Source of the DNA: the human T2T-CHM13v2.0 reference genome, Homo sapiens
DNA: 64,000 nt
Direction: 5' to 3' (one strand)
Assembly: GCF_009914755.1 (NCBI RefSeq)
Contig: NC_060935.1
Numbering within the stretch: the first letter of the stretch is position 1; every line of letters begins with the position of its first letter. The notes beneath the pieces are model-generated. The model ran no database searches and had not been told where the DNA came from. It was given only the letters and a program-made list of their open reading frames with translations. Shown piece after piece: positions 1 through 64,000 of the stretch. Made by a program: the position numbers and the translations under genes.

Positions 1-462
1 ACATTTTCTTCATCCAGTCTATCATTGATGGACATCTGGGTTGGTTCCAAGTCTTTGCTATTGTGAATAGCAATAAACATACGTGTGCATGTGCCTTTAC
101 AGAAGCCTGATTTATAATCCTTTGGGTATATACCCAGTAATGGGATGGCTGGGTCAAATGGTATTTCTAGTTCCATCATGCAAACTATCGCAAGAACAAA
201 AAACCAAACACCACAGGTTCTCACTCATAGGTGGGAATTGAACAATGAGAACACTTGGACACAGGAAGGGGAAGATCACACACCGAGGCCTGTTGTGGGG
301 CGGGCGGGGGGTGCAGAGGGAAAGCATCAGGAGATATACCTAATGTAAATGACGAGTTAACGGGTGCAGCACACCAACATGGCACATGTATACATGTGTA
401 ACAAACCTGCACGCTGTGCACATGCACCCTAGAACTCAACTATAATAAATATATATATATAT
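1..462 (+). mobile_element. L1PA 3' fragment with 5' inversion (twin-priming type); left part outside the window
   Basis: 1-~172 is antisense L1 ORF2 3' sequence joined to sense 3'UTR (~173-450), ending in AATAAA and (TA)n. Confidence 0.85.
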
Positions 463-877
463 TTTAAAAAAAGAGCATATTATCTACAGGAGAAGAATGA
501 TGCTGGAATTAGACTTTTTATCTCCAACGCTGGAACGGACAGTGGCATAGCAGTTAAGGACTACTGAGAGAAAGGACTACAGCCCAACAATCCTGTACCC
601 AGCCAAGATGTGGCCCCTCTGTCAGGGTGAAGGAAAGATACACAGCAATTCAGTTTATCTCCTGTGTCCCCCACAGAGAAACCTACTTGAGAGAAGACTT
701 TCCAAACATTATCACTTATGTGAACCTGAACAACAATTCATGGAAATGTAAAGGAAAGAACACAAATCTCTGGGCTTCACCACTAGAGGTTGTGGTTCAG
801 TGGTTTGCGGTCTAAATTTTCATTTTTTACAAGTTCCCAATTAATGCTAATGCTGCTAGTCTGGGAACACACTTTGA

Positions 878-2306
<1,429 letters not shown>

Positions 2307-2460
2307 TTAAGAGGGACATAGAAAAATACAATATGTTCCTTTATAGATAGATTTTGTCCCTGCATCAAGGACAAAAGTGATGTCTCTGATCTGATTTATA
2401 TTGAAATAAATGTGAGCTATACATACATTTAAGAAGGATTACTAAAAACAAGTAAAATTG

Positions 2461-2751
2461 GGCCGGGTGAGGTGGCTCATACCAGTAATCTCAGCACTTT
2501 GGGAGGCCAAAGCGGGCAGATCACTTGAGGTCGGAAGTACAAAACCAGCCTGACCAACATGGTGAAACCCCATCTCTACTAAAAATACAAACATTAACCG
2601 GGTGTGGTGCCGCGTGCCTGTAGTCTTCAGCTACTTGAGAGGCTCAGACAAGAGAATCCCTCGAACCTCGGAGGTAGAGGTTGCAGTGAGTCGATATTGT
2701 GCCACTGCACTCCAGCCTAGGTGACAGAGCGAGACTCCTCAAAAAAAAAAA
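2461..2751 (+). mobile_element. AluS
   Basis: GGCCGGGTGAGGTGGCTCA...A tail; mirror at 14195-14486; absent from the paralogous site near 53880. Confidence 0.9.
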
Positions 2752-2804
2752 TTATTATTTACCCAATATTTGGTAAATCAGTGAGCGACAGCAAACAGAG
2801 CGCA

Positions 2805-3660
2805 CCTATAAATCAATCCTGACTGGGTGGGGCCACCTTTGTGGAGAGTTACTGAATTAGGAATTTAATCATTTTGATTGTTCTTGTAATTACTTAGCAG
2901 TCCACTATCATAATCTAATCAATCTAAAAGTGACATGATTATCTTATTTTTTGAAACCCCATTCATAATTTTAAAATCTCCTTTATCTTGATAAATTATA
3001 CAACTATGAAAAAAATTCTAAACATTGCATTTAAGTATAGAAAAGCACAAACACAGCTGTACTTGGAGGCAGAGGATTGCATCAATCCCTGCATTCCCTG
3101 AAGAATCATTATGATTTCAGTAATATCAAATGCAGAAAATGTTGTGTTGAATAACTCTTAAGATACCATAAGCAGATATGTTGTTGAGAATGGGATTTTT
3201 TTTGTATTGGTGAAAAATTTTGTGAATTTCTGGACAAAACTATATACAATGGTCCTGTGATTTATGCAATTGCATTTCTCGAACATTATGAAAATTAAAA
3301 CAAGCAACAACACTTGTAATTTATAATTAAATATGGTGCAGCCTTGCACATCGTGAACATGTTTATCATCCAATTTCATGTCTGGAGGTCACTGGAGAGT
3401 CCTGTGACATGCTTGCAGGTAGCTTAATTGTCTTGGCCATTGTCCATAGCAGCCCCCATTCACTAGGAGAACCACCAGAGCAAACTCCAGATTTTAAATG
3501 AATCCAGACTGAGTGGTACCACCTTTGCTGAGAGTTACTGCTTTAGGTAATTTAATCATCTGGATTGTTCTTGTGATGAGTTAGGAGACGATTATCACAA
3601 CCTAATCAATCCAGAAGTCATGAAGTCTCCACCCACTCATTAAGGTGACTCAATATAAAC
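2805..3660 (+). promoter_or_regulatory. Putative promoter/enhancer of copy 1 with DUX4-type double-homeodomain sites, CACCC box, AP-1 site and TATA box
   Basis: TAATCTAATCA 2911-2921, TAATTTAATCA 3548-3558, near matches GAATTTAATCA 2861-2871 and CAACCTAATCA 3598-3608; CCACCC 3629-3634; TGACTCA 3646-3652; TATAAA 3654-3659, about 130 bp upstream of the ATG. Confidence 0.65.
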
Positions 3661-3784
3661 CTGCCTCCTGTGCCTCCACATTAGCTCGTTTGGAAGACCT
3701 GGGTATAGGTGGTCGTCTCCTCGGCTCCGAGTCCCTGCAGCAGCTGAGGTGCCTGTGTCTCTCTGGCTCCCAGTGGCCGCCATC

Positions 3785-4369
3785 ATGCTCTCCTCCACAC
3801 TCAGGGTGGCTGTGGTGTGCGTGAGCAATGTCAACAGGAGCATGGAGGCCCACAGCATCCTCAGGAGAAAAGGGCTAAGTGTCCGGTCTTTTGGAACTGA
3901 ATCTCATGTGAGGCTACCAGGACCAAGACCCAATCGTCCTGTAGTTTATGATTTTGCAACAACATATAAGCAGATGTACAATGACCTCCTCAGGAAAGAT
4001 AGAGAACGCTACACCCGCAACGGAATCTTACACATCTTGGGAAGAAATGAGAGAATCAAGCCCGGTCCAGAAAGATTTCAGGAGTGCACTGATTTCTTTG
4101 ATGTCATCTTCACCTGTGAGGAGAGTGTCTATGACACAGTGGTGGAAGATCTGTGTTCCAGAGAACAGCAGACCTTTCAGCCTGTGCACGTGATCAACAT
4201 GGACATCCAAGATACCCTGGAAGATGCCACCCTGGGAGCTTTCCTCATCTGTGAGATTTGCCAGTGCCTGCAGCAGTCAGACGACATGGAAGACAATCTG
4301 GAAGAGCTGCTGTTGCAAATGGAGGAGAAGGCAGGAAAAAGCTTTCTTCACACCGTCTGCTTCTACTGA
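3785..4369 (+). CDS. SSU72L: SSU72-like RNA polymerase II CTD phosphatase, intronless retrogene copy 1 (194 aa)
   Basis: ATG at 3785 in GCCGCCATCATG context; 585-nt ORF MLSSTLRVAVVCVSNVNRSMEAH...FLHTVCFY is colinear with SSU72 (194 aa); C12-X5-R18 and D140-IQ-D143 present; no introns. The paralog number cannot be assigned from sequence alone. Confidence 0.9.
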   Translation: MLSSTLRVAVVCVSNVNRSMEAHSILRRKGLSVRSFGTESHVRLPGPRPNRPVVYDFATTYKQMYNDLLRKDRERYTRNGILHILGRNERIKPGPERFQECTDFFDVIFTCEESVYDTVVEDLCSREQQTFQPVHVINMDIQDTLEDATLGAFLICEICQCLQQSDDMEDNLEELLLQMEEKAGKSFLHTVCFY

Positions 4370-4764
4370 ACACCTGGGCTGGCTTTGTCCCCTTCCTCAG
4401 TAAGAACTTAGGCATGGGACTTTAGTCCGGATTTATTGTGAGAAGCATCTGCAAAGACCTTCCACTGAGTACTGTTTGTGTGACTTTTGTACACATCACC
4501 TGGAAAGAGACTATTACCAAGAAAATATTTTATGGGAAATGAGAAGGACTAACATTTTTAAAAGCACTGAAAAATGTTTGGCATTGTGCTAGGTGCATTA
4601 CATGGCATAACTAATTTCATGCTTATATCATTCTACAAGGAAGCTAGCCCACCATGACGCCATTTTCCAGATAAGCAAACCGAGCTGATAATGGACTGCT
4701 GGAAAAATGATTTGTTTAAGGGTATTCAGCAGATAAATAACATTGTATAGATAAGCACCTTTTA

Positions 4765-4770
4765 AATAAA
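4765..4770 (+). terminator. Candidate polyadenylation signal of copy 1
   Basis: AATAAA about 400 bp after the stop codon, followed by a GT/T-rich tract (~4790-4820); present at the equivalent position in the other copies. Confidence 0.4.
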
Positions 4771-5572
4771 CTTCCTTTTCTCAATTTGAGTGGTTTTTTT
4801 TTAATTTTTAAATTTTTTAAGTTAGTTGAGACCAGTGAAGTGTGGTATGTTAACTTAAATGTTGTTCTTGTTTAATAAGAGTATAATATTACATGTTTGA
4901 ACAGATAAATGTTTTTACATATAGATTATATCTTTTTTACTAATGCTCACTTTAATGGGTAAAATCCAAGTTGGATAATGAACTACATATGATTGTAAAA
5001 TTTGGAATTATCTGCTCAAATCATAGGTCATCAAATTAAATGAAATAAAAAATGTAAATAAAAAGCATATTCTTATTTCTGTTTAGGGAATACATTTCAA
5101 GCCACTAAGTGACATGCTTTTGTTTAAACCTTATGAATTTCACTGAAAAAAAAAAACCCAAGTTGGATAACAAACCACAGATTATCGTAAAATTTGGAAT
5201 TATCTCCTCAAATAATAGGTCACCAAATCAAATAAAAAATTTTAAAAAAGTATATTCTTATTTATGTTGGGGGATGGATTTCACACCACTAAGCCACATG
5301 TTTTTATTTAAGGCTTACAGATTACAGTGAAATAAGCAATCTCTCATATTGAGAGATTCAAATTGTATTAAATTTAAAATGTTTATTGATTTGAGCATTG
5401 AGAACATCAGGTGATAAACCTAATGATGTTTTCACGGAGAAACAAGTGAAACACTTTCCATAATCCTTGGTAGTGGCACTAAAACATGTTCACTAGTAGG
5501 AGAAAAAATAGATCAGAAGTAGTTGTTCAGAGTTGAATTAATTTACATGTTATCTACTGAATTAGACTTATT

Positions 5573-6099
5573 ATGGCAACCTAAAATAACAGCAGAGATT
5601 AGCTTTCCAAAGATAATGAGTTTATTTAAACGAAGGATTGCAAACAGGAATGCACCAGGTGTAACAAATTGTAGGTGCATCCTCAGAGGTTGAGGTAAGG
5701 GGAAACTTTTAAAGGCAAAAAGAAGTCCACAGAAACTACTTTAAAACAAAGTTTATTGGTCACAGAAGCTGACTGCAGGAGTTGGCGTTAGCTTCTTGGT
5801 GGAGACAGCCATTGCTAGGCGTGTGTTCTTGCGAGAACATTTTATGTGGAATGCTGCAGTCTTGAATATAATGCAGTTATAGAAATATGTGTGAACATGC
5901 AGAATGAGCAAAGTGTGTAAGACCTGCTGATTGTGTAAAGCATGTAGGATGTGCCATGATCTCTTGTGGGTTTTAGGGAGTCGTGATAGCTCTTATCTCA
6001 GATATACAGGCATGTGCTCCCCTGCTTCATGACCCTCCAGCTCCACTTCACCTGGATCTGACGATAGTGGACTTCATCTTGGTAGTAACAACTTTCACA
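5573..6099 (-). mobile_element. Solo LTR (ERV1-class-like, family unassigned)
   Basis: TG...CA termini (TGGCAACCTAAAATAAC ... ACTTTCACA); diverged inverted counterpart at ~11089-11561 with AATAAA; direct copy at ~56744-57270. Confidence 0.55.
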
Positions 6100-7831
6100 T
6101 TTTTGGTATCAGAAACTTTCAAAGTTGTAAGAAAATATTCTTTTTCCTCTTGCAGTGTAGGTAGCAGGAGGCAAGTGGAAGTGGGGAACCCAGCTGGTAC
6201 AGTAGTTCGCAGAGGAGAGGTTGGAAGCTTGTGGGAGGGAAGTGTCTGTCAAAAGGCAGAAGAATGGACACATTGGAGAGGGATGTTAGAGCTGACATGA
6301 GAGACTTCTTGATGAGAAAAGGAGGACTTTTGAATCACTCTCAGATTTCTGATTTTAAGGGTGGCTTGGTCCAAATATATAAGTGAAAGTTTTGGTGGTA
6401 GGGCAGTGTGGTGTTTCCTCACTGACAGTTTATCTCTATTCTGTCAATGTGGCTTAAGATAAGGCCATCAGCTGGCAGTGGGCAGTCAGGATCATGATTG
6501 GGGATGGGGTGAGGATATTTGGCATAGATAATTGTTTTAAAATATGGGAATACAAACCTGAGTGTAGTTTTTTGTGAGAGCTCTTCTGAAGATAAAAGTG
6601 AGACTGTCCCATAGATACTACTTTTTCCAGCCAATCCATTTGGAAAAACATGACAAGGTGGTTGAGTTTCTCTTTTCTGTCTGTTTGGACATGGACAATG
6701 CAAATGTGACAGAAGAGCAAGGTGCAGAAATGCTTCGGGAGTTTGAAAGGGTGTAATTATAGTGATAAACGATGAAACCTGGTTTTGGACCAGAAAGGGT
6801 GAATAAGTAGGGATTGGGCTGGAATCCATGGGTTGTGGCACAATGCATGGTCAAACAGCCCTTATAGTTTAAATAAAGAAGCAAAAGTGAATGGAAAGAT
6901 GTGGTCTTATAGTTGGGGCATGACTGTTTCAGATTTTGATCTAGTGGTGAGGTTCTTGATGACTATGACCATGGGTATGTCTGGTGGGGTGTAGACAAGT
7001 GCAATTGGAGAAGAAGTGAGAGTGTTGAGGGTGCTGGGTGGATAATCTGTGTGGATGCTGGAATTGCTAAGAACTGTGGCAGTAGTCGGTTGTGAGGAAG
7101 CATGAGAAGTGAGAGCTTATATAATCACTAAAAATCAAGGGTGTGGGAAGTATGGGGCACGATTATATGTTGGGCAGATATGGTAAGAAGACTTTCTAGG
7201 TTGTTGAACACCTCTAGTATTGGTTTATTGGGTAGAGGGAGGGGAGCTCTGATTGGAAGTCGTAATGGTGACCTCGCGTATCTGACTATATACTATGTAG
7301 AGTGGGAAATAAAGACTTAGATTTACTGTAATGAAAATACAATGATTTCTTGAGGAAGTAGCCAGAGAAAGAGGCAAATGGGTGTTCACATGGTTATTGA
7401 AGATGAAAAATGACATTTGGATACAAATTTCAGGAAGATTTGAGGATGAATCTGAACTATAAAAGTGAGTTGTGCCAGAAAGAAGGATATTGTGATAAGG
7501 ACCAGTCAAATGAACATTGCTTTAGGTGTGTCTGACAAATTTCTATTTCTTGATTACATGATGTATGCCTTATAATAATTTCTTAAGCAACTCCTTTATT
7601 TTTGTTTGGTTTTCTGTATTTGTGTATGTGTGTTTTTTCTTCCGTTTTAAAATTACCATAAGAAGACTAACAAAACACTCAAAAAATGAGGGAAATACTT
7701 TGTTTCATAAAAAAACTTAACATTATAAGTATGTTAATAGCTTTATTTGTAATTGTTTTATTTCCTCTCTTTTACTTCCTCTCCCTCCTCACTTCCCACG
7801 TCCAATCTTCTCATTCTCCTTCTTCTTCTTC

Positions 7832-9311
7832 TTTTTTTTTTTTTTAGTATTTATTGATCATTCTTGGGTGTTTCTCAGAGAGGGGGATTTGGCAGGGTCA
7901 TAGGACAATAGTGGAGGGAAGGTCAGCAGATAAACATGTGAACAAGGGTCTCTGGTTTTCCTAGGCAGAGGACCCTGTGGCCTTCCACAGTGTTTGTGTC
8001 CCTGGGTACTTGAGATTAGGGAGTGGTGATGACTCTTAATGAGCATGCTGCCTTCAAGCATCTGTTTAACAAAGCACATCTTGCACGGCCCTTAATCCAT
8101 TTAACCTTGAGTGGACACAGCACATGTTTCAGAGAGCACGGGGTTGGGGGTAAGGTTATAGATTAACATCATCCCAAGGCAGAAGAATTTTTCTTAGTAC
8201 AGAACAAAATGGAGTTTCCTATGTCTACTTCTTTCTACACAGACACCGCAACAATCTGATTTGTCTTTCTTTTCCCCACATTTCCCCCCTTTCTATTCGA
8301 CAAAACCGCCATCGTCATCATGGCCCATTCCCAATGAGCTGTTGAGCACACCTCCAAGACGTGGTGGTGGCCTGGCAGAGGCGCCCCCCACTTCCCAGAC
8401 GGGGCAGCCGGGCAGAGGCGCCCCCCACTTCCCGGACGGCGCGGCTGCCGGGAGGGGGCTGCCACCCACCTCCCTCCCAGGAGGGGCGGCTGCTGGGCGG
8501 AGGGGCTCCTTACTTCTCAGAAGGGGCGGCGGGGCAGAGACACTCCTCACCTCCCAGACGGGGTGGCGGTCGGGCAGAGACACTCCTCAGTTCCCACACG
8601 AGGTCACGGCCTGGCAGAGGGGCTCCGCGTATCTCAGACGATGGGCGGCCGGGCAGAGACGCTCCTCACTTCCCAGACCAGATGGCTGCCAGGAAGAGGC
8701 GCTCCTCACTTCCCAGACTGGGCGGCCGGGCAGAGACACTCCTCAGTTTCCAGACGGGGTAGCGGCCGGGCAGAAGCGCTATTCACATCTCAGATTGGGC
8801 GGCTGTGCAGAGGGGCTCCTCACATCCCAGACGATGGGCGGCCAGGCAGAGACGCTCCTCACTTCCCAGACGGGGTGGCGGCCGGGCGGAGGCTGCAATC
8901 TCGGCACTTTGGGAGGCCAAGGCAGGCGGCTGGGAGGTGCAGGTTGTAGCGAGCCGAGATCACGCCACTGCACTCCAGCCTGGGCAACATTGAGCACTGA
9001 GTGAGCGAGACTCCATCCGCAATCCCGGCACCTTGGGAGGCCGAGGCGGGCAGATCACTCGCGGTCAGGAGCTGGAGACCAGCCCGGCCAACACGGCGAA
9101 ACCCCTTCTCCACCAAAAAACACAAAAACCAGTCAGGCGTGGCGGCGCGAGCCTGCAATCCCAGGCACTGGGCAGGCTGAGGCAGGAGAATCAGGCAGGG
9201 AGGTTGCAGTGAGCCGAGATGGCGGCAGTACAGTCCAGCCTCAGCTTGGCATCAGAGGGAGACCAGGGAGAGGGAGAGGGAGACCGTGGAGAGGGAGAGG
9301 GAGAGGGAGAG
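7832..9311 (-). mobile_element. SVA retrotransposon (short VNTR, older SVA_A/B-like)
   Basis: Poly-T, SINE-R (~7846-8340), GC-rich VNTR (~8370-8885), Alu-like domain and (GGAGAG)n hexamer (~9262-9311); TSD CTCCTTCTTCTTCTTCTTTT on both sides. Confidence 0.95.
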
Positions 9312-9530
9312 CCTCCTTCTTCTTCTTCTTTTTTGAGACAGAGTCTCGCTCTGTTGCCCAGGCTGGAGTGCAGTGGTGCGATCTTGGCTCACTCACTGCA
9401 ACATCCGCCTCCCATGTTCAAGCAATTCTCCTGCCTCAGCCTCCCAAGTAGCTGGGAGTACAGGTGCACAGCACCACACTTGGTTAATTTTTGTATTTTG
9501 GATTACTGGTGTGAGCCACAGCTCCCGGCC
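9312..9530 (-). mobile_element. Internally deleted Alu whose tail was the SVA target
   Basis: TTTTGAGACAGAGTCTCGCTCTG... right arm, then a jump to GGATTAC...GAGCCAC; copy at ~60486-60704. Confidence 0.8.
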
Positions 9531-9949
9531 CCATGTCCGATCTACCCCAAGGTCTGACCTGGATTGTGTAATCACCATGTGGCTTGTTTGTGGTTTTACA
9601 CAAGTCTAATCCATGAAGCAGAGAATGTAATACTTCAAGCTCAGTCTGTTGGTTGAAGCGAGTCGTAAGGCAATGTCCCTGGATAGAAGGGGATGGGTAA
9701 TAGACTGCACATCATGATGGGGGAATGGCACGAGTGTTCAGCAGAGAGAATGGCTGGCAGCTATGTTAACAGATGCGCAACCATACCTGATAAACTATCA
9801 GATTGATAAATGTTCAAAAGCTTGACACTATACCCTGCTGGCAAGTTTGTGAGGGAAAAGGCATGTTTTCCCGTCGTAATGAAAAATGTTACAAGCTCTA
9901 TGGAGGGCATCTTGAATATCTAATAAATCTAAAAACATGTTTACTCTGT

Positions 9950-10147
9950 CTTCCAAGTAGCCTTATAAGTAGCTAGGACTCAGGTGTGTGCCACCACACT
10001 TCGCTAATTTCTATTTTTAATTTTTTTGTAGAGATAGGGCTTCACTGTGTTGCTCAGGCTGGTCTTGAACTCCTGGCCTCAAGGCGATTCTCCTGCCTCA
10101 GCCTCTCAAGGTGCTGGGATTATAGGCATCAGCCACTGTTTCTGGCC
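9950..10147 (-). mobile_element. Alu fragment (AluJ-like)
   Basis: Antisense left arm and part of the right arm; copy at ~61125-61321. Confidence 0.75.
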
Positions 10148-10199
10148 TATACATCTCTTTGACCACAGTAATCCTACTTCTAAAAATTAACCATAAGGT

Positions 10200-11088
10200 C
10201 TATCAGCAGAATTATCCAACTGAAGAAGTGAGAAAAAAAGAACAAAAAAGAAAAGAAAGAGATCCTCAGGTACTTGAGGAACAATATCAAAAGGTCTACC
10301 AGATGTGTAGTTTGGGTCTCAAAATGAAATGAGAGAAAGAATGGGACTGATTTTTGTTTTTGAGGCAATAATTGTGAAATTATTCAAATTAGGAAAAAAG
10401 CTAAAATATTACAGATTGAAAAAGCTCACAGAACTTCAAGGAGGCTTAAAAACAAAGAAAGTTGTATGTAGATGCCTCACAATCAAACTGAAAATTAAGA
10501 CAAAGGGAAAAAATTTAAATGTAGCCGAAGGAGGCAGGACAGAAAACACTGGTACCTTAGTAGCATCAAGCACACTTGATTTTGATTACTCTCATCATCC
10601 TCCAGTAATACAAACAGGATTATTTGGAGAAATTGTTGATTCTGAGGCTGGAAATATATAAGATGAACCTGGGGCATCTCATAATGCCAGAGTGTTTCCT
10701 TTTCCATGAAAAATGAAGTAAAACCAAACAAACACCACGATGGGGCACATGAAAGGACCCAGGAGGCAACTGAAAGTGCTTGCGATGGCCAAAACAGAAA
10801 GTTTGAGCAACAAAACAAAGCAGGATCGAATTGTAATCCCACATAGAAAAATAAATATCCAAGATTCCATACTGCTATGAAGAAATAATTGAATAAATTC
10901 ATTAATGAGGGGGAGAATAGACACATCTGTGAGGAGTAAGTCCATATAATTTAAATGGATAATCCACCCACAAGGAAGTAGGGCACAAGTCCCCACTCCT
11001 TAAATGTGGGCTGCACATAGGGACTTTTTCCAAATAGTCCAGCATGGAAAATGGGAAAAAGGGTAAATTCACAGTGGAGAAGGCTGAT
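10200..11088 (+). mobile_element. Old L1M fragments (ORF1-like and 3'UTR-like)
   Basis: A-rich, degenerate L1-like sequence (e.g. CCCCACTCCTTAAATGTGGGCTGCACATAG...ACAGTGGAGAA). Confidence 0.5.
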
Positions 11089-12572
11089 GAAGTGGAGCTG
11101 GAAGGTCATGAAGGAGGGGAGCCCATGCTTGTGTACTTGAGATAAGAACTATCACAAGGACTCTCTAAAACCCACAAGAGATTATGGCACATCTTACATG
11201 CTTTGCACCATCAGCAGGTCTTACACACTTTGCTCATTCTGCATGGCCACACATATTTCTATAACTGCAATATCTTCAAGACTGCAGCATTCCAGATAAA
11301 ATGTTCTCGCAAGAACACATGCCTAGCAATGGCTGTCTCCACCAAGAAGCTAATGCCGACTCCTGCAATGAGCTTCTGTGACCAATAAATTTATTTCAAA
11401 GCAGCTTCTGTGGACTTCTTTTTGCCTTTAAAAGTTTCCCCTTACCCTAACCTCTCAGGATACACCTGTGACTTGTTATACCCGGTATATTCCTGATTCC
11501 AGTCCTTCATTCAAATAAACTCATTTTGAGAGCTAATCTCTGCTGTTATTTTAGGTTGCCGTAATAAGTCTAGTTCAATAGATAACATGTCAATTAATTT
11601 AACTATGAACAACTACTTCTGATCTATTTTTCTCCTATTAGTAAACATGGTTTAGTGCCACTACCAAGGATTACGAAAAAGTGTTTCAATTGTTTCTCCT
11701 TGAAAACATGATTAGGTTTATCACGTGATGCTCTCAGTGTTCATACCAATGAATATTTTGAACCTAATAAAATTTTCACTATGAAAGATCCCTTTTTTTT
11801 CAGTGTAATTCATAAGGTTTAAACAAAAGCATGTCGCTTAGTGGCTTGAAATGCATCCCCCAAACAGAAATAAGAATATACTTTTTATTTACATTTTTTA
11901 TTTCATTTAATTTGATGACCTATGATTTGAGCAGATAATTCCAAATGTTACAATCATATGTAGTTCATTACCCAACTTGGATTTTACCCATTAAAGTGAG
12001 CATTAGTAAAAAAGATATAATCTATATGTAAAAACATTGATCTGTTCAAACATGTAATATTATACTCTTATTAAAGAAGAACATTTAAGTTAACATACCA
12101 CACTTCACTGGTCTCAAGTAACTTAAAAAATTTAAAAATTAAAAAAAACCACTCAAATTGAGAAAAGGAAGTTTATTTAAAAGGTGCTTATCTATACAAT
12201 GTTATTTATCTGCTGAATACCCTTAAACAAATCATTTTTCCAGCAGTCCATTATCAGCTCGGTTTGCTCATCTGGAAAATGGCGTCATGGTGGGCTAGCT
12301 TTCTTGTAGAATGATATAAGCATGAAATTAGTTATGCCATGTAATGCACCTAGCACAATGCCAAGCATTTTTCAGTGCTTTTAAAAATGTTAGTCCTTCT
12401 CATTTCCCATAAAATATTTTCTTGGTAATAGTCTCTTTCCAGGTGATGTGTACAAAAGTCACACAAACAGTACTCAGTGGAAGGTCTTTGCAGATGCTTC
12501 TCACAATAAATCCGGACTAAAGTCCCATGCCTAAGTTCTTACTGAGGAAGGGGACAAAGCCAGCCCAGATGT

Positions 12573-13157
12573 TCAGTAGAAGCAGACGGTGTGAAGAAAG
12601 CTTTTTCCTGCCTTCTCCTCCATTTGCAACAGCAGCTCTTCCAGATTGTCTTCCATGTCGTCTGACTGCTGCAGGCACTGGCAAATCTCACAGATGAGGA
12701 AAGCTCCCAGGGTGGCATCTTCCAGGGTATCTTGGATTTCCATGTTGATCACGTGCACAGGCTGAAAGGTCTGCTGTTCTCTGGAACACAGATCTTCCAC
12801 CACTGTGTCATAGACACTCTCCTCACAGGTGAAGATGACATCAAAGGAATCAGTGCACTCCTGAAATCTTTCTGGACCGGGCTTGATTCTCTCATTTCTT
12901 CCCAAGATGTGTAAGATTCCGTTGCGGGTGTAGCGTTCTCTATCTTTCCTGAGGAGGTCATTGTACATCTCCTTATATGTTGTTGCAAAATCGTAAACTA
13001 CAGGACGATTGGGTCTTGGTCCTGGTAGCCTCACATGAGATTCAGTTCCAAAAGACCGGACACTTAGCCCTTTTCTCCTGAGGATGCTGTGGGCCTCCAT
13101 GCTCCTGTTGACATTGCTCACGCACACCACAGCCACCCTGAGTGTGGAGGAGAGCAT
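12573..13157 (-). CDS. SSU72L: SSU72-like CTD phosphatase retrogene copy 2 (194 aa)
   Basis: Inverted copy of copy 1; intact ORF from CAT at 13155-13157; differs from copy 1 by Q63E, F104S, D140E. Confidence 0.9.
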   Translation of the reverse strand: MLSSTLRVAVVCVSNVNRSMEAHSILRRKGLSVRSFGTESHVRLPGPRPNRPVVYDFATTYKEMYNDLLRKDRERYTRNGILHILGRNERIKPGPERFQECTDSFDVIFTCEESVYDTVVEDLCSREQQTFQPVHVINMEIQDTLEDATLGAFLICEICQCLQQSDDMEDNLEELLLQMEEKAGKSFLHTVCFY

Positions 13158-13282
13158 GATGGCGGCCACTGGGAACCAGAGAGACACAGGCACCTCAGCT
13201 GCTGCAGGGACTCGGAGCCGAGGAGACGACCACCTATACCCAGGTCTTCCAAACGAGCTAATGTGGAGGCACAGGAGGCAGG

Positions 13283-14135
13283 TTTATATTGAGTCACTTT
13301 AATGAGTGGGTGGAGACTTCATGACTTCTGGATTGATTAGGTTGTGATAATCATCTCCTAACTCATCACAAGAACAATCAAGATGATTAAATTACCTAAA
13401 GCAGTAACTCTCCACAAAGGTGGCACCACCCAGTCTGGATTCATTTAAAATCTGGAGTTTGCTCTGGTGGTTCTCCTAGTGAATGGGGGCTGCTATGGAC
13501 AATGGCCAAGACAATTAAGCTACCTGCAAGCATGTCATAGGACTCTCCAGTGACCTCCAGACATGAAATTGGATGATAAACATGTTCACGATGTGCAAGG
13601 CTGCACCCTATTTAATTATAAATTATAAGTGTTGTTGCTTGTTTTAATTTTCATAGTGTTCGAGAAATGCAATTGCATAAATCACAGGACCACTGTATAT
13701 AGTTTTGTCCGGAAATCCACAAAATTTTTCACCAATACAAAAAAAATCCCATTCTCAACAACATATCTGCTTATGGTATTTTAAGAGTTATTCAACACAA
13801 CATTTTCTGCATTTGATATTACTGAAATCATAATGATTCTTCAGGGAATGCAGGAATTGATGCAATCCTCTGCCTCCAAGAACAGCTATGTTTGAGCTTT
13901 TCTATACTTAAATGCAATGTTTAGAATTTTTTTCATAGTTGTATAATTTATCAAGATAAAGGAGATTTTAAAATTATGAATGGGGTTTCAAAAAATAAGA
14001 TAATCATGTCACTTTTAGATTGATTAGATTATGATAATGGACTGCTAAGTAATTACAAGAACAATCAAAATGATTAAATTCCTAATTCAGTAACTCTCCA
14101 CAAAGGTGGCCCCACCCAGTCAGGATTGATTTATA
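13283..14135 (-). promoter_or_regulatory. Putative promoter/enhancer of copy 2 (DUX4 sites + TATA)
   Basis: On the + strand: TTTATA 13283-13288, TGATTAGGTTG 13334-13344, TGATTAAATTA 13384-13394, TGATTAGATTA 14021-14031, TGATTAAATTC 14071-14081. Confidence 0.65.
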
Positions 14136-14551
14136 GGTGCGCTCTGTTTGCTGTCGCTCACTGATTTACCAAATATTGGGTAAATAATAATAATTTTTTT
14201 TTTTTTGAGGAGTCTCGCTCTGTCACCTAGGCTGGAGTGCAGTGGCACAATATCGACTCACTGCAACCTCTACCTCCGAGGTTCGAGGGATTCTCTTGTC
14301 TGAGCCTCTCAAGTAGCTGAAGACTACAGGCACGCGGCACCACACCCGGTTAATGTTTGTATTTTTAGTAGAGATGGGGTTTCACCATGTTGGTCAGGCT
14401 GGTTTTGTACTTCCGACCTCAAGTGATCTGCCCGCTTTGGCCTCCCAAAGTGCTGAGATTACTGGTATGAGCCACCTCACCCGGCCCAATTTTACTTGTT
14501 TTTAGTAATCCTTCTTAAATGTATGTATAGCTCACATTTATTTCAATATAA

Positions 14552-14932
<381 letters not shown>

Positions 14933-15720
14933 TGATCCACCCGCTTTGGTCTCCCAAAGTGCTGGGATTACAGGCATGAGCCACTGTGTCCAGCCTCAAA
15001 TAATATCATTTTATTATAATATTAACTTAAAAAATTGACTTCTGGCAGGCCAATGTCTGCGTGGGGTTTGCATATTCTCCCCATGTCTTTGTGGTTTTTC
15101 TCTGGATACTCTTGTTTCCTCCCACATCCCAAAGATGTGCACATTAGATGAACTGACACCTCTATGGTCCCAGTATGGGGGTGTGCCCTGAGCCCCGGAT
15201 GGGGTCCTGTCTAGCGTTGATTCCTGCCTCACACCTTGAGCTGCTGATAGGTTCCAGCCACCTGCCACTCTGAACTGGAATCAGCAGGTTGGAAAATGAA
15301 GGAATGAATACAAATTATTGAAAAATAAAAATTCATAAAACGTGGTAATCATACAAATGCAAGACAATAACGATGAAAGTACAAGATAGATCAGCCAGCC
15401 TGCCGTGTCTGTCATTGATTTTTTAACTGTGTAGTAGTAGGAGGTGCTCCTTACAATTTTTTCTCTGCAAGCATTTATTCCTTGATTTAACTTACCACAA
15501 CTACGACCGCCATCACTCACTGACTCACCAAAAATTGGGTGAATAATAATCTTACTAGGTTTTATTAGGCTTTCTTAATTGTATGTGCAGCTCACATTTA
15601 TTTCTAAGTTTAATACTCTAAGTGTGTTGAATCTTTATTTAGACGTTTGGTGATGTTTTTGTGACTCTTGTTCATATCAATTAGCCTATGATAAAATTAA
15701 TTTTATTATACAGCATTTCA

Positions 15721-16048
<328 letters not shown>

Positions 16049-16485
16049 TTAGTAAACACCTGAAAGTTTCTCAAAGTGTGTTCCCAGACTAGCAGCATTA
16101 GCATTAATTGGGAACTTGTAAAAATGAAAATTTAGACCGCAAACCACTGAATCACAAACTCTAGTGGTGAAGCCCAGAGATTTGTGTTCTTTCCTTTACA
16201 TTTCCATGAATTGTTGTTCAGGTTCACATAAGTGATAATGTTTGGAAAATCTTCTCTCAAGTAGGTTTCTCTGTGGGGGACACAGGAGATAAACTGAATT
16301 GCAGTGTTTCTTTCCTTCACCCTGACAGAGGGGCCACATCTTGGCTGGGTATAGGATTGTTGGGCTGTAGTCCTTTCTCTCAGTAGTCCTTAACTGCTAT
16401 GCCACTGTCCGTTCCAGCGTTGGAGATAAAAAGTCTAATTCCAGCATCATTCTTCTCCTGTAGATAATATGCTCTTTTTTTAAAA

Positions 16486-17029
16486 TATATATATATATTT
16501 ATTATAGTTGAGTTCTAGGGTGCATGTGCACAGCGTGCAGGTTTGTTACACATGTATACATGTGCCATGTTGGTGTGCTGCACCCGTTAACTCGTCATTT
16601 ACATTAGGTATATCTCCTGATGCTTTCCCTCTGCACCCCCCACCCGCCCCACAACAGGCCCCGGTGTGTGATGTTCCCCTTCCTGTGTCCAAGTGTTCTC
16701 ATTGTTCAATTCCCACCTATGAGTGAGAACCTGTGGTGTTTGGTTTTTTGTTCTTGCGATAGTTTGCATGATGGAACTAGAAATACCATTTGACCCAGCC
16801 ATCCCATTACTGGGTATATACCCAAAGGATTATAAATCAGGCTTCTGTAAAGGCACATGCACACGTATGTTTATTGCTACTCACAATAGCAAAGACTTGG
16901 AACCAACCCAGATGTCCATCAATGATAGACTGGATGAAGAAAATGTGGCTCATATACAGCATGGAATACTATGCAGCCATAGAAAAGGATGAGTTCATGT
17001 CCTTTATAGGGACATGGATGAAGCTGGAA
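16486..17029 (-). mobile_element. L1PA 3' fragment with 5' inversion and target-site duplication (mirror copy)
   Basis: Antisense 3'UTR ~16500-16775 joined to a sense piece ~16775-17029; flanked by ATATG(C/T)TCTTTTTT at ~16467 and ~17030. Confidence 0.85.
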
Positions 17030-17224
17030 ATATGTTCTTTTTAAGTGGATGTTTGTAAGATTTTTCTCTTTCTCCTTAGAGTTCAAAATTTTTACTAGCA
17101 GATGCCTCAGTGTTTCTTATTTCTCTTCACTCTAGTCCAGTATTTCTCCATTGTTTCATCGATCCCCAGTTATGGAGCCTTTTTAGACACTTTTTTCTAA
17201 TTGCCGTCTCATAAAATTGTAATA

Positions 17225-17365
17225 GTAATCCCAGCTACTTGGGAGGCTGAGGCATGAGAATTGCTTGAGCCTGGGGAGGTGGACTTTGCAGTGAGTTGAG
17301 ACCATGCCACTGCACTCCAGCCTGGGTGACAGAGGCAGACTGTGTCTCTAAAATAAATAATAAAA
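17225..17365 (+). mobile_element. Alu right monomer
   Basis: GTAATCCCAGCTACTTGGGAGG...(AAAT)n tail. Confidence 0.85.
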
Positions 17366-17625
17366 AGGTCTATTAGATCCATTTGGTTCAATATTGAGTT
17401 TAGGTCCTGAATATCTTTGCTCTTTTTCTGCCTTGATGATCTATCTAATCCTGTCAGTGGAGTGTTGAAGTCTCCCATTGTTTTTGTGTGGGATTCTAAG
17501 TCTCTTTGTAGGTTTCTAAGAACTTGCATTATGAATCTGGGTGCTCCTGTGTTGAGTGCATATATATTTAGGATAGTTAGGTCTTCAGGTTGAATTGAAC
17601 CCTTTACTATTATGTAATGCCCTTC
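17366..17625 (-). mobile_element. L1 ORF2 endonuclease fragment
   Basis: Translates as ...[18 protein letters not shown]...DIQDLNS..., the L1 endonuclease motif. Confidence 0.85.
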
Positions 17626-18478
17626 TCCATTCTCAGGAGATGAGCGTGGTGCAGAAGTTCAGGGATCCAGGAAATAATGAAGTATAATAGATAAACAACT
17701 TGTAGCATGTCTGTATTTATTCAGTGCCTGACTGAGAATCTAGCACATAGGAAGTACACATAATCATTCTTTCCCTGCCTCTCAGGTTCCATTCTCCCCA
17801 TCTCTAAATTCAGTTTCCAGAGTAGGAAGATTTACTCCCATTTTGGTTCCTGCAGTACCCTCTAAGTAATGGCTGAAATTGTTTCAAAAATAAAATTATG
17901 CGACAAGAGCCCAATAGAGGCTCCTTAGGATGTGCCTGCTGTGGACAGCAACTACCACCAGGTCAGCCTGTGATCACACAAGCACTATGAAAATATACAA
18001 TACCCCGAAGAAATTCGCCCTTCTGAAGGAGGTGGAATAAATCAAAACAGATATGAAAATGCCATTGGAGGTTGAAGGCCAAGAGTGTGCACCACTATGC
18101 TGACAAAGTAACAGCCAGAAGAAAAGATCAAATGAAGCAATGTAAATCTTAAATAGAAAAGAGAAGCCTGAAGAGGACCTGCTAAGCTAAGGATGGCCAT
18201 TTGGTACTTTGAGAATAAAAGGATTTTGCTTCTGGGAGGCAAAGAAGAGAGGATAAAGAGCTCAATGACTGGAGCCTGACCTATGGGTGAAATTGTGGGT
18301 ACCTGAGTAGTTGCTTATCTACTCAACCTAATCTAGACAACTTCTCAAATGCCTCATGAATGTTCTCCTGTCTCGGTCCAGGTATCTTCAGCATCTCAGA
18401 GAATTAACTTCCATTGCCCTTCTTTGTGTTTGTGAGATAATTACCCTTATTCAGGGTATTTTAAAAAATCATCTCTCC

Positions 18479-18846
<368 letters not shown>

Positions 18847-20004
18847 TCACAAAAAGTCTGATTATCAGAGGACCTATCTCAGGAATAGGAGTATGTTAGA
18901 TCACCTGGCAATGTTTCCCCTAACTGATTTAAGACTTTCTGAGGTCTGAGAATTATAGTTTTTCTTTGTGTTTTTCCAGATCTCAGTACATCACAGCACA
19001 GTGCAACTCCTCAAAATGTTTAACAAAACAACCAAATGACAAAATATTGGATGAGTGTGAAGTATCAGGGCAGGGTAGCCGTAAATAAGTCCCTTTAATA
19101 CCTTGGATATTTACAGTAGTCAGGATCAGAGCCAATGTAGAACCTTCTTTGGAGGGGCTCCGGGGTCAGAGTTCTTTGGCACACTGAGAGGTAAAAAGGG
19201 ACCCCATGCCCAGAGTCTCCTCATTCTGCCATCCCAGACAGCATTTTCCATTCTACTGGCATAGCCCATATTTATGACTGTGGTTTGGTGGTGTGCTGGT
19301 AACCCAGCTAAAATACACACACAAAGATCAGTCAATCAATTAAAGCCCTGCATTGTAGTGTTTGCCAGTTTTGGCAGTGTATGTACTCCCACCAAGGTCA
19401 TTTTCAAGGTATCAACGTGACATCACTGAATGTGAAGTTTGCAAGGAATATGCACAGATGAGCCAGTACAAGTGGCTCCACCCCGCACTGCTTTAGTCTC
19501 TCCAACTCTGTCTACCCAAGTCCAGACAATAGTACTAGTGCTTTCAGCCACCTACTTTAGGTCCCATAACATCTAGTCTAGATGGGGCCTTTCCTATCTA
19601 GACTGTAATTTTACTCACAGCAATAAAAAAAATCACTTACCTGTTTTAAATGGAGTTCTCTTGGGCTAGAATGGGGTGAGTGACAACGAGGCTGTCAGAA
19701 TGATGGGTGACAGGGAACTGAGATTTTATGTGTTGGCCTGAAAGCCTGAGGGGCTGCTATTATTCCAGGGAGCCCAAATATAGAACCATCTTTTCAACAT
19801 CTCCTCAATTCCGTACATGTTGGCCAAGTCATTATGGCTCTCCAAGCCTGCCTAGTCCACCTTTTTCTCTAAATCTCCATCCCTTCTTATGTATGCTCAT
19901 GTACTTATTCCTAACAAAAGAGTGTTAGCATTGCTACAACAATTATTCCTGTTTCCATTTTATGGGATCTGGGATTAATTTTCTTTTGAAAATTTTACAT
20001 ATTT

Positions 20005-20134
20005 TAATTTTTTTTGTAGAGATGGGGTGTCCCTATGTTGCCCAGGCTGGTCTTAATTTCCTGGCCTCAAGTGATCCTCTCATCTTGGCTTTCCAAAATG
20101 CTGGGATTACAGGCATGAGCCACCATGCCCGGCC
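20005..20134 (-). mobile_element. Alu left monomer (FLAM/AluJ)
   Basis: TTTTTGTAGAGATGGGG...GAGCCACCATGCCCGGCC. Confidence 0.8.
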
Positions 20135-21058
20135 TGAAAATCATATTAATTACTTAAGAAACACTTTTTATCAAAAGTGTTTCTTTGGAACTTGAATTAA
20201 GTTTATAACATTTTCAAAAAAGCCATTTAAACTTTTGTATTTGTAATAATAATATTTTAAATATTTACATGGGAATACCTAAATATCACTTAAAAATCAA
20301 TTTTCCCTACTTCTGTAAGTCAAGGTCAACTATGAAAAACATTCTGTACCCTCTTTTTCTTTGGCCACCAAATAATCCACGTTTAATTTTCAGTTATCTT
20401 ATTCACTAATCTTCTTCCTGCTGATAAACTTATCTCTTTCTTTATGTATCCTTTTCATATCTTTTTATTTAATTAGTCCAAGTAACTGTATATATACATA
20501 TTTGTAAAGGAGAAACAGTTTTATGTTTAAGAAATATCTTTTTGTTTGTCACAGAATATTTCTCAGTTCCAGGGACATGTTTAGTGGTAATAATAGTAAT
20601 TGGGTGCTAATGATTTGGCTGGTGGGGACTCTGACCATCTCTGGTCTTGGTTGAACTGCGAGCAGAGGCTAGAAAACTGTTTACCGTGAAGAGCTTTCAG
20701 AGGCCTTCTGCTGGATTTTGAATTTGACCCACCAAGTGAATTTAGTTGAGGGATAAATAGGAGGATGGTCTTTCTTGGAGCTGAACGGTTTTTCTAAACA
20801 TTCTGCTAGTACTGCATGACCCATTGGCATGACTGTTAAAGTGCCCCACATCTGCTTAGCATCCTCCAAGATCCTTTGGGTGTGTTCCACAAGATCCTTT
20901 GGCTCTTGTAAATAATTAGCACTCCCAAGAGTGCCCTGTGGGACCCTCAGGTTTTTTGCCATTCCAGAACTGCCTTGTTTTCAACTGACCAACTTGCTCG
21001 CTGGGCCATGTCTCTTTCTCTGATCACATTCAAATGTTAAGCTCCGCTAAAATTTAGA

Positions 21059-21374
21059 TTTTTTTTGAGACAGGGTCTTGCTCTGTCACCCAGGCTAGAG
21101 TGCACTGGCGCGATCTCAGCTCTTGGCTTACTGCAACCTCCACCACTGCCCCTGCCACCCCTCCTGCTTTCAAGTGATCCTCCCACCTCAGCCTCCAGAG
21201 TGGCTGGGACTGCAGGCGTGTACCACCATGCCCAGCCAAGTTGTTTTGTGTTTTTAGTAGAGATGGGGCTCACCATGTTGCCCAGGCTAGTCTTGAACTC
21301 CTGAGTGCAAGCAATCTGCCTGCCTTGGCCTCCTGAAGTGCTGGGATAACACACGAGAGTCATTGTGCCCAGCC
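21059..21374 (-). mobile_element. AluJ-like element
   Basis: Antisense dimeric Alu, with TAAAATTTAGAT repeated on both flanks (TSD-like). Confidence 0.85.
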
Positions 21375-21689
21375 ATAAAATTTAGATATTTTATGCTTTG
21401 TTTTAGTGTTATGATAAATAAAATTGTTTGTAATGGTATTTTAAATTATTTGCTGGTTTTATATAAAGCATAATTTATTTTTGTATTTTAAACTTGGTGT
21501 CCCTGACCTTGCTAAATCCATTTATTTATCCCAAGTGTTGTGTAGATTCTTAGGATTTTTTTTTTTTACATACGCAGCCATGTCATCTCTTAATAAATAC
21601 AGGTTTACATCCTCCTTTCTGACCTGAATATCTTTTATTTAGGTGTTATTATTTGATTTTTGCTTTTTTTTTTTACAATTTACTTGTGC

Positions 21690-22125
21690 ATACACTGACT
21701 GAAGGACATCTTGATTGCCAATTTTGGCAATTATGAATAAAGCTGCTATAAATATCTGTCTGCAGGTTTTTGTGTGGACATACATTTTTAACTCATTTGG
21801 GCAAATACCCAGGAGCATGATTGCTGGATTGTATGGTAAGAGTATGCTTAGTTTTGTAAGAAACTGCCAAGCTGCCTTCTTAAGTGGCTGTACCATTTTG
21901 CATTCCCATCAGCAGTGAATGAGAGCTCCTGCTGTTCCACATCCTCCCCAGCATGTACTGTTGTCAGTGTTTTGGATTTTCACCATTCTAATAGGTATGT
22001 AGTGGTATCTCATGTTGTGTAAATTTGTAATTCTCCAATGACATGTTGTTGACTACCTTTTCATATGCTTCTTTGCCATCTGTGTATCTTCTTTGATGAG
22101 ATGTCTGTCCAGATCTTTTGCCTTT
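21690..22125 (-). mobile_element. L1M (L1MB-like) 3' ORF2 fragment
   Basis: Translates as ...LPYNPAIMLLGICPNELKMYVHTKTC.QIFIAALF..., the L1 ORF2 C-terminus. Confidence 0.75.
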
Positions 22126-22169
22126 TTAATTTTTTTGAGACAGTCTCTGTCACCCAGGCTGAAGTGCAG

Positions 22170-23225
22170 TGCCCACAGAGAGAACTGCCACAGGGGCAGA
22201 GTCACACAGAGAGGGTAATGCATAGTGGAGCCACCTCACAGTTCCACTTGGGTCATGCCCAAGAGAACTGTAGGGCTGGGCTGCTCCCAACACTCCAGAC
22301 CTGTAGAATCACCAACGTGCAACTCTAGCTCGAGAGAGCCACAGGCACTGAACTCCAACCTGTGAAAGCTGCAGCATGGGCTGCATCTGGCAAAGACATG
22401 GAGGTCGGGTCCCCTGAAGCCTTGGGACCCAACCGCCACCCCAGTGTGTCTGGAAGGCAGGGCATGGAGTCAAAAATTATTCTCAAGCTTAAAGTTTTAA
22501 TGTTATTTACCTTGTTTGGATTTGGGCTTACTTGGGACCCATTACCCCCCTTTTTTTTCTTGGCTATTTCTCCCTTTTGGAATGAAAGTGTCTAGTCTAT
22601 GCTTGTCTCACCATTGTATTTTGGAAACACATAACTTATTTGATTTCATAGGCTCACAGCTGGAGAGAAATTTGCCTCAGGATGAATTGTACCTTGGGTC
22701 TCACTCATATCTGATTTAGATGAGACTCTAGACCTTAGAATTTTGAATTGGTACTGGAATGAGTTATAACTTTTTGGGGCTATTAAGATGGAATGAATGT
22801 ATTTTGTGTGTGAGAAGGAAATGAATTTGGTGGGCTAAGGATGGAAAGTTATGGTCTGAAGATATTCCCCAAAATTCATATGTTAAAACTCAACCACCAA
22901 TGTGATAATATTAAGAGGCAAGGCTTTTAGGAAGTGATTAAGTCGTGAGAGCAGAGCCTTCCTACATGGAATTAGTGAACTTATCAAAGGGCTGGAGGGA
23001 ACTAGCCTAGGCCCTTTTTGCTCTTCTGTTTCTTTTGTCTTGTGAAGATACAGTGTTCAAGGTGGCATCTTGGAAGAACAGACTAGGCCCTCACCAGATG
23101 CCAAACCTGCAAGCACCTTGATTTTGCACGTTCCAGGCTCAAAAACTGTGAGGAATAAGTTTCTATTATTTATAAATTGTCCAGTCTCAAGCATTTTGTT
23201 ATAACAGTAGAAATAGACTAAGAGA
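22170..23225 (+). mobile_element. MaLR (MST/MLT1-type) internal 3' end plus LTR (~22848-23225)
   Basis: GAATGAATGTATTTTG...polypurine tract...GTTATGGTCTGAA...CCCTCACCAGATGCCAAACCTGC...AATAAGTTTCTATTATTTATAAATT...GACTAAGA pattern typical of MaLR. Confidence 0.7.
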
Positions 23226-23355
23226 GTAACACTAGAGGCCATTAAACATGTGGTTTATTCAGGATCATTATAACAACAACAAAGCCTAAACCATCTCAAC
23301 TCCTGACTAGATTGATCAATACCCATGCTGAATGCCTAGCAAAAGACAAGGTCTT

Positions 23356-28234
<4,879 letters not shown>

Positions 28235-31200
28235 GACCTAAAATCATATAATCCCTAGAAGAAAACCTAGGCAATACCATTCAGGACATAGACATGGGCA
28301 AGGACTTCATGTTTAAAACATGATTTTAAAGAATATCAGAAATTTCCAGAGTTTTTTATGTCTATCAATCCTGTTAGAGTGAATTTAGTCATTTCTATGA
28401 TTTTTAACAGCCTACAATTTCAACCAACAATTTCGTTGCTTCTCCTGAAGAGAGTATAGTGGTATGTGATGTATTTTATGTCATAGAGCTTTTTTTTACA
28501 TGGGAAATAATAGTGCAAGTTGTGGTTTTATATTGTCAATGATCATTTTTCTCTCCTCCTCTTGTTTTAACCTCTCAGGAGCATTTGAAGATACTTTACT
28601 GTTCTGTCCTTGAATTATCTTCTCAGCTTTTATAGTATCAACTTGCTCCTATACCTCCCCAACAATTTTCCAAGATTCAATCAGAAAAAAATCCATAAAT
28701 CCTATCTTCAAATCTTAACATTTGCATACTTGACCCTACATGATTAGATTTCTATTCACCTCATCTACTTTATCTTCTGCTTCACCTCCACAAATACTCT
28801 GCTACAACCATTTCTATTCTTTGAACTCCTTCATCTAATTTTAGAAGTCGGCTTTTTGAAATTTCTTTTTCCTGTGCCCCAAATACTCTCACTGCCTATT
28901 TTTCTATGGCTTACTGCTTATTAGGTAAGTTTCAGTCCACATATCCTGTTCTCAGTGAAAAGTTCTCTGGCTAGCCAATTTTGAGTACATGTACGTAAAT
29001 AGGGAATGAAAGATTTTCAAGCCAAAATTCATAAAAGAACGACATCACAGGCCAACCTTTGATGAATGGGGGAGTTTAGCCACCCATTCTCAGATCAGGC
29101 AGCTGGGTTCTAAAATAAGATTTCAGTATTTATGTTAATCTCTTTAGAGATACCCCTGCTTTATTTTAACCTTATTAAAATGTTGATTATTTTGCCTAAA
29201 ACTAATCTGTACCCTAAATCCTATAATAACTAAATCCTTTCATTTGTTTGTTGAGACACCCCATTGTTCCTCTGGTCTCCCTCTTTGCAATTAGTTAAAA
29301 AACAAAAACAAAATCCAAGACAACCCTGAATTTGTTGGATGACAAGCTTCTGTCTAAAGTCATAGATTGATTGGGTTGGGGGAGTGTCATTGATATCTAA
29401 CCTACTCCATTCAGGATTCTACTCATGCTGAATTTTTTTTTGAAAGCTAAACATTGCCTTGGGTACTTTGATCATGTACTTCTAGCTCTTGGAAGAAGGC
29501 CATCATTTTTGCAGAAATAACACCTCATTAAGAAATTTCTCCATTAAGAAATTATAATTTTTATTATACAAAAATTTATGATATAAATTATAACTCGCAC
29601 TGGCATCTTTAATTTGACAATTTTTTATTTAATTATTTTTAGTATAGTTGACAAGCAAAAATGATCCTAGTTTTCATAAGATGTATTAACAATTTGTATA
29701 TATTCTACCTGGCCAAGAGCATGTCAAATGTAAATAAGAAAACTTTAAGAATCTATCCCATATAAAAAAGTAACATAGAGCACATACACAAATTTATGAA
29801 TAATCATGTTTATGACAAGTTTATTGATACTGGCAAATCATCTGAAATAAATATTCAATAAGAATGTATAGGTTGGCTAAAATGATATATTTTGTAATAT
29901 AATGTTTATGTGAAAATCTGTTAGGCAGTATTAATTAAAGTTAAATAAATACGTGAAGTTCATTTTGTAGCAAAGGAAATTCTTGTCATGTAACATTAAG
30001 TAATAATAAACTAATCATTATACAACATAGAAATACATGAAAGTATGATTAAATAATGAAATGTTTTCAATATTAATAATTATTTTTATGAGTGCAATTG
30101 TTGGTAATTATAATATTATTACAATATATTTTTAAATAACATATTGTTGAAATATTACATATATCAATTTAAAATCTAAAATAAATGGAATAAAGACAGA
30201 GTAAGTAATAGACTTATATTAGAATCAGAACAATTCCTGAAGTTAAAAAGAGAAGGGAAACACCCAGAGAAAATGTTTGGTGACTTGACTACATATAGGT
30301 CCTCCTATATAACTAGAATTAAGGAACAGATAAAATAAGGAAATTCTTGTAAAAAAGATTACTTTTTGGACAAACTGTAAAATGTGAAATACAGTAGATG
30401 TTAAGTATGAAAAAGTTACACTGGTAACTAAATTGTTGTAATTTGCAGCTAGTTAAGATATGTTTCAAGTATGATAAATACTTGTTAGAAATATGGGTAA
30501 AATAATAGGGTATAAATTATTGAAATAAAAATGTTTGATTTCCAAATGCATTTAAAAGGTCAAGTAAGAGATAAACAGAATGTACCATAAACACAAGAGT
30601 AAAATAGGAAATTCTTTGTACATTTAAATATTTTCCAAATAGTCTACAATGAGAATTTCATACTTTTGCTTTTTAAAATGAAATATTATTTTCTTGATTT
30701 AGTAACTATTATGTTAGTAATGATAGTAGATGCAATAGATACTAGGGAAACAACAAACATTCACACACACAAATGCTCATACACATGAAAAACATATAAC
30801 AGTATACATTAAAATTTATTAACAATGGATATCTAAGAACATCAAGAATTGGTAACCTTTATAATCATTTTATTTCCATTATTCTGTATTGGCTATTCTT
30901 AAAGAGTCACCATGACTTATTCAAGTAAATAAATTTTTTATTATTTTATTATAAAAAGTTTCAAATATACAGAAAATTAAAAAAAAATTATGATGACCAA
31001 TTATATAGTCAACCACCAAGATTCTTTCATTAAATTTTAACTCTACTTGCTTTATCATATGAATGTTCCTTGATGTATGATGAGGTTACGTCCCAACAAA
31101 GTAATCATAAGTTGAAGTCATTTAAAGTAGAAATGTATTTAATATACATTATCTATGTCATATTAAATCCAAGTAAGATTACCCCAATATGAATTATAAT

Positions 31201-31254
31201 CACACTGTCAAAGTTCAAAAATAAAGATTCTGAAAGTGGCAGGGGAAGGAAACA

Positions 31255-33130
31255 AATAACTGATGAAAGAAATTGAAGAGGATACCAAAAAAAATGGAGA
31301 GATATTCCACGTTCATGGATTGGAAGAGCCAATATTGTTAAAATGTCCATACTACCCGAAGCAACCTACAGATTCAATGCAATCACTATCAAAATATCAA
31401 TGGCATTCTTCACACAAATAAAAAAAATCCTAAAATGTATACAGAACCACAAAAGACCCAGAATAGCCAAAGCCATCCTAAGCAAAATGAACGAAACTGG
31501 GAGAGCCACGTTACCTGACTTCAAATTATACTACAGAGCTATAGTAACCCAAACAGCATGGTATTGTCATGAAAACAGACACATAGACCAATGGAACAGA
31601 ATGAAGAACACAGAAACAAATCCACACACCTACAGTAAACTCATTTTTGACAAAGGTGCCAGGAACATACACTGGGGAAAAGGCAGTCTCTTTAACAGAT
31701 GGTGCTAGGGAAACTAGATATCCACATGCAAAAAAAGAAAAAAAAAGAAAGAAACTAGGCTGTATCACTGAATCTCTCACCATATACAAAAATCAAATCA
31801 AAATGGACTAAAGCGTTAAGTCTAATACTTCAAGCTAAGAAAGTACTACAAGAAAACATTGGGGAAACTCTCCCAGGCAATGGTCTGGGCAAAAATTTCT
31901 TGAGCAATACCCCACAAGCACAGGCAACCACAGCCAAAATGGACAAATAGGATCACATCAAGTTAAAAAACTTCTGCACAGCAAAAGAAACATTCAACTA
32001 AGTGAAGAGACACCCACAGATGGTAGCAAATATTTACAAACTACCTATCTGAAAAGGGGTTCATAGCCAGAGTATACAAGGAGTTCAGACAATGCTATAG
32101 GAAAAAAGTCTAAAAATCTGATTAAAAAATAGGCAAAAGATTTGAATAGACGTTTCTCAAAAGAAGACATACAAATGGCAAATGGGCTTATGAAAAGGTG
32201 CCTCCTATGAAAGCAATAGCGTTGCTCGTCTGAGAAATGCAAATTAAAACTACAATGAGATACCACCTCACCCCAGTTAAAATGGCTTTTATCCAAGAGA
32301 CAGGCAATAACAAATGCTGGTGAGGATGTGAAGAGAAGCAATCTCTTGTACACTGTTGGTGGGAATGCAAACTAGTATAACCACTATGGAGAACAGTTTG
32401 GAGGTTCCTCAAAATACTGAAAAGAGAGCTACCATGGGATCCAGCAATCCTACTGCTGGGTATACACCCAAAAAAAGGAAATGGAAGAGATATTTGCACT
32501 CCTATGTTTATTGCAGCACTATTCACAATAGCCAAGATTTGGAAGCAACCTAAGTGTCCATCAACAGATGAATGAATAAAGAAAATCTGGTAATGTACAC
32601 AATGGATTACTATTATTCTAATAATCAGTACTAATATTCAGCCATGCAAAGAATGAGATCCTGTTGTTTGTGACAACATGAATATAACTGCAGATCACTA
32701 TGTTAACTGAAATAAAGCTTGCAAAGAAAGACAAACATTGCATATTCTCATTTATGCTGGATCTAAAAATCAAAACAACCGAGCTCATGGACATAGAGAG
32801 TAGAAGGATGGTTACCAGAGGCTGGGAAGTGTATTGGGGGTTGGGGAGGAGGTGGGGTTGGTTAATGGATACAAAAAGTAGAATGAATAAGACCTATTCT
32901 TTGATAGCACAAAAGGATGATTACAGCTGACAATAATTTGATTGTACATTTGAAACAACTAAAAGAGTAAAAGTGAATTGTTGGTAACACAAAAGATAAA
33001 CGCTTGAGATGTATACCTCGTTCTCCATGATGTGATTATTATGCATTACATGCCTGTATCAAAACATATAATGCACCCCATAAATATATACACCTATTAT
33101 TTATCCACAAAAATTAAAAATAAAAACAAA
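31255..33130 (+). mobile_element. L1MA-like 3' portion
   Basis: ORF2 peptide ...[15 protein letters not shown]...[12 protein letters not shown]... followed by an L1MA-type 3'UTR. Confidence 0.85.
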
Positions 33131-33269
33131 AGAAGAAACAGCACCAATATACAACCTACCATTTTACCTCAAGAAAATAGAAAAAGAAGAGCAAACGCAA
33201 AATTAGTACTCCTTGTTTTACCTATAAAACTAGACTACTTTATATTGTTTAAAGACAAACAATAGAAGA

Positions 33270-36110
33270 GAGACATAAAGAGTTGATTTGTTGAAAAGAT
33301 AAACAAAATTGACAAACCGGTAATTAGACTAAGAAAAAAAGAGAAAACTCAAATAAATAAAATGAGAGATGAAAAAGGAGACGTTACAACTGATATCGCA
33401 GAAATCATAGAGGATCTGAAGACTATTATGAACAATTATACACCAAATAATTGGAAAATCGAGAAGAAATAGATAAATTCCTGGAAACATAGGACCTACC
33501 AAAATTGCATTATGAATAAATGGAAACCTGAACAGACCAATAATGTGCAAGGAGATTGAATCAATAATAAAAGGAAGCCATCAAAAAAAGCTCAGTACCG
33601 CACAGCTTAATTTTGTCAAATATTTACAGAAGATTTACTACCAATTCTTCACAAAATATTCCAAAAAACTAAAGAGGAGGGAATTATTCCCAACTAATTC
33701 TACAAGGTCAGCTGTACCCGGACACCAAAACCAGACAAGGTCCCAAAAACAAAAGAAGAAAAACTACAGACCAATATCCCTGAGGAACATAGATACAGTA
33801 ATCCTCAATAAAATGCTATCAAACTGATTTCAACAGTCTGTGGAAAAGATTGTTCACCATGATCAAGTGAGATACATCCTAGGAATGCAAGGATGGTTCA
33901 AAATATGAATATCAATAAATGTGATACATTAAATTAACAGAATGAAGGAAAAATATAATCATTTTAATAGATGCTGAAAAAGTGTTTGACAAAATTCAAC
34001 ACTCTTCATGATAAAAACTCTGAACAAATTAGGTGTAGAAGGAATGCATCTCAACACAATAAAGGTCATATATGACAAACCCTCAGCTAACATTATACTC
34101 AGTGGGGAAAAGTTGAAAGCTTTTTCACTGAAATCGGCAACAAGACAAGGATGCCTAATTTCACTACTTGTATTCAACATAGTATGGAAGTCCTAGCCAG
34201 AGCAATTAGGCAAGAGAAAGAAATAGAAGGCATCCACACTGGAAAGGAAGAAGTTAATTTTTCCCTGTTTGCGAATAACATTATCTTATACGTAGAAAAC
34301 TCTAAAGGCTCCACCAATAACTATTAGAACTAATATGCAAATTCAGTAAAGTGGAAGGATAAAAAATCAACAAAAATATTAGTAGTCTTTTTATATGTTA
34401 ATAGAAAACTATCTGAAAAAGAAATCAAGAAAACTATCCCATTTACAATAGCTGCAAAAATAAAATAAAGTACCCAGACATAAATTTAACCAAGAAGGTG
34501 AAATATCTCTATGATGAAAAAAAAAACTGATTAAAGAAATGGAAGAAGACACAAAGAAATGAATATTACATATGAAGAAATTGTAAAAATAATATTGCTA
34601 AAACATTCATACTACTCAAAACTATATACAGATTGAATGCAATGACTATCAAAATACTAATGACACTTTTTTACAGAAATAGGAAAAACAATCCTAAAAG
34701 ACCTATAAAACCACACAAACCCCCAAATAACCAAAGTAATTTTCACCACAAAGAACAAAGTTGAAGGCATCATATTATGGGGCTGCAAAATATGCAATAA
34801 AGCTATAGTAACCAAAACATCATGGCACTAGCATAAAAACAGATACATTGACCAATGAAACAGAAATAGAGAGCCTAGAAATAATTCCAAGCACTTAGAG
34901 ACAATAGATTTTCAATCAAGTAAGTCACCAAGAACACATATTGGGAAAAGGAGTCTCTTCAGTAAGTAGGATAGGAAGAAGTAGATAGTCACATGCACAA
35001 TGAAATTAGACCCTTATCTCACCTTATGTATAAAAAAGGTCAAAGAAGATTAAAGACCTAAACATAAGACCAGAAACCATGAAACTACTAGAAGAAAATA
35101 TAGGGGAAAGGCTTCAGAGATTGGTGTGGGTAAGGATTTTTTTTTTGATATGACCTCAAAATCAAAGATGACAAAAAGCAAAATAGACAACTGAGATTAC
35201 ATTCAAAGAAAAAGATTCTGCACGGCAGAGAAAACAATCCACAAAGTGCAAACACAACCTGTAAAGTGGGAGAAAATCTTTGCAGTCTATACAACTGATA
35301 TGGCATTAATATCTAAAATTTATAAGGAATCCAAACAACTTAATGACAAGAAAACAAACAACAGTATTTTAAAAGGGGCAAAACACCTGAGTAAACATTT
35401 CTCAAAAGAAGACATACAAATGGCCAATAGGTCAATAGGTGTATTAAAAAATGTTAAACATCACTGATGATCAGGGAAATATAAATCAAAACCACAATGA
35501 GATATCACTTTGCACCTATCTTAAGGGCTATTATCAAAAAGACAAAAGAACAAATAGTAAGGATGTGGAGAAAAATGAACTCTTACACACTGTTGGTGGG
35601 AATGTTAATTAGTACAGACATTATGGAAAACACTCTGTAGGGTCCTTAAAATATTAAAAATAGAATTATCATATGATTCAGTAACACCACTATTGAGTAT
35701 ATATCCAAAGGAAATAAAATCAGTATATCAAAGAGATATCTGTGCTTCCAGGTTTATTGCAGCACTATGCACAAAGGCCAAGATATGGAATCACCCTAAG
35801 TGTCCCATCGACAGATAAAAATGGATAAAGAAAATGTGGTATATATACACAATGGAATACTATTCAGCCATCAAAAAGAACACAATCCTGTTAGTTGCAA
35901 CATGTTTGAACCTGGAGAACATTAAGTTAAATAGATAAGGCATAAAATGACAAATGTTGGATGATCTCACTCATATGTGAGTGAGAAAAAACTTGATCTC
36001 ACAGAAGTAGGGAGTAGAATGTTGGTTACCAGAGGTGTGGATGGTTAAGGGAGAGGTAGGGATAGGGAGATGGTGGTCAAAGGATATGTAATTACAGTTA
36101 TATAGGAGAA
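33270..36110 (+). mobile_element. Old L1M ORF2/3'UTR
   Basis: NYRPISLRNID and [13 protein letters not shown] motifs; degenerate. Confidence 0.85.
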
Positions 36111-36364
36111 ATGTATATAATACATTAAACATGTGTCCAGAATAGGCAATTATATAGAGTTAGAAAGTAGATAAGTAATTGCCTGGGGCTAGGGGAAGAG
36201 GGGAAGAGAATAGGTGGGAGTGGGGAGGAAAAGGAAGAATGACTACTAATGGTTATGAAGTTTTTTATGTGATGAAACTGTTCTAAAATTGATTGTGGTG
36301 ATGGTTGTGTAACTCTGTGAACATACTAAGACCATTGGATTATAGACTTTATTGATTTTTGTTA

Positions 36365-36790
36365 TTTCTCTTTTTTATTACATTTCAATAGTTTCTGGGG
36401 AACAGATGGTTTTTGGTTACATAGATAAGTTCTGCAGTGGTGATTTCTGAGATTTTGGGGCACTGGTTACCAGAGCTGCGTATACTATACCCAATGTGTA
36501 GTCTTTTATCCCTCACCTCCTCCCAACCTTCCTCCCACATCCCCAAAGTCCATTATATAATTTTCATACCTTTGCATCCTCCTAGCTTAGCTCCCACTTG
36601 TAAGTGAGAACATACAATATTTGATTTTCCACTCTTGAGTTACTTCACTTAGAACAATGGTCTCCGACTCCATCCAGGTTGCTGCAAATGCCATTATTTC
36701 ATTTCTTTTTATAGCTGAGTAGTATTCCATGGTGTATATACCACATTTTCTTTATCCACTTGTTGGTTGATGGGCATTTAGGCTGGATGA
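36365..36790 (-). mobile_element. L1PB-like 3' end
   Basis: Antisense 3'UTR (TTTTGGTTACAT...GATTTCTGAGATTTTGG...CCCCAAAGTCCATTAT). Confidence 0.75.
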
Positions 36791-36849
36791 TACACTTTAA
36801 ATGGATGAATTGTATGATATGTAAATTATATCTTTAAAGCTGTTTAAAA

Positions 36850-39318
36850 GAAAAGAAAAGCCCAGGACTTGATGGTTTCACTCATGAATTCTACAAAACA
36901 CTTAAAGAAGAAAGAAAACCAGTCCTTCTCAAACTCTTTCAAAAAACTGAAGAAGAGGGCAAAATCCCAAACTTATTTCATGAGGCTAGGACTATCTGAT
37001 ACGAAAGACAGACAAGGACCATACAATAAAAGAAAATTACTCTGAGAGCAGTGGCTCACACCTATAATCCCGGTACATTGAGAGGCTGAGGCAGGAGGAC
37101 CACTTGAGCCCCGCAGTTTGAGACCAACCTAGGCAACATAGTGAGACCGTGTTTTTACAAAAAATAGAAAAAGGTAGCTAGACAAGGTGGTGCATGCCTG
37201 TAATCCCAGCTACTTGGGAGGCTGAGGTAAGAGGATTGCTGGAGCCCAGGAGTTGAGGCTGAAGTGAGCCATGATCACACCACTGCATTCCAGCCTGGGC
37301 AGCAGAGCGAGATACTGTCTCAAAAAAATTACACGCAAACATCCTCAACAAATATAAACATAGATGCAAAAATCCTCAACAATACTAGTAAACTGAATTC
37401 CACAGCATATAAAAATGATCATTCATCAAGATCAAGTGAGATTTATCCATAGGGTAAAGATGGTTCCACATACACGTGATATACCATATTAACAGAATGA
37501 CGAACAGAAATCATATGGTCATCTCAATAGATGGAGAAAGTATTTAACAAAATTCAACATTTTTTTCCATGAAAAAAGTTCTCAACAAATTCCATATAGA
37601 AGGAATGCACCTCAACACAATAAAGGCCTTATAAGACATACCCTCAGCTAACATCATACTCAGTGAGGAAAAGTTTAAAGATTTTCCTCAAAGATCAGGA
37701 ACATAATAAAAATGTGCACTCTGACCACTTCTAGTCAGCATAGTACTGGAAGTCCTAGCCAGAGCAATTCAGCAGGAGAAAGAAATAAAAGGTTTCTAGA
37801 TCGAAAAGGAAGCAGTTAAATTGTCCCTGGTTTGCAGATGACATGATTGTATATGAAGAAAACTTTATAGACTCCACCAAAAAACTGTTAGCACTGATAA
37901 AAATTCAGTAAATTAGCAAGATATAAAATTAACACATAAAATTAGTAGCTTTTCTACACACTAACAAGAAACTATCTAAAAAAGAAATCAAGAACACAAT
38001 TTCATTTATGATAGCATTAATAAGAATAAGTTACTTAGGAATATATTTAGCCAAGGAAGTGAAAAACCTGTACACTGAAAACTAGAAAACATTGATGAAG
38101 GAAACTGAAGAAGACACAAATAAATGGGAAGATAGCCTCTGTTCATGGATTGGAAGAATTAATATTGTTAAAACATCCACACTACCCAAAGCAATCTACA
38201 GATTCAGTGTAGTCCCTATCAAAATACCAATGACATTCTTCACAGAGGTAGAAAACACAACCTTAAAATTATTATGGAACCATATAAGACCTTGAATAGC
38301 CAAAGCACTCTCAAGTAAAACATGAAAAATAAAATACAAAAACCAAAACTGGAGGTATAATAACACCTGACTTCAAAATATACTACAAAATATATTATAA
38401 AGCTATAGTAATTAAAACAGCAAGGTACTAACGTTAACAAAAGGACACAAAGACCAATGGAGCAGACTAAAGAGCCTAGGTATAATTCCACACATTTACT
38501 GTCAATTGACTTTTGCCAAAGGTGGCAAGAACAGACAAGGGGGACAATCAGTCTCTTTAATAAATGGTATTGGGATAACTCAATATCCACAAACAAAAGA
38601 ATAAAATTAGATCCTTATCTCACTCTACATACAAAAATTACATCAAAATGGATTAAAGGCTTAACTGTAAGACTAGAAACTTTAAAACAGCTAGTAGAAA
38701 ATGGGGGAAAAGCTTCATGACATTGGTCTGGGCAACAATTTTTTGAATAAGAATCCAAAAGCATAGGCAACAAAAATGAAAATTGGCAGAATTATTTGAA
38801 ACTAGAAAAACTTCTGCATAGGCAGGAAATAACAGAAGAAAAAGGCAATCTATGGAATGGGAGAAAATATTTGCAAACCTTTATCTGATAAGGGGTTAAT
38901 AGCCAAAATATATAAATAATTCCAACAACCCAATAGTAGGGAATAAACTTCTTAAAAAATGGGCAAAGCACCTAAATAGGCAATTCTCAAATAAGACATA
39001 CAAATGGCCCATAGGTAAATGAAGAAAAGAAAAAGGTCAACAAAATTAATCATCAGGGAAATGCAAATTAAAACCACAATGAGATATCACCTCATACATG
39101 TTAGAATGACTATTAACGAAAAGACAAAAGATAAAAAGTGTTGGAGAGAATGGGGAGAAGGGGAACCCTTGCACATTGTTGGTGGGAATGTTAGATAGTA
39201 TAACTATTATGGAAAACAGTATGGACAGTCATAAAAAATTTAAAAATAGAACTAGCTATGATCCAGCAATCTCACTACTGTGTATATATCCAAATATATG
39301 AAATCAGTACGTTGAAGA
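36850..39318 (+). mobile_element. Old L1M ORF2 interrupted by an AluJ (37041-37328)
   Basis: ...[22 protein letters not shown]... peptide; Alu flanked by AAAATTAC repeats. Confidence 0.85.
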
Positions 39319-39723
39319 CTCTAACTTCTAGTTCAAGTCCAAGGAACCCCTCTCATCACTCCATTTGCAGAGGAAAAACAATTCAAATATGAGCTGTCCA
39401 AGGATGTACAGCAATCGGCTTGTAGTTATAGGGGTAGGGCTTATTGAAAGAGGCTAAGCAAAAATACACTGAGAATAAATGCTGTTTTTTTTTTCCTTTG
39501 TCCACTTTTGTATGGGGTAATCATTTCTTTCTTTTTAGAATGGTAAGCTCTAGAGGATAAATATTTGGATGAAGGCCATAGGAAAAGGGGCCACAGAGGC
39601 CTGTTTAATAGAGACTTCAGGTCTGAGATACAAATGAGTCCTCCCAGCTCACAGTTGGTAGCTCAGTTCATGACATTATCTAGAGTTTGCACCAACATTC
39701 AGCTAGTATTAAAGACTTTGCTC

Positions 39724-39995
39724 ACAACTATTGCAAGGACAGAAAACCAAACACCACATGTTCTCACTCATAGGTGGGAATTGAACAATGAGAACACTTG
39801 GACACAGGGTGGGGAACATCACACACTGGGGCCTGTCTTGGGGTGGGGAGATGGGGGAGCGATAGCATTAGGAGAAATACCTAATGTAAATGATGAGTTA
39901 ATGGGTGCAACAAACAAACACGGCACAGGTATACATATGTAACAAACCTGCACGTTTTGCGCATGTGCCCTAGAACTTAATGTAAGAAAAAAAAA
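39724..39995 (+). mobile_element. L1PA 3' end (short, 5'-truncated)
   Basis: 3'UTR ...CTCATAGGTGGGAATTGAACAATGAG...CCCTAGAACTTAA plus A tail. Confidence 0.9.
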
Positions 39996-41865
39996 TAATT
40001 CTGCTCAGGAGGAACATCTCTGTGTATCTTCTTGCTGAGCCTGTGGTGGTAATAGGTAACAGGCAGCTACTTGAGCTCCTGGAGTTCTTAGATGCGGGCA
40101 TCTCTTTTTCAGAAGATGCAACCAATATTTTCTAACAGGACCTGGAGAATCATTTTATTTTAAAATCCCTCATAGTTCCAATGTTTAGATCACCTGTGGT
40201 TCTGTCGCTATTTTTTTCCACTTTTTTTTTTAGTTATTTGGTAGTTTCTTGGCATGCTTGGTGTGTGTGAATGGATAGTGATTTTATATGAAAAAATTAG
40301 AGACTCTGTTCTCTGAAACTGTTACGTTTCTCTAGAAAGAATTCAGGCAGATAAGGGTACTGGCAGATCTTGATCCATCTGAGAGGACGCTTAACTTTTG
40401 CTAGTGCTAGCGTTGATCTTTTTCTGGGTTGTCCTTACTCCTAGAGTACAGCCCTTCTAGTGTTTCAAAGCTTCCTAGTGTTTCAGTGTTTATTTACAAG
40501 GGTTGCTCTACCTCCTCAGGCCCTGACCTCCAGCCTCTGACTCCCCAGCACCATCAGACTGCTAGTCTTTGCATAACTGTTTAGCTTCACAGCTGCTGCT
40601 TTCAATTCAGGTGCTGAGAATCTTGCCCTGAACATGCACAGCTTAGGAATTGGCAAACTCCTCAAGGGGAATCGGCACGCTGAACTTTGGCCCAATTTTC
40701 TCTAAGGCTGCCTCTTCTATCTCAGGTCTCAGACTCCATGGTATCCCTGAACTGCAACTTCTTTATTCCTAGCCTGCTGGGTTTCACTCGCGTCCGTGTG
40801 AAGAGACCACCAAACAGGCTTTCCGTGAGCAGCAAGGCTGGTTATTTCACCTGGGTGCAGGCGGGCTGAGTCCGAAAGAGAGTCAGCGAAGGGAGATAGG
40901 GGTGGGGCCGTTTTGTAAGATTTGGGTAGGTAAAGGAAAAAGAGGGTTGTTCTCTGGTGGGCAGGAGTGGGGGGTCACAAGGCGCTCAGTGGGGGAGTTT
41001 TTGAGCCAGGATGAAGCAGGAGAAGGAATTTCACAAAGTAATGTCATCAGTTAAGGTGAGGACCAGCCATTTTCACTTCTGTTATGGTGGAATGTCATCA
41101 GTTAAGGCAGGAACAGGCCATTTAAATATCACTTCTTTTGTGATTCTTTAGTAGCTTCAGGCCCTCTGGATGTATACAAGCAGGTCACAGGGGATATGAT
41201 GGCTTAGCTTGGGCTCGGAGGCCTGACATTCCTGTCTTCTTATATTAATAAGAAAAATAAAATATAATAGTGTTGAAGTGTTTGGGCAGTGAAAATTTTG
41301 GGGGGTGGTATGGATAGATAATGGGCGATGTTTCTCAGGGCTGCTTTGATTAGGGGCAGCGTGGGAACCTCGAGTGGGAGAGAGTAAGCTGAAGGAAGAT
41401 TTTGTGGTAAGGGGTGATATTGTGGGGTTGTTAGAAGAAACATTTGTCGTATAGAATTATTGGTGATGGCCTGGATATGGCTTTGTATGAATTGAAAAAA
41501 GAGCAGAATAAGACAGAGAGAACAACAGGTATTAAAGGACTAAGAATTGGGAGAACCCAGGACATTTAACTAGAGAGTGCCTAAGGAGGTTCAGCATAGC
41601 CCTGCCAGCAAAGATTATTTACTTTAGGAGGGAGTTAATAGTGGCAGTTTGGGGATAGCACCATGAGATATCAGCTGTGATGGCTTGGAGAGACAGTGTA
41701 AACCGGCAGTGTAAACAAGAGCAGGGCATTTATGAGTAGTTGAGAATGGTGAATAGGAGTATGACTAGATAGAAGATAGTAGGGAAGACAAGCTTTTTTT
41801 TTTTTTTTTTTCGGGGGCGGTCGCAGTCCAAGTTGGTCTGGTGTCTGGAATGAGACTGGGGCCTA

Positions 41866-42116
<251 letters not shown>

Positions 42117-45100
42117 AGCGTCTATAGAGCAGTTCAAATGGGCTGTACTCTGTAGCATTCTGAGGACAGGCCTGAATTCTGAGAAGGGCAAGTGGTAAAA
42201 GTATTGCCCATTCCTTTTTAAGTTGGTGACTGAGCTTGGTGAGGTGAGTTTTTAAAAGACCATTAGTTCACTGAACACTAAGAGCCTGAGAAACTGCTTG
42301 GGTGATTTGACTAACAAAGGCCGGTCCGTTATCGGACTGTATAGAGGTGGGAAGCCCAAACTGAGGAATTATGTCTGACAGAAGGGAAGAAATGACTGCG
42401 GTGGCCTTCTTAGACCCTGTGAGAAAGGCCTCTACCTATCCAGTGAAAGTATCTACCTAGACCAAGAGGTATCTGAGTTTCCTGACTCGGGGCATGTTGA
42501 GTAAAGCCAATTTGCCAGTCCTGGGCGGGGGCAAATCCCCGAGCTTGATGTGTAGGGAAGGGAGGGGGCCTGAATGATCCCTGAGGAGTAGTAGAATAGC
42601 AGATGGAACACTGAGAAGTGATTTCCTTGAGGATAGATTTCCACGATGGAAAGGAAATGAGAGGTTCTAAGAGTTGGGCTGTTGGCTTGTTCTATAGCAT
42701 AGCCTGCCTTTGCTGGTGTGTGGCGATTAGGCCTGGTGGAACTGCCATCAATAAATCAAGCGTGATCAGGGTGAGGAACAGGAAAGAAGGAAATATGGGG
42801 AAATGGGGTGAATGTCAGGTGGATCAGAGAGATACAGTCATGAGGGTCAGGTGTGGTATCCGGAATAATGCGGGAGGCCAGATTGAAGTCTGGGCCGGGA
42901 ACAATGGTAATTGTGGGAGACTCAACAAAGAGTGAGTATCGCTGAAGGAGCCGGGAAGCAGAAAGTATATGCATCAGGTGTGAGGAAGAAAATAGGTTTT
43001 GGAAGTTATAAGAAGTATAGAGAGTGAGTTGAGCATAGTTTGTGGTTTTGAGGGCCTCTAAAATTATTAAAGCAGTGGCAGCCACTGCACGCAGACATGA
43101 GGGCTAGGCAAAACAGTAAGGTCAAGTTTTTTGGACAGAAAGGCTACAGGGTGCGGTCCTGGCTCTTGTGTAAGAATTCTGACTGCACTAACCATGCCTA
43201 GGAAGGAAAGGAGTTGTTGTTTTGTAGAAGGGATTGAGGTTTGGGAGATTAGTTGGACATGATCAGCAGGGAGAGCACGTGTGTTTTTATGAGAATTATG
43301 CCGAGATAGGTAACAGATGAGGATGAAATTTGGGCTTGACTGAAGCAATGGGAGCTGTCTGTGAAGGCTTGTGGCAGTACAGCCCAGGTAATTTGCTGAG
43401 CCTGATTGGTGTCAGGGTCAGTCTAAGTGATGAAGGGTGCAAAGGGATAGTAAAGAAAGCATGTTTGAGATCCAGACAGAATAATGGGTTGTGGAGGGAG
43501 GTATTGAGGATAGGAGAGTATATGGGTTTGGCACCACGGGGTGGAGAGGCAAAACAATTTGGTTGATAAGGCACAGATCCTGAACTAACCTGTAAGAAAG
43601 ACTTGTCTGGTTCTAGGACAGGTGAAATGGGGGAACTGTAAGGGGAGTTTATAGGCTTTAAAAGTCCATGCTGTAGCAGGTGTGTGATAACAGGCTTTAA
43701 TCCTTTTAAAGCGTGCTGTGGGATAGGATATTGGCGTTGAGGCGGGTAAGGGTGATTAGGTTTTAATAGGATGGTAATGGTCATGTGATCGGTTGCCAGG
43801 AAGGGAGTAGAGATGTCTTATACTTGTGGGTTAAGGTGGGGGGATACGAGAGGAAGATGCAAAGGAGGCTTTGGGTTGGGAAGAAGAGCGGCAATGAGAT
43901 GTAGCCCAGGAATAGACAGGGAAGCAGATAATTTAATTAAAATGTCTCGGCCTAATAAGGGAGCTGGGCAGGTGGGGATAATGAAAAAGGAGTGCTTAAA
44001 AGAGTATTGTCTAAGTTGGCACCAGAGTTGGGGAGTTTTAAGAGGTTTAGAGGCCTGGCAGTCAATACCTGCAACAGTTATGGAGGCAAGGGAGACAGGC
44101 TCTTGAAAAGAAGGTAATGTGGAGTGGGTAGCCTCCTTATTGATTAAGAAGGGGATGGACTTACCTTCCATTGTGAGAGTTACCCAGAGCATCTGTGATG
44201 GTCCTGTAGGCTTCCGAGGTGATCGGGCAATGTCAGTCTTCAGCTGCTAAGCCGAGAAGATCTGGGAAGGAGTCAGAGAGCCTTGGGCCAGAGTTCCAGG
44301 GGTTCTGGAAGTGGCTGCCAGGTGAGTTGAACAGTTTGATTTTCACTGGGGTCTCGCACAGATGGGACACGGCTTAGGAGGAATCCTGGGATGTGGGCAT
44401 TCCTTGGCCTAGTGGCCAGATTTCCAGCACTTGTAGCAAGCTCCTGGGGGAGGAGGTTCTGGAGGAACCCCCGGCAGCAGCAGTTCAGGCATTTGGAGTT
44501 CTTGTGTGCTGGAGATGTGGCTGGGGTTTCGCTCACAGTGGAGGCAAGGAATTGCAACTCAGAAATATGTTGCTACTTGGCTGCCTCTACTCTATTATTG
44601 TACACCTGGAAGGCGAGGTTAATTAGATCCTGTTGTGGGGTTTGAGGGCCGGAATTTAATTTTTGAAGTTTTTTCCTAATGTTGGGAGTGGACTGGGTGA
44701 TAAAATGCATATTAAGAATAAGGCGGCCCTCTGGCCCTTCTGGGTCTAGGGCAGTAAAGCGTCTAAGGGTCACTGCTAAGTGGGCCATGTACTGGGCTGG
44801 GTTTTCATCTTTACCTTGGGTAGTTTCTTTCAGCTTGTCATAATTAACAGCTTTGTAAGCTGCCTTTTAAAGCCCTTCAATTAGGCGGGAAATCATGTAA
44901 TCTCACCTAGCTATACCTGGGGAATCTGCCTGATAGTTCCATTGGGGATCCTCTCGAGGAACTGCTCTAATACCTTCCTGGAGGTCTGGCTCATGAAGCC
45001 GGTGGTTATCAGCATGAGATTGGGCTAGAGAAAAAACTCATTCTCGTTCACCTGGGGAGAGGGTAGAAGTCAGGATGACATTTAAGTCACTCCAGGTTAA

Positions 45101-45854
45101 ATTGTAGGACAGAGTAAGATATTGGAATTCCTGTATGTATTTAGTGGGGTCTGATGAGAAAGAGCCTAAACGCTGACTGATCTGAGAGAGGTCTGATAGA
45201 GAAAAAGGTACATGTACCCTGACTATGCCTTCAGCTGCAGCCACTTCTCTAAGAGGAAATTGTTGGGCAGGTGGGGAAGAGCTAGTCACGGAACTAAACT
45301 GTAAGCTGGACTGGGTGTGAAGAGGGGAGGTGATAGAAGGATTACAGGGTGGAGGAGTGGAGGCTGAGGAAGAATGGGGACCTGGCTTGGCCTGGCGAGG
45401 AGCAGCCTGGGGAGGAGGGGAGAAGTCAGATGGGTCTGTAGAAAAGGAAGATTAGAAAGACTCAACTATGCTTGGGATTGGGACTGAGAGGACAGGAGGG
45501 AGGGAAAGAAGGAGGATTTGGGATGAGTCACACTGGGAACAGAGACTAGGGAAGGAACAATGTGTAAAAGAATGCCTGGACATCAGGCACCTCAGATCAT
45601 TTGCCTATTTTACGGTAAGAATTATGTAGATCTTGTAGGATGGAAAAATCGAAAGTGCTGTTTTCTGGCTATTTGGAAACACTGTTGAGTTTGTATTGGG
45701 GTCAGGCGGCATTGTAGAATAAAATAAGGCATTTAGGTTTAGGTCAGGTGTGAGTTGAAGAGGTTTTAAGTTCTTGAGAACACAGGCTAAGGGAGAAGAA
45801 GGAGGAATGGAGGGTGAAAGGCTGCCCATAGTGAAGGAGGCAAGCCCAGAGAAA

Positions 45855-46085
45855 AGAGAGAGTAGAGACATGGAGAGAAGGGGTGGGGGGTGCTTGCACC
45901 CAGGAAAGTGGAGAAGGGGTAGAGACATGGAGAGAAGGGGTTGGGGGGTTTTTGCCACCCAGAAAAGCAGAGAAGGGGTAGAGACACGGAGAGAAGGGGT
46001 GGGGGGTTCTTGCCCTCCAGAAAAGCGGAGAAGGGGTAGAGACACGGAGAGAAGGGGTGGGGGGTTCTTGCCCCCCAGAAAAGTG
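45855..46085. repeat. ~57-bp tandem repeat (about 4 units) in the HERV-H leader
   Basis: Repeated GTAGAGACA(T/C)GGAGAGAAGGGGTGGGGGGT...CCAGAAAAG...GAGAAGGG. Confidence 0.85.
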
Positions 46086-46540
46086 GTACTTGCCACTAAG
46101 GGCAAAAGACCAAGGCAGGCATCCCTGTGTGGTCAGACACCTCTGAAACGTGGATGAATAATCAGGTGTCCCCGTGTGATTAAACACCAAGGGAAGACTG
46201 TCTTCCCGAGTCCATGACCGGCGCTGAAGTTTTGGGTCCACGGATAAAACTCATCTCCTGTCTGTAGGAGAAAAGTAAAGAAACTGAAATTAAGAGAAGG
46301 GAGAGATTGAAGTGTGGTGCCAAGATTGAAAGGAGCAAGAAGTTGAGGGATAGTGAGAGAGGTTGGAGAAGAGAGTAAAAAGAGGCCACTTACCTGATTG
46401 AAAATTGGTGTGATGTTCCTTGGGCTAGTTGGTCTGAGGACATGAGGTCGTAAGTGGATCTTTCTCACAGAGTGAAAGGCAGGAGGACACGGGATTGATC
46501 TCCCAAGGGAGGTCCCCTGATCCGAGTCATGGCACCAAAA

Positions 46541-46988
46541 TTTCATTCACGTCTGTGTGAAGAGACCACCAAACAGGCTTTGCGTGAGCAACAAGGCTGG
46601 TTATTTCACCTGGGTGCAGGCAGGCTGAGTCCGAAAAGAGTGTCAGCGAAGGGAGATAGGGGTGGGGCCGTTTTATAAGATTTGGGTAGGTAAAGGAAAA
46701 AGGGGGTTGTTCTCTGGTGGGCAGGAGTGGGGGCTCACAAGGTGCTCAGTGGGGGAGTTTTTGAGCCAGGATGAGCCAGGAGAAGGAATTTCACAAAGTA
46801 ATGTCATCAGTTAAGGCAAGGACAGGCCATTTTGTTTTCTTTTGTGGTGGAATGTCATCAGTTAAGGCAGGAAGAGGCCATTTAAATATCACTTCTTTTG
46901 TGATTCTTCAGTTGCTTCAGGCCCTCTGGATGTATACATGCAGGTCACAGGGGATATGATGGCTTAGCTTGGGCTCAGAGGCCTGACA
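46541..46988 (-). promoter_or_regulatory. HERV-H 5' LTR (LTR7 family, LTR7B-like)
   Basis: Starts TGTCAGGCCTCTGAGCCCAAG on the - strand; duplicated AATGTCATCAGTTAAGGC unit; retains TTATAAAA on the - strand (46671-46678), which is mutated in the 3' LTR. Confidence 0.75.
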
Positions 46989-47537
46989 CTGAGAATGCTA
47001 CAAGCTCCCACTACCTTTCAACTTGGTCTTTGTTGCACATGCCAGGACTTAGCAAATGCTCTGAGGGCAAAAGCAGAGGCAAATGCAGCTTGCATAGCTG
47101 CACTAGTGTACATTCTTTCCAGCAATCTTCCCTTCAAGTCCCACTTGGATTGTTTTTTTCTTTAACAACTTTGGTTGCTTTAAGTATTTTACCTAGCTTC
47201 TATGTTTACTATTGATTGGAAGGTTAGTACAAGCTCCTCCATTTTGCTCAGATGTTGGATGTAGTTTCTGCTTATCCACAAGTGTCCCAAAGCCCCAAGG
47301 GACTGGTTTAGGATTTATCCTCTGTCACCTGGATGATCACACCAGACTTCTAACTGGTCTCTGCTTATAGGCTTACCCTTTCCAATCCATGCTAACTCAG
47401 GAAAATGATACATCGGTTGTATTTTTCCAAAATTTCTTATAGTATACATTTCTCAGATAATAAACTATGGCTTCTGGCTTCCCCTCTCTACCTACAGTGC
47501 TGCAGACTTGGTTCAAAAATTAGGAACTGGCAAGCCA

Positions 47538-47785
47538 TGCTTTGGGAGGCCCAAGTGGGAGGATTGCCTGAGGTTAGGAGCTCGAGACCTGCCTGGCCAA
47601 CATAGTGAGACCCCATCTCTAGAAAAAAAAATGAGCTTGGCATGGTGGTACACTCATATAGTTCTAGCTACTTAGGAGGCTGAGGATCACTGGATTCCAG
47701 GAGTTCAAGGCTGCAGTGAGCTTTGATTGTGCCACTGTACTCCAGAGTAGGTGACAGAGCAAGACCTTGTCTCTAAAAAACAAAA
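47538..47785 (+). mobile_element. AluJ-like element
   Basis: CTTTGGGAGGCCCAAG...GCAAGACCTTGTCTCT plus A-rich tail. Confidence 0.85.
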
Positions 47786-48962
47786 CACAATTAAGAACTG
47801 AATTCCTAAAGTATCCAGGTACTGTATGAGCAGTGAGCCAAGATGAATATGCACAGTTCTGGTCATTGAGTCTAGTATAATGAGGATGCTAGAACTATGA
47901 AAGATAACCTCAAAGTTGTAATTTTTATGATGTAATCATGCCCCTGACACTACAGGAGCCTAGATAATGGCATGGGCCTAGTTAGTACAATCCCCTTGCT
48001 GGGCTAGAGTCAGCAATGAGCTGTAATAGGAAGTCATTGTCTGTCAATACTGACACAAGGAACATTTACCGAGCATTTACTATGTTCTAGGAACTTTTCT
48101 GGCTGATCTGGAAGGGCAGATAAAGAAGTCTACCTTTTGCCCTCAAGGGGTTTGCAGTCTATTAGGAGACAACCCTGCCAAACAGTAACATACCAGGTTG
48201 TTTGAAACACATCAACAACAAAACAACAACGCCAAACAAAACAGAAACAGGAGCAAATCTATTTTTTTAAAGAGTTGAGAAGAATAGCACAAATACATAA
48301 AATGAAAAAGAAGAACAATCTTCAAAATAGAAAATGGATTTTATTATGAATTATTATAAATAAACTTCACAAAACAAGGTGTACAAATGTACCATAAACA
48401 CATGAGGTGATGCTCAGCATCTTTAGTCATCAGGGAAATGCAAACCAAAATCCCAAAATTCCACTCAGAAACACTAAATGGCTAAAATAGAAAAGGTGAG
48501 AAAGAATGAATGTTGGTGAAGTTGTGGAACAATGGGGACGCTGATGCTGGGAATGTAAACTGATTAAACCACTTTGGAAAAAAAACTTGGCAATTCTTAG
48601 GAAGTTCAACATATATTTATCCCATAGCCCAGACATTTCAGTCTTAGGTACTCACCCAAGAGAAACTGGTTGCTTGAGGGCCTGAAGGGAGAACTGGTAG
48701 GGGGTGCTTTATGAGTGTTGTCAGTTAGGCCCTGGGCTTGCGATCCGAGGAGGGAAGAGGAGAGAGGCTGATTTTGGTATCCTGAGATTCTTCATGGACC
48801 CAAGAAGCCAAAGTGAAATCCTGAAGTGGGTTGAAGGGGACCAGGAATCTCAAAGGCTTTCTTTAGGTGCATCTGAAGAGATCTGCTGCTTGCTTTGTTC
48901 TTTACTACCAGACTTGGGCCAACAGAGACCACTTTGTCTTCTAGCATCTCTGGGACTGCTCC

Positions 48963-49724
48963 TGTTAGGGGAAGAAGGTATCTGAGTTACCTAAGGTGAA
49001 TCCATACGGGTCTGCAGCAACCTCAGTTCTTATCTCTTCAGAGCAGCAAGAATTCGACTAAGAGGCATAAGGCAAAAAAAGACCGAGGCAAGTCTCAGAG
49101 CAGGAGTGGAAGCTTATTAAACAGCTTTAGAGCAGAAAGTAAAGTACACTTGGAAGAGACTCCAGTGGGTGACTTGAAGGACAAGTGCCCTGCTTAACCT
49201 TGATCCTGGGACTTTATATTGTGGCCCATTTTTGGCATATTGCACCCCTTTCCCATGATTCTTCCCTTAGGGTAGGCTGCCCACCTGCTAACACCCTCCT
49301 TATGCTTGGGAAGTGAGCATGCGCAGTGTGTTTAGGAAATTGTACTCATGTCCATCTGAGGCTTTCTTCCCTTTTCTGGTGGAATGCCTCCGGAAGGTCC
49401 TACTCTGCCATTTTCTCTTAAGGCACATGCCTGGACTCACTTGCCCAAATCCTGAGATTTTATGGGAAGCTGATTACCAATCTCCAGTGTTTTTATCTGT
49501 TTGGGAAGTTGTCTCTCCCTGGTGCCCGAGTTCAATGAACACTTTAGTGTGGCAGCTGTGGACCCTCAGGAGATTGTCTTTCCTCACTGGCTGCCAAGTT
49601 CTCATTTTTAGAGAGGCAGTGTGGTAACTGCCCAACCATCACTTGCTGGTCGCCTGACCTTCCTGGTGGGTTGGGGGTAGAGCCCTCTCCTGCCTGGTTC
49701 ATGTCTGTCTAACTACCTGTAACA
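48963..49724 (-). mobile_element. Solo ERV1 LTR (MER50-like)
   Basis: TGTTA...TAACA termini with 4-bp TSD CTCC; - strand begins TGTTACAGGTAGTTAGACAG. Confidence 0.7.
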
Positions 49725-50322
49725 CTCCCATTTGGAGTCCAGGAGCAACTTGAGCGTCAGTGATAAAGATTCTGTGTTAGCAGGCCCAGCAGTCAGCAAT
49801 GATCAGTCAGAAGAAACTGAACACTTACCAGTGACATGCAGAGGGGAGGGGAGAAAGATGACAACTTGGACGAAAAGTAAATTCTATTAAAAAAAATGTG
49901 AGGGGCCAACACTTTCTGAGACCAAAACACGATTTCTCTTATCAACAATTTAGTGAGTGAATTGAGATCCAAATTTGATTTGACAAATACTTCAAAACAA
50001 AAAGCAGAAATATAAGAAACCACGAGGAAAAAGAAGGGATGTGGCAGATAAATCAAGAATAACAAAATGTAAATTACTAGAATTTCACAAGGAGTAAAAG
50101 GTATTCGTGGAAGTAAGACAATAATTAAAGAATAGTATATTATTTCTTGAATGTAATAAAAGGCTCACTGTTTCAGGTTAAACCATGCTTTCTCAACAGG
50201 AGTGATAATGTCCCTAATGGGGCAGAATCTGGTTCTCGGGGGAGTGAACAGAAATCTCACTCCCTTTATGTACACAGCACAGATGCCGTACATAAACAAA
50301 TACACAATATATCTATGCTATT

Positions 50323-53300
50323 AAAATTTTATGGGGAAGCGATTAGGGAAAAATGTCTGAGAAGTCTCCTTAAGTGGGGGTTGATTAAAACAATGGAGAA
50401 ATACTGGACTAGAGTGATGAGAAAAAAGAAACACTGAGGCATCTGTCAGTACAAATTTTGAACTCTAAAGAGAAAGAGAAAAATCTGACAAAAAAACATA
50501 CCGTTAAAAAGAACATATTATCTACAGAAGAAGAATGATGCTGTAATTAGACTTTTTATCTCCAACGCTGGAACGGACAGTGGCATAGCAGTTAAGGACT
50601 ACTGAGAGAAAGGACTACAGCCCAACAATCCTGGACCCAGCTGAGATGTGGCCCCTCTGTTTGGTTGAAGGAAAGATACACAGCAATTCAGACAGTTTAT
50701 CTCCTGTGTTCCCCAACAGAGAAACCTATTTGAGAGAAGACTTTCCAAACATTATCACTTATGTGAACCTGAACAACAATTGGTGGGAATGTGAAGAAAA
50801 GAAAGGAAATGGAGGCATGTACTGAGGCTGGGACTAAATATTTCAATAATTTCTTATGTGTATAACAGAAAAAGAAGTTTAGACTTCAGGTAAAGTTCAG
50901 TTGTAAATAAGGACTCAGAAATTGAAGGAACTATCTGTGAGATACATTTGACTAAGGCTATTGAACTAAAATTAACAAAATATCCTGGCAAAACCTGGAA
51001 GTTAGGAATAGGGGATCAGTGAAAAGTGAAAAAGAATTAAGAGCATTGCAAAACTCTTGTTTTCAAATAAGTACTAGAGAAACGTGTTCTGATCAGGAAG
51101 GCAGAGAAAGCGCAGGTAACCATTTAATGGGGTGGGTAATCCAAGTAGAAATTCAAGTTAGGTACAAAATGGAGTATATAACAACTTGATAAAAACCAAG
51201 GGCAGAAATAACAATATAAAATAAAGAAGATGCGAGGAATGTACAGTAAAAAAGTCATTACACCAAATGTGTATAGACTAAATTCTAGCATTAAATAAAT
51301 TTTGAAATGTGGGTGGGTGAAGGGATCACAGGAATAAGAAATAAAATCAGGATGAACATAATCCATGCCCAGAGATTTTGATTCATTTGATCTGGGGTAG
51401 GTCCCAGACATTGGCATCTTATAAAAGTTTGGTAGAAAGGTCTTGAAATATCCAGCCACAGTTAACAATCACTGAACTGGAAAATCACTCTTAGCAGATT
51501 CCAGAACTGGAACTGTTATTGATGCCTGTGTCTCGAGGTGCCTAAAAGCCAGAATACCTTTGCCATGTTCTCCCTCAGAATCTTGAGATTTATTTATTTC
51601 TGTTTAGGTCCTGTGTAACTTGTGATATCGCAATAGCAGCGGAAACATTTTTCTCTGTCTCATCACATTGTTTTTCTAATACACTTCTCCACGTTTTGTC
51701 TTGTGTGTGTTCCCCTATACTTGGACTTACGTAGTCAAGAAGTCTGGTGCTTTGAAAAGCAATTAGTGTTTAAATAAATTATGTCTACTTTTATGTCTCT
51801 GAGTTGGTACTCTACCATCAGCTCAACATCTAATCCAATTAACCACATACTGTTTCCCTGGATTTTTTTGTTTGTCTCACTTTGTGCCTTCACTTGGAGG
51901 CAGAACATAGTAAATGCCCTTGTCATTTCCCCTGAGGACATAGGCAGTACCCGTAGTACTACCTCTAAGAAGTGTTTCAAGTAGAAATTCACTTATATGA
52001 TACATTTAGTATTTCATACTGATCCTCCCGGTATTATCCTTTTATTTCTGTTGAAATTATATGCAACCACTTTGTGTATCAGTCTTCAAGGTTTGGTTTA
52101 ACACTGTTTCTCAATTCTTTCAAAACACACAAAACATCTTCCTTTTCAGTAACACTTATAGCTGGTCTCTGAGATTTTTCTTCTTTTCATTTGTTAGATT
52201 TCTTTAGGTCTCAGTCATTGAGTCTGATAAGACATTTCACAACATATTTAAGATCTGACTAGCTTTTCATTTATGTTGAATGTTTCCTCTCATTTGGTTT
52301 TTCAAGAAAATCCTGTTCATTCTCTATGCCCGAAGCAGTGCATTTAACAATTCTTCAGATGCTTCTAATGTATAGTCAAGTTTCAAAAATCTCTAGGGAA
52401 GTTCTTCTAAAACTTTGGCTTTTGGAATTATTAGGAAGACTTTGAAAAACACAGATCTCTGGGCTTCACCACTCGAGTTTCTGATTCAGTGGTTTGAGGT
52501 CCAAATTTGCATTTTTTTTTAATAGCTCCCAATTGAGGCTAATGCTGAGCACACACTTTGAGAAACTTGAAGGTGTTTACTGATTTAAAAAATACAGTAA
52601 GCACTCACTAACTGTGGTCAATAGGTTCTTCAAAACAATGACTTCAAGCGAAATGATGTATAATAAAATCAATTTTATCATAGGTTAATTGATATGAACA
52701 AGAGTCACAAAAGCATCACCAAATTTCTAAATAAAGATTCAACACACTTTGAATATTAAACCTTGAAATAAATGTGAGTTATACACACATTTAAGAAAGC
52801 GTAATAAAACCAAGTAAGATTATTATTTACCCAAATTTCGGTGAATCAGTGAGTGACAGCGGTTGTAGTTGTGGTAAGTTAAATCAAGGAATAAATGTTT
52901 GCAAAGAAAAAATTATAAGGAGCTCTTCCTACTACTACACAGTTAAAAACCAACAATGACAGACACGGCAGGCTGATCTATTTTGTACTCTGATCATTAT
53001 TGTCTTGCATTTGTATGATTACCACATATTTTATGAATTTTTATTTTTCAATAATTTGTATTCATTCATTCATTTTCCAATCCGCTGATTCCACTTTGGA
53101 GTGGCAGGTGGCTGGAGCCAATCTCGGCAGCTCAAGGTGTGAGGAAGGAACCAACGCTGGACAGGACCCCATCCGGGATTCAGGGCACACCCTCACACTA
53201 GGACCATAGAGATGTCAGTTCACCTAATGTGCACATCTTTGGGACGTGGGAGGAAACAAGAGTATCCAGAGACAACCCACACAGACATAGGGAGAATACG

Positions 53301-54270
53301 CAAACTCCACAGAGACAGTGGCCCCGCCAGAAGTCAAATTCTTTTCTCATTAATGTTATAATAAAATGACGTTAAGTGAGGCTGGGGACAGTGGCTCATG
53401 CCTGTAATCCCAGCACTTTGGGAGGCTGAAGCGGGTGGATCACTTGAGCCCCTGGCCTTTTGAGACCAGCCTGGGTAACATGGTAAAATTCCATCCTCTA
53501 CAAAAAATACAGAAGTTATTCAGGTATGGTGGTACACACCTGTAGTCCAAGCTACTCAGGAGGTCGAGATGAGAGGAATGATTGAGCCCAGGAGTTTGAG
53601 GTTGCAGTGAGCCATGATGGCACCACTGCATTACAACCGGGGTGACAGAGTGAGACCCTTTGTCAAAATGAAAAAAGAAAAAAAAGGATGTTATTTGAGA
53701 ACCTGCTGTATTTGCAATGTAAGAATCACCTTAAGAAGGACATAGAAAAATACAATATATTGCTTTATAGATACATTTTGTCACTGCACCAGGGACAAAA
53801 GTGATGTCCCTGATCTGATTTACATTGATAAAAATGTGAGCTATACATACAATTAAGAAAAATTAATAAAAAAAAGCAAGGTTAATATTTACTCAATTTT
53901 TGGTGAATCAGTGAGTGACAGCAAACAGAGCTAACCTATAAATAAATCCCGACTGGGTGGGGCCCCCTTTGTGGAGAGTTGCAGCTTTAGGAATTTAATA
54001 ATCTTGATGATTGTTTCGATTAGTTAGGAGCCCATTATCATAATCTAATCAACCATAAGGTGACTGATTATAAAGTGACAGGATTATCCTTAATGTTTGG
54101 AACCCCTTTCATAATTTAAAAATCTCTTCATTTTCTTAATAAATTTTACAAACTTTTAAAGAAAAATAATTCTAAACATTGTATTTCAGTACCGAAAACT
54201 AAGACACAACTGTACCTGAAGGCATATTAAAGTAGGCAGAGGCTTGCAGCAATTGCTGCCTTCTCTGGAG
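50323..54270 (+). repeat. Older, diverged paralog of the upstream region of copies 1 and 2
   Basis: Aligns by eye to 465-3100 (and inverted to 13840-17217) with many substitutions; lacks the L1 and two Alus; has an extra ~1.65 kb. Confidence 0.85.
52596..53708 (-). mobile_element. Complete MER6-like DNA transposon (with AluJ 53379-53685)
   Basis: TA-CAGTAAG... and ...ACCTGCTG-TA ends, giving both termini and a TA TSD. Confidence 0.75.
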
Positions 54271-54827
54271 AATCATTATGATTCCAGTAATATCAAATGC
54301 AGAAAATGTTGTGTAGAATAACTCTTAAAATACCATAAGCAGATATGTTTTTGAGAATGGGATTTTTTTTGTATTGGTGAAAAATTTTGTGAATTTCTGT
54401 ACAAAACTATGTACAATGGTCCTGTGATTTATGCAATTGCATTTCTCGAACACTATGAAAATTAAAACAAGCAACATCACTTGTAATTTATAATTAAATA
54501 GGGTGCAGCCTTGGACATTGTCAATATGTTTATCATCCAATTTAATGTCTGAAGGTCACTGGAGAGTCCTATGACATGCTTGCAGGTAGCTTAATTGTCT
54601 TGGCCATTGTCCATAGCAGCCCCCATTCACTAGGAGAACCACCAGAGCAAACTCCAGATTTTAAGTGAATCCAGACTGGGTGGTGCCACCTTTGCTGAGA
54701 GTTACTGCTTTAGGTAATTTAATCATCTGGATTGTTCTTGTGATGAGTTAGGAGACGATTATCACAACCTAATCAATCCAGAAGTCATGAAATCTTCACC
54801 CACTAATTCAGGTGACTCAATATAAAC
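53935..54827 (+). promoter_or_regulatory. Putative promoter/enhancer of copy 3 (DUX4 sites + TATA)
   Basis: TAATCTAATCA 54041-54051, TAATTTAATCA 54715-54725, CAACCTAATCA 54765-54775, TATAAA 54821-54826. Confidence 0.65.
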
Positions 54828-54951
54828 CTGCCTCCTGTGCCTCCACATTAGCTCATTTGGAAGACCTGGGTATAGGTGGTCGTCTCCTCGGCTCCGAGTC
54901 CCTGCAGCAACTGAGGTGCCTGTGTCTCTCTGGTTCCCAGTGGCCACCATC

Positions 54952-55536
54952 ATGCTCTCCTCCCCACTCAGGGTGGCTGTGGTGTGCGTGAGCAATGTCA
55001 ACAGGAGCATGGAGGCCCACAGCATCCTCAGGAGAAAAGGGCTAAGTGTCCGGTCTTTTGGAACTGAATCTCATGTGAGGCTACCAGGACCAAGACCCAA
55101 TCGTCCTGTAGTTTATGATTTTGCAACAACATATAAGCAGATGTACAATGACCTCCTCAGGAAAGATAGAGAACGCTACACCCGCAACGGAATCTTACAC
55201 ATCTTGGGAAGAAATGAGAGAATCAAGCCCGGTCCAGAAAGATTTCAGGAGTGCACTGATTCCTTTGATGTCATCTTCACCTGTGAGGAGAGTGTCTATG
55301 ACACAGTGGTGGAAGATCTGTGTTCCAGAGAACAGCAGACCTTTCAGCCTGTGCACGTGATCAACATGGAAATCCAAGATACCCTGGAAGATGCCACCCT
55401 GGGAGCTTTCCTCATCTGTGAGATTTGCCAGTGCCTGCAGCAGTCAGACGACATAGAAGACAATCTGGAGGAGCTGCTGTTGCAAATGGAGGAGAAGGCA
55501 GGAAAAAGCTTTCTTCACACCGTCTGCTTCTACTGA
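54952..55536 (+). CDS. SSU72L: SSU72-like CTD phosphatase retrogene copy 3 (194 aa)
   Basis: Intact ORF with GCCACCATCATG context; differs from copy 1 by T5P, F104S, D140E, M168I. Confidence 0.9.
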   Translation: MLSSPLRVAVVCVSNVNRSMEAHSILRRKGLSVRSFGTESHVRLPGPRPNRPVVYDFATTYKQMYNDLLRKDRERYTRNGILHILGRNERIKPGPERFQECTDSFDVIFTCEESVYDTVVEDLCSREQQTFQPVHVINMEIQDTLEDATLGAFLICEICQCLQQSDDIEDNLEELLLQMEEKAGKSFLHTVCFY

Positions 55537-58500
55537 ACATCTGAGCTGGCTTTGTCCCCTTCCTCAGTAAGAACTTAGGCATGGGACTTTAGTCCGGATT
55601 TATTGTGAGAAGCATCTGCAAAGACCTTCCACTGAGTACTGTTTGTGTGACTTTTGTACACATCACCTGGAAAGAGACTATTACCAAGAAAATATTTTAT
55701 GGGAAATGAGAAGGACTAACATTTTTAAAAGCACTGAAAAATGCTTGGCATTGTGCTAGGTGCATTACATGGGATAACTAATTTCATGCTTATATCATTC
55801 TACAAGGAAGCTAGCCCACCATGACGCCATTTTCCAGATAAGCAAACCGAGCTGATAATGGACTGCTGGAAAAATGATTTGTTTAAGGGTATTCAGCAGA
55901 TAAATAACATTGTATAGATAAGCACCTTTTAAATAAACTTCCTTTTCTCAATTTGAGTGGTTTCTTTTTAATTTTTTAATTTTTTAAGTTAGTTGAGACC
56001 AATGGAGTGTGGTATGTTAACTTAAATGTTGTTCTTCTTTAATAAGAGTATAATATTACATGTTTGAACAGATAAATGTTTTTACATATAGATTATATCT
56101 TTTTTACTAATGCTCACTTTAATAGGTAAAATCCAAGTTGGATAATGAACTACATATGATTGTAAAATTTGGAATTATCAGCTCAAATCATAGGTCATCA
56201 AATTAAATGAAATAAAAAATGTAAATAAAAAGCATATTCTTATTTCTGTTTAGGGGATGCATTTCAAGCCACTAAGCGACATGCTTTTGTTTAAACCTTA
56301 TGAATTACACTGAAAAAAAAAAAAAACCCAAGTTGGATAACAAACCACAGATTATCGTAAAATTTGGAATTATCTCCTCAAATAATAGGTCACCAAATCA
56401 AATAAAAAATTTCAAAAAAAGTATATTCTTATTTATGTTGGGGGATGGATTTCACACCACTAAGCCACATGTTTTTATTTAAGGCTTATAGATTACACTG
56501 AAATAAGCAATCTCTCATATTGAGAGATTCAAATTGTATTAAATTGAAAATGTTTATTGATTTGAGCATTGAGAACATCAGGTGATAAACCTAATGATGT
56601 TTTCATGGAGAAACAAGTGAAACACTTTCCGTAATCCTTGGTATTGGCACTAAAACATGTTCACTAATAGGAGAAAAAATAGATCACAAGTAGTTGTTCA
56701 GAGTTGAATTAATTTACATGTTATCTACTGAATTAGACTTATTATGGCAACCTAAAATAACAGCAGAGATTAGCTTTCCAAAGATAATGAGTTTATTTAA
56801 ATGAAGGATTGCAAACAGGAATGCACCAGGTATAATAAGTTGTAGGTGCATCCTGAGAGGTTGGGGTAAGGGGAAACTTTTAAAGGCAAAAAGAAGTCCA
56901 CAGAAACTACTTTAAAACAAAGTTTATTGGTCACAGAAGCTGACTGCAGGAGTTGGCGTTAGCTTCTTGGTGGAGACAGCCATTGCTAGGCATGTGTTCC
57001 TGCGAGAACATTTTATCTGGAATGCTGCAGTCTTGAATATAATGCAGTTACAGAAATATGTGTGAACATGCAGAATGAGCAAAGTGTGTAAGACCTGCTG
57101 GTGGTGTAAAGCATGTAGGATGTGCCATGATCTCTTGTGGGTTTTAGGGAGTCGTGATAGCTCTTATCTCAGATATACAGGCATGGGCTCCCCTCCTTCA
57201 TGACCCTGCAGCTCCACTTCACCTGGATCTGACGATAGTGGACTTCATCTTGGTAGTAACAACTTTCACATTTTTGGTATCAGAAACTTTCAAAGTTGTA
57301 AGAAAATATTCTTTTTCCTCTTGCAGCGTGGGTAGCAGGAGGCAAGTGGAAGTGGGGAACCCAGCTGGTACAGTAGTTCGCAGAGGAGAGGTTGGAAGCT
57401 TGGGGGAGGGAAGTGTCTGTCAAAAGGCAGAAGAATGGACACATTGGAGAGGGATGTTAGAGCTGACATGAGAGACTTCTTGATGAGAAAAGGAGGACTT
57501 TTGAATCACTCTCAGATTTCTGATTTTAAGGGTGGCTGGGTCCAAATATATAAGTGAAGGTTTTGGTGGTAGGGCAGTGAGGTGTTTCCTCACTGATAGT
57601 TTCTCTCTATTCTGTCAATGTGGCTTAAGATAAGGCCATCAGCTGGCAGTGGGCAGTCAGGATCATGATTGGGGATGGGGTGAGGATATTTGGCATAGAT
57701 AATTGTTTTAAAATATGGGAATACAAACCTGAGTGTAGTTTTTTGTGAGAGCTCTTCTGAAGATAAAAGTGAGACTGTCCCATAGATACTACTTTTTCCA
57801 GCCAATCCATTTGGAAAAACATGACAAGGTGGTTGAGTTTCTCTTTTCTCTCTGTTTGGACATGGACAATGCAAATGTGACAGAAGAGCAAGGTGCAGAA
57901 AAGCTTCGGGAGTTTGAAAGGGTGTAATTATAGTGATAAACGATGAAACCTGGTTTTGGACCAGAAAGGGTGAATAAGTAGGGATTGGGCTGGAATCCAT
58001 GGGTTGTGGCACAATGCATGGTCAAACAGCCCTTATAGTTTAAATAAAGAAGCAAAAGTGAATGGAAAGATGTGGTCTTATAGTTGGGGCATGACTGTTT
58101 CAGATTTTGATCTAGTGGTGAGGTTCTTGATGACTATGACCATGGGTATGTCTGGTGGGGTGTAGACAAGTGCAATTGGAGAAGAAGTGAGAGTGTTGAG
58201 GGTGCTGGGTGGATAATCTGTGTGGATGCTGGAATTGCTAAGAACTGTGGCAGTAGTTGGTTGTGAGGAAGCATGAGAAGTGAGAGCTTATATAATCACT
58301 AAAAATCCAGGGTGTGGGAAGTATGGGGCACGATGATATGTTGGGCAGATATGGTAAGAAGACTTTCTAGGTTGTTGAACACCTCTAGTATTGGTTTATT
58401 GGGTAGAGGGAGGGGAGCTCTGATTGGAAGTCGTAATGGTGACCTCGCGTATCTGACTATATACTATGTAGAGTGGGAAATAAAGACTTAGATTTACTGT

Positions 58501-59002
58501 AATGAAAATACAATGATTTCTTGAGGAAGTAGCCAGAGAAAGAGGCAAATGGGTGTTCACATGGTTATTGAAGATGAAAAATGACCTTTGGATACAAATT
58601 TCAGGAAGATTTGAAGATGAATCTGAACTATAAAAGTGAGTTGTGCCAGAAAGAAGGATATTGTGATAAGGACCAGTCAAATGAACATTGCTTTAGGTGT
58701 GTCTGACAAATTTCTATTTCTTGATTACATGATGTATGCCTTATAATAATTTCTTAAGCAACTCCTTTATTTTTGTTTGGTTTTCTGTATTTGTGTATGT
58801 GTGTTTTTTCTTCCGTTTTAAAATTACCATAAGAAGACTAACAAAACACTCAAAAAATGAGGGAAATACTTTGTTTCATAAAAAAACTTAACATTATAAG
58901 TATGTTAATAGCTTTATTTGTAATTGTTTTATTTCCTCTCTTTTACTTCCTCTCCCTCCTCACTTCCCACGTCCAATCTTCTCATTCTCCTTCTTCTTCT
59001 TC

Positions 59003-60485
59003 TTTTTTTTTTTTTTTTTTGTATTTATTGATCATTCTTGGGTGTTTCTCAGAGAGGGGGATTTGGCAGGGTCATAGGACAATAGTGGAGGGAAGGTCAG
59101 CAGATAAACATGTGAACAAGGGTCTCTGGTTTTCCTAGGCAGAGGACCCTGTGGCCTTCCACAGTGTTTGTGTCCCTGGGTACTTGAGATTAGGGAGTGG
59201 TGATGACTCTTAACGAGCATGCTGCCTTCAAGCATCTGTTTAACAAAGCACATCTTGCACGGCCCTTAATCCATTTAACCTTGAGTGGACACAGCACATG
59301 TTTCAGAGAGCACGGGGTTGGGGGTAAGGTTATAGATTAACATCATCCCAAGGCAGAAGAATTTTTCTTAGTACAGAACAAAATGGAGTTTCCTATGTCT
59401 ACTTCTTTCTACACAGACACCGCAACAATCTGATTTGTCTTTCTTTTCCCCACATTTCCCCCCTTTCTATTCGACAAAACCGCCATCGTCATCATGGCCC
59501 ATTCCCAATGAGCTGTTGAGCACACCTCCAAGACGTGGTGGTGGCCTGGCAGAGGCGCCCCCCACTTCCCAGACGGGGCAGCCGGGCAGAGGCGCCCCCC
59601 ACTTCCCGGACGGCGCGGCTGCCGGGAGGGGGCTGCCACCCACCTCCCTCCCAGGAGGGGCGGCTGCTGGGCGGAGGGGCTCCTTACTTCTCAGAAGGGG
59701 CGGCGGGGCAGAGACACTCCTCACCTCCCAGACGGGGTGGCGGTCGGGCAGAGACACTCCTCAGTTCCCACACGAGGTCACGGCCTGGCAGAGGGGCTCC
59801 GCGTATCTCAGACGATGGGCGGCCGGGCAGAGACGCTCCTCACTTCCCAGACCGGATGGCTGCCAGGAAGAGGCGCTCCTCACTTCCCAGACTGGGCGGC
59901 CGGGCAGAGACACTCCTCAGTTTCCAGACGGGGTAGCGGCCGGGCAGAAGCGCTATTCACATCTCAGATTGGGCGGCTGTGCAGAGGGGCTCCTCACATC
60001 CCAGACGATGGGCGGCCAGGCAGAGACGCTCCTCACTTCCCAGACGGGGTGGCGGCCGGGCGGAGGCTGCAATCTCGGCACTTTGGGAGGCCAAGGCAGG
60101 CGGCTGGGAGGTGCAGGTTGTAGCGAGCCGAGATCACGCCACTGCACTCCAGCCTGGGCAACATTGAGCACTGAGTGAGCGAGACTCCATCCGCAATCCC
60201 AGCACCTTGGGAGGCCGAGGCGGGCAGATCACTCGCGGTCAGGAGCTGGAGACCAGCCCGGCCAACACGGCGAAACCCCTTCTCCACCAAAAAACACAAA
60301 AACCAGTCAGGCGTGGCGGCGCGAGCCTGCAATCCCAGGCACTGGGCAGGCTGAGGCAGGAGAATCAGGCAGGGAGGTTGCAGTGAGCCGAGATGGCGGC
60401 AGTACAGTCCAGCCTCAGCTTGGCATCAGAGGGAGACCAGGGAGAGGGAGAGGGAGACCGTGGAGAGGGAGAGGGAGAGGGAGAG
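59003..60485 (-). mobile_element. SVA retrotransposon, duplicated copy
   Basis: Same structure and TSD as 7832-9311 at an offset of ~51.17 kb. Confidence 0.95.
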
Positions 60486-63400
60486 CCTCCTTCTTCTTCT
60501 TCTTTTTTGAGACAGAGTCTCGCTCTGTTGCCCAGGCTGGAGTGCAGTGGTGCGATCTTGGCTCACTCACTGCAACATCCGCCTCCCATGTTCAAGCAAT
60601 TCTCCTGCCTCAGCCTCCCAAGTAGCTGGGAGTACAGGTGCACAGCACCACACTTGGTTAATTTTTGTATTTTGGATTACTGGTGTGAGCCACAGCTCCC
60701 GGCCCCATGTCCGATCTACCCCAAGGTCTGACCTGGATTGTGTAATCACCATGTGGCTTGTTTGTGGTTTTACACAAGTCTAATCCATGAAGCAGAGCAT
60801 GTAATACTTCAAGCTCAGTCTGTTGGTTGAAGCGAGTCATAAGGCAATGTCCCTGGATAGAAGGGGATGGGTAATAGACTGCACATCATGATGGGGGAAT
60901 GGCACGAGTGTTCAGCAGAGAGAATGGCTGGCAGCTATGTTAACAGATGCGCAACCATACCTGATAAACTATCAGATTGATAAATGTTCAAAAGCTTGAC
61001 ACTATACCCTGCTGGCAAGTTTGTGAGGGAAAAGGCATGTTTTCCCGTCATAATGAAAAATGTTACAAGCTCTATGGAGGGCATCTTGAATATCTAATAA
61101 ATCTAAAAACATGTTTACTCTGTCTTCCAAGTAGCCTTATAAGTAGCTAGGACTCAGGTGTGTGCCACCACACTTCGCTAATTTCTATTTTTAATTTTTT
61201 TGTAGAGATAGGGCTTCACTGTGTTGCTCAGGCTGGTCTTGAACTCCTGGCCTCAAGGCGATTCTCCTGCCTCAGCCTCTCAAGGTGCTGGGATTATAGG
61301 CATCAGCCACTGTTTCTGGCCTATACATCTCTTTGACCACAGTAATCCTACTTCTAAAAATTAACCATAAGGTCTATCAGCAGAATTATCCAACTGAAGA
61401 AGTGAGAAAAAAAGAACAAAAAAGAAAAGAAAGAGATCCTCAGGTACTTGAGGAACAATATCAAAAGGTCTACCAGATGTGTAGTTTGGGTCTCAAAATG
61501 AAATGAGAGAAAGAATGGGGCTGATTTTTGTTTTTGAGGCAATAATTGTGAAATTATTCAAATTAGGGAAAAAGCTAAAATATTACAGATTGAAAAAGTT
61601 CACAGAACTTCAAGGAGGCCTAAAAACAAAGAAAGTTGTATGTAGATGCCTCACAATCAAACTGAAAATTAAGACAAAGGGAAAAAATTTAAATGTAGCC
61701 GAAGGAGGCAGGACAGAAAACACTGGTACCTTAGTAGCATCAAGCACACTTGATTTTGATTACTCTCATCGTCCTCCAGTAATACAAACAGGATTATTTG
61801 GAGAAATTGTTGATTCTGAGGCTGGAAATATATAAGATGAACCTGGGGCATCTCATAATGCCAGAGTGTTTCCTTTTCCATGAAAAATGAAGTAAAACCA
61901 AACAAACACCACGATGGGGCACATGAAAGGACCCAGGAGGCAACTGAAAGTGCTTGCGATGGCCAAAACAGAAAGTTTGAGCAACAAAACAAAGCAGGAT
62001 CGAATTGTAACCCCACATAGAAAAATAAATATCCAAGATTCCATACTGCTATGAAGAAATAATTGAATAAATTCATTAATGAGGGGGAGAATAGACACAT
62101 CTGTGAGGAGTAAGTCCATATAATTTAAATGGATAATCCACCCACAAGGAAGTAGGGCACAAGTCCCCACTCCTTAAATGTGGGCTGCACATAGGGACTT
62201 TTTCCAAATAGTCCAGCATGGAAAATGGGAAAAAGGGTAAATTCACAGTGGAGAAGGCTGATGAAGTGGAGCTGGAAGGTCATGAAGGAGGGGAGCCCAT
62301 GCTTGTGTACTTGAGATAAGAACTATCACAAGGACTCTCTAAAACCCACAAGAGATTATGGCACATCTTACATGCTTTGCACCATCAGCAGGTCTTACAC
62401 ACTTTGCTCATTCTGCATGGCCACACATATTTCTATAACTGCAATATCTTCAAGACTGCAGCATTCCAGATAAAATGTTCTCGCAAGAACACATGCCTAG
62501 CAATGGCTGTCTCCACCAAGAAGCTAATGCCGACTCCTGCAATGAGCTTCTGTGACCAATAAATTTATTTCAAAGCAGCTTCTGTGGACTTCTTTTTGCC
62601 TTTAAAAGTTTCCCCTTACCCTAACCTCTCAGGATACACCTGTGACTTGTTATACCCGGTATATTCCTGATTCCAGTCCTTCATTCAAATAAACTCATTT
62701 TGAGAGCTAATCTCTGCTGTTATTTTAGGTTGCCGTAATAAGTCTAGTTCAATAGATAACATGTCAATTAATTTAACTATGAACAACTACTTCTGATCTA
62801 TTTTTCTCCTATTAGTAAACATGGTTTAGTGCCACTACCAAGGATTATGAAAAAGAGTTTCAATTGTTTCTCCTTGAAAACATCATTAGGTTTATCACCT
62901 GATGTTCTCAGTGTTCATACCAATGAATATTTTAAACCTAATAAAATTTTCACTATGAAAGATCCCTTTTTTTTCAGTGTAATTCGTAAGGTTTAAACAA
63001 AAGCATGTCGCTTAGTGGCTTGAAATGCATCCCCCAAACAGAAATAAGAATATACTTTTTATTTACATTTTTTATTTCATTTAATTTGATGACCTATGAT
63101 TTGAGCAGATAATTCCAAATGTTACAATCATATGTAGTTCATTACCCAACTTGGATTTTACCTATTAAAGTGAGCATTAGTAAAAAAGATATAATCTATA
63201 TGTAAAAACATTGATCTGTTCAAACATGTAATATTATACTCTTATTAAAGAAGAACATTTAAGTTAACATACCACACTTCACTGGTCTCAAGTAACTTAA
63301 AAAATTTAAAAATTAAAAAAAACCACTCAAATTGAGAAAAGGAAGTTTATTTAAAAGGTGCTTATCTATACAATGTTATTTATCTGCTGAATACCCTTAA

Positions 63401-63746
63401 ACAAATCATTTTTCCAGCAGTCCATTATCAGCTCGGTTTGCTCATCTGGAAAATGGCGTCATGGTGGGCTAGCTTTCTTGTAGAATGATATAAGCATGAA
63501 ATTAGTTATGCCATGTAATGCACCTAGCACAATGCCAAGCATTTTTCAGTGCTTTTAAAAATGTTAGTCCTTCTCATTTCCCATAAAATATTTTCTTGGT
63601 AATAGTCTCTTTCCAGGTGATGTGTACAAAAGTCACACAAACAGTACTCAGTGGAAGGTCTTTGCAGATGCTTCTCACAATAAATCCGGACTAAAGTCCC
63701 ATGCCTAAGTTCTTACTGAGGAAGGGGACAAAGCCAGCCCAGATGT

Positions 63747-64000
63747 TCAGTAGAAGCAGACGGTGTGAAGAAAGCTTTTTCCTGCCTTCTCCTCCATTTG
63801 CAACAGCAGCTCTTCCAGATTGTCTTCCATGTCGTCTGACTGCTGCAGGCACTGGCAAATCTCACAGATGAGGAAAGCTCCCAGGGTGGCATCTTCCAGG
63901 GTATCTTGGATTTCCATGTTGATCACGTGCACAGGCTGAAAGGTCTGCTGTTCTCTGGAACACAGATCTTCCACCACTGTGTCATAGACACTCTCCTCAC
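63747..64000 (-). CDS. SSU72L: SSU72-like retrogene copy 4, C-terminal part (5' part lies beyond the window end)
   Basis: ...VVEDLCSREQQTFQPVHVINMEIQDTLEDA...HTVCFY* matches copy 2 at an offset of 51,174 bp. Confidence 0.85.
   Translation of the reverse strand, partial: EESVYDTVVEDLCSREQQTFQPVHVINMEIQDTLEDATLGAFLICEICQCLQQSDDMEDNLEELLLQMEEKAGKSFLHTVCFY

What the first reader, a model, noticed from the sequence alone, without database searches (positions are those of the whole stretch)
2805..3660. DUX4-consensus sites plus TATA upstream of every complete copy: candidate embryonic-genome-activation/FSHD-induced phosphatases
Seen: two exact TAAYYTAATCA matches (2911-2921, 3548-3558) and two one-mismatch sites within 900 bp of the ATG, followed by CCACCC, TGACTCA and TATAAA. 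The two exact sites and the TATA recur at copies 2 and 3. The distal TAATCTAATCA is unchanged at 54041-54051 although its flanks there are heavily diverged. Known: this is the DUX4 motif, and DUX4 targets (PRAMEF, TRIM43/49, ZSCAN4, MBD3L, RFPL) are often clustered multi-copy genes with cleavage-stage expression. Inference: the cluster may supply a burst of variant CTD phosphatase when the zygotic genome switches on.
Basis: partly seen in the sequence, partly recalled or inferred. Interest (0 to 1): 0.9.

Follow-up and report, generated by a model that had tools for sequence, protein, structure and literature searches.

The report
DUX4-switched promoter of SSU72-like phosphatase retrogenes
The flagged stretch is the promoter of a family of duplicated SSU72-like RNA polymerase II phosphatase retrogenes, and published RNA-seq shows the whole family goes from silent to very highly expressed when the embryonic factor DUX4 is switched on.

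Summary
All 6 exact DUX4-consensus 11-mers in the 64-kb window lie in the three SSU72-like promoters it contains. Only two sites are independent. They sit in two diverged copies of a ~130-nt module, 687 bp apart, upstream of a conserved TATAAA. RefSeq starts SSU72L4 and SSU72L1 29 nt after that TATAAA.

The main prediction holds in published data that no searchable main text discusses. In Supplemental Table S2 of Hamm et al. 2026 (PMC13224869), SSU72L1-6 and SSU72P6 rise by log2FC 9.75-12.87 after DUX4 induction in myoblasts. Counts go from about 0-10 to about 600-22,000, and parental SSU72 is unchanged. This is close to H3Y1 and TRIM43 and below LEUTX, PRAMEF2 and MBD3L2.

Not shown: DUX4 occupancy, dependence on the motifs, expression in embryos, or protein.

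Caveats:
- SSU72L5 has lost both exact sites yet shows similar counts, while chr7 SSU72L6 keeps both and reaches about 25-fold fewer counts.
- The motifs are not measurably more conserved than their flanks.

The genes are an old, selectively maintained, intronless retrocopy of SSU72 with intact catalytic motifs. Verdict: a real, new member of the DUX4-target class.

The parts
2809..2938 (+). Distal copy of the ~130-nt promoter module (copy 1, SSU72P6)
   Evidence: Direct repeat of 3495-3623, 81% identical
2861..2871 (+). Distal site A, GAATTTAATCA, one mismatch to the DUX4 consensus
   Evidence: Same sequence in 5 of 7 genomic copies
2911..2921 (+). Distal site B, TAATCTAATCA, exact DUX4 site of the optimal 'CT flavour'
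   Evidence: Exact in 6 of 7 copies. Flavour ranking from Zhang 2016
3495..3623 (+). Proximal copy of the promoter module
   Evidence: Its downstream flank resembles copies of a 6,374-match LTR family beyond the motif itself
3548..3558 (+). Proximal site A, TAATTTAATCA, exact DUX4 site of the 'TT flavour', 96 nt before the TATAAA
   Evidence: Exact in 6 of 7 copies; SSU72L5 has TAGTTTAATCA
3598..3608 (+). Proximal site B, CAACCTAATCA, one mismatch
   Evidence: Invariant in 7 of 7 copies
3629..3634 (+). CCACCC box (KLF/SP-type; this assignment is recalled, not tested)
   Evidence: Present in 6 of 7 copies
3646..3652 (+). TGACTCA (AP-1-type consensus; this assignment is recalled, not tested)
   Evidence: Present in 7 of 7 copies
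3654..3659 (+). TATAAA box
   Evidence: The enclosing ATATAAA is invariant in 7 of 7 copies
3683..3683 (+). Predicted transcription start of SSU72P6, 29 nt after the first T of TATAAA
   Evidence: Placed by position homology to the RefSeq 5' ends of SSU72L4 (13259) and SSU72L1 (64432), from the gene table. SSU72L3's annotated start (54877) is 56 nt after its TATAAA
3785..4369 (+). SSU72P6 open reading frame, intact 194 codons, intronless
   Evidence: The parent gene on chr1 matches it in 5 separate exons
13283..14081 (-). Copy 2 promoter (SSU72L4): TATAAA 13283-13288; sites at 13334-13344, 13384-13394, 14021-14031 and 14071-14081
54041..54826 (+). Copy 3 promoter (SSU72L3): exact sites 54041-54051 and 54715-54725; one-mismatch site 54765-54775; TATAAA 54821-54826. 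Distal site A is degraded here to GAATTTAATAA

Best explanation
Window 2805-3660 is the promoter of one member of the SSU72-like retrogene family. The family has six copies in three palindromic pairs on chr11 and one copy on chr7.

An old processed copy of the RNA polymerase II CTD phosphatase gene SSU72 sits behind a CpG-poor, TATA-containing promoter that shows no BLAST-level match to the parent gene's upstream region. The promoter holds two diverged copies of a ~130-nt module, each with two DUX4-type double-homeodomain sites 50 nt apart. Each module carries one exact site and one one-mismatch site.

Proposed mechanism: DUX4 binds these sites, above all the proximal pair 96 and 46 nt before the TATAAA and the optimal distal site about 740 nt before it. 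It acts synergistically and drives initiation about 29 nt after the TATA box. This turns a silent family into one of the most abundant DUX4-induced transcript groups.

- Shown: the sites, their arrangement, the annotated starts, and the DUX4-dependent induction.
- Inferred: direct binding, dependence on these sites, expression at embryonic genome activation, and protein function.
For: 1. All 6 exact sites in 64 kb fall in the 3 promoters present in the window. Two exact sites in a single promoter are improbable by chance (0 of 20,000 and 11 of 20,000 shuffles).
2. The distal site is the CT flavour, the most active DUX4 sequence. The TT flavour is also active, and multimerised sites act synergistically (Zhang 2016 passages; cooperativity also in Bosnakovski 2023 passages).
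3. RefSeq 5' ends of SSU72L4 and SSU72L1 lie 29 nt after the TATAAA (gene table).
4. Published RNA-seq: WT +Dox versus no Dox log2FC of 9.75-12.87 for all 7 genes. Replicate-1 counts sum to 88,402, against 17-23 without Dox and 1,153 for parental SSU72, a 77-fold excess.
5. In the same table the fold changes are close to H3Y1 (12.78) and TRIM43 (13.25), and 2-3.5 log2 units below PRAMEF2 (14.78), LEUTX (14.97) and MBD3L2 (15.54).
6. The TATA box, TGACTCA and proximal site B are invariant in 7 of 7 copies, including the chr7 copy. The chr7 coding sequence is about 4% diverged from the chr11 copies.
Against: 1. SSU72L5 has lost both exact sites (TAGTTTAATCA and TAAAGTAATCA) yet is listed at log2FC 12.56 with about 16,400 counts. 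A ZSCAN4 site with the A of its first TAAT changed was inactive in reporters.
2. chr7 SSU72L6 keeps both exact sites but reaches only about 630 counts.
3. Per-paralogue counts are not fully reliable. The chr11 mRNAs differ at only 1-16 of about 1,100 positions. Reads were aligned to GRCh38 with Rsubread and featureCounts.
4. The measurement is at 18 h of doxycycline, so secondary activation is not excluded.
5. Motif columns are not significantly less variable than flanks: 5 of 44 versus 197 of 1,026, Fisher p = 0.24.
6. I saw no ChIP data for this locus.
Confidence: 0.72

Rival explanations
1. Induction is indirect. A factor made in response to DUX4 (for example another paired-like homeobox protein, or an AP-1 or KLF factor acting on TGACTCA or CCACCC) activates the promoter, and the DUX4-type sites are dispensable.
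For: - SSU72L5 lacks both exact sites but shows similar counts, while SSU72L6 keeps them and is about 25-fold lower.
- The data are from a single 18-h time point.
- TGACTCA is invariant in 7 of 7 copies and CCACCC is present in 6 of 7.
Against: - The fold changes are close to H3Y1 and TRIM43 in the same table.
- The optimal CT-flavour site and a TT-flavour site lie within about 750 nt of the start.
- KLF18 knockout raises rather than lowers SSU72L expression, by +0.4 to +1.04 log2 for SSU72L1-5 and SSU72P6.
- SSU72L5 still holds proximal site B and distal site A, and lies within about 10 kb of SSU72L2's intact sites.
Confidence: 0.17
2. DUX4 acts directly, but mainly through sites or enhancers outside 2805-3660, such as neighbouring copies in the palindrome or distal bound repeats. 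The local sites would add little.
For: - The clustered chr11 copies give 12- to 35-fold more counts than the solitary chr7 copy, although both exact sites, proximal site B and the TATA box are unchanged in the chr7 copy.
- The SSU72L5 result fits sharing of sites with its palindromic partner.
Against: - There are no other exact DUX4 sites anywhere in the 64-kb window.
- Annotated transcripts are single-exon and start just after the local TATA box (gene table).
Confidence: 0.08
3. The motifs are a by-product of A+T-rich sequence copied by segmental duplication and have no regulatory role. The genes would be ordinary pseudogene-like retrocopies.
For: - The 6 matches are only 2 independent events.
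- There is no excess conservation of motif columns.
- At 11 per 20,000, a genome's worth of promoters would give some two-site promoters by chance.
Against: - Induction is several-thousand-fold and DUX4-dependent for all 7 genes.
- All 7 ORFs are intact, with dN/dS of 0.28-0.39 between chr7 and chr11 copies.
Confidence: 0.03

Closest known systems
Canonical clustered DUX4 target families (TRIM43, PRAMEF, MBD3L2, LEUTX, H3Y1, ZSCAN4)
   Same: Silent without DUX4 and then induced by log2FC of about 10-15 in the same table. Multi-copy and clustered. DUX4 consensus sites lie close to the start.
   Different: The product is a paralogue of a core Pol II CTD phosphatase. No main text in the searchable library links SSU72L or SSU72P with DUX4. 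Occupancy by DUX4 was not seen here.
TAF11L family (DUX4-induced paralogues of a general transcription factor)
   Same: A multi-copy paralogue family of basal Pol II machinery switched on downstream of DUX4 (Hamm 2026 passage).
   Different: TAF11L members are among the KLF18-dependent genes. SSU72L1-5 and SSU72P6 go up by 0.4-1.04 log2 in both KLF18 knockouts.
DUX4-bound MaLR-type LTR promoters
   Same: The proximal module shares 14 of 16 bases with the motif block of a family giving 6,374 genomic matches. That block contains the 'MALR' core printed in Zhang 2016. It also shares an adjacent 16-nt block (best copy 15 of 16), and a TATAAA follows downstream. Similarity of the downstream flank exceeds shuffles: maximum reached in 2 of 300, mean in 0 of 300.
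   Different: There is no BLAST-level membership; only the 14 SSU72L modules are found. The upstream flank and the distal module show no significant similarity. Spacings differ. The family name is recalled, not given by any tool.
Parental SSU72 (chr1)
   Same: 138 of 191 aligned residues are identical. The match to solved human SSU72 has E = 6.6e-95, with the Cys-X5-Arg signature and the downstream Asp aligned.
   Different: SSU72L is intronless where the parent has 5 exons. Its promoter is CpG-poor and TATA-containing and shows no detectable homology upstream of about -10. The parent is not DUX4-responsive (log2FC 0.03).

Membership tests
Direct DUX4 target gene | DUX4 consensus site(s) in or near the promoter | tested here: met
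   Two exact and two one-mismatch sites lie within 800 nt of the TATA box. 6 of 7 genomic copies keep both exact sites.
Direct DUX4 target gene | Strong induction when DUX4 is expressed | tested here: met
   Read in published Supplemental Table S2 of PMC13224869: log2FC 9.75-12.87 for all 7 genes. This is not my own experiment.
Direct DUX4 target gene | DUX4 occupancy by ChIP or CUT&Tag | not testable with these tools
   No peak list for this locus was seen. The Young 2013 supplements hold no SSU72 entry.
Direct DUX4 target gene | Response lost when the motif is mutated | not testable with these tools
   The natural variant SSU72L5 (both exact sites lost) still shows high counts, but paralogue assignment is uncertain.
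Cleavage-stage (embryonic genome activation) gene | Transcripts appear at the 4-8-cell stage or in 8C-like cells | tested here: inconclusive
   Supplements of 3 embryo, 8C-like-cell or DUX4-induced hESC papers hold no SSU72 entry at all, not even the parent. They are selective lists and uninformative.
Processed retrogene | Intronless copy of a multi-exon parent | tested here: met
   A continuous ORF against 5 separate exon matches on chr1.
Processed retrogene | Poly(A) remnant and target-site duplication | tested here: not met
   None is recognisable after the AATAAA and 3' end near 4785. This is expected for an old copy (dS about 1). The 5' boundary is also undefined (50 of 500 shuffles reach the observed score).
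Ssu72-type CTD phosphatase | Cys-X5-Arg active-site loop and the general-acid Asp (residue roles recalled) | tested here: met
   CVSN[V/I]NRS is present in 7 of 7 copies and aligns with the same loop of solved human SSU72. The IQD/IKD Asp is retained in 7 of 7. Enzyme activity was not tested.
MaLR-type LTR | Sequence similarity along the LTR | tested here: inconclusive
   Only the motif block and one adjacent block match. The downstream flank is significant; the upstream flank and distal module are not. No BLAST hits outside the family.
MaLR-type LTR | LTR termini and flanking target-site duplication | not tested
   No repeat library is available.

The most novel reading that the evidence does not exclude
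[quoted passage not shown] The encoded variant phosphatases would then take over Ser5P/Ser7P dephosphorylation of the Pol II CTD. That could rewire termination, 3'-end processing and promoter recycling across the genome, and so contribute both to the burst-like character of embryonic genome activation and to DUX4 toxicity. The promoter would be an ancient LTR-like module captured by a retrogene at about the time the DUX family arose.
Probability: 0.2. Interest if true: 0.8.

Novelty: new member of a known kind. Interest (0 to 1): 0.55.

Why it matters
DUX4 is the cause of facioscapulohumeral dystrophy and an early driver of human embryonic genome activation. Its known targets are mostly transcription factors, ubiquitin ligases and histone variants.

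Here a seven-gene family encodes apparently catalytically competent paralogues of the essential Pol II CTD phosphatase SSU72. In the Hamm 2026 table its fold change is close to H3Y1 and TRIM43, and its summed counts are about three-quarters of TRIM43's. Its transcripts exceed the parent's by about 77-fold. No searchable paper discusses it.

That gives a concrete, testable link between DUX4 and the Pol II phosphorylation and termination machinery. The genes were called pseudogenes until recently and are nearly identical, so they are easily lost in standard pipelines.

Tried and rejected
- **Literature, main text:** searches for SSU72L or SSU72P with DUX4 gave 0 papers. SSU72 with DUX4 gave 3 papers whose listed titles and abstracts are unrelated to this question; they were not opened. 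SSU72 with '8-cell' and 'genome activation' gave 1 mouse chromatin-modifier paper. Six Ensembl ids of the family gave 1 unrelated paper. SSU72 with retrocopy terms gave nothing listed that holds SSU72.
- **Literature, supplements:** 5 of the 6 papers searched hold no SSU72 entry at all: Young 2013, Taubenschmid-Stowers 2022, Yoshihara 2022, Jiang 2020 and Torre 2023. These are selective lists, so this is not evidence of absence. Jagannathan 2016 is not held. bioRxiv supplements are closed, and the Hamm files were cut when stored.
- **Repeat identity of the promoter:** BLAST-type searches of the genome with 206 and 336 nt found only the family itself. A two-site spacing pattern gave 48 matches, of which at least 11 of the 47 listed are the family and the rest look unrelated. 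A sequence-only profile could not be run on this genome. Pairwise comparison with 30 copies of a high-copy LTR family gave a partial, significant match for the proximal module only.
- **5' boundary of the retrocopy:** similarity to the parent's 5' UTR upstream of -12 is not significant (50 of 500 shuffles, plain scoring; 383 of 500, transition-tolerant).
- **Selection on the motifs:** no significant excess conservation.
- **Other columns of Hamm files 5 and 6**: left uninterpreted because their headers were not read.

Full report
**1. The observation**

Region 2805-3660 reads as the finder described.
- Exact matches to TAAYYTAATCA lie at 2911-2921 (TAATCTAATCA) and 3548-3558 (TAATTTAATCA). The same two recur at 14021-14031 and 13384-13394 on the minus strand, and at 54041-54051 and 54715-54725.
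- The window holds 6 matches against 0.30 expected; 0 of 100 shuffles reach 6.
- The published broader form TAAYBBAATCA finds the same 6 and no others in 64 kb (1.34 expected; 1 of 100 shuffles reaches 6).
- One-mismatch sites sit at 2861-2871 and 3598-3608, with counterparts at the other copies.
- CCACCC (3629-3634), TGACTCA (3646-3652) and TATAAA (3654-3659) follow.

The three promoters are duplicates, so only two exact sites are independent. For one promoter taken alone, 0 of 20,000 dinucleotide shuffles give two narrow-motif sites and 11 of 20,000 give two broad-motif sites. That is improbable locally. Across some 20,000 promoters, though, about ten such cases would be expected by chance, so the motif count alone is not decisive.

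**2. Anatomy**

The four sites are not four separate events. They belong to two copies of a module of about 130 nt (2809-2938 and 3495-3623), 81% identical and 687 bp apart in direct orientation. Each copy has two sites 50 nt apart.
- In the proximal copy the first site is exact and the second has one mismatch.
- In the distal copy the reverse holds.

Within the window:
- Copy 1 (SSU72P6) and copy 2 (SSU72L4) lie in the arms of an inverted repeat: 1-5153 against 16946-11793, 98.4% identical.
- The 10.1-kb stretch 2741-12826 is repeated directly at 53868-64000 at 97.9% identity.

The whole genome is searchable. The promoter occurs upstream of six chr11 genes and of one chr7 gene, and nowhere else at BLAST sensitivity. 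All seven have an intact 194-codon ORF.

**3. Origin of the genes**
- The ORF matches the chr1 SSU72 gene in five separate exon pieces, so the family descends from a processed retrocopy.
- Against the parent, 138 of 191 aligned residues are identical, dS is about 0.99 and dN/dS is 0.18. This is an old copy kept under purifying selection.
- Between chr7 and chr11 copies, dS is about 0.09 and dN/dS is 0.28-0.39.
- The protein matches solved human SSU72 at E = 6.6e-95 over 193 of 194 residues, with the Cys-X5-Arg loop and the downstream Asp aligned. The catalytic roles of these residues are recalled, not tested.
- BLAST homology to the parent starts about 10 nt before the ATG. Similarity further upstream is not significant (50 of 500 shuffles).
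- The promoter is therefore foreign to the parent gene. It has 35% G+C and a TATA box.

**4. Transcription start**

RefSeq places the 5' end of SSU72L4 at 13259 and of SSU72L1 at 64432. Each lies 29 nt after the first T of its TATAAA (gene table). SSU72L3's annotated start (54877) is 56 nt after its TATAAA. The equivalent position in copy 1 is 3683. This fits TATA-directed initiation from the local promoter.

**5. Do the genes respond to DUX4?**

No main text in the searchable library mentions SSU72L or SSU72P together with DUX4. Supplements of five of the six papers searched hold no SSU72 entry at all.

The supplements of Hamm et al. 2026 (Genes Dev, PMC13224869) do. Supplemental Table S2 compares MB135iDUX4 myoblasts with and without doxycycline. 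The header was read, the rows, and the 18-h treatment is given.

| Gene | log2FC (+Dox vs no Dox) | adjusted p |
|---|---|---|
| SSU72L1 | 11.62 | 1.6e-239 |
| SSU72L2 | 11.87 | 4.1e-293 |
| SSU72L3 | 11.82 | 7.8e-119 |
| SSU72L4 | 12.30 | 3.8e-190 |
| SSU72L5 | 12.56 | 2.9e-150 |
| SSU72L6 | 9.75 | 1.7e-22 |
| SSU72P6 | 12.87 | 3.5e-55 |
| SSU72 (parent) | 0.03 | 0.75 |

- Normalised counts go from 0-10 to about 7,600-22,000 for the chr11 genes and to about 630 for chr7 SSU72L6.
- Summed over the family, replicate 1 gives 88,402 counts, against 17-23 without doxycycline and 1,153 for the parent. That is a 77-fold excess.
- Benchmarks in the same table: H3Y1 12.78, TRIM43 13.25 (about 119,500 counts), PRAMEF2 14.78, LEUTX 14.97, MBD3L2 15.54.
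- The family is thus close to H3Y1 and TRIM43 in fold change and 2-3.5 log2 units below the other three.

**6. Quality of the sites**

Zhang et al. 2016 (passages) report the following:
- TAATCTAATCA, the distal exact site here, is the most preferred and most active DUX4 sequence.
- TAATTTAATCA, the proximal exact site, is one of the four active flavours.
- Half-sites are inactive.
- A ZSCAN4 site with the A of its first TAAT changed is inactive.
- Multimerised sites act with strong synergy.

Bosnakovski et al. 2023 (passages) add that single sites activate very weakly. They also report that DUXA, itself DUX4-induced, competes for the same sites. The same elements could therefore also mediate shut-off.

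**7. Results that do not fit neatly**

*Site table across the seven copies:*

| Element | Copies retaining it | Exceptions |
|---|---|---|
| Distal exact site | 6 of 7 | SSU72L5 has TAAAGTAATCA |
| Proximal exact site | 6 of 7 | SSU72L5 has TAGTTTAATCA |
| Proximal second site | 7 of 7 | none |
| Distal first site | 5 of 7 | changed in SSU72L1 and SSU72L3 |
| TATA box | 7 of 7 | none |
| TGACTCA | 7 of 7 | none |
| CCACCC | 6 of 7 | SSU72L3 has TCACCC |

- SSU72L5 has lost both exact sites yet shows about 16,400 counts.
- SSU72L6 keeps both exact sites yet reaches only about 630 counts.
- Part of this may be read assignment. The chr11 mRNAs differ at only 1-16 of about 1,100 positions (SSU72L1 and SSU72L4 at 1; SSU72L5 and its nearest relative at 10). 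SSU72L6 has 47 private positions. Reads were 150-bp pairs aligned to GRCh38 with Rsubread and counted with featureCounts.
- The family-level induction and the SSU72L6 result are therefore robust. The per-copy values on chr11 are not.
- Motif columns vary in 5 of 44 cases against 197 of 1,026 for flanks (Fisher p = 0.24).
- The unchanged distal site in copy 3 is unremarkable, since 56 of 444 eleven-column windows are also unchanged.

There is thus no sequence evidence for selection on the sites. The copies are too young to give such a test much power.

**8. Where the promoter came from**

The proximal module's first site and its flanks resemble a 16-nt block that occurs 6,374 times in this genome and 0 times in the reversed control. 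Matches often come in same-strand pairs about 1.9-2.2 kb apart, as expected for the two LTRs of an element. That block contains the 'MALR' core printed in Zhang 2016.

I compared 30 genomic copies pairwise with the module, leaving the motif itself out.
- The downstream flank of the proximal module scores above shuffles: the observed maximum is reached in 2 of 300 shuffles and the observed mean in 0 of 300.
- The same 16-nt block aligns in the best copies, at 15 of 16 bases in the best one.
- The upstream flank and the distal module are not significant.

This points to distant MaLR-type LTR ancestry, at perhaps 40-50% confidence. It is not membership, and no repeat library or profile search was available to settle it.

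**9. Conclusion**

The finding is real, and its central inference is correct for DUX4 responsiveness.

The most likely mechanism is direct, synergistic DUX4 binding to the paired sites, driving TATA-dependent initiation (confidence about 0.7). Indirect activation or help from neighbouring copies remains possible.

Expression in human cleavage-stage embryos is likely for a gene set of this class, but I could not check it. Whether the proteins are made and what they do to the Pol II CTD is open.

HGNC has recently moved at least SSU72P2 from pseudogene to protein-coding as SSU72L2 (passage). A 2026 T2T repeat survey mentions the cluster only for nearby SVA elements (passages).

Noticed in passing
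window 3785-4369: SSU72P6 is annotated as a pseudogene, but in this assembly it has an intact 194-codon ORF with the catalytic loop. It is listed as DUX4-induced at log2FC 12.87.
   Followed up: partly
L006 (chr11 copy SSU72L5, outside the window): This is the only copy that has lost both exact DUX4 sites (TAGTTTAATCA and TAAAGTAATCA), yet it is reported at counts similar to its neighbours. It is a natural mutant worth a reporter test.
   Followed up: partly
L007 and L016 (chr7 copy, SSU72L6): A solitary seventh copy has an intact ORF, both exact sites and the TATA box, and 47 private mRNA positions. It is induced at log2FC 9.75 but reaches about 25-fold fewer counts than the chr11 copies.
   Followed up: partly
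L017:1482-2063 (chrX): A separate SSU72 retrocopy has an intact 194-codon ORF, but the Arg of the Cys-X5-Arg loop is replaced by Gln. There is no DUX4 motif in 3.5 kb and no shared promoter. Against the parent, dS is 0.49 and dN/dS 0.22.
   Followed up: partly
window 1-5153 vs 11793-16946; 2741-12826 vs 53868-64000: The genes sit tail-to-tail in the arms of palindromes (98.4% identical arms, 6.6-kb spacer). The 10.1-kb stretch 2741-12826 is repeated directly at 53868-64000 (97.9%).
   Followed up: yes
window about 2700-2750 and the aligned upstream regions of all 7 copies: There are two forms of the distal promoter. SSU72P6, L1, L4 and chr7 L6 have an Alu-like element (family name recalled) with a poly(A) tail directly upstream of the distal module. 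L2, L3 and L5 lack it and carry other indels. Proximal parts are 96-99% alike, which suggests a patchwork of duplication and conversion.
   Followed up: partly
window 3629-3634 (CCACCC): In both KLF18 knockout lines SSU72L1-5 and SSU72P6 rise further, by 0.4-1.04 log2 over wild type plus Dox. SSU72L6 rises in one line only. Whether the CACCC-type box is involved is unknown.
   Followed up: no
codon 139 of the ORFs (window copies SSU72L4, L3 and L1): SSU72L1, L3 and L4 read NMEIQD where SSU72P6, L2 and L5 read NMDIQD (chr7 L6: NMDIKD). This is an Asp-to-Glu change three residues before the conserved Asp.
   Followed up: no
chr11 cluster as a whole: A 2026 T2T repeat survey notes three SVA_B copies within the 116-kb SSU72L cluster and proposes deleting them as a test (passages).
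   Followed up: no

What the first reader, a model, noticed from the sequence alone, without database searches (positions are those of the whole stretch)
3818..4230. Remodelled active site: catalytic core kept, substrate-facing residues changed
Seen: P-loop CVSNVNR, HVRLPGP, ILHIL, CEESVYD and (D/E)IQDTLEDA. SSU72 as I recall it has CSSNQNR, HVKLPGP, ILHML, CEERVYD and DIQDNHEEA, which gives S13V, Q16V, K43R, M84I, R114S, N144T and H145L. The C-terminal TVCFY implicated in symplekin binding is unchanged. Inference: altered specificity, or a weak or dominant-negative competitor for symplekin that could promote readthrough or changed poly(A) site use.
Basis: partly seen in the sequence, partly recalled or inferred. 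Interest (0 to 1): 0.7.

Follow-up and report, generated by a model that had tools for sequence, protein, structure and literature searches.

The report
Intact SSU72-like retrogene labelled pseudogene
This stretch is an unbroken copy of an old, fast-evolving family of SSU72-like phosphatase genes that appear to switch on with the embryonic activator DUX4, and its altered active-site loop is a trait of the whole family, not of this copy.

Summary
Window 3785-4369(+) is an intact 194-codon intronless ORF (annotated SSU72P6), and it carries all five quoted motifs. All seven named substitutions against human SSU72 are real. They are 7 of 55 differences.

None of the 55 hits any of the 18 positions that are at least 95% conserved in canonical Ssu72. 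Q16V, K43R and N144T lie within normal Ssu72 variation. S13V/M, M84I and N53V are unusual.

These changes are not specific to P6. They mark a well-supported SSU72L clade across primates, tree shrew, carnivores, bats, perissodactyls and cetartiodactyls. That clade keeps C12, N15, R18, S19 and D143 in 52-53 of 54 sequences. dN/dS against the parent gene is 0.19.

P6 has no private derived coding change. It shares the TATA box, UTRs and poly(A) signal with its annotated coding paralogues.

New lead: each promoter carries two DUX4 motifs. Six SSU72P/L paralogues, but not P6, are induced 270- to 720-fold (logFC 8.1-9.5) in DUX4-active FSHD-model myotubes.

The dominant-negative idea is untested. 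The claim that TVCFY binds symplekin could not be verified.

The parts
3785..4369 (+). Intact intronless ORF of 194 codons plus stop (annotated SSU72P6); SSU72-like phosphatase
   Evidence: ORF; Pfam PF04722, 284.7 bits, profile 1-189 of 189; gapless match to human SSU72 chains; AF2 pLDDT 93.8; TM 0.97 to 3o2q_E
3818..3838 (+). P-loop C12-V13-S14-N15-V16-N17-R18 (CX5R); nucleophile Cys and Arg kept; positions 13 and 16 hydrophobic
3926..3943 (+). Loop residues 48-53 (RPNRPV; parent APDKPN), overlapping the loop a review names as the symplekin contact
4202..4228 (+). Asp loop D140-A148 with D143 kept; N144T, H145L, E147D
3654..3659 (+). TATAAA box 131 nt upstream of the ATG, identical in all seven SSU72L-type copies
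3683..3784 (+). 5'UTR equivalent, placed by homology to the annotated SSU72L4 exon; 1 of 102 nt differs from L4
   Evidence: plus the gene table given with the finding
3548..3558 (+). DUX4-type motif TAATTTAATCA, 237 nt upstream of the ATG
   Evidence: motif definition from PMC12376486
2911..2921 (+). DUX4-type motif TAATCTAATCA (the form reported as optimal), 874 nt upstream of the ATG
4370..4784 (+). 3'UTR equivalent (4 of 415 nt differ from L4 and from L3), with AATAAA at 4765-4770
1..5153 (.). Left arm of an inverted duplication. It is 98.4% identical to 16946-11793, which carries SSU72L4, so P6 and L4 form a convergent pair

Best explanation
SSU72P6 in this assembly is a seventh intact member of the SSU72L family, not a decayed pseudogene.

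Origin. The family began as a processed retrocopy of SSU72. The four parental intron positions are seamlessly joined in P6. It arose no later than the common ancestor of primates and laurasiatherians. Since then it has evolved fast at the protein level while keeping every residue that is near-invariant in Ssu72 enzymes.

Copy history in catarrhines. The locus was copied at the DNA level between chr7 and chr11. On chr11 it was amplified into three convergent inverted pairs: L5/L2, P6/L4 and L3/L1.

The 'remodelled active site'. This is the family signature: a hydrophobic residue at P-loop positions 13 and 16, plus V53, I84, T144 and L145. R114S is a change found in only part of the clade.

Most likely mechanism (inferred, not shown). 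The protein is a catalytically competent cysteine phosphatase of the Ssu72 type, using the C12 thiolate, a P-loop with R18 and D143 as general acid. It acts on the phospho-CTD of RNA polymerase II. Its cap and loop surfaces are altered, which could change affinity for symplekin or for CTD repeat variants.

Expression (shown for six paralogues, inferred for P6). It is not housekeeping. The promoters carry a TATA box and two DUX4 motifs, and the paralogues are induced together with canonical DUX4 and embryonic-genome-activation genes.
For: Intact gene with the same signals as coding paralogues:
- Intact ORF, full-length Pfam match and confident SSU72 fold.
- P6 shares the TATA box, 5'UTR (1 of 102 nt differs), CDS (4 of 585), 3'UTR (4 of 415) and AATAAA with the annotated coding gene SSU72L4.
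- P6 has no private derived nucleotide state at any of the 10 variable CDS sites among the six chr11 copies. Its unique F104 is shared with the chr7 copy.

Family and age:
- Eight intact intronless copies lie in this genome, plus the five-exon parent.
- The SSU72L clade of 38 rows has SH-aLRT 100 and a stem of 0.21. It spans primates, Tupaia, Carnivora, Pteropus, Perissodactyla and Cetartiodactyla.

Selection:
- Parent versus P6: dN 0.185, dS 0.97, ratio 0.19. The excess of synonymous changes gives P = 4e-12, or 1e-5 with a 0.30 synonymous fraction.
- chr7 versus chr11: 13 nonsynonymous changes in 459 sites against 128 in 2171 flank sites, odds ratio 0.47, P = 0.006.
- C12 and N15 are kept in 53 of 54 clade members; R18, S19 and D143 in 52 of 54.
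- All 18 canonical near-invariant positions keep the same residue in the clade. Mean pairwise identity within the clade is 71%, against 95% for vertebrate SSU72.

Expression:
- The motif TAAYBBAATCA occurs 6 times in the window against 1.34 expected. All six lie in SSU72L promoters, at -237 and about -874.
- The same two sites are present in P6, L4, L1, L3, L2 and the chr7 copy.
- The motif is the published DUX4 ChIP-seq site (PMC12376486, passage read).
- Table S1 of PMC10951985 (sheet 'DEL_SM Mutants', late-myotube column) lists SSU72P4, P5, P7, P2, P8 and P3 at logFC 9.49-8.08, among MBD3L2, LEUTX, TRIM43 and PRAMEFs.
- A preprint reports the 'SSU72-like family' going up together with DUXA, LEUTX, ZSCAN4 and 21 PRAMEF genes (10.64898/2026.06.26.734761, passages read).
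Against: - RefSeq labels this copy a pseudogene.
- SSU72P6 has 0 occurrences in the same Table S1 in which six paralogues appear. That table does list other pseudogenes, for example DUXAP8.
- The six entries come from near-identical genes, so multi-mapped reads make them non-independent.
- Among the six chr11 copies the variable sites are 7 nonsynonymous to 3 synonymous. This fits neutrality, so present-day constraint on the human copies is not shown.
- With a 0.30 synonymous fraction, the chr7/chr11 synonymous excess is only P = 0.07.
- R114, which is 90% conserved in canonical Ssu72, is Ser in P6. G39, 92% conserved, is Glu.
- No enzymatic, proteomic or binding data exist for any SSU72L protein in the papers I could search.
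- SSU72L5 has lost both exact DUX4 motifs.
- Two motif sites copied by duplication count as only two independent observations.
- The 8C-like-cell and DUX4-hESC supplements that I could open contain no SSU72P or SSU72L entry. A third supplement lists only canonical SSU72.
- dS of about 1 is higher than expected for a split about 90-100 million years old. CpG decay may explain part of it: 25 of the 142 differences lie at the 50 parental CpG positions, and GC3 fell from 0.70 to 0.59.
Confidence: 0.7

Rival explanations
1. P6 is what its label says: a silent or untranslated duplicate. Its ORF survives only because the duplication is young, and it contributes no protein.
For: - RefSeq labels it a pseudogene.
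- It is absent from the table of differentially expressed genes that lists six paralogues.
- Variation within the cluster is 7 nonsynonymous to 3 synonymous, which is compatible with neutrality.
- The arms are only 1.6% diverged, so an open frame is expected by chance.
Against: - The promoter, TATA box, both DUX4 motifs, UTRs and poly(A) signal are essentially identical to those of annotated, induced paralogues.
- P6 has no private derived coding change.
- Its absence from a short-read gene table can result from multi-mapping, or from the reference assembly used.
Confidence: 0.15
2. One reading: SSU72L proteins are catalytically weakened or dead. They act as competitors of SSU72 for symplekin and so promote readthrough or shifts in poly(A) site use.
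For: - S13V/M is essentially absent from canonical Ssu72: V in 0 of 62 and M in 1 of 62 sequences.
- R114S and G39E hit positions that are 90% and 92% conserved.
- The overall fold is predicted unchanged, so binding to partners is conceivable.
Against: - The nucleophile, the P-loop Asn, Arg and Ser, and the general-acid Asp are kept in 52-53 of 54 clade members despite 29% mean divergence. A pure competitor would not need them.
- The loop reported to touch symplekin differs at 3 of 5 residues.
- Drosophila Ssu72, whose complex with a CTD phosphopeptide has been solved, has Met at position 16.
Confidence: 0.1
3. Neofunctionalisation away from the CTD: SSU72L is an active phosphatase whose altered cap and loops direct it to other substrates in germ cells or early embryos.
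For: - Clade-fixed novel residues V53, I84, E89, E100, F109 and S186.
- Fast evolution: 71% mean identity within the clade against 95% for vertebrate SSU72.
- A review describes non-CTD, dual-specificity roles for SSU72 itself (PMC8038829 abstract).
Against: No data on substrates. The residues that are near-invariant in CTD-directed Ssu72 enzymes are all retained.
Confidence: 0.1

Closest known systems
Human SSU72 (RNA polymerase II CTD phosphatase; PDB 3O2Q, 3O2S, 4H3K)
   Same: - 194 residues, aligned without gaps.
- 72% identity.
- Same predicted fold: TM 0.97, rmsd 0.8 Å.
- C12, N15, N17, R18, S19 and D143, and the C-terminal TVCFY, are all identical.
   Different: - 55 residue changes.
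- No introns, against five exons in the parent.
- A TATA and DUX4-motif promoter.
- P-loop positions 13 and 16 are hydrophobic.
- Loop 48-53, I84, S114, T144 and L145 differ.
- Within-group divergence is about six times that of vertebrate SSU72: 29% against 5% mean pairwise difference.
SSU72L1-SSU72L6 (annotated human protein-coding paralogues, formerly SSU72P2-P8; renaming noted in PMC12807706)
   Same: - 98% amino-acid identity to the five chr11 copies and 93% to the chr7 copy.
- Same promoter, UTRs and poly(A) signal.
- Same clade.
- P6 is the mirror partner of L4 in an inverted pair.
   Different: - Labelled a pseudogene.
- Carries the combination Q63, F104 and D140.
- Not listed in the one table of differentially expressed genes where the other six appear.
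Low-molecular-weight protein tyrosine phosphatases
   Same: - CX5R P-loop on the same core fold. Foldseek TM is 0.40-0.46 to human, bovine and yeast LMW-PTP chains.
- From memory, not tested here: LMW-PTP P-loops also carry hydrophobic residues at the two positions that are V13 and V16 in P6.
   Different: Only 11-20% identity. Ssu72 has an added cap subdomain and acts on phosphoserine.
Clustered DUX4-induced gene families (PRAMEF, TRIM43/49, RFPL4, TAF11L, MBD3L)
   Same: - Multi-copy, recently duplicated clusters.
- DUX4 motifs in the promoter.
- Co-induced in the same late-myotube column.
   Different: The family derives from a retrocopy of an essential housekeeping enzyme. It predates primates, whereas the amplification on chr11 is recent.

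Membership tests
Ssu72 phosphatase family (Pfam PF04722) | Full-length match to the family profile above the curated cut-off | tested here: met
   284.7 bits against a cut-off of 25.3; residues 6-194 match profile positions 1-189 of 189
Ssu72 phosphatase family (Pfam PF04722) | CX5R P-loop with the nucleophilic Cys and the Arg, plus the supporting Asn and Ser | tested here: met
   C12, N15, N17, R18 and S19 are present. These positions are at least 95% conserved in 62 canonical sequences
Ssu72 phosphatase family (Pfam PF04722) | Asp-loop general acid (D143 in human numbering) | tested here: met
   D143 is present. It is invariant in all 62 canonical sequences and kept in 52 of 54 SSU72L sequences
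Ssu72 phosphatase family (Pfam PF04722) | Ssu72 fold: LMW-PTP core plus cap | tested here: met
   AF2 model with pLDDT 93.8 and TM 0.97 to 3o2q_E. This is a prediction that leans on solved relatives
Ssu72 phosphatase family (Pfam PF04722) | Phosphatase activity on pSer5/pSer7 of the Pol II CTD with a cis-proline requirement | not testable with these tools
   Needs enzyme assays
Ssu72 phosphatase family (Pfam PF04722) | Binding to and stimulation by the symplekin/Pta1 N-terminal domain | not testable with these tools
   The symplekin sequence could not be supplied to complex prediction. The primary structure papers are not held
SSU72L retrogene subfamily | Placement inside the SSU72L clade, apart from canonical SSU72 and the parent-like retrocopies | tested here: met
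   Clade of 38 rows with SH-aLRT 100; P6 sits with the five other chr11 copies
SSU72L retrogene subfamily | Clade signature residues: hydrophobic 13 and 16, V53, I84, E89, E100, F109, S186 | tested here: met
   P6 has V13, V16, V53, I84, E89, E100, F109 and S186. Only the clade's R118 is T in P6
SSU72L retrogene subfamily | Intronless CDS with the shared TATA and DUX4-motif promoter | tested here: met
Processed pseudogene (the current label) | Disabled reading frame (stop, frameshift or lost start) | tested here: not met
   The 194-codon frame is intact, starting at ATG in an A(-3) context
Processed pseudogene (the current label) | No promoter and no transcription | tested here: inconclusive
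   Promoter elements match those of induced paralogues, but SSU72P6 itself is absent from the one expression table seen
Direct DUX4 target genes | DUX4 consensus site near the start of transcription | tested here: met
   Sites at -237 and -874 from the ATG; consensus taken from PMC12376486
Direct DUX4 target genes | DUX4 occupancy and DUX4-dependent induction | tested here: inconclusive
   Six paralogues are induced in DUX4-active mutant myotubes. No ChIP data or DUX4 knock-down data for these genes were seen, and P6 is not listed

The most novel reading that the evidence does not exclude
SSU72L, including this unlabelled seventh copy, is a DUX4-driven Pol II CTD phosphatase specific to the cleavage-stage embryo. 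On this reading mammals have kept it for roughly 90 million years alongside the housekeeping enzyme. Its hydrophobic P-loop and its altered cap and symplekin-contact loop would give it a different reading of the CTD code. Its burst of expression at embryonic genome activation, and ectopically in FSHD muscle and DUX4-positive tumours, would then reshape promoter-proximal Ser5P removal, termination and poly(A) site choice.
Probability: 0.25. Interest if true: 0.8.

Novelty: new member of a known kind. Interest (0 to 1): 0.5.

Why it matters
SSU72 is an essential, almost invariant enzyme of the transcription cycle. Many mammals also keep a second version that evolves quickly but stays catalytically intact. 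In humans that version has been amplified to seven open copies carrying DUX4 motifs.

I found no functional study of it. The searches were over the held library. Main texts only were searched, and supplements were opened for four papers.

If the proteins are active, they are candidate modifiers of Pol II CTD phosphorylation and 3'-end formation in two settings: at embryonic genome activation and in FSHD. That can be tested directly with existing DUX4-inducible cells.

For annotation, the practical point is that this copy has no sequence feature that separates it from its protein-coding paralogues in T2T-CHM13.

Tried and rejected
1. Residue-level contacts with the CTD peptide and symplekin. 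The primary structure papers are not held: Xiang 2010, Xiang 2012, Luo 2013, Werner-Allen 2011 and Irani 2019. Other held papers gave no contact lists. So 'substrate-facing' could not be checked residue by residue. I used conservation across orthologues instead.

2. Yeast ssu72-2 (R129A) as a guide to R114. The search listing gave nothing usable. By my own recalled alignment R129 is not R114, so I dropped this line.

3. Bovine embryo knock-down presented for an 'SSU72-like' locus (PMC13398327). The printed siRNA encodes the canonical ...ERFQNC stretch, whereas 96% of SSU72L sequences have E100. It therefore probably targets canonical SSU72 and says nothing about SSU72L.

4. Retrocopy hallmarks. 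Similarity to the parental UTRs stops about 10 nt upstream of the ATG, and no 3'UTR match lies beyond the CDS. I looked for no poly(A) tract or target-site duplication.

5. Supplements. Those of the 8C-like-cell paper (PMC8901440) and the DUX4-hESC paper (PMC9287684) have no SSU72P or SSU72L entry. PMC8990217 has only canonical SSU72, and that file was cut when stored.

6. Earlier findings of this scan were not open.

7. A retrogene literature search was badly posed and returned nothing about SSU72.

Full report
**What is there**

Window 3785-4369 (+) is an uninterrupted ATG-to-TGA frame of 194 codons. It matches the Pfam Ssu72 profile end to end at 284.7 bits. It aligns without a gap to human SSU72 from the symplekin complexes (3o2s_B, E = 6.6e-95).

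The parental motifs it recalled are exactly those of the PDB sequence. They also match the parental gene, which I spliced from its five chr1 exons in the same genome. The seven substitutions are therefore real and correctly numbered.

They are 7 of 55 amino-acid differences, or 142 of 582 nucleotides.

**Genomic setting**

The whole genome holds eight intact 194-codon intronless SSU72 copies:
- six on chr11: P6, L4, L1, L5, L3 and L2
- one on chr7, 93% identical to P6
- one on chrX, 64% identical to P6

The four parental intron positions (after nt 80, 224, 364 and 483) are seamlessly joined in all of them, so they derive from processed mRNA.

The chr11 copies lie in three convergent pairs with about 8.8 kb between paired copies (coordinates): L5/L2, P6/L4 and L3/L1. 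In the window, bases 1-5153 are an inverted copy, 98.4% identical, of 16946-11793. Bases 2741-9000 are 96.9% identical to the L3 unit.

The chr7 and chr11 loci are homologous over 2787 nt including flanks, at 93.4% identity with 7 gap openings. That step was therefore a DNA-level duplication and not a second retroposition.

**Is P6 different from its 'protein-coding' neighbours?**

No sequence feature separates them. Against SSU72L4, P6 differs at:
- 1 of 102 nt in the 5'UTR equivalent
- 4 of 585 nt in the CDS
- 4 of 415 nt in the 3'UTR

The TATAAA box at -131, the ATG context and the AATAAA (4765-4770) are identical.

At the 10 CDS sites that vary among the six chr11 copies, P6 never has a private derived state. 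Its only unique residue, F104, is shared with the chr7 copy.

I could not check why RefSeq keeps the pseudogene label. GRCh38 and other haplotypes were not available.

**Age and selection**

A word-indexed search and an exhaustive HMMER search returned many annotated 'SSU72-like' proteins from placental mammals.

From 272 sequences I kept the 156 with at most 6 gaps over the 194 reference columns and no X, dropping 116.

A tree of 70 of these was built with IQ-TREE in its quick mode, with SH-aLRT support only. The 70 were nine human rows, 55 named rows chosen for taxonomic spread and six non-vertebrate outgroups. It gives a clade of 38 rows with support 100 and a stem of 0.21. The clade holds haplorhines, lemurs, lorises, Tupaia, carnivores, Pteropus, perissodactyls and cetartiodactyls.

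Outside the clade, close to canonical SSU72, fall the copies from colugo, pangolin, deer, hedgehog, pika, squirrel, Acomys, tenrec and marsupials, and the human chrX copy. These look like separate retrocopies.

So the family dates at least to the common ancestor of primates and laurasiatherians. The date itself rests on established mammalian phylogeny and was not computed here.

Selection measures:
- Parent versus P6: dN 0.185, dS 0.97, ratio 0.19.
- The synonymous excess is significant even with a generous neutral synonymous fraction: P = 1e-5 at 0.30.
- dS is probably inflated by CpG decay and a GC3 drop from 0.70 to 0.59.
- Since the chr7/chr11 split, nonsynonymous sites changed about half as often as the flanks: 13 of 459 against 128 of 2171, P = 0.006.
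- Fixed differences between chr7 and chr11 are 10 nonsynonymous to 9 synonymous.
- Within the young chr11 cluster the counts are 7 to 3, which has no power and fits neutrality.

**The 'remodelled active site'**

I grouped the 156 sequences by identity thresholds, not by the tree:
- 54 SSU72L, after dropping nine near-identical rows (the five other human chr11 copies and four close unnamed database entries)
- 18 vertebrate canonical
- 44 non-vertebrate canonical
- 31 other parent-like retrocopies

Catalytic positions are held in the SSU72L group: C12 and N15 in 53 of 54; R18, S19 and D143 in 52 of 54. All 18 positions that are at least 95% conserved in the 62 canonical sequences keep the same residue in the clade, with mean conservation 0.97. 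The clade's mean pairwise identity is 71%, against 95% for vertebrate SSU72.

P6's 55 changes fall as follows by canonical conservation class:

| Canonical conservation | Positions | Changed in P6 |
|---|---|---|
| 95% or more | 18 | 0 |
| 80-95% | 35 | 4 (P5T, G39E, R114S, L158I) |
| 50-80% | 67 | 18 |
| under 50% | 74 | 33 |

Site by site:
- **Position 16:** M, I, V or L in 53 of 54 SSU72L sequences. The same residues fill at least 25 of 44 non-vertebrate Ssu72 sequences, and Drosophila, whose CTD complex is solved, has M. Q16V is therefore ordinary.
- **K43R:** R occurs in 22 of 62 canonical sequences. Ordinary.
- **N144T:** T occurs in 9 of 62 canonical sequences. Ordinary.
- **S13:** becomes M (40) or V (7) in the clade, against V in 0 of 62 and M in 1 of 62 canonical sequences.
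- **M84I:** I in 48 of 54 clade sequences against 2 of 62 canonical.
- **H145L:** L in 37 of 54 against 3 of 62.
- **N53V:** V in 85% of the clade against 3% of canonical sequences.
- **R114S:** hits a 90%-conserved Arg, but only 28 of 54 clade members have S and 19 keep R. The human chr7 copy has R, encoded by CGT where chr11 has AGT.

The last five sites are the real family signatures. The picture is a conserved catalytic machine with a family-specific lining, fixed long ago. It is not a peculiarity of this copy.

An AlphaFold2 model built on a 96-row alignment is confident (pLDDT 93.8). It superposes on SSU72 of the symplekin-CTD complex at TM 0.97 and rmsd 0.8 Å. That result leans on solved relatives and says nothing about activity.

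**Symplekin**

TVCFY is indeed unchanged. It is equally unchanged in nearly all vertebrate and SSU72L sequences.

I found no source that ties it to symplekin. The only statement I could read is in a review (PMC8038829, passages). It places the contact at a flexible loop, residues 49-53. P6 differs from SSU72 at 3 of 5 residues there, whichever of the two possible numberings applies.

The primary structure papers are not held, so the interface could not be checked.

**Expression lead**

The cluster looks like a young multi-copy family, so I scanned for the DUX4 site TAAYBBAATCA. I recalled the motif from memory and then confirmed it as the ChIP-seq motif, with TAATCTAATCA as the optimal form, in PMC12376486 (passage).

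- The window has 6 matches against 1.34 expected; 1 of 100 shuffles reaches 6.
- All six lie upstream of the three complete copies: at -237, and at -874 (P6, L4) or -911 (L3).
- The copies are duplicates, so these are two independent sites. By my arithmetic, two sites within 1.5 kb at the background density have a Poisson probability of about 5e-4.
- Both sites are also present in L1, L2 and the chr7 copy. Both are mutated in L5, and both are absent from the chrX copy.

In Table S1 of PMC10951985 (mmc2.xlsx, sheet 'DEL_SM Mutants', late-myotube column; I read parts of the file and searched all of it), six paralogues are listed at P between 1e-10 and 2e-15:

| Gene | logFC |
|---|---|
| SSU72P4 | 9.49 |
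| SSU72P5 | 9.14 |
| SSU72P7 | 8.98 |
| SSU72P2 | 8.85 |
| SSU72P8 | 8.38 |
| SSU72P3 | 8.08 |

They sit among MBD3L2, KHDC1L, H3Y1, LEUTX, TRIM43, RFPL4A and PRAMEFs. The main text says DUX4 targets dominate that stage.

SSU72P6 and SSU72P1 have no entry.

A preprint on Merkel cell carcinoma reports the 'SSU72-like family' rising in the same knock-down that raises DUXA, LEUTX, ZSCAN4 and 21 PRAMEF genes (passages).

Neither paper links SSU72L to DUX4. Searches of main texts for SSU72L1-6, SSU72P1-8, 'SSU72-like', DUX4 with SSU72, and SSU72 with 'genome activation' found no functional study. The only other mentions are an HGNC renaming note and a transposon survey.

Three other supplements gave no SSU72P or SSU72L entry. 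More could not be opened.

**Verdict**

The evidence points to a long-conserved, probably active paralogue rather than a crippled competitor. The named changes are neither specific to P6 nor mostly unusual.

The most useful results are two. First, this 'pseudogene' cannot be told apart from its coding paralogues by sequence. Second, the family carries DUX4 motifs and is co-induced with the DUX4 programme.

Noticed in passing
L008 (G000:C23:112798712-112799287, +), outside the window: A separate chrX SSU72 retrocopy keeps an open 194-codon frame (78% identical to SSU72, dN/dS 0.23). Its P-loop reads CWNNQNQ, so the catalytic Arg18 is replaced by Gln. It looks like a conserved-looking but probably inactive copy. 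It has no DUX4 motif and no TATAAA in its upstream 1.5 kb.
   Followed up: partly
L007 (G000:C7:125793889-125794470, +), outside the window: The chr7 paralogue has Arg at 114, encoded by CGT where the chr11 copies have AGT (Ser) and the parent has an AGR Arg codon. This is an apparent return to the canonical residue. It also carries P47R, Q142K and D147G near the active site.
   Followed up: partly
window 12573-13157 (-), and 63747 to beyond 64000 (-): SSU72L4 and SSU72L1 have identical coding sequences (0 of 582 nt differ), although they lie in different duplication units about 51 kb apart. This suggests gene conversion or a very recent copy.
   Followed up: no
L004 (SSU72L5, G000:C11:4298337, +), outside the window: SSU72L5 alone has lost both exact DUX4 motifs (TAAAGTAATCA and TAGTTTAATCA) while keeping the TATA box.
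   Followed up: partly
window 5153-6050, 11088-11985 and 62262-63159: A segment of about 900 nt just beyond the palindrome arm recurs at 85-86% identity, inverted, beside L4 and L1. It is older than the arms themselves.
   Followed up: no
proteins P0197, P0198, P0206, P0211, P0217, P0222, P0233, P0244 and others: Many mammals carry further open, parent-like SSU72 retrocopies that fall outside the SSU72L clade: colugo (four), pangolins, deer, hedgehog, tenrec, pika, squirrel, Acomys and several marsupials. SSU72 seems unusually prone to leaving open-frame retrocopies.
   Followed up: partly
window 3755-3784 (+): The frame stays open upstream of the ATG; stop to stop it is 236 codons in all seven SSU72L-type copies. 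Bacterial-style gene callers in the protein databases start these proteins at an upstream GTG, which gives 204-residue entries.
   Followed up: no

What the first reader, a model, noticed from the sequence alone, without database searches (positions are those of the whole stretch)
3785..64000. Amplified family of intact SSU72-like CTD-phosphatase retrogenes, probably not dead pseudogenes
Seen: four copies, and the three complete ones are exactly 194 codons with a Kozak ATG and no stops or indels. They keep C12-X5-R18, D143 and the C-terminal HTVCFY, despite dozens of substitutions relative to SSU72 as I remember it. Known: SSU72 dephosphorylates Pol II CTD pSer5/pSer7 and works with symplekin in 3' processing and termination. 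Inference: an old retrocopy that diverged this far without a disabling mutation, and then amplified behind a dedicated promoter, is a candidate lineage-specific regulator of the CTD code.
Basis: partly seen in the sequence, partly recalled or inferred. Interest (0 to 1): 0.85.

Follow-up and report, generated by a model that had tools for sequence, protein, structure and literature searches.

The report
DUX4-driven SSU72-like phosphatase gene family
These are intact, already annotated copies of an ancient retrogene encoding an SSU72-type RNA polymerase II phosphatase; their shared promoter carries DUX4 binding motifs and they switch on massively when DUX4 is expressed, so they probably belong to the early-embryo gene-activation programme.

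Summary
The window holds three complete 194-codon SSU72-like ORFs and the C-terminal part of a fourth. The genome has six on chr11 and one on chr7, all intact, including the "pseudogene" SSU72P6.

They are not dead pseudogenes:
- dN/dS against the parent SSU72 is about 0.19, and about 0.3 between the chr7 and chr11 copies.
- Human SSU72L4 keeps 22 of 23 deeply conserved Ssu72 positions, including C12, R18 and D143.

This is already annotated: RefSeq lists SSU72L1-5 and HGNC renamed them from pseudogene to protein-coding.

The family is not primate-specific. It forms a 100/100-supported clade with intact 191-196-residue proteins from other primates, tree shrew, perissodactyls, carnivores, a bat and cetartiodactyls. 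Only the six-copy chr11 cluster (three convergent gene pairs) is a later expansion.

New here: the shared TATA promoter has two modules, each with two DUX4-type sites. A published supplementary RNA-seq table shows SSU72P2-P7 rising from 162 to 3,408 summed FPKM on DUX4 induction. I found no main-text mention of this link.

The chr7 copy looks like an L1 3' transduction of gene plus promoter.

Protein function and embryo expression remain untested.

The parts
3785..4369 (+). SSU72P6: intact 194-codon SSU72-like ORF, annotated as a pseudogene
   Evidence: ORF and translation. Pfam Ssu72 E 3.5e-85. Differs from SSU72L4 at 4 nt and 3 aa. Listed as DUX4-induced, 40.7 to 715.3 FPKM, in PMC10514451 Table S2.
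12573..13157 (-). SSU72L4 coding sequence
   Evidence: SSU72P4 goes from 39.6 to 670.6 FPKM.
54952..55536 (+). SSU72L3 coding sequence
   Evidence: SSU72P3 goes from 5.3 to 52.8 FPKM.
63747..64000 (-). SSU72L1 coding sequence: the C-terminal 83 codons plus stop; the rest lies beyond the window end
   Evidence: The full copy in the genome is 100% identical to L4.
3548..3608 (+). SSU72P6 proximal promoter module: an exact DUX4-type site TAATTTAATCA at -237 and a one-mismatch site CAACCTAATCA at -187. TATAAA follows at 3654-3659 (-131).
2861..2921 (+). SSU72P6 distal promoter module: a one-mismatch site GAATTTAATCA at -924 and an exact site TAATCTAATCA at -874
   Evidence: The module is a diverged (about 81%) duplicate of the proximal one.
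13334..13394 (-). SSU72L4 proximal promoter module (two DUX4-type sites)
14021..14081 (-). SSU72L4 distal promoter module (two DUX4-type sites)
54715..54775 (+). SSU72L3 proximal promoter module. TATAAA is at 54821-54826 and the annotated TSS at 54877.
54041..54051 (+). SSU72L3 distal exact DUX4-type site. The neighbouring distal site is mutated in this copy (AATCA to AATAA).
55932..55937 (+). AATAAA poly(A) signal of SSU72L3, 396 nt after the stop and 14 nt before the annotated transcript end. It sits at the same offset in P6 and L4.
1..5153 (+). Left arm of an inverted repeat, 98.4% identical to 11793-16946. It places P6 and L4 tail-to-tail around a 6.6-kb spacer.
   Evidence: Self-BLAST.
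11793..16946 (-). Right arm of the same inverted repeat
53868..64000 (+). Direct repeat of 2741-12826 at 97.9% identity: the second convergent gene pair, L3 and L1
2301..5064 (+). The 2.78-kb unit (-1484 to +1280 from the ATG) also present on chr7 at 93.4% identity. It contains both promoter modules, the gene, and a downstream AAATAAA where the chr7 copy ends in poly(A).

Best explanation
SSU72L1-5 and SSU72P6 on chr11, plus one chr7 copy, descend from a single processed retrocopy of SSU72. That retrocopy arose before the Euarchonta/Laurasiatheria split and has been kept as a protein-coding gene ever since. The proteins retain the full Ssu72 catalytic apparatus, so they most likely act as cysteine-based phosphatases of the Pol II CTD.

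Their expression is not housekeeping. Each copy sits behind a CpG-poor TATA promoter containing two duplicated modules, each with two DUX4-type double-homeodomain sites. The genes are silent in myoblasts and are switched on very strongly by DUX4.

The most likely role is therefore a DUX4-triggered burst of SSU72-type CTD phosphatase. Normally this would occur at embryonic genome activation and possibly in the germline. Ectopically it would occur in DUX4-expressing muscle (FSHD) or tumours.

What is shown: intact ORFs, purifying selection, conserved catalytic residues, ancient origin, the motifs, and DUX4-induced RNA. What is inferred: direct DUX4 binding, translation, CTD-phosphatase activity, and expression in cleavage-stage embryos.

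My confidence by layer:
- Selected coding family: about 0.9.
- DUX4 target: about 0.85.
- CTD phosphatase acting at genome activation: about 0.5.
For: Selection:
- Parent versus SSU72L gives dS about 1.0, dN about 0.19 and dN/dS 0.19. There are 78 nonsynonymous and 68 synonymous changes against a neutral expectation of 79% nonsynonymous; one-sided binomial p = 1.3e-11.
- chr7 versus chr11 copies give dN/dS 0.28-0.39 (p = 0.004 to 0.02).
- Divergence between the chr7 and chr11 copies is 4.1% in the CDS, 5.8% in the proximal promoter, 6.9% in the 3'UTR and 7.9-8.9% further upstream.

Catalytic conservation:
- 23 positions are conserved in at least 85% of 56 distant Ssu72 representatives. Human SSU72L4 keeps 22 of them.
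- The 41-row SSU72L clade keeps C12, N15, N17, R18, S19 and D143 in at least 95% of rows.

Age:
- The clade has SH-aLRT 99 in a 75-row quick tree and 100/100 in a 51-row careful tree.
- Eight Laurasiatherian proteins share 21-29 of the 57 human-derived states. The chrX copy shares 6.

Promoter:
- All 6 exact matches to TAAYBBAATCA in the 64-kb window lie upstream and in sense of the three complete copies. The chance expectation is 1.34.
- Both exact sites are kept in 5 of 6 chr11 copies and in the chr7 copy.
- There are none in 15.6 kb of parental SSU72 loci or in the chrX locus.

Expression (PMC10514451 Table S2; supplement passages and header seen):
- On DUX4 induction in LHCN-M2 myoblasts, FPKM rises as follows: SSU72P2 33 to 1045, P4 40 to 671, P5 15 to 580, P6 41 to 715, P7 28 to 344, P3 5 to 53. 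Adjusted p ranges from 3.6e-21 to 0.
- The six sum to 162 before and 3,408 after induction.
- Uninduced controls of the other cell lines read 0-2.3 FPKM.

Chromatin: the ATAC_DUX4 sheet of Table S3 lists peaks assigned to all six genes.
Against: - I saw no protein, Ribo-seq or embryo data.
- 'SSU72' occurs 0 times in the 4 held supplementary files of the 8C-like-cell paper PMC8901440 (54,211 characters). It also occurs 0 times in the 4 files of the FSHD2 single-nucleus paper PMC7224571 (4.3 million characters).
- The ChIP-seq table (S4) of PMC10514451 is not held, so direct DUX4 binding was not seen.
- My placing of the ATAC peaks on the distal module rests on peak spacing alone.
- Motif and induction do not track neatly. 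SSU72L5 has both exact sites mutated yet is strongly induced. The chr7 copy has all four sites, but SSU72P8, presumed to be that copy, only goes from 9.9 to 27.1 FPKM. Read assignment among copies that are 99% identical is unreliable.
- The six motif matches are really two independent sites that were copied. One-mismatch matches are not enriched window-wide: 38 observed against 27.95 expected, and 5 of 100 shuffles reach 38.
- Among the chr11 copies there are 7 nonsynonymous and 3 synonymous variable codons, so no recent constraint is detectable.
- The P-loop carries S13V and Q16V, and the deeply conserved G39 is E in anthropoid copies. Activity or specificity may have shifted.
- The clade evolves much faster than canonical SSU72: mean pairwise identity 0.725 against 0.935.
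Confidence: 0.7

Rival explanations
1. Neofunctionalised or antagonistic paralogue. The protein is made, but it no longer does SSU72's job. It may have a different substrate preference. Or it may compete with SSU72 for partners such as symplekin, so the DUX4-driven burst would perturb 3'-end processing and termination rather than reinforce them.
For: There are 55-58 substitutions. Two are in the P-loop (S13V, Q16V), and the deeply conserved G39 is E in anthropoid copies. Six clade-wide derived residues exist (T40S, N53V, K73R, M84I, I162L, Q177L). The clade evolves faster than canonical SSU72.
Against: All catalytic residues and 22 of 23 deeply conserved positions are kept. A pure competitor would not need them.
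Confidence: 0.2
2. Functionless passengers. The loci are transcribed because they sit behind DUX4-responsive DNA. Their ORFs stay open only through chance and gene conversion among the copies.
For: The CDS and 3'UTR are homogenised among the chr11 copies (0.8% and 1.1% divergence), while upstream flanks differ by up to about 10%. This shows gene conversion. Variable codons within chr11 run 7 nonsynonymous to 3 synonymous.
Against: Gene conversion cannot explain the dN/dS of 0.19 against the parent or about 0.3 against chr7. It also cannot explain intact full-length proteins of 191-196 residues across 35 non-human rows of the clade, or the retention of catalytic residues. Simulated neutral copies stay open in only 0.2-1.6% of runs, even ignoring indels.
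Confidence: 0.07
3. Mainly a male-germline retrogene. As with many retrogenes, the real site of action is testis, and DUX4 responsiveness in myoblasts merely reflects a germline-type promoter.
For: Convergent gene pairs in inverted repeats and recurrent open SSU72 retrocopies in other mammals resemble germline-expressed families. That resemblance is recalled, not tested.
Against: I saw no tissue data. This reading does not exclude the embryo reading, and the DUX4 induction is direct experimental data.
Confidence: 0.15

Closest known systems
Human SSU72 (chr1 parent gene; solved structures 3o2q, 3o2s, 4h3h, 4h3k)
   Same: 194 residues. Ungapped alignment with E 1.5e-93. About 71% identity. The CX5R P-loop, D143 and the C-terminal HTVCFY are shared. 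Full-length Pfam PF04722 match.
   Different: The copies are intronless, while the parent has four introns, at CDS positions 80, 224, 364 and 483. There are 55-58 substitutions, including S13V, Q16V and G39E. GC3 is 0.59 against 0.70. The family is multi-copy. It has a TATA promoter with DUX4-type sites, which are absent from the parental loci examined.
Clustered, amplified DUX4-target gene families of the cleavage stage, for example PRAMEF, ZSCAN4 and TAF11L. ZSCAN4 and PRAMEF are named as DUX4 targets in PMC10514451 passages. TAF11L5 and TAF11L11 are induced in the same table.
   Same: A tandem or inverted multi-copy cluster, DUX4-type motifs in the promoter, silence in somatic cells, and strong induction by DUX4.
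   Different: This family encodes a near-full-fidelity copy of a core Pol II CTD phosphatase. It is much older than primates. I found no main-text mention of it as a DUX4 target.
Gene duplication by L1 3' transduction (a mechanism known from the literature; recalled, no paper read here)
   Same: In the chr7 copy, an L1 3' end in the same orientation abuts the start of a 2.78-kb chr11-type segment. That segment ends in a poly(A) run immediately after a downstream AAATAAA.
   Different: The transduced segment carries a whole gene with its own promoter. No source L1 adjacent to the unit exists in this assembly. The target-site duplication is ambiguous.
Human chrX SSU72 retrocopy (T2T chrX:112,798,706-112,799,290)
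   Same: Also an open 194-codon intronless copy with a full Pfam Ssu72 match.
   Different: It is closer to the parent: 88 nt and 43 aa differences, dS 0.47. UTR homology to the parent is still detectable. R18 is Q, so the catalytic arginine is lost. It has no DUX4-type site. It shares only 6 of the 57 SSU72L-derived residues.

Membership tests
Ssu72 family of CTD phosphatases (Pfam PF04722) | Full-length match to the family profile | tested here: met
   The match covers positions 1-189 of 189 in the model, at 284-285 bits against a cut-off of 25.3, for all three complete copies.
Ssu72 family of CTD phosphatases (Pfam PF04722) | N-terminal C-X5-R-S phosphate-binding loop with the nucleophilic cysteine | tested here: met
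   VCVSNVNRS is present in all six chr11 copies and VCVSNINRS in chr7. C12 and R18 are kept in at least 95% of the 41 clade rows.
Ssu72 family of CTD phosphatases (Pfam PF04722) | General-acid aspartate (D143 in human numbering) | tested here: met
   D143 is present in all human copies and in 98% of clade rows. That it is the general acid is recalled, not tested.
Ssu72 family of CTD phosphatases (Pfam PF04722) | Low-molecular-weight-PTP-like fold with the Ssu72 cap | not tested
The fold is implied only by the ungapped alignment at about 71% identity to solved SSU72.
Ssu72 family of CTD phosphatases (Pfam PF04722) | Phosphatase activity on pSer5/pSer7 of the Pol II CTD, and binding to symplekin | not testable with these tools
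   This needs an enzyme assay and a binding assay.
Processed retrogene | Lacks all the parent's introns, with colinear coding sequence | tested here: met
   The parental exon junctions at CDS 80, 224, 364 and 483 have unique GT-AG boundaries. The copies are continuous 585-nt ORFs.
Processed retrogene | Remnant poly(A) tail, target-site duplication and parental UTRs from the original insertion | tested here: not met
   Homology to the parent runs only from about 10 nt before the ATG to the stop codon. No UTR homology or tail is detectable. This is expected at dS about 1, but it is not positive evidence.
Direct DUX4 target gene | DUX4-type double-homeodomain motif in the promoter | tested here: met
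   Each promoter has two exact and two one-mismatch sites, conserved in the chr7 copy. The consensus TAAYBBAATCA was recalled from memory.
Direct DUX4 target gene | Induction when DUX4 is expressed | tested here: met
   This is published supplementary data, not my own experiment. log2 fold change is 3.2-5.2 for SSU72P2-P7 in PMC10514451 Table S2.
Direct DUX4 target gene | DUX4 occupancy (ChIP) at the promoter | not tested
   Table S4 of PMC10514451 is not held. Only ATAC peaks assigned to the genes were seen.
Direct DUX4 target gene | Expression at the human 4-8-cell stage | tested here: inconclusive
   The held supplements of one 8C-like-cell paper contain no SSU72 entries. Further datasets could not be opened.
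L1 3' transduction (chr7 copy only) | L1 3' end in the same orientation directly upstream, and poly(A) after a downstream signal | tested here: met
   Junction sequences.
L1 3' transduction (chr7 copy only) | Clear target-site duplication and an identifiable source L1 | tested here: inconclusive
   There is only a short A-rich candidate duplication. The nearest chr11 L1 3' end lies 1.83 kb from the unit and is only 84% identical.

The most novel reading that the evidence does not exclude
SSU72L is a DUX-controlled module of placental mammals (seen so far in Euarchonta and Laurasiatheria). At embryonic genome activation, DUX4 floods the nucleus with an SSU72-type phosphatase that resets Pol II CTD Ser5/Ser7 phosphorylation. 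This would speed polymerase recycling or termination during the first transcription burst. The same burst would contribute to the RNA-processing defects and toxicity of DUX4 in FSHD muscle. The apparent absence of the clade from rodents and lagomorphs, in the two lists examined, would explain why it was never found in mouse.
Probability: 0.3. Interest if true: 0.8.

Novelty: already known. Interest (0 to 1): 0.5.

Why it matters
The genes themselves are already in RefSeq and HGNC, so their existence is not news. What could matter is what they do.

When DUX4 is on, a seven-member family of near-canonical Pol II CTD phosphatases is among the most abundant induced transcripts: about 3,400 summed FPKM in one published table. 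Yet I found no main-text discussion of this.

If the proteins are active, they link the DUX4 programme directly to the core transcription cycle. That would give a testable handle on how the first embryonic transcription burst is organised, and on DUX4 toxicity in FSHD.

Two practical points also follow:
- SSU72P6 looks wrongly classed as a pseudogene in this assembly.
- Standard unique-mapping pipelines will under-report the whole family.

Tried and rejected
- Transposon origin of the promoter. A genome search with the 392 bp upstream of the ATG found only the seven family loci and two diverged distal modules. This gives no support, but that search skips very common words, so an old repeat is not excluded.
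- Parental UTR homology, as a way to delimit the original retrocopy. None was found beyond about 10 nt 5' of the ATG.
- Constraint within chr11. There are only 10 variable codons (3 synonymous, 7 nonsynonymous), which is too few to test.
- One-mismatch motif enrichment across the window was not significant.
- Source L1 for the chr7 copy was not found.
- Independence of the chrX copy on the protein tree. An AU test does not reject chrX plus the bonobo X-like protein forming one clade with SSU72L (p 0.56; the constrained tree scored 4.28 log-likelihood units higher). Its independence therefore rests on lower dS to the parent, retained UTR homology and few shared derived residues.
- Embryo and FSHD expression from supplements. 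There were zero SSU72 entries in the held files of PMC8901440 and PMC7224571.
I could not see further 8-cell datasets or the ChIP table of PMC10514451, and both bear directly on the embryo and binding claims.

Full report
**What is in the sequence**

The window contains three complete ATG-to-stop ORFs of exactly 194 codons: 3785-4369 (+), 12573-13157 (-) and 54952-55536 (+). It also holds the last 83 codons of a fourth, at 63747-64000 (-), which is cut by the window end. All three complete proteins match Pfam Ssu72 over the entire model, with E about 1e-85. They align without a gap to solved human SSU72, E 1.5e-93.

A six-frame search of the whole assembly found the following:
- Six such copies on chr11, all open.
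- One copy on chr7, 93% identical and open.
- One copy on chrX, 64% identical and open.
- The multi-exon parent on chr1.

The copy annotated as pseudogene SSU72P6 is as intact as the others. SSU72L1 and SSU72L4 have identical coding sequences.

**Are they alive?**

I spliced the parental CDS from the chr1 loci. Each of the four junctions had a single possible GT-AG boundary. I then compared codons:

| Comparison | nt differences (of 582) | aa differences (of 194) | dS | dN | dN/dS |
|---|---|---|---|---|---|
| Parent vs SSU72L | 142-150 | 55-58 | about 1.0 | about 0.19 | 0.19 |
| chr7 vs chr11 copies | 23-25 | 12-15 | about 0.09 | about 0.03 | 0.28-0.39 |

- The deficit of nonsynonymous change is significant: p = 1.3e-11 against the parent, and 0.004-0.02 for chr7 against chr11.
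- Simulated neutral copies remain stop-free in 1.6% of runs at 146 substitutions and 0.2% at 291. Indels were ignored.
- 23 positions are conserved in at least 85% of 56 distant Ssu72 representatives. Human SSU72L4 keeps 22 of them, including C12, N15, N17, R18, S19 and D143. The exception is G39E, seen in the anthropoid copies.
- Among the six chr11 copies there are only ten variable codons (3 synonymous, 7 nonsynonymous). That is too few to test.

**How old is the family?**

A protein search returned 191-196-residue 'SSU72-like' proteins that are closer to human SSU72L than the parent is. The parent scores 71%:

| Group | Identity to human SSU72L |
|---|---|
| Old World monkeys | 89-91% |
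| Cebus | 85% |
| Diceros | 81% |
| Tupaia | 79% |
| Lorisoids | 77% |
| Horses | 76-77% |
| Hippopotamus | 76% |
| Seals and lemurs | 74% |

For the first tree I used 67 of the 120 listed hits: the named, near-full-length ones. I dropped unnamed contig proteins and partial or isoform entries, and added 8 human sequences. A quick tree of these 75 rows gives a 41-row SSU72L clade with SH-aLRT 99 and a stem of 0.25. A careful tree of a different 51-row sample gives the same clade at 100/100. Its bootstrap had not fully settled.

Eight Laurasiatherian members share 21-29 of the 57 residues that distinguish human SSU72L4 from canonical SSU72. The chrX copy shares 6.

In a profile search, no rodent, lagomorph, afrotherian or xenarthran protein scored above canonical SSU72 among the best 120 of 358 hits. 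That is not proof of absence.

So the retrocopy predates the Euarchonta/Laurasiatheria split. The family is not lineage-specific. The high dS is partly compositional: GC3 is 0.70 in the parent and 0.59 in the copies.

**Structure of the cluster**

The copies sit as three tail-to-tail pairs in inverted repeats. In the window, arms 1-5153 and 11793-16946 are 98.4% identical. The stretch 2741-12826 is repeated directly at 53868-64000 at 97.9%.

The flanks are mosaic:
- Upstream sequences fall into two types, {P6, L4, L1, chr7} and {L3, L5, L2}, about 9-10% apart.
- Downstream sequences fall into two differently composed types.
- The CDS and 3'UTR differ by only 0.8% and 1.1% on average among the chr11 copies.

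This points to gene conversion over the transcribed part. It also shows that at least two chr11 copies existed by about the time the chr7 copy formed.

**The promoter**

The 392 bp upstream of the ATG occur only at the six chr11 copies and the chr7 copy (95-100% identity). A second, 81%-identical 120-bp module lies further upstream.

Promoter layout relative to the ATG:
- TATAAA at -131.
- Annotated transcription starts at -75 to -102.
- No upstream ATG within -110..-1.
- CpG observed/expected 0.20-0.27.
- AATAAA 396 nt after the stop.

Scanning the window for the DUX4 consensus TAAYBBAATCA (recalled from memory) gave 6 exact matches against 1.34 expected. All lie upstream and in sense of the three complete genes. 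Because the genes are duplicates, these are really two independent sites.

Each promoter has two modules with two sites 50 bp apart:
- Distal: -924 (one mismatch) and -874 (exact).
- Proximal: -237 (exact) and -187 (one mismatch).

Both exact sites survive in 5 of 6 chr11 copies and in the chr7 copy. There are none in 15.6 kb of parental loci or at the chrX copy. One-mismatch matches are not enriched window-wide.

**Published data that bear on this**

In PMC10514451 I saw supplement passages and the table header and main-text passages.

Table S2 reports RNA-seq of doxycycline-inducible LHCN-M2 myoblasts. From gene order along the chromosome, P5, P2, P4, P3 and P7 correspond to L5, L2, L4, L3 and L1.

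| Gene | FPKM, control | FPKM, DUX4 induced | log2 fold change |
|---|---|---|---|
| SSU72P2 | 33.2 | 1045.1 | 4.89 |
| SSU72P4 | 39.6 | 670.6 | 3.99 |
| SSU72P5 | 14.9 | 580.0 | 5.18 |
| SSU72P6 | 40.7 | 715.3 | 4.05 |
| SSU72P7 | 28.2 | 344.2 | 3.52 |
| SSU72P3 | 5.3 | 52.8 | 3.23 |
| SSU72P8 (presumably chr7; not verified) | 9.9 | 27.1 | 1.36 |

- The six chr11 genes sum to 162 FPKM before and 3,408 after induction.
- In the other cell lines the uninduced values are 0-2.3 FPKM.
- The platypus single-homeodomain sDUX also induces the genes (up to 120 FPKM). DUXB does so weakly. DUXA shows no significant induction.

Table S3 (sheet ATAC_DUX4, hg38) lists peaks assigned to all six genes. By hand arithmetic:
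- Three peaks are spaced 45,455 and 51,279 bp apart. The T2T spacings L2-L4 and L4-L1 are 45,459 and 51,174 bp.
- The paired peaks of each convergent gene pair lie 1,865-1,973 bp further apart than the two ATGs.
- If the arms are symmetrical, the peak centres sit at about -930 to -990, which is on the distal module. This is an inference from spacing only.

The ChIP-seq table (S4) is not held.

The literature library returned no paper whose main text links SSU72L/SSU72P to DUX4, genome activation, FSHD or retrogenes. Two papers mention SSU72L at all:
- The HGNC paper, on the rename from pseudogene to protein-coding (PMC12807706, passage).
- A transposon co-mapping paper noting three SVA_B elements in the cluster (PMC13732488, passages).

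**Results against the reading, or neutral**

- SSU72 does not occur in the held supplements of one 8C-like-cell paper or of one FSHD2 single-nucleus paper.
- SSU72L5 lacks both exact sites yet is strongly induced. The chr7 copy has all four sites but is weakly induced. SSU72L3, the weakest chr11 copy, has lost one distal site. Read assignment among near-identical copies is unreliable.
- I saw no translation evidence.

**Conclusion on mechanism**

The best-supported reading is as follows. An ancient SSU72 retrogene was retained as an active-site-intact phosphatase. It was placed under a DUX-responsive TATA promoter, amplified in primates into three inverted pairs, and homogenised by gene conversion.

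Its likely job is a DUX4-timed surge of SSU72-type CTD phosphatase activity. Direct DUX4 binding, translation, enzymatic activity and embryonic timing are all inferred.

**Side findings**

- **chr7 copy.** It is a 2.78-kb segment equivalent to window 2301-5064 (-1484 to +1280 from the ATG) at 93.4% identity. A 5'-truncated L1 3' end in the same orientation lies immediately before it. The segment ends in a poly(A) run right after a downstream AAATAAA. This is the signature of an L1 3' transduction that carried the gene with its promoter. No source L1 was found.
- **chrX copy.** It is also an open 194-codon ORF, but R18 is Q, so the catalytic arginine is lost. It is closer to the parent (dS 0.47) and still shows UTR homology. 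A bonobo protein is 95% identical to it. The protein tree cannot reject a common origin with SSU72L (AU p 0.56).

**Verdict**

Their existence is already annotated, and the 'lineage-specific' framing is wrong. The value added here is the age of the family, the DUX4-type promoter with supporting published data, and the transduction origin of the chr7 copy.

Noticed in passing
L008 (T2T chrX:112,798,706-112,799,290), outside the window: This is an open 194-codon SSU72 retrocopy with a full Pfam Ssu72 match, probably of separate origin from the SSU72L family (an AU test cannot exclude a shared origin, p 0.56). Its catalytic arginine is replaced (R18Q, plus S13W and S14N), so it is possibly a dead enzyme or a slowly decaying copy. 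Against the parent, dS is 0.47 and dN/dS 0.23. A bonobo protein is 95% identical. Four tandem GGTCGCCATTTTT units lie just upstream of the ATG.
   Followed up: partly
L014/L015 (T2T chr7:125,792,387-125,795,169), outside the window: In the chr7 SSU72L copy, a 5'-truncated L1 3' end is followed directly by 2.78 kb of chr11-type sequence (promoter plus gene). That sequence ends in poly(A) after a downstream AAATAAA. This looks like an L1 3' transduction of a whole gene. No source L1 was found in this assembly.
   Followed up: partly
window 3785-4369: SSU72P6 is annotated as a pseudogene. Yet in this assembly it has an intact ORF and an intact promoter with all four DUX4-type sites, and it is listed at 715 FPKM after DUX4 induction. 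The biotype looks out of date.
   Followed up: yes
window 2285-5285, 11657-14657 and 53452-56452 (the in-window parts of L004, L001 and L005); also L002, L003 and L006: The flanks are mosaic. Upstream and downstream flank types are shuffled among the six chr11 copies, while the CDS and 3'UTR are nearly identical. This indicates gene conversion centred on the transcribed part.
   Followed up: partly
window 8349-8891 and 59523-60065: GC-rich tandem arrays with a 40-bp period (about 14 copies) sit in the spacers between the convergent gene pairs. They probably belong to the SVA_B elements reported for this cluster in PMC13732488.
   Followed up: no
window 23582-26962 (- strand): Broken L1 ORF2 pieces lie between the gene pairs. 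They give Pfam matches to reverse transcriptase and endonuclease. A 162-residue ORF at 43296-43784 (-) has no Pfam match.
   Followed up: partly
proteins P0048/49/59/65, P0043/62/67, P0058/66/73/92, P0084/98/100, P0061/70: Other mammals carry their own separate clusters of open, roughly 194-residue SSU72 copies outside the SSU72L clade: colugo (4), two marsupial groups, deer and pangolins. SSU72 seems to give rise to open retrocopies repeatedly.
   Followed up: no
proteins P0005-P0008: Unnamed contigs of about 1 kb encode 98-99%-identical SSU72L proteins. One cluster has 318 member sequences. The contig length is close to the annotated mRNA length, which would fit assembled transcripts. Their origin was not traced.
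   Followed up: no
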